Below, piece by piece: positions 1-64,000 of a stretch of 64,000 nucleotides of DNA. Each line of letters begins with the position of its first letter. Position 1 is the stretch's first letter. The translations under genes were made by a program, and so were the position numbers. Under the pieces are notes generated by a model that ran no database searches, was not told the origin of the DNA, and was given only the letters and a program-made list of their open reading frames with translations. The stretch comes from Vitrella brassicaformis CCMP3155 (taxonomy: Eukaryota > Protista > Chromerida): assembly GCA_001179505.1 (NCBI GenBank), contig CDMY01000350.1, positions 42,544 through 106,543 on the forward strand, read 5' to 3'.

Positions 1-12795: not shown

Positions 12796-13234
12796 AATGG
12801 TGTGCAGACAGAGGGAGGGACAGAGAGAGGGGGAAGGCTTTTTGCTGACTCCCTATCTGCCTGCCTGCCCGAGTGGGGCAGAGAAGTGACTCACTGTCTT
12901 TCTGCGTCTGTCTTTTGTGCACACAAGAGAGAGACCTGCCTGTTGATCGGTCAAATGCCATCTTTTGATCCATTCCAATCGAAGAATGTCCCGCGAATCA
13001 AAGACACAGAGATGCTGGTTGAAGCGAGCATGAGCCACGAGAGCGTCGTGTTTGGTGTTCATAGAGAGATTGGGCACATGGCGCACCTCTCTCACACACC
13101 ACAGACACTCGACTCAGATGGCTTAGAGTTTGGTGTCATCTGAACTCATTCATTCATTCACTCAATTAAACGCATTCAGTCCATGACACATGGCTCACAC
13201 AAACACTCCCAACACAATTGGCAGCCACCACCTC

Positions 13235-14359
13235 TCACCCCACCACCGTCCCCCTGTCGATGACGTCGCTCTCGAGACCGAATAGCCGTAGCACACGGCG
13301 GGCGGCACCAGCCGACACAGTGTAGCGGTCGGCGAGAGGCTGAGACCGATCAGCCACGGGTGCCTCGGTCTTGAACAGCTGGATGTCGCCGTAGCGCATC
13401 CACAGGGCTGCAGCGACGGTGTGGCCAGGGCGGAAGCCGCTCACAATCACACGACGATGGTCACTGACCTGGGCGGCAGCATTCAGATCGCCCCCATCGT
13501 AGCGCCAGTCGACAGCGATGCCCAAACCCTCTATGATTGCATCGGTCACCAGCCGGCGATAGCGAGGGTCGTCACTGCCGATGTGTGCCCACAGCACCCT
13601 CATTTCGCCCACTCCATCCGACCACCAGAAAAGCACCGCGTACAGCAGGAATGCCGAGAATGAGTGGTAGAGCCTGCCGCCCCGTCGGATGACGGGGTCA
13701 GTCCGCTTATAGCCCTCAGCGTACCGATGGGCGGCCGGCAGCTCACCCAACGCCACCACACCAAACGTTACACCGCCGATCCGATAGCTTCTGTCGTTAT
13801 CGGCTGGCTGCAGCGCCAGGCTGGTCCCTCTGTGTGTCAGCTGCTGGCCGATGATCTTGTAGATGGCCATGGCGAGTGGCATTTGGTGGAAGGCCGTGGC
13901 TGTGGGCAGCGAGTCAGCCGACAGGCGGAGAGGCCGCGTCGCATCAGCAGGGGTGAGTCCACAGATGAAGGCCAGCCGAAGGAACCGCCCCATCGCCCGC
14001 CACTCCTCGCCACTGCCCCGCTCCAGCACATAGACCACCTTCAAGCCGGCCTCCACATCACCGCCAATGTCGAAGGCCAACACGTCCACCAGGCCCAGAC
14101 GAGTGATGGCCTTGTGGATGTGCTGCTGGAGGGCGTTGAGCACGGTGCTGTTGACGGTCTCCGCAGTGTGGCCCAGCAGCTCCTGTTGCCGAGTGCGGGT
14201 GGCGAGCTGCGAGCGGAGAGCGGCTCGTTTGGCATCGTCAGTCGCCATGGCCATGGCGGCCATCTTGCTGATGGGCAGTGACAGGTCAAAGAGGTCGGCG
14301 GGCTGGAAGAGGGCAGGGCTCGGGGGACGGGACGAGGGCGCCGCACCAGTGGGCTGCAT
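13235..14359 (-). CDS. Family A copy A2 (MQPT-type N-terminus), intact 374 aa
   Basis: Intronless ORF MQPTGAAPSSRPPSPALFQPADLFDLSLPISKM...SDVIDRGTVVG, near-identical N-terminus to A5, A7, A10 and A12. Confidence 0.85.
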   Translation of the reverse strand: MQPTGAAPSSRPPSPALFQPADLFDLSLPISKMAAMAMATDDAKRAALRSQLATRTRQQELLGHTAETVNSTVLNALQQHIHKAITRLGLVDVLAFDIGGDVEAGLKVVYVLERGSGEEWRAMGRFLRLAFICGLTPADATRPLRLSADSLPTATAFHQMPLAMAIYKIIGQQLTHRGTSLALQPADNDRSYRIGGVTFGVVALGELPAAHRYAEGYKRTDPVIRRGGRLYHSFSAFLLYAVLFWWSDGVGEMRVLWAHIGSDDPRYRRLVTDAIIEGLGIAVDWRYDGGDLNAAAQVSDHRRVIVSGFRPGHTVAAALWMRYGDIQLFKTEAPVADRSQPLADRYTVSAGAARRVLRLFGLESDVIDRGTVVG

Positions 14360-14886
14360 CGTCAGTGTCCTGAGGTCTCATCGAAGCGTCACTCAAGACA
14401 CGGAAAAATAGCAGTGTGTGTGAATTTTGACGCCTTCCCTGCCTCTCTGACTGTCCTCTCACCTTCATGACTGTCCTTTGCGATTGAGAGACCCATCTGC
14501 GAGCTTGGCTTGCAGACCTTCTCTTTTTTCCCGTTTGGTGACAACAGGGCCGCCTGGGGTGTCGGTGAGATGCACAAACAGCTGCCGAGATGGTATCGAT
14601 CACCACAGATCTGTCACCTGACTCACCTCCCTGACCGGCTCTGATCTGACGAGTTGAGGTGAGATAAGGCGGGCAGGAGAGTCTGATGACCACAGTGGTT
14701 TCTGTGTGTTGGTGGCAGATTTCCGGCACTCTCCGACAGAGGAGGACAGCCCTGTACCGCAGGTATCTGAGACCATCAGGGGCAGCCAAGCCGCCGACAG
14801 AGGTGCGCGAAGGCAAAGAAAGCCGCTCGGATGTTCACAGATCGATGAGGCGCCACACATGCATTCGCTCATATGTGGGTGTGCAG
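14360..14886. promoter_or_regulatory. Cassette spacer (putative bidirectional promoter with 5'UTR introns), copy 1
   Basis: Shares blocks with the other spacers: gcgagcttgg..tgcaga, tttggtgacaacagggccg, gatctgacgagttgaggtgaga, agccgctcggatgtt.acagatcgatgaggcgccac..atgcattcgctcatatg. Confidence 0.65.
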
Positions 14887-16227
14887 ATGTCGGGTGCTGG
14901 TGATGATGAAGGTGGTGCCGCTAGCTCTGACGAGGCATCCTCATCGTCATCGACGAGAGGGTCGTCGCATTTCCGGCAACACTCAGTCACACACTACAGG
15001 GTAAGAGGACAGCAAGAAGAGCAGCCAAGAAAGGCAAAGAAAGACTCGAAAAGCTCAAAAATTTTGTTCGTGTCTGACGATGTGTGGCTGCAGATCTCTC
15101 ACACGACGCCTCGCTCAGACCCCAGGACAGTCAGTATGCAGCCCACTCGCACACCGCCCGCCTCCCGTCCCGCCAGCCCTCCGCTCTTCCAGCCCGCCGA
15201 CCTCCTTGACATCGCCATCAGCAAGGCGGCTGAAATGGCAATGTCACCCGACCCCAACAGACGCGCCGCTCTCCACTCACAGATCAGCAGCAGCGATCCT
15301 GATGATGAGAACACGGTGCTCCATGAGGCGAGGCGCCACGTCGAGAAGGCCTTGGGTCCTCTCGGCCTGCAAGACGTTTTGGCCTTTGACATCGGCGATG
15401 ATCTGGAGGCCGTCTTGAAATTCGTCTATCTGATTGAGCGGGGCAGTGACGGGGAGTGGCGAGCGGTGGGGCGGTTCCTTCGGCTGGCCTTCATGTACCG
15501 GCTCACCCCTGCCAATGCGACGCGGCCTCTGCGGCTATCAGCCAACGCACTGCCCACAGCAACGGTTTTCTATCAGATGCCACTCGCCATGGCCATCTAC
15601 AAGATCATCGGACAGCAGCTCACATACAGAGGGACCCGCCTGGCGCTGCAGCAAGGCAATGACGGGAGCTATCGGATCGGCAATGAGGCGCCCCTTCGTG
15701 TGGTACCGTTGGGCGAGCTGCCTGCCGGCCATCCCTATACTGAAGGCTACAAGGAGACCGATCCCGTCATCCGCTGGGGCGAAAACTGGCTCTTTCCCTC
15801 ATTCTCGACATTCCTGCTGCGCCTGCTGGCTGGCAGGTGGTGCTGTCAACAAGGGGTCGACTGCATGAGGGTGCTCTCAGCACGAGTCGGCCGTGATGAC
15901 CACCGCCGTGGCCGCTTGATAGCCGAGGGCATCACAGAGGATCTGGGCATCGCTGTCAACTGGCGCAACGACCGAGGCAACCTGAATGGTGATCATGTGG
16001 ATGAGTACCGTTTTGTCATACTGTGCGGCTTCAGACGAGGCGAGACGGTCGCTGCATATCTGTGGGTGACGGCCCGCCACATCGAGCTGTGGACGACCGA
16101 GCGACGCGCTTCGAATCTACCCTCGCTCGTCTTCCGCTTCCCCCTATCAGTGCCCCTGTGGTGTCGTGTGTTGGCGCGCTTCGAGCTGGAGACCGACGTC
16201 ATCAGCAGGGTGAGGGTGCTGGTGTGA
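14887..16227 (+). CDS. Chimeric gene: family B leader exon (MSGAGDDEGGAASSDEASSSS) fused in frame to family A copy A3 (MQPTRTPP... from 15139)
   Basis: Single open frame. A 93-nt phase-0 intron at 15001-15093 (gtaaga...ctgcag) corresponds to the 5'UTR intron of MQPT-type genes. The downstream part is a complete A core. Confidence 0.7.
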   Translation: MSGAGDDEGGAASSDEASSSSSTRGSSHFRQHSVTHYRVRGQQEEQPRKAKKDSKSSKILFVSDDVWLQISHTTPRSDPRTVSMQPTRTPPASRPASPPLFQPADLLDIAISKAAEMAMSPDPNRRAALHSQISSSDPDDENTVLHEARRHVEKALGPLGLQDVLAFDIGDDLEAVLKFVYLIERGSDGEWRAVGRFLRLAFMYRLTPANATRPLRLSANALPTATVFYQMPLAMAIYKIIGQQLTYRGTRLALQQGNDGSYRIGNEAPLRVVPLGELPAGHPYTEGYKETDPVIRWGENWLFPSFSTFLLRLLAGRWCCQQGVDCMRVLSARVGRDDHRRGRLIAEGITEDLGIAVNWRNDRGNLNGDHVDEYRFVILCGFRRGETVAAYLWVTARHIELWTTERRASNLPSLVFRFPLSVPLWCRVLARFELETDVISRVRVLV

Positions 16228-16489
16228 GTGGTGATTGAGCGTTGGTGCATTTTATGGGTCTGCCTGTCTGAGGGGGTCGAGCAAGGGCTATGGCGATATC
16301 TGTTGATGTGTGACCGATTTTCGTGAATCGTTGATTTTTCTTTCGGAGACAGAAGCATTCTGAATGTGCACAAATAGCCTTGGATCGCTACCTTGAGAAG
16401 GAAATGATCACACAACGAATCACATACACACACTCAAAAACAATTCCCATGCCACCGGCCCCACAGTGCTGTCTTTCTACTCGTACAAT

Positions 16490-17542
16490 TCAGAGGGACG
16501 GGTGGGTTGCGTTTTCAGTATCGAGACCGAATGGACGCAGCACGCAGCGCCATACCGGCATCGACGCAGGGTAGCGGACAGCAAACGATGCAGGCGCATC
16601 AGCAGCAGGCCGCTCAGTGGTGTACAGCTTGATGGAGCGGCCTGACGATACGCACAGATACGCAGCGATCGTCTCGTTGGGTCGGAAGCCGCTCACAAGC
16701 ACACGACGAGAGTCCGTCACCCTATTATCATTCAGATCGCCCCGATCGTAGCGATAGTCGACAGCGATGCCCACATCCTCTGTGATGGCGTCGGTCCTCA
16801 GCAGACGGCCATAGCGAGGGTCGCCACGGCCAATTCCTGCAGTGAGCACCCACTTGTGACCCGCCCCCCATCCATCTGACCACAAGACGAGCAGCGTGTG
16901 CAGCAGGAATGTCGAGAATGAGGGAATGAGTAGGACGCCCTATCGGATGACAGGGTCGGTCCGCTGGTAGCCGTCAGCATAGCGATGCCCGCCCGACAGC
17001 TCAGCCAACGGCACCACACGAAACCGCCCACCGCCGATCTGATAGCTCCCATTGCCGATTCGATAGGCCCCGTTGCCGGCTCGCTGCAGCGCCAGGCTGT
17101 GTGTATTGTGTGTGAGCAGGTGGCCGAATAGCCGATAGATGGCCATCGTCAAGGGCAGATGATGGAATGCCGTCCGTCTGGGAAGGTGGGCTGTCAGCCA
17201 CTGAGCCGACAGCACCAGGGGCAGCCCATTGGCAGGGATCAGCCGATAGATGGCGGCCAGCCGGATGAACCGCCCCATCCCACGCCACTCATTGCTGCCC
17301 TGCTCCAGAACATAGGCCGCCCGCAGCACATACGTGAATGGGAGAGGGGCGGTGCGGTCGATGTCGATAAGGCCGGTGAGTGAGTGGCGGGCGAGGGAGC
17401 CGTCGATGCGCTCCACCAGCAGAGCGGCCGTCACTAGAGCCGCCTTCGCTTGGCAGGTCGCTCGGACACAGACCGCCTCATGGACGAGAAGGGACGGCAG
17501 AATGCGCCTCCGCCACAAGTCGTCGGGCACCGAATCAGACAT
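16490..17542 (-). pseudogene. Family A copy A4 (F-box-like N-terminus MSDSVPDDLWRRRILPSLLVHE), single in-frame TAG at 16940-16942
   Basis: DPVIR-TAG-GVLLIP where paralogues read DPVIR-W-G. Both ORF halves are in the same frame. Confidence 0.8.
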
Positions 17543-17580
17543 CGCCTCGAATCACTGAGTCAGCACATGGCAAACACCTT

Positions 17581-17750
17581 CCTGACAGCACACAGGACAC
17601 ACACAAGGAAGTGGGCGCCAGGTCTGTGCGACGTATGTGGTTCTTCTCTCACCCTTCCTCAGTTGAGCAGCTGCTTTGCAGGGGACACGACGACGCCGGC
17701 ACAATCAAGGATGCAGGCCTCTGTTCGTCACCCGCAAAGATCAACGGCCC
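17581..17750. repeat. Conserved 5' flank element of F-box-type A genes (also 59655-59815 and 61311-61475)
   Basis: Shared string gacagcac...gggcgccagg...ttcttctctca.ccttc.tcag.tga.ca.ctg...gcctctgt...gtcac.c..a.agatcaa.gg. Confidence 0.75.
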
Positions 17751-18701
17751 TCCCTTCGCTTCCCCAGCGAAATTCACGAATTTGCGCTCTACCGCGAATC
17801 TCGACGGGGACGGGACGGCCTTCTTCGCAATTTTCTGATTTCGTTTGCCATCGGATTCTCCGCGCTTGTGGGCCCTTTTACTCTTTGTGGGTGTTCTATG
17901 GCCTTTCACCTTCGTGTGTCCGTTCTCAGGCTCTGCAGGGAGCGGCTCCTGGGTCATGTGCATCAGCCAGCACAACGACCACATATGGTGGCGGGGAGAT
18001 GACGGAGTTCAACACGCATGAGGGAGGCCCTGTTGTGTTGCGGGTGGCATGCGGATGGATACCTGGAGGAAGAGCACGCCGATAAGCAGGCAGGCGAGGA
18101 GGGAAAGGAGCGGCATACAAACGCTAATTCCCTCTGTCGTCCTACTGATGCTTGAATGCAGGCATTGCTGCAGCCATCGATACACTGCACGACCTGTGTG
18201 TGTCTGCGTGTCCGTGTGTACGTTTGCATGGTTCTTGCAGGGTTCTCCACACACTGGATTCACCCCAGATTGGGATTCACCGCCCTGTGCACTGCGACAG
18301 CACTCCAGCCACTGACCCACGTCAACGAGCGACACCCCCGTCGGCACTGAGGCGTGCGGGAGCCCTTTGCCACCTGCACTTTCTGCGTGAGAGATATGCC
18401 GCGGCTCTGTGCAGCAGACACGACGGCTGGCGGCCGCGTTCTCGTCGAGGACGCATTGGCGTCCGTTCGTTCGAATCGCCACCGAGAGCCGGTATGCATT
18501 GCGACAATAAAGACATGTACAGGATTGAATGCTGTTTCCATGCCTGACTTTTGTGGTTCGTGCAGGTGCGTCGGCGGCTGACTGAGCAGCAGGGGGAGGA
18601 GGTCATATTGCACTGCAGGGTATGATCCATGCGCCGCATGATGACGACGGCATGTGTGTAAGGTTCGGGAATGAATGCGTTGAGATGGTCTGTGTGTACA
18701 G

Positions 18702-20286
18702 GAGGAGGTGGTCCAAGCTGTGCGGAGCGCCAACCTGCTCGTTGACACGAGCGTCTCGATGCGAGAGGGGCTCCAAGGCTGCGCAGAGGTCTTATTCAAC
18801 CAAACCACCCACAGCCACATCGCCTACAAGGTGTTCAAGACTTACGAAACCGACGAGCCCAGGGTACGTGAGGGTCACGGTGGGGCTGGCGGCATGCGTG
18901 GGTGTCACAAGAATGTGTGTGTATGTGTGTGCGGGTCGCAGGACGCTGAGGGGTTTGTGAGGAATGGGTGGGACATCTCAGCGGCAGCAGGTGTGAGCCA
19001 CGAGAACGTGGTCAGCGCCCCTCACATTCTCAAGGTCCGCACCCCCTACGCGACCGTCAAGGCGATAGTCATGCACTACTGCAATGGTATGCACGAGTCG
19101 AGACATGCACCAGTGCCCGCGTATCCATGAATTCGGACATTGTTGCGAATGCCTCTCTCCTTCATGTAGGCGGCACCCTTGCAGACCGAGAGTTCGTACT
19201 AGTGCCACTGCTGCGGCAAGCGCTGGCCGCCCTCAAGCACCTGCACGAGAAAGGCATCGCCCACACTGATGTTCTGGTACGGATGGATGAATGTGTGGAT
19301 GGGATTTACTCATTCTGTATGTGTCCGTTCATCTATTCATCCAGGGGTCCAGGGAGTGCCCTGGGGGCAATCTGGGTATAGTCATGGACGCCGCCACCAG
19401 ACAGGCCCGCCTGGTGCTGCTTGACCTCGACCGCGCAGAAAGACACGACCCCACAGCCAAAGACTTTGTAAGAGACATGTCTTCCTCAAGGCAGGCAGCT
19501 AGCGACGGCACTTCGAATCGCTCATGCGCCGTGCTCTTCCTCTGCTTGTCTATTGTGCAGGCGGCCGAGGCTCAAGGAGACTGCGAGGACCTGGGCACCG
19601 TATTCGACCACCTGTTGGGCGAGACGAGGGTCAGACGCACATGCCTACACCCACAAATCAATTGCACTCACGGCTCATTCTGGGGTTGACATGCAGTCAC
19701 TCGTATGCGCCGAGATTGTCAGGAGGCTGGAGAACGGACTATACAGCGCCAAGAAGGTGAGAAGGAAGTACATCTCTCACGTCTCTCCTGTCGTTTTTAC
19801 TCTTCTCGTGTCTGGTTTCTTCAGGCGTTGGACGATCTCGAGAGGAGGTGGACCCCCCGGCACGGCCACAAGGCCGCACAGCCGAGGCCGGCAAAGTCGC
19901 AGCAGAAGCCAAGCCACCTGAAGCCGCTTACAGTGGCGCCCTCCTCGACCCACACACACGGTGCCCGCCAGTGGGTGGGGCACTTGGTGGGTAGGGCGAC
20001 GGCGGCCATCCCATCACACGAGGAGCTCAAGCGACGGGAGGACCGCACCTGGCGCGGCACGTGGAGGGGCGGCAGAGTCGCGGGAGCCAGACTAAAGGTT
20101 GACACGGGGCGTGGTGGTGTGGCGGCGGTGGCGGCTGTTGTTGCCGCTGCTGGTGGTGCGGCTCCAGCACCCCCACCACAGACACGGGCGGGAGGGGACC
20201 ATTGGACATGCAAGGTGGCAGACAAGGGATGTGAAGGGACTCGAGCGGGGGTGGAAGAAATACTTCTGATTGAAGACGCCAATTGA
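18702..20286 (+). CDS. Atypical protein-kinase-like domain (multi-exon), start not resolved
   Basis: Exons IAYKVFKTYE, HENVVSAPHILKV..AIVMHYCNG|GTL, LLRQALAALKHLHEKGIAHTDV, GNLGIVMD..LVLLDLD, QGDCEDLGTVFDHLL follow kinase subdomain order. HRD is replaced by HTD and DFG by DLD. Confidence 0.6.
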
Positions 20287-20425
20287 AGTCATCTAGACCA
20301 AGGTACGAAAGGCAGACATTACAGAAGGACACAGTCCTGGAGGCACACACTGCGCCACACAGCTGTGTGTGGGTATGGCTGACAGTGTGTCTCCATGCAT
20401 GGCTGCGTCTATTTTTCTGTGCCAG

Positions 20426-21220
20426 ATGAGTTCGTTGGAGACATTGCATCAGATGCGCTGCATCCACCGAGACCAGAGCCTGAAAAACTGTAAGGAAGGA
20501 TCAGATGCGAATGGAAACACCTTTGTGGATGTCTTGTATTTGCAATGGACTCATTGGCTCAGTGATCGTCGGCCCGAGGGATCCGCAGGCCCTCGGCGTG
20601 TACGTGGTGGATTACACACGGTCCTTCCGGGCGGGGATACAGGACCACGGGGCTCGGTTTGTCGGCCGACAGAGCACCATGAAGGGCACGTTGCTGTATG
20701 CGGGCGAGTGGTCGGTGAAGAGCATCGAGACTTCTTACCGGTCAGTGTCCGTCCCTGTGTGTGTGTGTGATTGGTTTTGGGGGTCATGGATGTGTGTGTG
20801 TGTGATTGCAGTGACGACCTGATGACGTGTTTCTGGGCGCTGGTGCATGTGATGGATCAAATTACATCGAGGGAGCCGGGGACGCCGCCGACGGTCTCTG
20901 CGGCATGGGGGGCGACGGGCCGAAGATGCGGGCGGCCACACGACGACTCATCGACACCCGACGAATTAACTTCCCCAAGTGGCTGCGCAAACGCGCGGCA
21001 GACCTCCCAAGTGAGCCAAAAACCTGGTGTCTCTCTTGGGTTTGCCTTGCGCCTATATATAAATGTGTGTGGTCACCTGCTCGCAGGTTCCATTCGGATG
21101 GCATTTGAGGATGGCATGCTGGACCTGTACGACACTCTCACTGGTCTGCCCTTTGGAGCCCTGACGGCCAGCACGTATGACAAAATCTTCGGCCACATCG
21201 ACGCCACAATTCGCCTGTGA
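20426..21220 (+). CDS. Divergent casein kinase 1-like C-lobe (multi-exon; N-lobe not found or decayed)
   Basis: MSSLETLHQMRCIHRDQSLKN|LIVGP..VYVVDYTRSF...MKGTLLYAGEWSVKSIETSYR|DDLMTCFWALV parallels CK1 IHRDIKPDNFLMG..VYIIDFGL...GTARYAS...GIEQSRRDDLESLGYVL. Confidence 0.6.
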
Positions 21221-21559
21221 GTGGCCGAAACACACAGCGGGCGTGGGGCACCGATGTACAGTGGCAGGCATTTGTTATCTACGTACATGTGTGCAGGTTT
21301 GAGAGTCTGCCCCGCCAGTGCTCCTTCGGAGACGTTGCACAGAATGGGATATGTTCGAGACCAGGGCCTCAACAAGTGTAAAGAAAAGATGATACCGACT
21401 GTCTCAATGGGTAAGCGACATGGTGAGCGAATCGATGTTATGTCGTTGTACTTTTATGATGGTGTGCTGTCAACTGCAGAGCGTCGAGTTCCATCGTTGT
21501 CTGCATTTTATATCCTGTCGTCCGTGACACATTGATCCAGTGCTCCCTGTTGTGTCTCT

Positions 21560-23210
21560 TCACTAGCGATGGAAACCTCCGGATGACACAGTAGAGTCGA
21601 CGCTGTTCGCCGACGACATTTGCTGGCTGCTCAAGTCGATCTTGAAGGGCGTATATTGTTTCGCATGGGGCACGGAGCCAAAGGACGAGAAGTCATCGAG
21701 TGTTGCTGAGGTGCTCTCAAACTGCCTCATCTCGGTCAAATGGGGTCAATGTGCCAGCGAGTGTTCCTGGGGTGCTCATGCAGTGCCTCATCTCGGTCAA
21801 GAAGTCGATAATTCTGCTTGTGGGCGGCGGCCTCATCTACTTCACCTCTCGCGCCCACCTGGGAGAACAACTCAAGCACGTGCTCAACTATTACCTTAAC
21901 GCAACGCAGGTGTGAACAGAGCCACTCAGCTCTCGTCGGTCTGTGATGTGGCCACTCAGCTCTCGTCGGTCTGTGATGTGGATGCTTTGTCTGCTGCAGG
22001 ACGCCACCAAGCAGCCTGACGGTTGCACTGTTCATACTGTAACATGCACTCACAATATTTGAGCTCCCTCTCCTTCCGAATGTGTGCCCATTGCCCCGCG
22101 AGATGGCGGACGAAGATGAGGTACCGATAGCGCTGAAGACTAAGTTGGCGGTACGCTAAAGGCAGGCAGGATAAGCGCATCAAGGCTGGCAAAAGTAGGC
22201 TGCGCATGAAATGCCATGAGGTGTCCCTGCAAGATTCCAACCAGAATTCTTCGTGTCCATGTGTATGCAGTAGTGCAGAAGGCCCCCCGAGATCGTAAGC
22301 GACCACGGACAACCGACAGATTGGGTCTTTAGCCGGTGGCGCGCTGACTGTCTGTCTGTCTGTCTCTGTCTCTCTCTGTGTCTGGCCCGCGTGTCTCTCT
22401 CTCCGCAGCTCGGCCCACGCAGGCCAGCGCAGGCAGCAAATTGCAGGAGCTGCTTGACGACGAAGAAGACAGTGAAGAGGAAGAGGAAGAGAGCCGCCGC
22501 CCCAACGACGATGACCGCTGGATGCAATCCGAGTCAGAAGACAGTGCTAAGCTACTCCCCGAAGCGCGTGCCGGCACTGTGCAAGATGCGGCTAAAAGGT
22601 ACGGACATACAAAACACATCTGCCTACTTACTTCAGTGTGTGGATGTATGTATGTGTCTCTTCGTAACAATCAACCAGGATGGCACGTTGTCTTCTGGGG
22701 GGTCCCGAGGAAGGCCAAGGCATGCATGGACGGAAAGAGGCACCAAAAAATGGGCTGTGCGTAAGTTGTGTGTGTGTGGCTTGGTTGCAGGGGAGCATGA
22801 AACAAAAGTTGCTCACCGATACGGTCAGATGCTCAAGACTCTAAATGAACCAAAGGTGAAAGCGATGAAGCTGAAAATCAAGGTCGCGTATACTTGGTAC
22901 CTGCCCATTCCTTTCCTCATTGTCCCTGTTCCATTCATCTTATACTGATGCACACAGGTGGGAATAAGCATCTGTCGCCGTTCCACCGTCCCGCCCACCC
23001 CCCTCAACCGGCCACCAACACACAATCGTACACACAGAGCAACAGCAGCCCGTCACCCTCTCCCCCACCCGATGCGCAAGGCACTGTGTCGACGGCGAGT
23101 ACAGCAGCGGGTGGTGGTGGGCGTGGTAGGGGTGCAGTGGTGATGCCAGCCCGTCAGGGCGCAATGGAAGGGGGAATTCACTCGGCGGGTGAGATGAGGG
23201 ATGGATATGT
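21560..23210 (+). CDS. Probable coding exons of unknown function, including an acidic stretch (LQELLDDEEDSEEEEEES)
   Basis: Open, splice-bounded segments such as CLISVKKSIILLVGGGLIYFTSRAHLGEQLKHVLNYYLNATQ. Connection to the flanking kinase and P-loop exons is not established. Confidence 0.35.
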
Positions 23211-23282
23211 GTCCGTGAGTGCATTCTAGGAACAGAGAGGGAAAGGCTATGCTGGCCTGACTGCATTGTCTTTTTCTTTCAG

Positions 23283-23760
23283 GAAGTGTCGTCGGTGGCA
23301 GCATCTTCACGGCGGAAGAGATAGAACTCATCAAATCGCACAACAAGACCGAGGGCTACAAAGTGGTCCTGCTGATGGGCAAACCCGGCTCAGGCAAGCA
23401 CGCGTGTCTCTCGATGTGGATGGATGGTGGAAAGTGTGTTTTCTTGTGTCTCGTGTGTTGATGCAGGCAAGAGTTCGATTGCCAACGACTTCAGCGCGCG
23501 GCGGTGGAATGTGGTCACGGTCACCAACAAAACCAAAACGATGGCGGACTGCATAGACAGTGAGCAAACGGACAGGCAGGCTGGCAGGCATGACTGTATA
23601 GCGGTTGATGTGTTGCTGTGAGGTGTGCGTGTGTGTGTGTGCGTGTGTGTGTGTATGCAGAGGTTGAAGATTGCCTCTCGGCGGGCCAGCGTGTGGTGGT
23701 GGATCGCGTCAACTTCACAGCCGGTGATCGGGATGTCTCGGTGGTGGCTAGTCGGTGTGG
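23283..23760 (+). CDS. P-loop kinase domain, AAA_33 / polynucleotide-kinase (PNKP C-terminal)-like
   Basis: Spliced KVVLLMGKPGSG|KSSIANDFSARRWNVVTVTNKTKTMADCID|KVEDCLSAGQRVVVDRVNFTAGDR: Walker A plus the VVDRxN..R motif typical of PNK-like kinases. Requires a GC-AG intron at 23394-23466. Confidence 0.65.
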
Positions 23761-24532
23761 GTGAGTGGAACTTGATTGCTGGACACCCACACACATAACT
23801 GCAGAGGTTGCGGATCGCTTGAATGGCGAGTAATGGCGAGGACACAATGGCGAGGAAAGGGAGCATCAAGAGAGCATTAACTGACTCCCCCCTTATACTC
23901 TTAATCGCTGCTTACATTTTATATCTTTTGTCGGTGGATGCGAAGCCTAGAGATGCGTGTTACATATGGATGGATACCGGCTCTGGAAACGTTTTGGGCT
24001 TCGACATGAAATATCCATCAAGGTTTGGTGTTCATATAGTTGGGCACGACGGATGGAGTGAGAGAGGGAGAGAAGGGGAGAGCCTGTGCATGCATGTGTG
24101 TTGCCTGCCGTAGCTGGACGGGTGTGGGGTGTTTGAATCCGGCCAGCCCGTCTGTCTGTCTGTCTGTCTGCCTGCACGTCGACTCACCAACAGCCGAGCA
24201 TGCTTAATTTCTCCTCTCTCTTGCTCCTTGTTCGGTGACTTCCTTCTTATTGGATGACCATTAATGTGCGTCCACCAAAGAGATATGGATGTGGTATATC
24301 AATGCACTTATTCTTATTCATTCACTCATGTGAGTGGAGCGCCCAGTCAGTGAATATGAGAAAAACGAGTGCAAACATTGACCCACCCAAACCCATTCGG
24401 TCAGACAGACAGTCTCAAACGTGTGCTGAAACTATATGGCCATCAACTGTTGTCTGTCTGTCTGTTTAGCCGATTGAATCGGTCTGTCCTCGCTCATCCT
24501 TCTCCACGCACAAATACGCCAGCCACCAACCC

Positions 24533-25672
24533 TCACCGCATCACCGTCCCCCTGTCGATGACGTCACGCTCGAGATTGAACGGCCGCAGCGCACGGCGCC
24601 ATAGGGGCACCGTCACGAGATAGCGGACAGCGAGGGATGCAGGCCGATCAGCAGCAGGCGCCTCGGTCGTCTGCAGCTCGATGCAGCCAGGCCCCACCCA
24701 GAAATTGGCAGTGACGGTCTCGTTCGAGCGGAAGCCACTCACAATGACAAAGCGATAGTCGGTCACATCAGCAGCATTCAGATTGCCCCCGTCATTGCGA
24801 TTGTCGACAGCGATGCCCAAATCCTCTGTGATGCCCTCAGTCCTCAGAAGACGGTCATAGCGAGGGTCGTCACGGCCGATCTGTGCACGCAGCACCCTCT
24901 TGTCATCAATGTCCTCTTGACAGCACCACGTCCAGAGCAGCCTGTTCAGCAGGAATGCCGAGAATGAGGGAATGAGTAGGATGCCCCAGCGGATGGCGGG
25001 ATCACTCCGCTTGTAGCCCTCAGCATAGCGATGGCCGCCCGGCAGGCCACCCAGCACAAAAAACCTCACATCGCCGATCCAGTATCTCCCGTTGCCGTTG
25101 TCGTTGGCTTGCTGCAGTGCCAGGCGGGTCCCTCTGTATGTCAGCTGCTGGCCGAACAGCCGATAGATGGCCATCGCCAATGGCAGCTGGTGGAATGCCG
25201 TCCTGCTGGGAAGGTGGGCTGTCAGCCACTAAGCCGACAGCACCAGGGGCAGCCCATTGGCAGGCGTCAGCCGATAGATGGCGGCCAGCCGAAGAAACCG
25301 CCCCATCGCCCGCCACTCCTCGCCATTGCCCCGCTCCAGCACGTAGACCACCTTCAAGCCGGCCTCCACATCACCGCCAATGTCGAAGGCCAACACGTCC
25401 GCCAGGCCGAGACGACTGAGGGCCTTGTGGATGTGCTGCTGGACGGCGTTGAGCAGGGTGCTGTTGACGGTCTCCGCAGTGTGGCCCAGCAGCTCCTGTT
25501 GCCGAGTGCGGGTGGCGAGCTGCGAGCGGAGAGCGGCTCGTTTGGCATCGTCAGTCGCCATGGCCATGGCGGCCATCTTGCTGATGGGCAATGACAGGTC
25601 AAAGAGGTCGGCGGGCTGGAAGAGGGCAGGGCTGGGGGGACGGGGCGAGGGCGCCGCACCAGTGGGCTGCAT
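24533..25672 (-). pseudogene. Family A copy A5 (MQPT-type N-terminus, mosaic middle), in-frame TAG at 25229-25231
   Basis: LPLVLSA-TAG-WLTAHLP where paralogues read LSA-Q-WLTAH. The rest of the frame is intact. Confidence 0.8.
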
Positions 25673-26288
25673 CGTGAGTGTCCTGAGCTCTCAGCGAGGC
25701 GTGCTATGAGTGATCTGCCGGCACAAACAGCAGACACACGGAGAGGGATCGCTTTGCGGCATTTGATGTTGCATCTGCCTCTCTCGCTGCCCTCTCACCT
25801 CCGATGAGTGTCTTGAGAGCTCGAAAAGGTACGGGACCACCCTTATTTGCGAGCTTGGTTTGCAGATCTATTGTCGTTTTTGCGCCGTTTTGGTGACAAC
25901 AGGGCCGTGTGGAGTGTCGGGAAGATGCCCAAAGAGCCGCTGTGATGACATCGATCACCACCCATTCCGCCGCTCTGTCTGAGCGGCGCTGATATGACGC
26001 ATTGAGGTGAGAGAGGGGAGGCAGGAGGGCCTTATGACATCAGCAATGACCGTAAAAATGTGTGGTCTCTGTGTGTTAATGACAGATCTGGGGAAATCTC
26101 CGGTGTGTTGGTTCGGTTGAGCGAATAGAGGAAAGGGTTCTGCCGTAGCCACATCTCTATCAGGCGGCAGCCGACTGAGGTACGGCAAGCGAAAGAGAGC
26201 CGCTCGGATGTTGACAGATCGATGAGGCGCCACAAATGCATTCGCTCATATGATGTCTGTGTTATGTCTGTCTGTGAGTGGGCAGATC
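25673..26288. promoter_or_regulatory. Cassette spacer (bidirectional), copy 2
   Basis: Lies between the divergent ATGs of A5 and B1. Shares blocks ctctctcgctgccctctcacctccgatgagtgtcttgag and aaagagccgctgtgatgacatcgatc with 35892-36336 and, reverse-complemented, 57841-58323. Confidence 0.7.
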
Positions 26289-27581
26289 ATGTCGGCTGCG
26301 GCTGCTGATGGGGCTGGTGGCTCTGCAGCTGACGAGCCCTCCTCGTCGGCTGCGTCTGCCGCCAATGGTGACCAACACGTTCGCTGCAGAAAGGCACAAC
26401 CATGCAGACACATGCAATGACACTGTGTGTGTGATGGTATGTGTGTTTGTGTGTGTGGGGTGGTCATAGGTGGCGATCAGCCAGAGAGCGGGCCCTTCTC
26501 GGCCGTCCCAGCTACACTCATGCCGGCCATCGCCCAGTGCCTCACCAGCTATGCCGACTTGTGTGCCTTCCGCCGCGTCGACAAAACCCGCCGTGATGCC
26601 ATCACCGCCGCCGTCCTGATACCCATCCTGCAACGACTGCTGGAAGTGCTGCTGGCATCTCTCGGCCTCGGTGGCTTCCTGGTGTGCATGGTCCCCCAGC
26701 TGCCCCTCCCTGAGGCACTCAGCCACGGCTGCTGCACCGCATATCTCATCGAACAGCTCACACGTCGGCTGTTCATGCTCGAGAGGGGCGGCGATTGGGC
26801 CAGATGGCGGCCAGTGCTGGCGATGCTGTATTTCCTGAGAGGCGAGAGGCCTGTGGTGCTGAGTGACGACAACTTCGGCGTGATCAACAGCCGGGCGGCC
26901 TTTGTGAGTGAGACAGAGGCCGTCCGGCAGTGGAAGATACTCAGCCGGGGGGTCACTGTGGACCTCAACGGCCAACAGGAAAAGCTGATGAAGGGCGACA
27001 GCATTCTTCGCCCTTACGATGGCCGTTACGCCCCCGCCCTCCTCACGTCTGCCAGCCCCGTCTTCCCTCATCCATTCGACCCCGCCGATCCGCCCACACA
27101 GCTGACAGGCTGCGTATACCCCAACTACACATCAATGGTGGCCTTCAAGCTGTTCGAGTGGCTTCGCCACGGCGGCCACCTCCCTTGCATCAGACACTGG
27201 TTGTCTTACTGTCGTGCTTCTGCTGCATCTCGGCGTGTGTGTGAGCTGCTGGCGGTCCCTCCTAGCGATGTGGCACAGAGGGGGGCGGGGGCGGGGGTGT
27301 TCGACGAGAAGTGGCCGTGGTCTGGCAGGGATGGGCATCATCGCCTGGTGGTGCTGGGGAGTGGGGCGATGGGGGACGGGCACATGGCGGTCATTCAGCT
27401 GGAATTCCTCCAGCAGAGTCCAGGCTGTGTCATCATCTACACCACCGAGTCGGCCCCACACGATCAGGCGCGCACTGTTGTGATGAGAGTGCTGAGGGAT
27501 CACCTAGGTCGCAAGGTGTGGCGCGGGGAGATTGAGTGGAGGCAAGCGTCGGCCAACACGAGGAGATGCACTGTAATGTGA
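26289..27581 (+). CDS. Family B copy B1 (Ser/Ala leader exon + F-box-like VPATLMPAIAQCLTSYADLCAFRRVDKT + core), intact
   Basis: ATG 26289, phase-1 intron 26368-26469, then an uninterrupted ORF with the motifs MLERGGDWARWRPVL, EAVRQWKILSRG, FDPADPPTQL, YTSMVAF, HRLVVLGS..MGDGHMA and IYTTESAPHD. Confidence 0.8.
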
Positions 27582-29742
27582 TGTGATCGGGGCTTTACCG
27601 AAACTGTGTCGAGTTTCCGACGACAGAGGGCTGCACGTGTGCTGGTGTGCGGGAGGGCCGAAAGGGAGGCGACAGACAGGCAAAGGTTCTTTTCTCTCAT
27701 GGTGCATGCTGAGGATGTCTGGTGAGTGATGCATGGCGGACACACACAACTGTCTGTGTCAATCGTGTTGGATGGCAAAACGAAGGACAGTGGTTCTGCT
27801 GGCTGTATGGGTCCACACATCAGTCAGTCAGACACACACACATGATCAGCACACCCACACACCCGCTCCCATACTCACACACACATCTGTGACGGCAGCC
27901 AGACACACCACGTCCATCAACTCAATCCCTGTCCGCCATACCTCAGTGACGACATCTGACCACCACACATCCTGGCGCAGCACACGCACCACCCGCACAA
28001 AGCCCCCACACGCATCCCTCACTGTGGCCAGCCAGGCCACACACAGCCGCCGGCCACTCAGAGACAAATCGCATGCACCAGCTGTCGTGAATGAATGGAG
28101 TCGTGATGGATAAGGCCGACAGACAAGCCACACACGACGGGCGAGAGAATAGCCTCGCCGTGCAGCACGGCAGCCCAAATAAATAGACTCTCTCCTTCAG
28201 CAAAGAAGGCGCAAATCGCCACACATACTAATTAACACACACAGACACACACGCACATGCTGTCGACTACACACAGAGAATTCGTCTCACTCAAGAGTGC
28301 CATCCAGCCACACACCACACCCAGGGAGTACTTGACCCAAGGAGGAGCCAGCCACACTCCCTCCCTCCCTCCCTCCCTCCCCGCATCCCGGCCCCCCATA
28401 CACATCGACGGGCGAGAATCCCGCGTGTGTACGTGGCAGCCGCGCGTCCGACCAGACAAACACTGGCTAGCCCCAACCACAAACCACCACCCCAGCCTCC
28501 ACCGAACAGCCAAAGCTGTCGGTCGGTTTGGGGCCACCCTTATCTGTCTGTGAGTCGCTCACTCACTCACTCAGTGAGTCACTGCCAATGAATATACATA
28601 AAGCCCCACCACACACTAACGACTCTCGGCAATTCACATAAAATTCTTGGTTGGGGCAATTCGCAAGAAGGCATGTCCCAGTGGAGGGAGCCTGTCTTGG
28701 CATTGTGACAGACAGACAGACAGACAGACAGAGGGCCAATGAGGAGAGGGCCAGGCACTGACAACTTACTAGCCTTCCTCACACGCCATTCATGAGAACG
28801 CATGAAACGGGGTGGAATCGATCTGGGAGGGAGCAAAGCGTCGATCCATATCTCTGGGGTGACACAAAAATCTGTATCAGCGGGCCACATCACACCACAC
28901 CACACCACACCGCACCACGCAGCGCAGCGCATCCAGTGTGGACAGGTAATAGGTATTCATATCAGAGATTCATCCGGCAAGTCATCAAGGAGAGCATCGT
29001 CCATCCATCCATCCATCCATCAGTCCACCCGTCAGCCCGATCCGGATAACAAACACGCGCACACAGACAGACAGACCCACACACCACACCCTTCCCTGAC
29101 TCTTTGTCGCTTGCCACAATGCAATCACACGAAACGAGCCCCTTTCTATCTGGTTCTCCGCCGGCAAGCCAGACGACCTCTCTCTGCCCTGGCGCCTCCG
29201 GCGCTGCTAGTTGCGATACCCACACTCACACGCAATATCCCAACTCATCCCATCCACCTTGGCCGCACCACAAAAGACACACCAGACATATCCTATCCAT
29301 CCATAGGAACGTTGACAGACCGTCAAAAGTGAAGGAGTGCATCGTGCCGGTCGGGGCCGGCGGGCGTCGAAACTGTCCTCCCTGTCGGCCAACAAACAAC
29401 AAACAAAGAGCCGACAGCGCATTGCTGCCCTCTCCCCCCTCCCCATTTCACCTAGACAGACAGGTCACGTCACGCGCCAGCAATCCATCCACCGGCCTGA
29501 CACAACCAGAGCAGACACACAGCCAACGTATCCATCCCGTCCACCCCTTGAGCGTGTCGCGTCATTCGGTCAGTCTGTGTCCGTCCTCACCTTCGTATCG
29601 TCGTATGCGGTGAAGGGCATGCAATTATGCAGTATCCGTGCAGGTCACGGGCAACCGAGGCCCCCGTCTGTGGCGCCGCCGTCCCAACACGCACCGCTTC
29701 TTCACCTGTGGCGGCACCGTCGCTGCGTCACCTACAGCCCCC

Positions 29743-30239
29743 CTAGCCCTTGCTGCTGGGGTGTGGCTCATTAGGTGGTCCCCCGGCTGACTCGCCCGAC
29801 ATGCGCGGGGAGCTGCTGTCCTCTGAGGACATTTTCACGTCATCGGGCGACACACACCGACCCATGGTGGTCGGCGCTGTGGATGCGGCTGCAGCAGCGG
29901 TAGCGGTAGGAGGGGACGGCACGAGTGACGGGAGTAGACAGGGCGGGGCGAGCGCCGCTCTGAAGAACACAACACACACACGAGAGACACACAGAGAGAG
30001 AGAGATGCAATGGGTGTGTGGGGTGTGTGGTGCTGACTCGGTCACCTGACTGAGTTGAACCAGGAGTGGGTGAGTGCCTCTTCGGCGGTGGGCCGATCCT
30101 GCGGTTTGAACTTGATGAGGTGCTTGAGCACTTCAATGCCGGCCGTTGACACCCTCCGGTTGACCGCCGACACGAAAGCGCTGCTACCAAACTTCTCGAA
30201 GAACTTTTCGATTCCGAACGTCATCAGGTAGCTGCATAA

Positions 30240-30272
<33 letters not shown>

Positions 30273-31541
30273 TGGAGAGAGCTGCACCATGCATGGGAGC
30301 TTGGCTTACCGGAACTTGATGGCCTCTTTGTCAAAGGGGTTGGTGCGCTCGATCATGTATTCCTTGAAGAGCGGCACCGTCAAAAGGTGGAAAAATATCA
30401 TGCCCACCGAAAAGATGTCGGCCTGTCCACACACACACACACACACACTTCACCCCCTCTCTCTCTCTGTGTGCCATGTCCGTGCCGTCACCTTCGGGCC
30501 GTCATAGTCCCCGCCGGTCCACATAACTGGGTCCAGGTACATGTGTTTGCCACGCCTTTTAGGGATGGGCTTGTAGGGCGACTCCCCCGGCCGTGCACTT
30601 GGGTTGGGTGTCAGCCGCTGCGCCATGCCGAAGTCGATAAGGATGGCGCAGTTCTCGCTGGGCGAGCAGTCGTAGCGCATCAGCACGTTCTCGACCGACA
30701 AATCCAGATGCACAATGCCATACTGGTGGATGAAGCGCACGCCGTCGAGGATCTGGTGGATGAGGCGCTTGAGGGTCTCCTCGGGCACCAGTCCCTCCGG
30801 CTTGATGAACTCAAACATGTCCCCGCCCTCAGCGAACTCGCTGACGAAGAAGAAGCTCTCTGTGTTCTGCCCACAGTCCATCCACGTGGCGATGTTCGTG
30901 GCCGGCCCGTTGAGCATCGACAGGTACCGAAGGCAGCCCGTGTCGCCCAGAGGCTGCTCGGTGTCGCCAGTGGCCTGGGCGTGCTGCACGAACGCCTTGG
31001 GCACCACCTTGACCGCCACGTACTTCCTCTCCTTGTGGTCGTAGCAGCAGTAGACTTTACCCTTGTTTCGTTCCGCCTCACGCAGGAGGCGCACGCACTG
31101 GTACCGTCCCTCGCCCGTCTGGTTGTTGTACTCCTGCCAGTTGCGGACGATGCAATAGTCGGTGGGCTCCCAGGGATGGCCCAGGAACCAGGGCATGTCG
31201 CCCATCCGCTGGTCGTACTGCAGACGCTGGGCGGGAGCCGCGAACGACTCGTCGAGCAACATCTACACACACACACACAAAGAGTCAGCCGGAAGCGCGT
31301 GTGTATGCGTTGGAGCGTCAGGGTGCTGTGTGCTGTGTGTGTGCGTGTGTGCGGTTGCTCAGCTCACTTGTTCGGTGTTGCCTGCTGGGGAAGGGGGAGG
31401 GGGTGTTGCTGTTGAAGGTAGATGGATGTGGGAAGCGGCTGATGGGATCTCTTCCGCAATGGTTGGTGTCACCACAGCGCCCGCTGGCGCCTCATCAAAA
31501 CAGACAGGACGCCCACAGCCGGACGCAGATGTCGAGATCAC
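29743..31541 (-). CDS. Ser/Thr protein kinase (CAMK-like, non-RD HLDLSVEN type), 5 exons
   Basis: YVAVKVV, SEFAEGGDMFEFI, GIVHLDLSVENVL, LIDFGMA, GKHMYLDP, ADIFSVG and DRPTAEEALTHSWF. First and last splice junctions checked for phase. Confidence 0.9.
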
Positions 31542-31867
31542 AAAGGCGCACTACTCGGCACTCTCTTCCTGCGGATGCAATCGATGCCTACGTCGCGCTG
31601 TGCTGTATGCCACAGATAACGAAGCGGCAGAAAGGAGATCTGCGGCTACGAAGCCAAGCTCGCAAACTATTGGTATGCGGGGATTTCGAGTATTTTCAAG
31701 CTTGGGCGTTCACTGGAGGGTAAGATGGCAGGAGAGGCACAAGAAATCTCAACAAACATGTTTCAAAGTTCTGTTTTTTCGTTTGTGCCTTCTTCGCTTG
31801 CAGATCTCTCAGTTGCCGGCCACCGGTGGTCATCCTCATGTCCTGACTGAGTCGTGGTGATTAATTG

Positions 31868-33020
31868 ATGGCGTCTTCGGTGCCCGACGAGCTGTGGCGA
31901 GGGCGAGTGGTGAGGCGCCTGCCGCTGCCTGATGTGATCTCTCTCCGCAACTGCTGGTCCATCGGCACGTCCATCGTCACGGCCGCTCTGCTGGTGGAGC
32001 GCATCGACGGCTCCCTCGCCCGCCACTCACTCACCTGCCTCGTCGACATCGACCGCGCCGCCCCTCTCCCATTCAGCTATATGCTGCGGGCGGCCTATGT
32101 GCTGGAGCAGGGCAGCGACGAGTGGCCTGGGATGGGGCGGTTCATCCGGCTGGCCGCCATCTATCGGCTGACGCCTGCCAATGGCTGCCCCTGGTGCTGT
32201 CGGCTCAGTGGCTGACAGCCCACCTTCCCAGCAGGACGGCATTCCACCAGCTGCCATTGGCGATGGCCATCTATCGGCTGTTCGGCCACCTGCTCACAAA
32301 CAATGGGCTGCCTCTCCGTCTGTCGGCTGACTCGCTGCCCACAGCAACGGCCTTCCACCGGATACCACTCGCCATGGCCATCTATCGGCTGTTCCGCCAC
32401 CTGCTGACATACGGATTCAACAGCCTGGCGCTGCAGCCAGCGGACAACGGACGGTATCGGATCGGCTATTTGCCCGTTCGTGTGGTGCCATTGGGTGAGC
32501 TGCCGAGCGGCCATCGCTATGCTGAGGGCTACAAGCGGACCGACCCCGTCATCCGGTGCGGCTCCCTGCTCTTCCGCTCATTCTCGGCATTCCTGCTGCA
32601 CACGATGATCTGCTGGTGCCGTCAAGAAAAGGGGTGGGCGAGATGAGGGTGCTGGGGGCACGCATCGGTAGTGAGGACCCTCGGTATGGCCGTCTGCCGA
32701 GGGCCGACAACATCACAGAGAATCTGGGCATTACTGCCGACTGCTAGGGCTATCGCTACGATTGGGGCGACCTGAATGGTGCTCATGGGAGAGACTGTCG
32801 TCATGTAATTGTGAGCGGATTCCGGCTCGGGGAGACCCTCGCTGCGCACCTGCATGTGAAGGGTGGTTACATCAACCTGTACACGACCGAGGCATTCGTG
32901 GCTGATCGGTCTCAGCCTCTCGCCGACCGCTACACTGTGTCGGTTGGTGCCGCCCGCCGTGTGCTACGGCTATTCGGTCTCGAAAGCGACGTCATCGACA
33001 GGGGGACGGTGTACGGGTGA
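31868..33020 (+). pseudogene. Family A copy A6 (F-box-like N-terminus MASSVPDELWRGRVVRRLPLPDVISLRN), frameshifts and a stop
   Basis: The core is split over ORFs 31865-32215, 32122-32646 and 32811-33020. Frameshifts near 32190 and 32640, TAG near 32745, and an internal duplicated segment. Confidence 0.85.
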
Positions 33021-33229
33021 GGGTTGCAGCACATGTGCTGGCCGGACCGAGGCACCCAGAGAGGCCTCTGATAGCGCCATACGGCCTCTTTTCTTGAGAG
33101 TTCTTATTCGACGCGAGTGGGGGCTGTTTCCGATGAAATGTGAAATGGCGGCTGGAGGCTGGAGAGCCCCCTGAAGCAGTCCATCGGGTGTGTGAGGGAG
33201 GGAGGGAGGGCCATTCGAGGGCCAATCGC

Positions 33230-34000
33230 CTGATGAGGACCCCTACGAAGGTGTGTATCAGGTGTCCGCTGTTGCAGTGGGCATCGTGTTGCAGTCTTCT
33301 CTCGCGAATACGTCTTCTCTCTCTCTCTCTCTCTCTCTCTGTCTGTGTGTGTGTGTGTGTGTGTGCGTGTGTGTGAATGCGGCACATTCTACAGCGCTCC
33401 GGGTTTTGTCGGCTCCTGCAGCCTCAATGGCGTCTACACACCGAGAATGCTCAACACGACGTACGCCTACACCTGTCTGCACGCACCCACCGGTGAATGG
33501 ATGTCAGTGTCTGTCTGTGTGTATCGGTGTTGGTGCAGGGTTATGGCTTCCACCGCAACACGGCCCCGCCCAGATTCACTTCGGGGGCATCTCGTCGAGC
33601 GGCTGTGAGAGCATCATGCCCGACGACGAGCTGCGGCTGCCGGATGCCAGCTGGGCCACAGGATCCATGTGGAGGTGAGATCGTCGTATAACATCCCCAT
33701 CCACTTCAATGTGGCTCTACCCATGGCGAGTGCCAGGCGAGCAGCGGCATGAACTTCTTCGGCTCTGCATGGCCGCAGCCGTCTTCTTCGCAGCACTCTC
33801 ACTCATTCTCGCCATACAGGTGGGCCACACAAATCTGATCAACCTTCTCAGTGGGCTCTGCTGGCTCTCTCTCTGTGTATGGGTGTAGGTGTGTGACTAT
33901 CGTGCGACGCATGGATACGCACAGCAAGATCCGCTACTCGCTGCTCAACTTCCACCCCCAGCGTCCCCCAGCCGTCACCGGTCCTCATCTCGTCGCAGCA
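33230..34000 (+). other. Possible scattered coding exons of an unidentified gene
   Basis: Splice-bounded open segments (LWLPPQHGPAQIHFGGISSSGCESIMPDDELRLPDASWATGSMWR; CMAAAVFFAALSLILAIQ). No full model could be built. Confidence 0.2.
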
Positions 34001-34751
34001 CGCGGCCACCCCGCCCACCCCCGGACACATGCACCACCACCACCACCACCACATGGGGGTGGGGCCAACAGGACTGCCCGCTGGCGACTCTTTTTGAGGG
34101 CAGGAGTCTGGCAGGGGTGCCGGCCATTCTTCCTGGGACGGTGACGGAGGGATACAGGGCGTTTTGGTGTGGGTATGGGCTGTCCGATTTGCGGAGATAT
34201 GTTGGTGGAACATGGGCATTGTCGGCAATATGTATTGTCTGGTGTGTGGTGAGTGGGAAAGGGACATGCAACGATTGCTGCGAACATTTGGTTAGGTCGA
34301 TAGACATGTATTCGAGCGATGGACGGAAGGATGTTTGTGCGGTCAACCAATCACTGACTGAGTTATGGGCATGAACTACGCACACAGGATGGAGTGCACA
34401 CCGAGAAGACGGCAGGAAGGCCGTCACGCCACTCCATCCGTATCCTTCCACAGAGGGAGAGAGAGAGACAGACTCTCCACTCAGCAGGCCACCACTCTGT
34501 CTCTGCCTCACTATCCCACTCACACACTTGGCATCTCGGCGGTGACTGCGTGGCTTCAAAGCCATGCAGTCAAGTGAGTCCGACAGGAACGACTAGGACA
34601 TTCGCCCACCCACCCATGGCACACAATGCAGTTAATCACCCATTTCACATCACTCGGTCTCCTTCCACCACTGCTCGTCAGGCAGACAGACAGCCCTCCC
34701 TCTCCACCCATCAAACACACCAACAACACCCCAATCGCCAGCCAACATCCC

Positions 34752-35891
34752 TCACCGCAGCACCGTCCCCCTGTCGATGACGGCACTCTCCAGTTCGAAT
34801 CGCCGCAGCAGACGGCGGGCGGCACCAACCGACTCTCGGAAGCGGTCTGCGAGCGGATGAGACCGATCGTGGCCAACAGGTGCCTCGGTCGTGCACAGCT
34901 GGATGTCGCCGTAGCGCATCCACAGGGCTGCAGCGACGGTGTGGCCAGGGCGGAAGCCGCTCACAATCACACAACGATAGTCCGTCGCATTTGTAGCATC
35001 ATTCAGATCGCCCCGATCCAAGCGCCCGTCGATAGCGATGCCCACATCCTCTGTGATGTCGTCAGTCCTCAGCAGACGGCCATAGCGAGGGTCATCACTG
35101 CCGATGTCTATACGGAGCGCCCTCCTCTCGCCCACCCCCTCTCCATAGCACCACCAGGAGAGCAGCGCGTGTAGCAGGAAGGCCGAGAAGCAGGGGTAGA
35201 GCCTGGCGCCCCAGCGGATGACAGGGTCGGTCCGCTTGTAGCCGTCAGCATAGCGATGGCCGCCCGGCAGCTCACCCAATGGCACCACACGAAACAGACC
35301 CACACCGCCGATGCGATAGTGGCCGTTGTCGGCTTGCCGCAGCGCCAGGCTGGTCCCTCTGTATATGAGCTGCTGGCCGACGATCTTGTAGATGGCCAGT
35401 GCGAGTAAGAGCTGGTGGAAGGCCGTTGCTGTGGGCAATGCGTCGGCCGACAGACGGAGGGGCCGCGTCGCATTGATAGGGGTCAGCCGTTAGATGAAGG
35501 CCAGCCGAAGGAACCGCCCCATCGCCCGCCACTCCTCGCCACTGCCCCACTCCAGCACATAGACCACCTTCAAGCCGGCCTCCATATCACCGCCAATGTC
35601 GAAGGCTAACACGTCCGCCAGGCCGAGACGACTGAGGGCCTTGTGGATATGCTGCTGGACGGCGTTGAGCAGGGTGCTGTTGACGGTCTCCGCAGTGTGG
35701 CCCAGCAGCTCCTGTTGCCGAGTGCGGGTGGCGATCTGTGAGCGGAGAGCGGCTCGTTTGGCATCGTCAGTCGCCATGGCCATGGCGGCCATCTTGCTGA
35801 TGGGCAATGACAGGTCAAAGAGGTCGGCGGGCTGGAAGAGGGCAGGGCTGGCGGGACGGGACGAGGAGTGGGCCGCACCAGTGGGCTGCAT
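34752..35891 (-). pseudogene. Family A copy A7 (MQPT-type), single in-frame TAA at 35490-35492
   Basis: RLAFI-TAA-RLTP where paralogues read RLAFI-Y-RLTP. Same frame on both sides. Confidence 0.8.
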
Positions 35892-36336
35892 CGGGAGTGT
35901 CCTGAGGCCTCAGCGAAGCGTCACACGAGAGATCTGCAGACACACACAACAGACACACGGAAAGGGATCGGTTTGCGGCGCTCCGACGCTTTGTCTGCCT
36001 CTCTCGCTGCCCTCTCACCTCCGATGAGTGTCTTGAGGGCTTGACAGGGTCCAAAACCGCCGAGATCTTTTCGGGCTCTTTGCGAGCTTGCCAGTGGAGC
36101 CGCAGACTTTTTTCGATGAAGAGCGGCGTGGAGTGCCTAAGAGGTGATCAAAGAGCCGCTGTGATGACATCGATCCAGACAGATGTGGCCGTCATCTCTC
36201 TGACCGACGCTGATCTGACGAACTGAGGTGAGAGAGGGCGGGCAGGAGGGCCTGATGACATCAGCAATGGCAGCCTGTGTGGCTTCTGTGTGTGTTTGTC
36301 GCAGATCTGTGGCTCACAAGGGCCTCTTCGTCCGGC
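35892..36336. promoter_or_regulatory. Cassette spacer (bidirectional), copy 3
   Basis: Lies between the divergent A7 and B2 and is homologous to the other spacers. Confidence 0.7.
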
Positions 36337-37290
36337 ATGCTTAGTCTATGGCGGTGGCTGAAGGGCCTGTGCACGGTGAGGCGAGCGGCCAAGGACAGCA
36401 CCGGCGTGATGCCTGTCTGTGTGTCTGTCCGTCTGTCTGTCTGTCTGGGTGTTGATTGCAGACATCGGCTGCTCGTGACGGTGCTGGCATATTGACTAAG
36501 AACACGACATCGTCCGCTGCGTCTGCCGCCAATGGTGACCAACACGTTCGCTGCAGAGAAGGGACAGTCATGCCGGCACACAGCTGTCTGCCTGTTTGTG
36601 TGTTTGGCATGTTGCAGGTGCGGTCAGTGCATCGCCCGTCGACCACCACCAGCAGCATCAGCATGATCCCCTTGTCAGTGCCGCTGATGTGCCTGAGGAG
36701 GCAATGGCAACAGTTGCCGAGTACGTCAGGAGCTACTCACAGCTGGAGGCCCTCATCGACGCCCATCCCACCCAATTCACCGCCGCCGTCCTGCTGCCCA
36801 TTCTCACCCGACTGCTGCCCGTCGTGGTGGACGCCGTCTTTGGCGGCCTGGTGGAGGTGCCGATGCCTCAACTGACCCAGAGTGTGTCCATCATAGTGGC
36901 CACCACACGTCGGCTCTTCATCCTCGAGAGGGGCGGCAACTGGGACAGATGGCGGCCAGTGCTGGAGATGCTGTACTTGCTGAGGGGCAAGAGGCCTTTG
37001 GTGCTGGGTGACGACAACTTTGCTGTGTTCGGCAGCCGGGCGGCCTTCCTCGGCAAGAGGGAGGCCGTCCGGCAGTGGAAGATACTCAGCCGGGGGATCA
37101 CTGTCACTGATCATGGAGGACAATAGAGACGACTGATGGACGGCGACGGCATCCTCTGCCCTTACAGTGGCCGTTTCGCCCCCACCCTCCTCCGAGTCAC
37201 CTTTGCCAGCCGTCTCTTTCCTCATGTGCCATTCGACCCCGCCGACCCGCCCACACAGCTGGAAATCCCGACGTACCCCAACTGCATCTG
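36337..37290 (+). pseudogene. Family B copy B2, TAG at 37124-37126 and truncated near 37285
   Basis: Spliceable leader MLSLWRWLKGLCT|TSAARDGAG...SAANG|AVSASP..DVPEEAMATVAEYVRSY. The core reads to GGQ-TAG-RRLMDG..DPADPPTQLEIPTYPNC, then unrelated sequence. Confidence 0.8.
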
Positions 37291-37850
37291 GATCTCATAG
37301 TCTAGCAGGCGAATCTTCTCTGCGGCCTCCGTGGCGGACAGCGGAGGGGTGTTGTCGATGTCAATAGGGTCGGCGGCCGTCGGTTTGCGTGTGGGGGAGG
37401 TGGGCTGCATGGTCGAGAGGGGATGATCGGGGTACACGGTGGGGTTCAAGTCGTGGGCGGGGCGTTTTTGCTGGTGAGGGCGACGACCACAGCCCGAGCA
37501 AGGAGTGAGGTTCACACACCTGTGGCAGCGAGAGCGAGGGTCGCACGTGGCGGCCGTCCAAGTAGGGGCAAATGGGGACGACAGCCGGCAAGGGACGTCT
37601 CGTTCGAGAACGGGGGACACAACGGCGAAGGCCCGAGGGTGAGCAGGGCCGCGGGGGAAGCGTGTGATGAGACATCTCCAGCTCAGATCTGCAAGCTCAA
37701 AGTTGGGGTGAATCTGCATCTTGGAGTCGCAGTGGCTTCCCGTGTGTCTTGGCCTGCTGCATTTGACTCGGCATCTGTGGCGCTACGCTGTGTTTCCAAT
37801 TGTGTGTTGTCGATGGGCAGCAATGACGGCTGGCGGCGTTGAGATGGGTC
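37290..37850. other. Unrelated ~0.55 kb segment replacing the 3' half of B2
   Basis: No similarity to the B C-terminus. Carries the minus-strand ORF 37222-37719 with a Cys/His cluster. Confidence 0.45.
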
Positions 37851-38168
37851 TCTCGCATGCGGTTCACCGTCACCTCTCTCTCCTGACGCTCGTCTGACGA
37901 ATTGAGGTACGAGAGGACACTGGCATGACACTGTGTGTGTCATCTTTTTCTGTGTGGCTGTGGCTGATCTGAGGCCTTCTTGCGTCTATGCTGTTGAGTG
38001 AGGGTGGGCGAGAGAAGTCTGTCGCAGCCAGCTGACTTACTTACATCCCCAGGAGCCGACTGAGGTGCGGAAAGGGCAAGAAAGCCACACTGATGTTCAC
38101 ATATCGATGAGGCGCCACCAATGCATTCGCTCATATGATGTCTGTGTTTTGTGTGTTTGTGTGAGCAG

Positions 38169-39633
38169 ATGTCGGCTGCTGATGGAGCTGGTGGCTCTGC
38201 TAACGAGCCATCCTCGTCGGCTGCGTCGGCAGCTGGCAATGGTACCAAAGACTTCCGCTGCACAGAAGCACAACCATGCAGACAGACATGTGCGTGGCGG
38301 GCGTGTTTCAGGTGCCGGCAATGCACCTTCTGCCCACCAGCAGCAGCAGCATGATCGCCCCATCAGTGCCTCTGATGTGCCGCAAGATCTCGCACCAACA
38401 GTTGCCGAGTACGTCAGGAGCTACGCGCAGCTGGAGGCCCTCATCGCCGCCCATCCCACCCAATTCACCGCCGCCGTCCTGCTGCCCATCCTCACACGCC
38501 TGCTGCCCGTCGTAGTGGAGGCCATGTTCGGTGTGTTGGTGGAGGTCCCCATCCCTCAGTTGGCCCTGGAAGTTGCTGCTTTGGTGCCTTCCCCTCATCG
38601 CAGCGCCCTTCCGCTTCTCGCGATGCGTCTGCTGGGTGTGCTGCTGCCCATTGTCGGCCTCGGCTCATTCCTGGTGTGGATCATCCCCCGGCTGCCCCTC
38701 CCTCAGTCACTCAGCCACGGCTGCCGCATGGCATACCTCATCGAACAGCTCACACGCCGGCTGAAGAGGCTGGAGAGGCTGGAGAGGGGCCGCGATTGGG
38801 GGAGGTGGCCGCCCCATTTGGAGATGCTTTATCTGCTGAGGGGCAAGCGGCCTTTGGTGTTGAGTGGCGACAACTTTGGTGTGTTCGGCAGCCGGGCGGC
38901 CTTCGTGAGTGAGACAGAGGCGGTCCGGCAGTGGAAGATACTCAGCCGGGGGGTCACCGTCAGTTTTGGAGGACAACAGATACGACTGATGGACGGCGAC
39001 AGCATCTTTCACCCCCCCAATGACCCTTCCGCCCCCACGCTCCTGACGTCTGCCAGCGCCCGCTTCCGCTTCCCTGATCCATTCGACCGCGCCAACCCGC
39101 CCACACAGTTACCCCTCTGGACGTACCGCAGCTACACATCAATGGTGGCATTCGTCCTGTTCGACTTGCTTTATGACGGCGGCCGCGTCCGTTGGATAAA
39201 ATTCTGGACGTCTTGCCATCCTGCTTCTGCTGCATCTCAGCGTGTGTGTGAGCTGCTGACGGCCTCTGCCAGCGATGCGGCACAGTGGGGGCCGGGGGTG
39301 GCCGTGTTCGACAAGAAGTGGTCTGACGGGGCGGCGGTACGACGTCATCGGCTGGTGGTGGTGGGGAGTGAGGTGATGGGCGAGGGACACATGGCAGCGA
39401 TAAATTGGCTGATGGATGGGGAGGGGCATCAACGGCTGGTGGTGTTTGGGAGTAAGGCGATGGGGGACGGGCACATGGCGATCATTCAGCTGGCCGACTG
39501 GGGGGATTGTTCCCGCTCTGTTACCATCCGCACGACCGAGTCGGCCCCCCACGACAAGACGCGCACTGCCGTGATGAGAATGCTGGGGGATCACCTGGGG
39601 GGCAAGGTGTGGCGGGGAGAGTGGGAGAGGTAG
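38169..39633 (+). CDS. Family B copy B3, intact, extended by N-terminal mosaic and C-terminal internal duplication
   Basis: Leader MSAADGAGGSANEPSSSAASAAGN, intron, then DVPQDLAPTVAEYVRSY... and the core. The motif HRLVV.GS..MG.GHMA.I occurs twice. Confidence 0.8.
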
Positions 39634-40248
39634 TGGGTGGGTGCCGGAGTCTCTCCACCAACAGTCATTGTGAGATCGTTCTTCGTCATTTTAAGCTGAG
39701 AAACTGTGGGCGAGCCGACGGCCAACACGAGGAGATGCACTGTGATGTGATCGGGGGCTTTATCGCTGTGTCGCTCTCAAGCAGGAGAGGACACCGACAG
39801 ATAGACGGCCGGGCACAACGGGTTTTTGCTCTCTGCCCGTCCGGTTGCCTGGGGCCTCTGCGTGTGCCTTTCCTTGACAGTATGAGAGGGAACAAAGGCA
39901 GAGTTAAGTGGTTTTTCTGTTCTGTTGCTGCCCTTCCTGCTGTGAGCTTCGTCCTCGTCGTGTATCTGTACGCTCATCTGTAGGTGTTAGAACAGAGCTC
40001 TATGTGTGTGTGTGTGAGTGTGTGTGTGTACTGTAAGTTTTACAGTGAGGTAAGACCGATCCTGTGTCACACAGATTGAGTGAAATGAGTGCATTTCTGC
40101 CCATTGGATTGGATGGACCAACTAACCACAGTAACACGGCCATCCGTTGGTCGGGTCGAGGGAGTCAGAGTGTTCTATATACACACACAGACATGTGCAC
40201 CCACAAAAGATACCATCACCCGCATCTGTGCAATCAAAAACCACACAC

Positions 40249-40908
40249 TCATTCAGAGCCATTTACGGCGGCCCTGAGTTCTTCGACGAGCGGCGGACTC
40301 CACACAGGCAGCCCATCCACACTCCACGCACACGCCACCTAAACCACAGACAGACAGACAGACAGAGAGGGATGAACACATGCATCTGACTCCCACACAC
40401 ACACTGACCTCTTCATCGAAAGGAATGCGCCATTGTCTGAAGTATTGCCTGAGGTCATGTTTGGCCGCCCGGCTCAGCCGCACCACCCACTGCACACGCT
40501 TGTCGCCGTCGCTCGCCGGCCGCTCGCTGGCCGGGAGATGACGGTACTCCTCAAACACACACATATACACCTCCCAGCCAAAACTGACACAGACACATCA
40601 TCAGACAGAGAGAGAGAGATGCAGACAGACACGAGCATGCGGCCGGCCGCTTGCTTACTGTTTCTGTAGGTAAGCGTATGAGACGAGTGCGAGCCCGGGG
40701 TCTCTGCACCAGTGGCCGCTGAACGTCTGTGAGGTGTCTGTGAGGTACTTGAGGGCGCTGGAGAGGTGCCCACGCAGCCAGGGGGCATCCCATGCAGGTA
40801 TGCCCAGCACCTGGTCCATGGTGAACAGCGAGAAGAGATTGACAGTGACCTCCTCAGTCCCCCTGAACGTCCACTCTCTCTCCTGCCTGCACACACACAC
40901 ATACAGAG

Positions 40909-40941
<33 letters not shown>

Positions 40942-43900
40942 TACGTGGCCCTGCAGCCACCCTCGAGCACACAAACACACATGTGTACCTGTTGTGGCCG
41001 AGCTCGTGGAAGAGCCCCCAGGTGCCCTTCTGTCTGATGGCAGGGATGTCGACGATCGGCGGTGCCCCGTCGGCCATCTTGACGCCGGGCGGGCGGGCCA
41101 CGTCCATGTGACACATTATGGGGTAGCCCGAGTGCATGTAGCCTGCACACACAGGTGGGTGTCTGGGAGAGGGGAGGGAGGGGGGCTCTTGCTGCTTTCA
41201 CCCACCACAGGTGATTTGGACGTCGGGCACAATTCGTTCCTTGCGTGAGGGGTAGGGCCATCGGCACGACAGCACCAGCTGCGCCTCAACCACACTGTCC
41301 CTGCACCCATCCGTCCACACGCATCGCATCATGTCTGCCTGATGCTGTGGATTCACTGACCAGAATTCGACCACCTCTCGGGGATCCTCCACCTTCTCTA
41401 GAGTGCTCCTGGGCAGAGAAATCACCACTCTTCGCCCCTCCAGCTCCCCCCACGGCCCCCCGTAGCACACTCGCTCACGCCACGACGAACGACGCCCATA
41501 CGGATACCCCACACAAGGGCCGGCCGTCTCTCCCTTCGTCTCTTCGCGCTCTTCGTGTTCGAGAGAGTACCACGGACACAGGACGCCCCCACTGAGTGTG
41601 ACCGTCGTTGGTGCGCCGTCGGAGGGCGTGCTGGTGTTGTGTGTGCTGTGGCTGCATTCGATGTAAAGGAGGCCGCCGAAGGGTGTGGCGGTGGTGAGAC
41701 TGTGGTCGTGGGCAGGGTCCCATGCGACGGCGTGGGTGACGTTTGGCCATCGCTTGAGGGGCGTCTGGGTGACCTTGTCGGTGTGGCAGCCGATGCGCAC
41801 CGTCAGGCGGCCTGCAGGCACACACATGACATCGATGATATGGATCGACCCATGCCGACAGAGAGAGTGCGTGTATGCTCATGTGTCTGTGTGTGTTTCT
41901 GCTAACATTTTATCTCAGTATTGCCGACGAGGGCGTCCACAAAGCCGCGCAGCGCCCCTCCTCTCCTTCTCGCCCCACACGTCAGCTTGATGACCTCACC
42001 AGGTGGCACATACACACCTGCACACACACACACACACACACACTCACAACATGAGACACACGCCCCCCTGCCCACCTGCCCACCTACCAGTGCTCTGCCA
42101 TCCCAGGCGTGAAGGGTCGATCTGAATGGGGAAGGCATGCAGCCGGGGGCAGTCGACGGCCACGCTGCCCAGCAGGCCCTCAATGCCCGGCGCACGAGGC
42201 ACCCCCTCCAGCGGCATCGATCGCCACGTCCGGTCGAAGCAGATGACCTTCACGCCGTTGACCACATCACGCAGGCTCCTGTTGCCCAGCGGCCACTCGA
42301 TGCCGTCCAATGGGCCACCACCACCACCACCACCACCGCCACAGGCAGCAGAGCAGAAGACCTCACGCGCACTGCCGACGAGCTGGCGGCATGCGTGTGT
42401 GGGGTTCGGTGTGGGCGTCTGCTGGTCTTGTGTGAAGATGGTTTGGAGAGTGTGTAGGGGGAGGCTGGGGAGGGACGAGCACAGGAGGGGGTAGACCACA
42501 TCCGAGACCTCCTCGCCGTTCCTGCACACACACACACACCACAGAGTGATGCATCATTGCGTGTTCTGTGCGTGGGTCTGCTCACTGTGCGGCCGATTTG
42601 CACGCTTCCATTGCGTCGGCGACGTTCCGCTTGCACCATGGGTGTGAGTCGTCACACACAAAGACGTCCCCATGGCTGTACTGGTTGGTGTAGTTGAGAC
42701 CGACATGCTGCAGCACCGCGTTCTGGAGGGACTCTGACCTCACACACCTTCAACACACACACACACACACACGCACACACAAGAGTCAGGAATCGATGGA
42801 AGACGTTTCATCTTACCTGTTGCCGGCGACTTGCTCCCACCCCCAGGGACACAGCCCGACGAGGAGGCCGCCCCCCGTGTGGACATACTTGACCAGCGCC
42901 CTCACTCTCGGATCATCACACGAACTGACACAGACAAAGCACCCAGGGAAACAAGGAGAGAAATACCCGCTCTCTGTGCGCTCTGTGTTCGTGTGGTGCT
43001 GATGGTCTTCTCCCTACCTGATTATCTCCTGTCTGGCGTCATACCACGGCGCGAGAACAATCACCGACGGACGTCGCTGCCTCTGCACGAGAGCCACCAG
43101 CCCGCCCACATCGCCAGTGTCAGCCAAGCCATCGACAGCGCCGTGAATCCACCACCGCTCCCACCCAATGACCGACACACTGATGCCGGTGGTGATCTCC
43201 CCCTTCCCGCCCCCCAGCCACCGAAGAATACTCTGCACAAACGTGCCCCCTGCCTCATTCCGAAGGTAATCCTCCTTTGCCATGGCGACCACACGGCCGT
43301 TGCCGTAGAGTGCCGCTGCAGCGATGGTCTGCTTCTCGTTGCCGATGAGTGAGAATGCGGTTGTGCTGATGACGTCGACAGTGCCTGGGACGCCTGAGCG
43401 GGGGAGGGGTGTGACGCCGTCGAGGAGGTGGGCGCGGTGAGGGCGGGGGTCGAAGGCATCGCTGTCGTCATCTGGCTGCTCGCTGAGGTCCCATGTGACA
43501 GTGCTGAGCATGAAATGGACCTCGTTCACACCTGCACACGACAGACAGACACACACACACACACACGCGTGTGCCCACCTCCCTCCCTGCCTGGTGGGTC
43601 TGTGGCTCCTACCGACATAGTGCGCTCCGTGGGTGCCGTCAAACACAAGCCGCCACCACCTCGCCCCCTCATGACCACCATCTCCATCTCCCAGGCCGAT
43701 CTCGTGCCACCGAGATGAATCGTCGAGGCTCTTCGTCGCCACCTCGGTCCACTCCCCCGCCTCATCAGCACCGTGTTTGCCCTCCACCGTCACTGTCCGT
43801 GGCGTCGCATGCGCGTTGGCACACCACACACGCACACAGGCAAGCCGCTGAGGGCGGGAGAGGTCGAACGCTATGAATGCCCCGCTGACAACACACACCA

Positions 43901-44202
43901 CACACAACACCACATATGTGTTAAATCGTCGGCAGCCCATACGCATGGCTGTGTGTGTGTGTGTGTGTGTGGTGTTACTTCGTGTGTGTGGTGGTCCACC
44001 AGTTGCCGCTGTGCAGCACCGAGGAGGCAGACGAGCACTGGTGGGAGAAATCAGAGACTGTCACACCCTCCACCTGCACACAACACAAAGAGAAGGCCGT
44101 CCATCCATCCGTCCATCCCCGCTCTCTCGTAGATGAAGGAAGGGCTGTCGCACCGGCCCATGGGCGCACCTTGGTCAGTGTTGCCCGACGATGCACCGGC
44201 AT
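40249..44202 (-). CDS. TCAF/FAM115-like peptidase M60 (enhancin-like) zinc metallopeptidase with an N-terminal discoidin/F5-8 type C (CBM32-like) domain
   Basis: WGLFHELGHN...EWTF.GTEEVTVNLFSL (HEXXH+E), TVRIGCHTD...GGLLYI, GVYVPPGE, and the TCAF N-terminal AAALYGNGRVVAMAKEDYL. Upstream spliced domain: SASSVLHSGNWWTTTHTN|GAFIAFDLSRPQRL..V.VW...EWTEV...ARWWRLVF..GVNEVHF. Confidence 0.85.
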
Positions 44203-44748
44203 GATGTTGTGTTGTGTCCGACTCGGGACTTGGGAGGAGGGAGGGATCAGCGACAGATGCCAGAAGAAGAGTGAGGCGTCATGAAGGAGTCACTGTGGAA
44301 GTAAGTGGGCAGTCCTGTCCTGTTCGGCTCGCAGTCCAGTTTCACGACACCCTGAAACATTCCCGATTGTGTGCCGTTATGTCGCATGTGACGTGACGGC
44401 ACTGTTATGGTTATGATGCCACGGCCTGAATCGCATGGATTGCATGGATGGATGGATGGATGGATGGATGTGTGGATGCTTGAGATGGCCAAGACACACT
44501 GATAGTGAGCGAGCGTTGCCGAGAGACAGACAGGCAGAAAGGCAGACAGACATCTGACTGACGTGGATGACCGAAAGGAGGACAACTCGTGTGTGTGCAG
44601 GGCTGATCAGTTAAGGGCCCATCAAGGGAGGTCACTTGAAATACACGCACACATACCCGCTCTTCAGATTCAACTAACAACCCCCCTCCTCACACAAACA
44701 AAGGCTAGCCCTCTTCTCTCCCCATGTTAGCCATAACATCGGCGACAC

Positions 44749-45799
44749 TCACCCCACCACCGTCCCCCTGTCGATGACGTCACTCTCGAGACCGAATCGC
44801 CGCAGCAGACGGCGGGCGGCACCCACCGACTCTCGGAAGCGGTCGGCGAGCGGATGAGACCGATCGGCAGCAGATGCCTCGGTCGTGTACAGGTGGATGC
44901 GGCCATTGCACACCACCAGATACGCCGCAACGGTCTCGCTCGGCCGGAATCCGCTCACAATCACATAACGACTGTCCCTCACATTACCATGGTTCAGATT
45001 GCCCTCATCGTAGCGGAAGTCGACAGCGATGCCCTGCTCCTCTGTGATGGCGTCGGTCAGCAGACGGCCAAAGCGAGGGTCACTACTGCCGATGTTGGCC
45101 CACAGCATCCTCCTCTTGTCCTCTCCCTCTTCATGGCACCAGAGGCCGAGTACCCTGTCCAGCACCGCGTTCAGCAGGAATGCCGAGAATGAGGGGAAGA
45201 GATTGCCGCTCCACCGGATGACGGGGTCGGTCCGCTTGTAGCCGTCAGCATAGCGATGGCCGCCCGGCAGCTCACCCAACGGCACCACACGAAACGTCAC
45301 GTTGCCAATCCGATAGAGTCCGTCATTGCCGATTTGCTGCAGCGCCAGGCCGGTCCCTCTGTATGGGAGCTGTCGGCCGATGATCTTGTAGATGGCCATC
45401 GCCAATGGCAGCTGGTGGAATGCCGTCCTGCTGGAAAGGTCGGCTGTCAGCCGCTGAGCCGACAGCACCAGGGGCAGCCCATTGGCAGGCGTCAGCCGAT
45501 AGATGGCGGCCAGCCGGATGAACCGCCCCATCGCAAGGCCACTCGTTGCTGCCCTGCTCCAGCACATAGGCCGCCCGCAGCACATAGCTGAATGGGAGAG
45601 GGGCGGTGCGGTCGACGTCGATGAGGCCGGTGAGGGAGTGGCGAACGAGGGAGCCGTCGATGCGCTCCACCAGGAGAGCGGCCGTGACGATGGACGTGCC
45701 GATGGCGTGGGAGGAGGTGCGGAGAGAGATCACATCAGGCAGCTGCAGGCACCTCACCACCCGCCCACGCCACAGATCGTCGGGCAGCGAAAACGCCAT
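44749..45799 (-). pseudogene. Family A copy A8 (F-box-like MAFSLPDDLWRGRVVRCLQLPDVISLRTSS), +1 frameshift near 45535
   Basis: Two overlapping ORFs (45323-45802 and 44749-45585). Reads tggccttgcgatgggg where paralogues have tggcctgggatgggg. Confidence 0.85.
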
Positions 45800-45922
45800 C
45801 AATCAATCACCACGACTCAGTCAGGACTCAGGACGGGGAGGGGAAGGGGTGTACGGAATCGGCTTATGTAAGGCAATCCATCCCGCCTTTACAGATTCAG
45901 GTAAACACTCGTCTGGCTGGTG

Positions 45923-46024
45923 ATGTCGGTGAAATCGAGTGTGAATGAGTCCATCGAGGCCATCGGTTTCGGACTGGGTCAGATCGTGGCCATTCTGTCT
46001 GGCGGCGGGGCGTATCTGGCCGAT
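45923..46024 (+). pseudogene. Truncated duplicate of the first 34 codons of the MFS transporter
   Basis: MSVKSSVNESIEAIGFGLGQIVAILSGGGAYLAD is nearly identical to 47825 onward, then breaks abruptly. Confidence 0.9.
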
Positions 46025-46305
46025 ATTGTCGCTGTGCGTCTGTTTTGCCCCCCTGTTCAGCTCGCAGTCCAGTTTCACGACGCTCTTACATCCCGATGGC
46101 CCAGTGACGACTTACTTCCATGCAAGAAAGGTGTGACGTGACGGCACTGTTATGGTTATGATGCCATGGCCTGTCGCATGGATTGGATGGATGGATGGAT
46201 GGATGGATGTCGATGAACGTGAGGATGCCTGAAATGGCCAGGACACGATGATAGTGAGCGAGGGCTACAGACGACACTCCACTCTCTCTCTCTCTCTCTC
46301 TGACC

Positions 46306-46339
<34 letters not shown>

Positions 46340-46557
46340 AAGAAAGACAGACAGGCATCTGACTGACGTGGATGACCGAAAGGATGCCGGGACATGCGGG
46401 GCTGATCAGTTAAGGGCCCATCAAGGGAGGTCACTTGAAATACACGCACACATGCCCGCTCTTCAGATTCAACACACAACCCTCCCCCCCTCTTCTCCTC
46501 GCACAAACAAAGGCTAGCCCTCTTCTCTCCCCATGTTAGCCATTACATTGGCGACAC

Positions 46558-47684
46558 TCACCCCATTACCCTGCCCCATTCATGACCGCATCTTCGAGAT
46601 CGAATCGCCGCAGCAGACGGCGGAGAGCACCAACCGACACCGGGTAGCGGTCGGCGGGCGGCTGAGACCGATCAGCCACATGCGTCTCGGTCGTGTGCAC
46701 ATCGATGATGCCATCCTCCACCCACAGGTGCGCAGCGACGGTCTGCCCTGCTTGGTGGCCGCTCAGAATCACCCGACGAGCAGCATCATTCAGATCGCCC
46801 GGTCGCTGCGATAGTCGACAGCGATGTCCAAATCCTCTGTGATGCCCTCAGTCAGCAGGCGGCCATAACGAGGGTCATGACGATCGATGGGTGCCCACAG
46901 CACCCTCCTGCGGCCCACCCCCTCTCCATCCGACCACCTGCCCAGATCCTCTGGGATGGTGTGAGTCATCAGCAGTCCGCCCTGTCTACGCAGCACCTTC
47001 CTGCGACCCACCCTCCCCTGACGGCGCCACCGGCAAAGCAGCCTCTCTAGCAGGAATGCCGAGAATGAGCGATAGAGTAGGAGACCGCGGCCGCAGCGGA
47101 TGACGGGGTCGGTCCGCTTGTAGCCGTCAGCGTAGCGATGGCCGTCCGGCAGCTCATCCAATGGCACCACACGAAACAGACCCATGCTGCCGATCCGATA
47201 GGCCCCGCTGTAGGCGTCTGGCTGCAGCGCCAGGCTGTGTGTGTTGTGTGTGAGCATGTGGCCGAACAGCCGATAGATGGCCATCGCCAATGGCAGCTGG
47301 TGGAATGCCGTCCTGCTGGGAAGGTGGGCTGTCAGCCACTGAGCCGACACACACCAGGGGCAGCCCATTGGCAGGCGTCAGCCGATAGATGGCGGCCAGC
47401 CGGATGAACCCCCCCATCCCAGGCCACTCGCTGCTGCCCTGCTCCAGCACATATGCCGCCCGCAGCACATAGGTGAATGGGAGAGGGGCGGTGCGGTCGA
47501 TGTCGATAAGGCCGGTGAGGGAGTGGCGGGCGAGGGAGCCGTCGATGCGCTCCACCAGCAGGGCGGCCGTGACGATGGACGTGCCGATGGCGTGGGAGGT
47601 GGTGCGGAGAGAGATCACATCAGGCAGCTGCAGGCACCTCACCACCCGCCCTCGCCACAGGTCGTCGGGCAGCGAAAACGCCAT
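46558..47684 (-). pseudogene. Family A copy A9 (F-box-like), several frameshifts and an internal duplication
   Basis: ORFs 47154-47687, 46790-47368 and 46566-46772 together cover the A core. Confidence 0.85.
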
Positions 47685-47824
47685 CAATCAATCACCACGA
47701 CTCAGTCAGGACTCAGGACGGGGAGGGGAAGGAGTGTACGGGAATCGGGTAACGGCTGTGTTAGGGTGCTACCCTGCAACCATCCCGCCTTTACAGATTC
47801 AGGTAAACACTCGTCTGGCTGGTG

Positions 47825-50029
47825 ATGTCGGTGAAATCGAGTGTGAATGAGTTCATCGAGGCCATCGGTTTCGGCCTTGGTCAGATCGTGGCCATTCTGT
47901 CCGGCGGCGGGGCGTATCTGGCCGATGGAGCGGAGGTGCTGGTCCTCGGCGCCATCAACTACCATCTGGGACAGGACTTGGGGCTCTCCGGCGTGGCCAT
48001 GGCGGCCATGGTGTCGATAATCTTCGTTGGCGTCATGTGCGGCAACCTCCTTGCCGGCGTCATTGGCGACCACTATGGGCGGAAGCTGCCCATCTTGCTC
48101 TCCTACTCGGGCACCGTTTCATGCTCACTCGTCAGCGTAAGGCAGAGGAACGCGGCGAGAGCATGCAGCAAATACCTGATCCAGTGGCCTTGTGTGTGTG
48201 AATATGCGATGGATGCAGATAATGCTGAGTTCGTATTGGCTGATGATGGTCTGTCGCTTTCTTGTGGGAATCTCCTTTGGGATCGGAGTGCCCGCGTGGA
48301 ACTCGCTGTCAGGTGAGATCAGCCGTCAGACACACCAACGGATGGATGGATGGATGGATGGATGGATTGTGTGTCGTTGGTCTCTCTCTCGTGATGGTCA
48401 GGCGAGATCACGCCCATCAGGTGGCGCCTTCTGGCGCAGTCGATAAGCCAGTCGCTCTTTTGTTTCGGAGAGATCTATGCCGCATCGACTCTATGGTTCC
48501 TCGACCCTCAGCTGAAGGTTCAGCAGCCCAGTCACATGTGCAACGTCCATCGAGGCACATCTGTGTGTGTCTGTGTCCATCCATGCAGCACGCGGACTGG
48601 CGCATCCTCGTGGCAGTGGCGAGCATCCCGTCCTTCCTCTTTCTCTTCAGTGCCCTGCTGCTGCTGACCGAATCGCCCCACTTCCTCTACACCCAGAACA
48701 AGCTCTCTGCCACCCGGGATGTGCTGATGCGGCTGGCGTGGTGGAATAGGAAGGACATCGATGTGCAGTTGCTGCAGGCACCCATGTCGCCGCTCGTCAG
48801 ACAGCAATCGGCCGGAGTCGATAAGACTTTCAGGGTCAGCCAGCACGGCCAAGATGGTGTGGGGTGGGCACTCGTCGATGCGTGTGTGTGTGTGTGGCAG
48901 CAAGAGCTGCGGTCTCACTTGAAAATCATCTTCTCGCGCAAGTATTTGTTCTCGACGCTGGTGTGTTGCTTCGTGTGCTACGTGGTGAACACCGGCTTCT
49001 ACGGGCTTCTGTACGCCCTCCCTCTCACCGTACCGCACATGGAGCCCATGGGTGACCCCAGCACACCACACAGCATCCATCCCACGCCGGCCGGTCTGTC
49101 TCATGGTTTGTGTCGGTGCCTGCCCTGCTGCAGGGACCACCCCAGCTGGGGCGGTATTGGGTGCAGCGATGTTTGAGCTGCTGGGGTACCCGGCAGTCTT
49201 TTTCTTCGACACGTTCTGCACCCGGATAGCTAACATAGCATCATGCTCCCTCTGTGTCGGTGAGACACCGGATATGCACACCCAAGAAGACAGAGAGAGA
49301 GAGCGAGAGAATGTCTAATGTGCATTTGTCAGGTTTGAGTCTGACGATATTCTGCGTGGCGGCCTTCCTGCATCAGACGACCATCGCACTCTGGAGCGTA
49401 TCAGTGGCCAAGCTGTTCGTTGTCGCAGGTAAGTCAGCCTGACACCAACCTGGCTCCATCGCTCGGTCGGACTCTCTGTCCCTGTCTGTCTGTGCAGTGT
49501 TTGTGACGGTATATGTCTACGTGGTTGAGCTGTATCCCACGATCTGCCGTACGATGGGCACCGCCCTCTGCTTCACAGCCGGCCGCCTCGGCGCCATCTC
49601 GTCGCCGCTCACCTTCGAGCTCTTTCGCCTTATGGTCATTGGCGAGCGGGAGCCGTCAGTGCCGGGCGAGCCTCACCTAGCTTTCATGCCCTTCTTCATC
49701 TTGATTGCGACCTTGAACTTTATCACGGCCTGTCTGACGGCATTCCTGCCCTACGAGACGAAAGGCGCTCCGCTGCAGGTCAGTCAGCCAGGAGACGAAC
49801 AAAGGTGTCTGCCGCAAGCTCATGTCTCTCGTGTGTCCTGCCTTGCAAACAGGCGTTCCACGAGCCCCACGAAGCCGACGAGCGGCAAGTGCGCCGCGCC
49901 ATTGGGTTCAATGGCGGACAGACAGATGAGTCAAGAGCCCTCCTGGGGCCGCATTTCGGCCATCTGCAGGCGGCGGCACAGCAGCAGCAGCAGCAGCACG
50001 CAGACGCAGTCATTGAGAGGGCGGGATGA
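47825..50029 (+). CDS. Major facilitator superfamily transporter, SV2/SVOP-like (sugar_tr clan), multi-exon
   Basis: IEAIGFGLGQ..LADGAEVLVLG, GVIGDHYGRK, RFLVGISFG, EITPIRWR, DWRILV, ESPHFL, VYVVELYPTICRTMGTALCFTAGRLGAISSP and LPYETKGAPL. Confidence 0.92.
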
Positions 50030-50357
50030 GACTGTGCGTGTCTGTCTGTCTGTCTGCTCGAGTGTGTGGGTGTCTGTTTGCCCGTACGCACGAACGCATG
50101 TGTGTGACTTGGTGTCTGTGTCACTAGACAGTGTGTGTCCACCCACTCATACGACCCCCCAGTCGCATTCACAGGATCTATCGACAGACATCACATGGCT
50201 GGCCATCATCACAACAACACACACATGTATGTCACAAGTACACACGAATGAATTGCACAACACAATGTCACTATATACTTCACACTCACACGTGGAAAAC
50301 ACTGCACTGCACTGCACACCTGCCTGCCTGCCTGCCTGCCCTTCCCCATCCACTCAT

Positions 50358-51830
50358 TCAAGCCGTCTGCTCGTCCAGTGGCTCAAAGGCCGGCGTATAG
50401 ATTTGCAGGTGCCCCTCCGGCTTGTTAGCCATGGCCTTGGTCGAGCCGCCCACCACATAGAACCGGCCGTCGAGCACAGCGCCCCCGGTGCCGTGTATCT
50501 GCTGAGGCAGTGCCGTGGCCTCGGTCCACTTCCAGCTGCTTGCATCTTGCTCAGCGCATGGCTGTGCTGCAAGGGCCTCCAAAGTGCTCTTCAGTCCTCC
50601 TGTGGTGTCGTCAGCTGTGTCGGTCTTGAGGGCTGCGAGTGCACTCGTGGCCTTGGCCTGCTGGTGCTGGCAGAGCCGTCGTGAGGGCAGCAGCTCGACG
50701 CTTGTGAGGGCGTAGGGGCCGGCCTGCTGGTCGATGGCGAAGACCACCTCCCCGCCGGCCACCACCACATGGTCATTCATCACCCCAACCGCAAAACCCG
50801 CTCGCATATGCTGTTAGACACACACAGAGAGACAGTCACCTGGAGTGTGCGTGTGTTGCGTCTGCATCAAGACTGACGTTCAGCTGTGGGCCGTTCGTCC
50901 ACTTTGATGTGTCGGGGTCGAATATGTCGACGCTCGTGCGCTCGCTGCCGTCGGTTTCCCACTTGCCGCCAATGACCAGAAGCTCGTTGTCGAGGAAAGC
51001 GGCGCCCACATGCTCCCGCCGCCGTGGCGGGCCCTCGTCGTGCACCTCCCAGGTGAACGTGGCCGGGTCATATATCAGCATCTCGTTACCCGACAGCTCC
51101 CCGCCGACCACGTAGACCTTGCCAGTCTCGGGCTGCGTGACGGCCGCACCGGCCGCACGAGGGAGCGGCAAAGGCGGCAGCCACTCCCACTTGTCAGTCG
51201 TCGCATTGTACAAAAACGCGTTGGTCGCCGGGGCGCGATCGACCCAGTCGCCCGTGAAGCCGCCGAGTGCGATAAACGAGTCGCCGAGAGAGCCGTCCGA
51301 GTTGAGCAAGGGAGCGGCCATCAGGTGATGCCGACCTGCGTGACGTAACACACACACCATACAGACGTACAGACACTGAGGTGCGTCCTAAGCTGCCTTG
51401 CTGGCTGACCTTCGGGCATGGGGGCGACGGTCTCCCACTTTTGGGTCTTGGGGTCGTATCTCTCGACTGTTTTGCTGACATCCCCATAGCCGCCCATCGC
51501 GTATATCTGCCCACACACAACATAACACACCACACGGCACACTGATTGGATGGGCGGCTGTGCGGCGGACAGCTGTCTGCTCACCTTGCCGTCGGCGAGA
51601 GCAACCACCGCGATCTCTGCCCTGAATGGCTCCGGCATCAGCTGCCCCTCCTCCCACCCCCCCTCCGCCATAGTACAGGGCGCCAAAGTCACCGCAGTGT
51701 CATCACCAGGCCCGCGCAGCCGCCTCCTGCTCGTGTCACCCGTCGACTCACAGAGCGTGACGTTTGGCTTTTGGGCGTAGAGGACGCCGAGCTGCAGGAA
51801 CACCGCAAGCAGGAACACACCTGCCCGCAT
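50358..51830 (-). CDS. Secreted Kelch-repeat beta-propeller protein
   Basis: Signal-peptide-like MRAGVFLLAVFLQLGVLYA, followed by about six Kelch repeats (IYAMGG..VERYDPKTQKWETVAPMP; VYVVGG..IYDPATFTW; LLVIGG..VDIFDPDTSKWTNGPQLN; FYVVGG). Confidence 0.88.
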
Positions 51831-52014
51831 TGATGTGTAGCAGCGCAGCATAGTATCGCAGCGACAATAACGGCCGTATAACGGCTGGGGGCAGCGAGCT
51901 TGGCGCGCAGTCTCCCGAAATTTTCCGATTTCGATGATGGGCATGATGATTCACTTCGGGTAAGGCATTGACACACCATGAAGGGCCGCCGACACCCATC
52001 AGTGGTCAGTCGTC

Positions 52015-55000
52015 ATGGATTTTGTCCCCTTCTCTGCGGGCAGGTCTCTTGGAGGCGGCACCTGGAGGATTGACCGCTTTCTGCCGGCGCGGCACCCGGC
52101 CATTGCCAGTGGAGGCGACCTGCGGAAGCTCAAGAGCAACAGGGACCTCGGAGTCACCGCCAAGACATCCCGCAGCGCCAAATCGACTGGCGCATCATCG
52201 CAGCGTGTGAGCGTCGCGGCGGCCGATGAGCCGCCCACGTACGAGGTGGATCCCACGCAGCCCATCACAGCCATTGCGCTCGCACCAGGTAACGGAGGGA
52301 GCATCCACGCCACAGTGTTGTTTGATTCTATGGATCAAGGAATGATGCAGACCGGCGTGAGCTGGCAGTGGCGTATGGCGCCCTTGATGGGGGGACTGGG
52401 GTGGAGAGCCACGCAGGAGCGGAGCCGTCGGCGAGCCATCAGCACCACATCGCTCTCTGGGACATCCGAGACCCGCCGACCATCCCCATACGGCTACACG
52501 GCCATCACGGCACCATCTGGGCTCTATCGTACTCATCCGACGGCTTGAAGCTGGCTTCGGCAAGCGCTGACTTCACCGTCATGCTGTGGGACCTCGCCAC
52601 GGCCAAGGAAGAGCGGAAGACGGAGGGAAAACGGATAAGAAGCCTGCTGGAAGAGCAGGGCCTCTGGGGAAAGGCCACTGCCGAGCCAACGCAAAAAGAC
52701 GACAGGGGAAAGGCAAAAAAGAGGAGAAAAGACAGAGGAGGGAGGAAACAGCAGACGGAGGGCGACCATCACCAGCAGCAGGAGGGAGAGCAGGAGGACC
52801 GTGAGGACGAGGGTGGCGGGGCCGAGGGTGGAGGTGCGTGTGAGGGTGAGCCCCTCCCTGCCTCTCAGTCGACGTCGGCCAGCCGCGGCTGCGAGAGGAT
52901 GGCCGTGCTGCGCTTGCACACCAATTGGGTGCTGGATGTGGCCTTCGACCCCACAGGCAAATGGGTGGGTCAGACGGTGTCCATTCTCTTTCTGCTGTCA
53001 TCTCTCATTGTGTGTTTTCTGCCCGTATGCAGTTGGTGTCATGTGGAAGTGACGGCCGTCTGGTAGCGTGGGACACTGAGCTCAGGGCGGCCATGAAGCT
53101 GTGGGCCGCCCATCGCAGGACCGTCTATAAGGTCAACTTTTCGACTGACGGCAGACGGCTGGCATCTTGCGGCTCAGATGGGTCGGTCAACATGAGAACG
53201 GCACAGCGTCATGCGTCGCAGTTCATTATGCCGTCCATCTGTGCTCTGTTGATCAGGTCCTTGTGTGTGTGGAATGTGGATGCCGATTTCCAGGGGATTT
53301 GCACCCTCAGAGGTGAGACCCACACACATATGTAGGGTCTGTGTGTCCACGGTGTGTCTGTCGGCATGCGTCAGGCCACATCGGTGCTGTGCATGCTGTC
53401 CGCTTCCACCCGTCGGATCGCACACTCGTCGCAACGGGCGGAGAGGTGGGGGAAACACACACACACACATACACACATACGCAGAGAGACAGAGAGACAG
53501 AGAGGGAGAGACATGGGCATCGTGGCTCGTTTTTGTCAAGGACGGCACGGTGCGATTGTGGGACTTGAATGACTTCGTCCGCGACTACCTGAAGCTGGTG
53601 AAGCTGGGCCTCACTGACGACCCAGAGGCGCTCAACGAGCTGACCTGCTCGCCACACCACATACTCAAGGCAACCAATACACATACACACCCACCGTGTA
53701 ATGGGTGAAGAAGATGTGTCCGTGTGTGTGTGTGTGTGTGTTTGTGTGTTCAGGGTCACGAGGTGGGCGTGTGGTATTTGGAATACTCACCTGACGGCAG
53801 ACTCGTCGCGTCGGGCGACAACGAAGGTCTGCAATCCGACAAAACAAGCAAGGGCGCTCAGGGTCATTGTGTCTGTGTGTGTGGCAGGGACGGTGTACGT
53901 GTGGAACGTCTCGTATCAGCAGCCGACCCTCAACCACTCATTCAAGGTAGATGCGCGCGTCGACGAAGCGTCATCTGGCCATACCTTTCCTGACAATGTC
54001 TTTGTCTTTCTGTGTGTGCAGCGGCTGCACTACGGTGCCATTCGGGGCCTGGTGTGGCAGCCCAACATGACCATGCTCCTCACCGCAGCCAAAGACGGAA
54101 AAGTAAGGAACACACAGATGGACAGGCCTCTTCGTCTCTCATTGACCTTTCACACATACGGACGCAGCTGGGGTTTCTGTCGGTCCCTCCCAAGTGCCGG
54201 CAGGACCCCGACAAGAAGAAAAAGAAGACAAGAACCGGGGCGGCCGCTCTCCTATTCGGCGGCAACAGCGCGGCGCTGCGATCCTGGATACTCTCACTGC
54301 TCGACCCCACTTCACGCGCACGCACCATGAAGAGATATCTCGACTCCATCGAGGACGAGACAAAGAGGAAAAAGGCCGCCGGTGAGTGGGGGCATCGACA
54401 CAGGCGACACTCTTACGTCGCTGTGTCGTTCATATGTGTGTGTGCAGCGAATGTGATAGCGTCCCGCTGGCACGAGAAGCGTGGGAGCATGGAAGAGCCG
54501 ACACCGGCCAGAGAGAAGGACCCCGCCGGAAGGGAAGAGGACAGACCAAAGCCTTCGGCTCCCTCCTCGCCGACAGGTGATGCCCCAGTAGCCAAGGCGG
54601 CTCCCAGCAGCAAGAAGAGCAGCATCGGTGGGGGCCTCTTCCGCAAAAGGACTCACGTCGACCAGATGGACAAAAGCCCCGATGACTCAATCAAGATCAG
54701 ACCCAAACACGGGTGGGTTGCAAGCAGGTGTCAGTGGATTTCTGTGTGTGAGACGCTCTTTGGCTTCTGCAGGTCTGTAAGGTACCGATCGGGCAAGTCT
54801 GGCATGATGTCGTCACTCAAAGATGGCCCCACACAGCCACCGGCAGATGACGCACGGAACGACAGGCCCACAACAACGGCATCTCGATTCGCTGACAGTG
54901 CTCCCCCCCGCGCGCCGCCCCTCCCCGCCAGCCCCCTGTCGTACCGACCGCCTTCGCCAGCACTCCCCAGCGACCCATCTGCACCCATTCCCCCACCCCC

Positions 55001-55562
55001 TCCACGCCCACCCCTCCCAGCAGCCTTGCCAGGTCCGGTTCTCCCTGGCGCAAGGCCCGCCGTATCAAGGGAAGAACCTCAGAGCTCTTCACCGACGGCG
55101 AGAGCGAAGAATCGGCCCCCACTGCCACTGCAGGCCCCCTTGCCGCCTCCCTTGCCGCCCCCTCCCCCAGCTGCCCCAGCAGCTGCTTCTCTGATGGCTG
55201 CTGCGGGCCCCCCACTCCCAGGCGCGATTCTGCCGCCACCACAGCCACCAGCGCCTTCTCTGACAGAGGAGACACACGATGACAACATTCTTGAGGCGGG
55301 CAAGGCGGCTGTGGTCCGATCAGGCAGCAGCAACAACGTGCAGACCAAATGGTTCGGTGGATCAGGCAGTGATGAGCTGCTGGCTGGGGCAGAGAGTGGG
55401 GTAATGGGTCCAGGCTCAGAGGGGCAGCAGCTCGACTCTGCTGTGCCGCCCGCCAGTGTGTTTGTGTCGCCGAGTGTGATTAGCAAGAAGGGTAGCCGAG
55501 AGAGTGAGGAGCCGACAGAGAGGAAGGAGTGGACCGTCGGCACAGACAGAGTGAATGAGTGA
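52015..55562 (+). CDS. WD40-repeat protein with a Lys/Glu-rich insert and a Pro-rich C-terminal region, multi-exon
   Basis: LHGHHGTIWALSYSSDGLKLASASADFTVMLWD, LHTNWVLDVAFDPTG, AHRRTVYKVNFSTDGRRLASCGSDG, GHIGAVHAVRF..DGTVRLWD, GHEVGVWYLEYSPDG and LHYGAIRGLVWQP..LLTAAKDGK; then poly-Pro tracts. Confidence 0.88.
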
Positions 55563-55937
55563 CTGTAGCAATGATACTGTGAGTGCAGTGGGTGTCTTCG
55601 TGTGTCTGCCTATTGGGACAGGGCCTTCTGTGTCAACGACTGCATTTGTTTATTCATCGACGCTGGCTGAGCCACGAGACACATGGTGCACATTACCCTT
55701 GTGTGTGTGGATGAGTGAGTCATGAGCGACTAATGCCGCCAGAGGTAAGTGAGGTGACACACACATAAATGACAGACTGTCCACAGTAGTCTCACACGCA
55801 CTCATGAATCCATCCGGGCAGCCAGGCAGCCAAACCGCAACATGCCCCCCTCTCCCCCTCTCGCTGTCCGTATACACCGAAAAAGACTGGGGACCAATGC
55901 CAAGCAATCTGTCTTGTTCCCTATTCAACCTATTCAA

Positions 55938-56501
55938 TCACTTCAGTCCACCGCGTCCTCTCCCCCGCGCCACACCATGCCCCCACGATGCCCGTCCACT
56001 ATCGTGGTGAGGGTCCGGCTCAGTCGTGCAGACACAAACGCAGCACCGATCCGGGTCCCCCAACAGCTCCATTATCGCCGTGTGCCCTTCGCCGACCGCC
56101 CCACCCAGCACTATCAGTCGGCCACGATGGCCCCCGTCGACTTGTCCAACACGGCCGCCCCCGCCCCCCACTGTGTGTCATCTGTGGGAGAGGCCGCCAG
56201 CAGCTCATTCACGCGCCGGGATGCAGCAGAGGCACGACAGTAAGACACCCAGGATCTGAAGGTGCGGATGTGGCGGCTGCCACAAAGCCAGTAGAACAGG
56301 ACGAATGCCACCATTGATGTGTAGTTGGCTTATGTGCCGCCGTCTAGCTGTGTGGGCGGGTCGGCGGGATCCAATGCAGCATGAGGGAAGTGTGGACTCG
56401 GTTCGGTGAGGAGGGTGGGGAGGCAGTGGGTCTGAGAGCGGAGAATCTTGTTGCGGGTCCACCAGCTGTATCTGTTGGCCGTTGTGGTTCAAAGTGATCA
56501 T
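55938..56501 (-). pseudogene. Family B fragment B5 (3' half only, frameshifted), tandem to B4
   Basis: ITLNHNGQQIQL, SMVAFVLFYWL..SYCRASAASRRVNELLA, RLIVLGGAVGEGHTAIMEL and CVCTTEPDPH appear in shifting frames. Confidence 0.8.
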
Positions 56502-56547
56502 CTATCCCGCCACACATTCCGCCCCAGGTGATGTCCCAGCACACCCA

Positions 56548-57840
56548 TCACAGCATCGCGCATCTGGACGAGGGGGCCCACAAGGTCGCGTAGATGCCCA
56601 CATAGCGTCCATCCCCCCACTCCTCCAGCTTAATGAGTGCCATGTGTCCCTCGCCCATCGCCTCACTCCCAAGCACCACCAGCCGCTCATGGCCCTCCCC
56701 GTCAGACCACTTCTCGTCGAACACGGCCGCCCCCGCCCCCCACTGTGTCGCATCGCTGGGAGGGGCCGCCAGCAGCTCACACACACGCCGATATGCAGCA
56801 GGGTCAGGACGGCAAGACCACCAGGCTTTGATGCAAGGGATGTGGCCGTCTTTATAGAGCCAGGAGAGCAGGATGAATGCCACCATTGATGTGTAGCTGG
56901 GGCTCGTCCAGTCGCTCAGCTTAGTGGGCGGATTGGCGGGGTCGAATGTGTCGTGAGGGAAGAGGGGGCTGCCAGAGGGGAAAAGCGTGCGGAGATAGTA
57001 GCTCGTCTCGACAGGGAGGCGGAAAAACCTGTCGCCGTTCATCAGTCGTCTCTGTTGGCCTCGAAAACTGACAGTGACATCTCGGCTGAGTATCTTCCAC
57101 CGCCGGACGGCCTCCGTCTCGCCGATGAAGGCCGCCCGGCTGCCAAACACACTGAAGTTGTCGTCACTCAGCACCACAATCCTCCGGCCTCGCAGCAAGT
57201 ACAGCATCTCCAGCACAGGCCGCCATCTGGCCCAATCGCCGCCCCTCTCGAAGATGAAGAGCCGACGTGTGATGGCCACAATGATGGACACCCTCTGGGT
57301 CAGCTGAGGCATCGGCACCTCCATCAGACCGCCAAAGATGGCCTCCACCACGACGGGCAGCAGTCGTATGAGAATGGGCAGCAGGACGGCGGCGGTGAAT
57401 TGGGTGGGATGGGCGGCGATGAGGGCCTCCAGCTGTGAGTAATTCCTGACGTACTCGGCAACTAAGGGCACCGCCTCATCTGGCACATCAGCGGGACTGA
57501 TGAGGCGATCATACTGATGCTGCTGGTGCTGATTGACACACGACACATGGCTGGCACCTGCACCACCATCAGCACACACACACACACACAGACAGTCAGC
57601 TGTGTGCCGGCATGATTGTGCCTTTCTGCAGCGAACGTGTTGGTCACCATTGGCGGCCGACGCAGCGGACGATGTCGTGTTCTTAGATATGCCATTCTCG
57701 ACACGAGCAGCCGATGTCTGCAATCAACGCAGACAGACAGGCAAACAGACAGACAGACATCATGTGTGCCTGCCGGTGCTGTCCTTCTCCGCTCGCCTCG
57801 CCGTGCATAGGCCCTTCAGCCACCGCCATAGACCAAGCAT
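56548..57840 (-). CDS. Family B copy B4, closest to B2; the C-terminus lacks the TTESAPHD end and runs into B5
   Basis: Leader MLGLWRWLKGLCT, then ..DVPDEAVPLVAEYVRNYSQLEALI.. and a full core to YVGIYA. Confidence 0.75.
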
Positions 57841-58323
57841 GCCGGAGGAAGAGGCCCTTGTGAGTCACAGATCTGCCACAATCACACGCAGAGACCACAC
57901 AGGCCGTCATTGCTGATCTCATAAGGCCCTCTTGGGTGCCCTCCCTCACCTCAATGCGTCAGATCAGCGCCGCTCAGAGAGATGACGGCCACATCTCTGT
58001 TGATCGATGTCATCACAGCGGCGCTTCGGTCACCTCCCAGGCACTCCACGCCGCCCTGTTATCGCAAAAAGGCAAAGATTCTCGGCTGCAAGCTCGCAGA
58101 GCTGCGCAACGCTTTAACGACGCCGTCAGGCCACCTAGGGTGCTCCCTGAAACCGCTGCTGCGCAACGCTTTAAGCTCTTAAGACGCTCATCGGAGGCGA
58201 GAGGGCAGCAAGAGAGACAGATGAAGTATCGAAATGCCGCAAACCGATCCCTTTTCGTGTGTCTGTTGTGTGTGGCTGCAGATCTCTTGTGTGATGCCTC
58301 GCTGAGGCCTCAAGACACTCCCG
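57841..58323. promoter_or_regulatory. Cassette spacer (bidirectional), copy 4, inverted relative to copies 1-3
   Basis: Reverse-complement homology to 35892-36336 and 25673-26288. Confidence 0.7.
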
Positions 58324-59466
58324 ATGCAGCCCACTGGTGCGGCGCCCTCGTCCCGTCCCGCCAGCCCTGCCCTCTTCCAGCCCGCCGACCTCTTTGACCT
58401 GTCATTGCCCATCAGCAAGATGGCCGCCATGGCCTTGGCGACTGACGATGCCAAACGAGCCGCTCTCCGCTCGCAGATCGCCACCCGCACTCGGCAACAG
58501 GAGCTGCTGGGCCACACTGCGGAGACCGTCAACAGCACCTTGCTCAACGCCGTCCAGCAGCACATCCACAAGGCCCTCAGTCGTCTCGGCCTGGCGGACG
58601 TCTTGGCCTTCGACATTGGCGGTGATGTGGAGGCCGGCTTGAAGGTGGTCTGTGTGCTGGAGCGGGGCAGTGGCGAGGAGTGGCGGGCGATGGGGCGGTT
58701 CCTTCGGATGGCCTTCATCTACCGGCTGACCCCTGCTGATGCGCCGCGGCCTCTCCGGCTGTCGGCTTCCTCGCTGCCCACAGCAACGGCCTTCCACCAG
58801 CTGCCACTCGCCATGGCCCTCTACAAGACCTTCGGCCAGCAGCTCAGCTACATGGGGATCAGCCTGGCGCTGCAGCAAACCGACGACGGGGCCTATCGGA
58901 TCGGCAATGTGCCGTTTCGTGTGGTGCCGTTAGGTGAGCTGCCGGGCGGCCATCCCTATGCCGACGGCTACAAGCGGACCGATCCCGTCATCCGCTGGAA
59001 CGAATGGCTCCTCTTCCCCTCATTCTCGGCCTTTCTGATGGATAGGCTGCTCGTGTGGTGGTGTGATGGAGAGGGGGTGGGTTGCAAGATGGTGCTGTTG
59101 GCACGCATCGGTAGTGAGGACCCTCGCTACGTCCCTCGCTATGGCCGTCTGCTGAGAACCGACGACATCACAGAGGATCAGGGCATCGTCGCCGACTATT
59201 GCAACGACTGGGGCAATCTGAATGCTGCTGATGCGACGGACTATCGTCGTGTGATTGTGAGCGGTTTCCGGCCCAACGATACCGTCACTGTCTACCTGCA
59301 GATGGGGCACAACGATATCCAGCTGTGGACGACCGAGGCACCTGCTGCTGATCGGCCTCATCCACTCGCGGACCGCTACACTCTGTCGATACCCCTGTGG
59401 TGTGGCGTGCTGCGGCGATTCGAGCTGGAGACCGACGTCATCGACAGGGGGATGGTGCTGAGGTGA
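58324..59466 (+). CDS. Family A copy A10 (MQPT-type), intact 380 aa
   Basis: Uninterrupted ORF. Micro-duplication EDPRYVPRYGRLL. Confidence 0.85.
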   Translation: MQPTGAAPSSRPASPALFQPADLFDLSLPISKMAAMALATDDAKRAALRSQIATRTRQQELLGHTAETVNSTLLNAVQQHIHKALSRLGLADVLAFDIGGDVEAGLKVVCVLERGSGEEWRAMGRFLRMAFIYRLTPADAPRPLRLSASSLPTATAFHQLPLAMALYKTFGQQLSYMGISLALQQTDDGAYRIGNVPFRVVPLGELPGGHPYADGYKRTDPVIRWNEWLLFPSFSAFLMDRLLVWWCDGEGVGCKMVLLARIGSEDPRYVPRYGRLLRTDDITEDQGIVADYCNDWGNLNAADATDYRRVIVSGFRPNDTVTVYLQMGHNDIQLWTTEAPAADRPHPLADRYTLSIPLWCGVLRRFELETDVIDRGMVLR

Positions 59467-59654
59467 AGGGTGTTGGCTGGCGGTTGGTGTTGTTGGTGCG
59501 TTTAATGCGTGGAGAGGGTCTGTCTGTCCGGGCGGTCGAGCAAATGACATGTGTTAACGTGTGACTGATTTTCATCGATCGTCGGTCCCTCTTTCTTTGG
59601 AGACAGTAGTATTTCGAATGCAGACGAATAGTTTTGCACCACTACGATCAGCAC

Positions 59655-59815
59655 CTGTCAGACAGCACACCTGGAATGCATTTGAATGGGCGCCAGGTCA
59701 GCACGAGGTGTGCGCTTCTTCTCTCACCCTTCCTCAGTTGACCAACTGCATTGCTTGCAATATGACCCTTAAGGGAAGCCTCTGTCTGGTCACTCATAGA
59801 GATCAACGGAACAGG
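59655..59815. repeat. Orphan copy of the F-box-type A 5' flank with no adjacent gene
   Basis: Homologous to 17581-17750 and 61311-61475, but it directly abuts the A10 3' region. Confidence 0.7.
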
Positions 59816-60140
59816 CAGAGCTATTAATCCTTCTCTCGGAGACAGCAATACTCCCAGCACAGACACACACACTCATGCTCACACACAGACCTTCCTCAAC
59901 AGACACATACGTTGTGTATCGGTTTCATTCACGGTGGCTTGCATGAAGAGGATTTAGGATTTTGCTCCGGATGACTTTTGACATCAGACGAGTCGAGGGT
60001 CATCTGCACTGATCTTCATTCACGTGAACCAGCCATCCAATCAAACAGTCCAATAAAAACGAGTCGGACATTCAGCGATCCATGCCATACTTGCAAAGAG
60101 GCACGTCGACATACCGGAACACCTATGAAGTTACCACCCC

Positions 60141-61274
60141 TCACCCCACCACCCTCCCCCTATCGATGACGGCACTCTCGAGGCCGAATGGCCGCAGCAG
60201 ACGGCGAGCGGCACCAGCCGACTCGGGGTAGCGGTCGGCGACCGGCTGAGACCGATCAGCCACATGTGCCTCGGTCGTGTACAGATGGATGATGTCCGAC
60301 CATACATACAGATAGGCAGCGACGGTCTCTCCCGGTCTGTGGCCGCTCACAATCACATTGCGAAAGTCAATCGGATCAGCAGCATTCAGATTGCCCCCAT
60401 AGGCATCGATACCCTGATCCTCTGTGATGGCATCGGTCAGTAGACGGCCATAGCGAGGGTCGCCCCTGCCGATGACTGCACGCAGCACCATCCTGTGACG
60501 CACTCCTTCTCCATTCGACCACCAGCGGAGCAGCTTGTGCAACAGAAACGCCGAGAAGGAGGGGTAGAGCCATGCGCTCCAGCGGATGACGGGGTCGGTC
60601 CGCTTGTAGCTCTCGGCATAGCGATGGCCTCCCGGCAGCTCACCCAACGGCACCACACGAAATGGACCAGAATTGCCGATCCGATAGCTCCCGTTGTCGG
60701 CTTGCTGCAGCGCCCGGCTGTTGAATCCGTATGTCAGCAGGTGGCGGAACAGCCGACAGATGGCCATGGCGAGTGGCATCCGATGGGAGGCCGTTGCTCT
60801 GGGCAATGCGTCAGCCGACAGACATAGAGGCAGCCCATTGTGTGTGAGCATGTGGCCGAACAGCCGATAGATGGCCATGGCCAATGGCAGCTGGTGGAAT
60901 GCCGTCCTGCTGGGAAGGTGGGCTGCAAGCCACTGAGCCGACAGCAGCAGGGGCAGCCCATTGGCAGGCGTCAGCCGATAGATGGCGGCCAGCCGGATGA
61001 ACCGCCCCATCCCCGGCCACTCGTTGCTGCCCTGCTCCAGCACATAGGCCGCCCGCAGCACATAGGTGAATGGGAGAGGGGCGGTGCGGTCGATGTCGAT
61101 GAGGCCGGTGAGTGAGTGGCGGCCGAGGGAGCCGTCGATGCGCTCCACCAGCAGCGCGGCGGTCACTAGAGCCGCCTTCGCCCGGCAGGCCGCTCGGACA
61201 CAGACCGCCTCATGGACGAGAAGGGACGGCAGAATGCGCCCGAGCCATAGGTCGTCGGGCACCAAATCAGACAT
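60141..61274 (-). CDS. Family A copy A11 (F-box-like MSDLVPDDLWLGRILPSLLVHE), intact, with an internal duplication
   Basis: Uninterrupted ORF of ~377 aa. Confidence 0.85.
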   Translation of the reverse strand: MSDLVPDDLWLGRILPSLLVHEAVCVRAACRAKAALVTAALLVERIDGSLGRHSLTGLIDIDRTAPLPFTYVLRAAYVLEQGSNEWPGMGRFIRLAAIYRLTPANGLPLLLSAQWLAAHLPSRTAFHQLPLAMAIYRLFGHMLTHNGLPLCLSADALPRATASHRMPLAMAICRLFRHLLTYGFNSRALQQADNGSYRIGNSGPFRVVPLGELPGGHRYAESYKRTDPVIRWSAWLYPSFSAFLLHKLLRWWSNGEGVRHRMVLRAVIGRGDPRYGRLLTDAITEDQGIDAYGGNLNAADPIDFRNVIVSGHRPGETVAAYLYVWSDIIHLYTTEAHVADRSQPVADRYPESAGAARRLLRPFGLESAVIDRGRVVG

Positions 61275-61830
61275 CTTCACTCACTCAGTCAGCAGATGGC
61301 AGCCACCTTCCAGACAGCACAAGGACACACACAAGGAAGCAGAAAGCAAATGCATTTTGAATGGGCCAGGTCTGCATGGCGTGCGTGGTTCTTCTCTCAT
61401 CCTTCATAAGCTGACCAACTGCCTTGCACAATAAGGGAAGCCTCTGTCTGGTCACTCGCAAAGATCAAGGGGCCTCCGACCTGCCTAAAAATACAGAAAT
61501 CATACCAGCTGGTATTCCTCATGCCATCAGGCCCTCCCTCCCGCCCTCTCGAACCTCATAGAGGAGGTGGCAGAATGTGTGTGGATCGACAGCATGACAG
61601 CAGCTCTTTGTGTGTATTTGTCATTTCTGGGCGAAGAGATCTGCAACCAAGCTTGCAGATGGATCGCCTTCCCGTCGGGAGAGATTTCGAACCTCTGGAG
61701 CCACTCAGTGAGGGTAAAGGGCCGCAAGAAAAGCAGATGAAGAGTAAGAGCGCTTCACGAGCTGTTTGTGTTTGTCCTGTGTCTGCAGATCTCTCAAACC
61801 CCGCTTCGCTGAGACCTCAGGACACTCCCG

Positions 61831-62958
61831 ATGCAGCCCACTGGTGCGGCGCCGTCGTCCCGTCCCGCCAGCCCTGCCCTCTTCCAGCCCGCCGACCTCT
61901 TTGACCTGTCATTGCCCATCAGCAAGATGGCCGCCATGGCCATGGCGACTGACGATGCCAAACGAGCCGCTCTCCGCTCGCAGATCGCCACCCGCACTCG
62001 GCAACAGGAGCTGCTGGGCCACACTGCGGAGACCGTCAACAGCACCCTGCTCAACGCCGTCCAGCAGCACATCGACAAGGCCCTCACTCGTCTGGGCCTT
62101 CAAGACGTGTTGGCCTTCGACATTGGCGGTGATGTGGAGGCCGGCTTGAAGGCGGTCTATGTGTTGGAGCGGGGCAGTGGCGAGGAGTGGCGGGCGATGG
62201 GGCGATTCCTTCGGCTGGCCTTCATCTACCGGCTCACCCCCTATGGGACGCGGCCCCTCCGGCTGTCGGCCGACTCGCTGCCCACAGCAATGGCCTTCCA
62301 CCAGCTGCCACTCGCCCTGGCCCTCTACAAGATCATCGGCCACCTACTCATACGCGGAGGGATCAGCCTGGCGCTGCAGCAAACCGACAACGGCCACTAT
62401 CGCATCGGCGGTGTGGGTCTGTTTCGTGTGGTGCCATTGGGTGAGCTGCCGGGCGGCCATCGCTATGCTGAGGGCTACAAGCTGACCGACCCCGCCATCC
62501 GCTGGGGCATCCTACTCATTCCCTCATTCTCGGCATTCCTGCTGTACGGGCTGCTTTCCTGGTGGTGTGATGGAGAGGGGGCGGGCAAGAAGATGGTGCT
62601 GTTGGCACACATCGGCCGTGGCAACGCTCGTCATCGCCGTCTGCTAAGCGACGACATCACAGAGGATTTGGGCATCGCTGTCGACTATCGCAATGACGGG
62701 GGCGATCTGAATCATGCTGATCCGATTGACTTTCGTAGTGTGATTGTCAGCGGCTGGCGATCCAACGAGACCGTCGCTGTCCACCTGTATGTGGGGAATG
62801 GCTCGATCATTCTGCACACGACCGAGCCATCTGCTGCCCATCGGTCTCATCCGCCCGCCGACCGCTACTCTGTGTCGGTTGGTGCCGCCCGCCGTCTGCT
62901 GCGGCCATTCGGTCTCGAGACTGATGTTATCGACAGGGGAAGGGTGGTGATGGAGTGA
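61831..62958 (+). CDS. Family A copy A12 (MQPT-type), intact 375 aa, head-to-head with A11
   Basis: Uninterrupted ORF. 5'UTR intron gtgagg...ctgcag as in the other MQPT copies. Confidence 0.85.
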   Translation: MQPTGAAPSSRPASPALFQPADLFDLSLPISKMAAMAMATDDAKRAALRSQIATRTRQQELLGHTAETVNSTLLNAVQQHIDKALTRLGLQDVLAFDIGGDVEAGLKAVYVLERGSGEEWRAMGRFLRLAFIYRLTPYGTRPLRLSADSLPTAMAFHQLPLALALYKIIGHLLIRGGISLALQQTDNGHYRIGGVGLFRVVPLGELPGGHRYAEGYKLTDPAIRWGILLIPSFSAFLLYGLLSWWCDGEGAGKKMVLLAHIGRGNARHRRLLSDDITEDLGIAVDYRNDGGDLNHADPIDFRSVIVSGWRSNETVAVHLYVGNGSIILHTTEPSAAHRSHPPADRYSVSVGAARRLLRPFGLETDVIDRGRVVME

Positions 62959-63781
62959 GGGCTGCTGGCTGGCTGGCGATGGGATGCTGCTGGTTTGTTT
63001 ATTTAGTGGGTAGAGAGGGTCTGCCTGTGTGTCTGACGAGTAGCGGTGGAAGGAAAGTGAGTGTATTTGGAATGGGTTACGTGCTTTCATTGCATTTGTG
63101 CCGTGAATGGGAGAATGTTCTAGTTGCCGAGTGGCAGGTATAGCGCGGTGCACTGCGGCTCGACGCAGATGAACATTGACTGTTCGGGAATTGACCGACC
63201 GACGGTGTGTTTCTTTTTGGTGCATTTGGTCGGGTGTATCCTGTTGACAAAGACTGACGGACAGACACCTGGGGATTTGTCCGTTCGATGGCCGTGTGGA
63301 GTGTGTCTGACATAGACGTGTGTGTGTATGCCAGCAGGTGTGGTGTTTGGGTGTGCTGATCTGATCTGTGTTAGCGTCTGACTGATGGATGGATGTATGG
63401 CTCGGCTCCATCAGCAGGACAGGACGCTCTTCATTCATTCACGTGTGCCCTCCCTCCCTCCCTTCAGACACACACACAGGTCGGTAACTAAAGCCATTCA
63501 CCACTCACACCAGGCATTCCCAACACGCAGTCAAGGGAAGGGAAGCTGCACATACGGAGCACATGGCAACAGACCCGCTAAAGGCCCCAGGCAAGCAGAC
63601 GGGCAGACCAACAGAGCCGTTGCCTACCTGTCTGTCTGTCTGTCTGTCTCCCCCCCTACTAATCGTCAACCAGCCCTCTGTCGTGGACAATCGACACACT
63701 TACGGAAAGCCCCCGATCACATCACAGTGCATCTGCACTTGTTGGCCGTCGCTCGCCTATCGTACACCTCCCACGACCACT

Positions 63782-64000
63782 TCATGCCCCACACTGCGCC
63801 CCCAGCACTCTCGTCACGACAGAGCGTGTGTGGTCGAAGGGGGCCGATTCGGTCGTGGAGATGAAAATGTCCCGTCGCATCTCCCGATGGCCAACCTGAA
63901 TGGCCGCCATGTGCCCCTCGCCCATCACCTCACTGCCGAACACCACCAGCCGATCACACCCCCCACTGATCAGCGGCTTCTCGAACACGGTCGCCCCCGC
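63782..64000 (-). CDS. Family B copy B6, C-terminal end (continues beyond the window)
   Basis: DRLVVFGSEVMGEGHMAAIQV..IFISTTESAPFDHTRSVVTRVLG, followed by the conserved family B 3' motif. Confidence 0.8.
   Translation of the reverse strand, partial: AGATVFEKPLISGGCDRLVVFGSEVMGEGHMAAIQVGHREMRRDIFISTTESAPFDHTRSVVTRVLGAQCGA

Follow-up and report, generated by a model that had tools for sequence, protein, structure and literature searches.

Head-to-head gene pairs and a probable SCF-adaptor-like protein family in Vitrella brassicaformis

The window analysed here is a 64,000-nucleotide stretch of Vitrella brassicaformis CCMP3155 (contig CDMY01000350.1, positions 42,544 to 106,543 of the forward strand), and it contains many members of two related gene families, A and B, which are arranged head-to-head at five places. 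These genes probably belong to a diversifying SCF-adaptor-like family, and the pairs probably represent a two-gene unit with a compact bidirectional promoter that has been duplicated as a block. Each protein would consist of a constant N-terminal adaptor module followed by a shared body, in which a helical linker leads to a SUKH-like middle domain and then to a variable C-terminal α/β domain. The module may take several forms: F-box-like in the A' proteins; F-box-like with a leader exon, and often a CaaX tail, in the B proteins; and a non-F-box module, named MQPT, in the A proteins. The F-box-like members would most likely be SKP1-CUL1 substrate receptors, the recognition half of which diversifies as in the nematode and plant F-box families. 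The cassette is probably inherited as a unit and has spread by tandem and segmental duplication; recombination in its conserved centre has probably replaced B bodies by A' or A bodies, with the B 5' exon region being kept.

The gene family and its head-to-head pairs

The A and B proteins are remote paralogues with a collinear core (hhalign 82%, E 1.1e-5, 265 columns), as the first-pass annotation had proposed. When 1.84 billion representative proteins were searched with a profile, 126 matches were obtained, and all ten that were looked up came from Vitrella or metagenome contigs. Relatives were found in Vitrella or Vitrella-like metagenome contigs only, and in the CCMP3155 genome A has 113 or more matches and B 110 or more. 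Judged from these searches, the superfamily appears to be restricted to Vitrella, with well over 200 loci. MMETSP transcripts are present for both families, and in-frame stops occur in about one fifth of the A matches genome-wide. Two of the relatives (P0091 and P0222) bear the UniRef name "F-box protein", and another (P0217) has a ubiquitin domain at the C-terminal end. The members in the window are as follows.

3406..4572, plus strand: A1, unpaired, its divergent N-terminus being of neither the classic MQPT nor the F-box-like kind (ORF, tblastn; annotated as P0034)
13235..14359, minus strand: A2, intact MQPT-type A of 374 aa, with a 5' block 96% identical to that of A10
14887..16227, plus strand: B-type leader (MSGAGDDEGG...) plus A3, in-frame fusion, head-to-head with A2
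16514..17542, minus strand: A4, standalone A' with an F-box-like N-terminus and one in-frame stop (C350:59057-59947)
24536..25672, minus strand: A5, MQPT-type A with one in-frame TAG
26289..27581, plus strand: B1, head-to-head with A5 (annotated as P0088)
31868..33011, plus strand: A6, A'-type, frameshifted (tblastn)
34755..35891, minus strand: A7, MQPT-type A with one in-frame TAA
36337..37282, plus strand: B2', truncated B, head-to-head with A7 (tblastn)
38065..39747, plus strand: B3, B gene in tandem after B2'
44755..45799, minus strand: A8, standalone A'-type with a more divergent F-box block
46578..47684, minus strand: A9, A'-type, degraded
55998..56419, minus strand: B C-terminal fragment (tblastn)
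56548..57840, minus strand: B4 coding region, head-to-head with A10; C-terminus off the family consensus, ending in CAML
57950..58113, minus strand: B4 5' non-coding exon (spliced RNA-like contigs)
58324..59466, plus strand: A10, intact MQPT-type A of 380 aa, the sequence of the structure model (pLDDT 88)
58324..58690, plus strand: MQPT constant 5' block in A10, 93-99% identical among copies
60141..61274, minus strand: A11, intact A', residues 1-34 modelled at the SKP1 F-box site, head-to-head with A12
60845..61274, minus strand: A' constant 5' block in A11, 94-98% identical among 9 copies
61831..62958, plus strand: A12, intact MQPT-type A of 375 aa
63719..64000, minus strand: B C-terminal part, running off the window end, convergent with A12

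A3 is MQPT-like with its own ATG at 15136 (MQPT match 15136-15396), and its fusion with the leader forms an ORF at 14686-16227, in which the B-leader match covers 14803-14874. B1 combines an F-box-like motif and the core with a leader exon, a (TG)n intron and a CaaX tail (CTVM). B3 has an internal 84-nt duplication, and its CaaX tail (...ANTRRCTVM) forms an exon of its own.

The tblastn map confirmed all of the five divergent pairs reported at first pass: A2 (minus, ATG 14359) with the B-type leader (14887), which continues in frame into A3; A5 (minus, 25672) with B1 (plus, 26289); A7 (minus, 35891) with B2' (plus, 36337); B4 (minus, 57840) with A10 (plus, 58324); and A11 (minus, 61274) with A12 (plus, 61831). 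The ATG-to-ATG spacing is 446-617 bp. Both members look intact only in A10/B4 and A11/A12; among the others, A5 and A7 are broken by their single in-frame stops, B2' is a truncated gene, and A2 is partnered by the leader remnant fused to A3. The spacers are also homologous, as had been noticed: identity over about 400 bp adjoining the MQPT ATG is 70-84% when the A/B pairs are compared, and the same holds among the A/A' pairs on contig C240; A10/B4 and A7/B2' are alignable across the full 1 kb at 81%. Duplication as a block was likewise borne out by unbroken homology across A, spacer and partner, and by contig C868, which is a tandem array of the cassette. Since the pairs are copies by descent, their recurrence is not independent evidence, and descent accounts for the pairing itself. 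In the spacer, an Rfam scan yielded only a sub-threshold snoRNA candidate, sR14 (23 bits against a cut-off of 38), which was dismissed.

Transcription with splicing was observed for B4. Its transcript is spliced at a 77-nt GT-AG intron (57873-57949), the joint 57872>57950 with ends CT..AC being found in runs X1 and X6, and contigs of the 5' exon cover 57950-58099 and 57950-58113. Contigs from RNA-like runs also match B4 exactly at 56718-57246, and transcript-like contigs of A10 extend to about 59714-59768. With this 5' non-coding exon included, the start of the B4 transcript comes to lie within about 210 bp of the A10 ATG; the kinds of run are guessed, and such contigs give neither expression levels nor transcript starts. 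The two genes of a pair may be co-regulated. Closely spaced genes in Vitrella lie head-to-head more frequently than chance would predict genome-wide (PMC4501334).

About 20 A/B pairs and five MQPT-type A/A' pairs were counted genome-wide; these are lower bounds, read by eye from coordinate lists of matches, and contig sequence outside the window was mapped for C240, C868 and C350:1-20000. Two rules proposed for the pairing held in the window but not beyond it. Every MQPT gene is paired within the window; genome-wide, however, at least 15 of the 28 assessable MQPT 5' blocks are paired. Similarly, the window has no pair of two F-box-type genes, but two A'/B head-to-head pairs exist elsewhere (C683 near 17.7/18.8 kb and C350 near 20.0/20.7 kb). 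Of the 15 A' genes nine are standalone, as are about half of the B genes. The rules on MQPT pairing and on partner type are tendencies only.

The co-phylogeny that the cassette had been expected to show was not found: linked A and B genes did not co-diverge in eight pairs (Mantel r=0.15, P=0.24, exhaustive permutation), in a test of low power owing to star-like A core distances (0.29-0.38). The selfish version of the first-pass proposal, in which the MQPT protein is a toxin, its F-box neighbour a linked antidote, and the element spreads by killing non-carriers, is very improbable on this and other grounds. It could account for the tight two-gene linkage and for the copying of the unit as a block, and F-box antidotes are reported in Caenorhabditis toxin-antidote elements (PMC12680543, 10.1101/2024.09.16.613340). 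However, the protein cast as toxin is a paralogue of the one cast as antidote, and fold searches of the A model recognised no toxic fold, neither enzyme nor pore. Dozens of copies are present in one genome, including intact MQPT genes without an antidote among the matches listed, and numerous A, A' and B genes are unpaired. The antidote would be the truncated member in A7/B2' and a mere leader for A2; pairs of two F-box-type genes and the stops in about one fifth of the A matches speak against it as well. Moreover, drive needs sex and outcrossing, neither of which is established for Vitrella.

Constant 5' blocks and variable bodies

The coding sequences of A and A' are mosaics: the first 360-430 nt are 93-99% identical among copies, compared with about 75% for the rest, and the identity profiles show that these constant blocks are sharply bounded. 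The MQPT 5' block was found at 21 or more loci at 89% identity or higher, and the A' 5' block at 15 loci genome-wide at 92-96%. The first 100 codons of the MQPT genes have dN 0.034 and dS 0.071; the core has dN 0.23 and dS 0.34 (omega about 0.65). The dS is thus about five times lower in the 5' block than in the core, which indicates that the N-terminal module is held constant while the body varies. Protein variability peaks at residues 221-270 and 301-350.

The near-identity at synonymous sites seems to point to concerted evolution rather than to purifying selection alone; selection on the nucleotide sequence, instead of gene conversion, could also lower the 5' dS. An omega of 0.65 in the core can be explained by relaxed constraint as readily as by diversifying selection, and stops are present in about one fifth of the A matches. 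In a Vitrella-like metagenome relative (L023, L024) identity of the 5' blocks to the CCMP3155 copies is 88-90%, compared with 95-96% within the genome, a difference that is ambiguous because the copy of the relative may belong to a different subgroup. Contig L023 ends 279 bp upstream of the ATG, short of any partner gene.

A constant MQPT N-terminus suggests a conserved partner, and this brings in a regulatory relationship between neighbours, which is unlikely but free of any selfishness. The F-box-type neighbour (A' or B) would bind the MQPT paralogue via the shared core, and would either send it to the proteasome or be held in check by it, as in a heterodimer, decoy or pseudosubstrate. The two paralogous proteins have one core in common, a compact promoter links their genes, and an F-box-type gene lies opposite at least 15 of 28 MQPT genes; however, at least 13 MQPT genes have no partner among the matches listed, the standalone A' and B genes are numerous, and B also pairs with A'. 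The absence of co-divergence and the broken member in several pairs are also difficult to reconcile with such regulation.

The constant N-terminus and variable C-terminal half, in a large lineage-specific family with birth-and-death turnover, would also be in keeping with an immune-like system. One member of each pair of head-to-head paralogues might recognise a foreign protein through its variable C-terminal half, and the other might link it to SCF signalling or degradation, in a layout analogous to that of plant NLR pairs; SUKH-type domains are indeed protein-binding immunity modules reused by eukaryotes (PMC3113570). Such a paired sensor is improbable, since Pfam and NCBIfam searches found no NB-ARC, LRR, TIR or other immune domain in the family, omega is below 1 on average, there is no known pathogen context, and pairing is not obligatory. 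A related and equally speculative idea, for which the chance is small, is that the pairs form a two-component SCF-based surveillance system new to alveolates, in which the MQPT protein and its F-box neighbour bind via the SUKH-like core. The MQPT module would then be a second adaptor, foreign or changing targets would be recognised by the variable C-terminal halves, and directed gene conversion would keep the constant 5' modules uniform.

N-terminal modules and body fold

For the N-terminal module, the first-pass annotation had claimed an F-box-like character in the partner genes. Structure modelling favours this for A', although no Pfam F-box is recognised in any A' or B protein. Residues 1-120 of A11 were co-folded with Vitrella SKP1 (P0108) with a score of 0.83, compared with 0.09 for the best control; the runs agreed on 89% or more of the contacts, with a partner pLDDT of 72 or above. 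The modelled interface places SKP1 residues 101-161 against A11 residues 1-34 and 69-77. Among solved complexes, 51 of 78 came up to the mark used for these co-folds, against two of 108 mismatched pairs; on eukaryotes the figures were 39 of 65 for solved pairs and two of 126 for unrelated pairs. The SKP1 co-fold indicates likeness, not binding, and such a score may reflect solved SKP1-F-box complexes already known to the predictor.

The Pfam F-box profiles (PF00646 / PF12937) gave no match at E<=1 in A11, B1, B3, B4 and 28 B relatives, and in a genome scan with PF12937 at E<=10 none of the 53 matches lay on family loci. For the B proteins, the putative F-box-like feature is recognised from a sequence pattern (e.g. 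FSAVPAEV.P.IAQCL.SYADLCAFRRIDK) and from the UniRef name of P0091; the structure model of B1 is of low confidence (pLDDT 57), the F-box-like region included. Nine of the 28 aligned B proteins end in CTVM, CTIM, CAVM, CTLM, CLAM, CIVM or CAML, and prenylation at this CaaX box (farnesylation) is predicted from the motif. A BC-box reading of the MQPT N-terminus was rejected, the motif being off the BC-box consensus by eye.

The A model is of high confidence (pLDDT 88, pTM 0.85), and its residues 117-251 form four main helices and six strands. The SUKH core fold has been described as four helices and six strands with a split sheet (PMC3113570). This region of A aligned with the SUKH protein 2icg_A (Z 5.1, rmsd 3.4, 109 aligned), with YobK 2prv_B (Z 4.4, rmsd 3.6, 108 aligned) and with FBXO3 of the SKP1-FBXO3 structure 9kbf_C (Z 4.7, rmsd 4.5, 126 aligned); the SUKH Z values of 4.4-5.1 are below the level of a clear match and may mean a common arrangement only. 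The middle domain of A may thus weakly resemble SUKH proteins such as FBXO3. SUKH profiles (PF09346 and related) gave no match in Pfam or NCBIfam, and the family profile recovered no SUKH chain among PDB sequences, where the A and B sequence profiles matched nothing meaningful. Foldseek of the A model gave no match at E<=0.001 in PDB or BFVD, the ESM Atlas shape search gave TM values of 0.30 or less, and an Atlas look-up by features returned nothing. The C-terminal domain of A has a TBP-like α/β fold (Z 6.5), and a second structural comparison of the Foldseek matches gave generic matches to this domain only (PGM domain 4, CYTH and TBP-like; Z <=6.7). The fold search with the B1 model gave generic β-rich matches only, of which 3dpt_B, 2mj7 and 3c6k_A are common to A.

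Significance and comparison with known systems

Chromerids are the closest free-living relatives of the apicomplexan parasites, and about one in 100 Vitrella genes seems to belong to this hitherto uncharacterised superfamily. If the F-box reading is true, it would represent a further independent eukaryotic expansion and diversification of ubiquitin-ligase adaptors, with a novel body for recognition and a subfamily without an F-box whose genes lie head-to-head with those of the adaptors; if the family is merely decaying after a duplication burst, the finding is ordinary. The sharply bounded 5' blocks beside diverged bodies provide a clean natural case of concerted evolution versus diversification within single genes.

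Several known systems share some of these features. The toxin-antidote elements of Caenorhabditis are also linked two-gene units in which one gene is F-box-like; however, the Vitrella pair members are homologous, occur in dozens of copies per genome, and show no sign of toxicity and no co-divergence. Plant NLR sensor/helper pairs are likewise divergent paralogues about 0.5 kb apart and duplicated as a unit, whereas the Vitrella genes have no NLR domains, their pairing is optional, the partner is B or A', and any joint function is conjectural. FBXL2 carries a CaaX box, and in this the prenylated F-box proteins of its type are similar to many B proteins; but the body of B is unrelated, and its prenylation is a prediction from the motif only.

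The large F-box families of nematodes and plants, reportedly described by Thomas in 2006 as having a conserved F-box and a diversifying substrate-binding domain, resemble the Vitrella family in their lineage-specific tandem expansion, many pseudogenes, conserved N-terminal adaptor and variable C-terminal half. In contrast to them, the N-terminal block in Vitrella is near-identical even at synonymous sites (dS 0.07 versus 0.34), the substrate-binding part has another fold, and paralogues lacking the F-box are found in head-to-head linkage.

The FBXO3/SKIP16-type proteins, in which a SUKH-1 domain comes after the F-box, differ from the Vitrella family in their profile matches, since the latter has none to F-box or SMI1/KNR4, and in the C-terminal domain, which is ApaG in FBXO3 and TBP-like α/β (Z 6.5) in Vitrella. 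They are encoded by one or two genes per genome rather than by hundreds of loci in one genus, and the Vitrella MQPT subfamily has another module in place of the F-box. F-box-SUKH fusions have been described together with the SUKH superfamily (PMC3113570), and the likeness to the FBXO3/SKIP16 type lies in the putative order of the parts: an SKP1-binding N-terminus, a helical linker, a SUKH-like α+β domain and a further C-terminal domain would follow each other in the same order.

Gene content and kinship of the two families

The families were mapped by tblastn, and the genome searched was the 72.7-Mb assembly (1064 contigs), in which the window is C350:42544-106543; the names of its best protein matches are those of Vitrella brassicaformis CCMP3155. 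The window contains 12 A-family genes, including those with an F-box-like N-terminus (A'), together with members of a second family, B.

Genes of the two families in the window (tblastn map)
A2, A5, A7, A10, A12 (n=5): classic MQPT N-terminus
A3: MQPT-like N-terminus
A1: divergent N-terminus
A4, A6, A8, A9, A11 (n=5): A', F-box-like N-terminus (MSDLVPDDLW...)
B1, truncated B2', B3, B4, two fragments, and a leader fused to A3: B-type

At several A loci elsewhere in the Vitrella genome the open frame is ~520 aa and the N-terminus is much extended. In the window, B3 carries an 84-nt tandem duplication (39345-39506), which repeats the motif HRLVV.GS.AMG.GHMA. The other features of the window include a tRNA-Leu(CAA) gene just upstream of A1 (3008-3090, +), a 600-N assembly gap at about 6100-6700, and an ORF within the family array (30450-31262, -), which is unrelated to the family and protein kinase-like by eye (HLDLSVENVLM, DFGMA). 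The (CA)n/(TG)n microsatellites are common both between genes and within introns, such as that of B1 near 26430.

No match was found for any family member in Pfam, NCBIfam or PDB sequences, and no similarity between A and B was detected by BLASTP. By hhalign (82%, E 1.1e-5) the A and B profiles are collinear across 265 columns, and the motifs LERGG.W, DP.DPPT, R.V[IV]V.G and TTE are common to both; therefore the two families are remote paralogues, and the homologous core proposed by the first-pass annotation was borne out. Profile searching across 1.84 billion representative proteins returned 126 hits, and all ten of those looked up were from Vitrella or metagenome contigs. Two relatives bear the UniRef name F-box protein. 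The ENA metagenome ERZ893784 holds a Vitrella-like relative with MQPT-A, B and A' genes (contigs L023 and L024), about 75-90% identical to the CCMP3155 genes; in L023 a B fragment is convergent to an A gene, like arrays of the unit. Among the Vitrella family members, P0217 has a C-terminal ubiquitin domain (E 3e-18), P0014 gives a borderline CBM_25 score (26.3 bits; cut-off 27.3), and P0031 carries a precomputed CBM_25 label (PF03423).

Many B proteins have a C-terminal CaaX box (CTVM, CAVM, CTLM, CTIM, CLAM or CIVM), which predicts, from sequence, that they would be farnesylated and membrane-anchored.

CaaX tails of B genes in the window
27567-27581: CaaX tail of B1
39730-39747: CaaX tail exon of B3, preceded by a stop and a short stretch that resembles an intron

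Head-to-head pairs and their duplication

The five divergent pairs claimed earlier (A2/B-leader, A5/B1, A7/B2', B4/A10 and A11/A12) are present as described, with the ATGs 446-617 bp apart; both members are apparently intact only in A10/B4 and A11/A12. The spacers are also homologous as claimed: the ~400 bp adjoining the MQPT ATG is 70-84% identical among the A/B pairs, and equally so among the A/A' pairs on contig C240. The homology is continuous across whole pair blocks, at 81% over 1 kb between A10/B4 and A7/B2' and at 89% between two A/A' pairs of C240; therefore the unit was copied as a block, in agreement with the earlier proposal. On contig C868 the A(-)/B(+) units form a tandem array. 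The homologous spacer segment kept in the A/A' pairs, together with the fusion of the B leader to A3, suggests that gene bodies were exchanged behind a retained 5' region.

At least 113 A matches and at least 110 B matches were found in the genome. About 20 head-to-head A-type/B pairs across 11 contigs and five MQPT-A/A' pairs were read from coordinate lists and a local map; these pairing counts are lower bounds, as only best-scoring candidates were covered. No same-strand A and B neighbours within 2 kb occur among the listed matches. The pairs are related by descent, and therefore their recurrences are not independent events; closely spaced Vitrella genes are also head-to-head more often than chance across the whole genome (PMC4501334).

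The claim that every MQPT gene is paired holds as a tendency. At least 15 of the 28 assessable MQPT 5' blocks lie opposite an A' gene, a B gene or the 5' remnant of a B gene; the other 13 have no partner among the matches listed, mostly where the contig holds a single family member. Among the same matches, 9 of 15 A' blocks are unpaired and about half of the B genes lack an adjacent A gene. The reported lack of pairs between two F-box-type genes is likewise a tendency, with at least two exceptions.

A'/B pairs with F-box-type genes on both sides
contig C683, near 17.7/18.8 kb
contig C350, near 20.0/20.7 kb

The co-phylogeny of A and B anticipated earlier was not found: across eight linked pairs, distances between A cores were uncorrelated with distances between B genes (Mantel r=0.15, P=0.24), in a test with little power because the A cores are nearly equidistant (0.29-0.38). 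In-frame stops interrupt 23 of 113 A matches, about a fifth.

Both families are represented by MMETSP transcripts. Contigs of four public sequencing runs, whose kinds were guessed (X1 and X6 as RNA; X3 as DNA-like), were compared with 56600-62500. The contigs of X1 and X6 agree exactly with B4 and with the 3' end of A10, and the intergenic stretches are empty. In both runs a 77-nt joint with GT-AG ends is present (57873-57949, minus strand); the same region is unspliced in X3. Therefore B4 has a 5' exon that covers about 57950-58113 and is separated from the A10 ATG by no more than roughly 210 bp. Its position fits a compact bidirectional promoter in the spacer.

The B4/A10 spacer also holds a 41-nt element (58122-58162) between copies of the 16-nt direct repeat CTGCGCAACGCTTTAA. 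It occurs once in the window, has copies with 100% identity on 10 other contigs and with 96-98% identity on four more, and contigs from all four runs end at its edges; it is possibly a tiny mobile element or an insertion.

Constant 5' blocks and variable cores

The 5' blocks of MQPT and A' genes span 360-430 nt, with sharp boundaries and copies on many contigs.

Constant 5' blocks in the window
58324-58690: block of MQPT genes
60845-61274: block of A' genes

When seven MQPT genes are compared, identity is 93-99% over nucleotides +8 to +365, 66-78% over the remaining coding sequence, and 32-79% over the spacer. The A' genes are 94-98% identical from -22 to +430 among nine copies, paired or unpaired alike. 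In the genome, at least 21 MQPT blocks on at least 12 contigs are at least 89% identical, and 15 A' blocks are 92-96% identical. The first 100 MQPT codons have a dN of 0.034 and a dS of 0.071; the core has a dN of 0.23 and a dS of 0.34 (omega ~0.65), and the protein is most variable at residues 221-270 and 301-350. Since dS is five-fold lower in the blocks, protein-level constraint alone is insufficient to explain them. They are most simply read as the product of gene conversion restricted to the adaptor module; alternatively, the nucleotide sequence itself might be under selection.

Predicted structures and likeness to SCF adaptors

No family member matched an F-box in Pfam, even in a permissive genome scan. 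Residues 1-120 of A11, an A' gene product, were co-folded with Vitrella SKP1 (P0108) in three runs. The score was 0.83, against 0.09 for the best control, with contact agreement of at least 89% across the runs and a partner pLDDT of at least 72. Among solved complexes 51 of 78 attain the co-fold mark, as against 2 of 108 mismatched pairs; for eukaryotes, 39 of 65 solved pairs attain it, as against 2 of 126 unrelated ones. In the modelled interface, A11 residues 1-34 and 69-77 lie against SKP1 101-161, in the C-terminal region to which F-boxes bind. The co-fold supports an F-box-like N-terminus, upholding that claim for A'; since SKP1-F-box complexes have already been solved, the model speaks for likeness rather than binding.

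Confidence is high for the A10 model (pLDDT 88, pTM 0.85) and poor for that of B1 (pLDDT 57). A Foldseek search with the A10 model found no match. By exhaustive structural alignment, the C-terminal domain (252-380) resembles TBP-like and CYTH-like alpha/beta folds (Z up to 6.5). The middle domain (117-251) resembles SUKH proteins (2icg_A, Z 5.1; YobK, Z 4.4) and FBXO3 from the SKP1-FBXO3 complex (Z 4.7), and its element count agrees with the SUKH core as published (four helices, six strands). This modelled likeness is a lead to the SUKH proteins, short of membership.

The first-pass annotation had read the pairs as a selfish or defence cassette, in which the F-box-bearing member would bind and ubiquitinate its partner; this interpretation is supported in part. 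Its block duplication, shared core and A' F-box likeness stand, and its toxin-antidote idea is without support. Most economically, the genes are read as a diversifying, lineage-specific family that encodes SCF-adaptor-like proteins and has a two-gene unit that was inherited and amplified.
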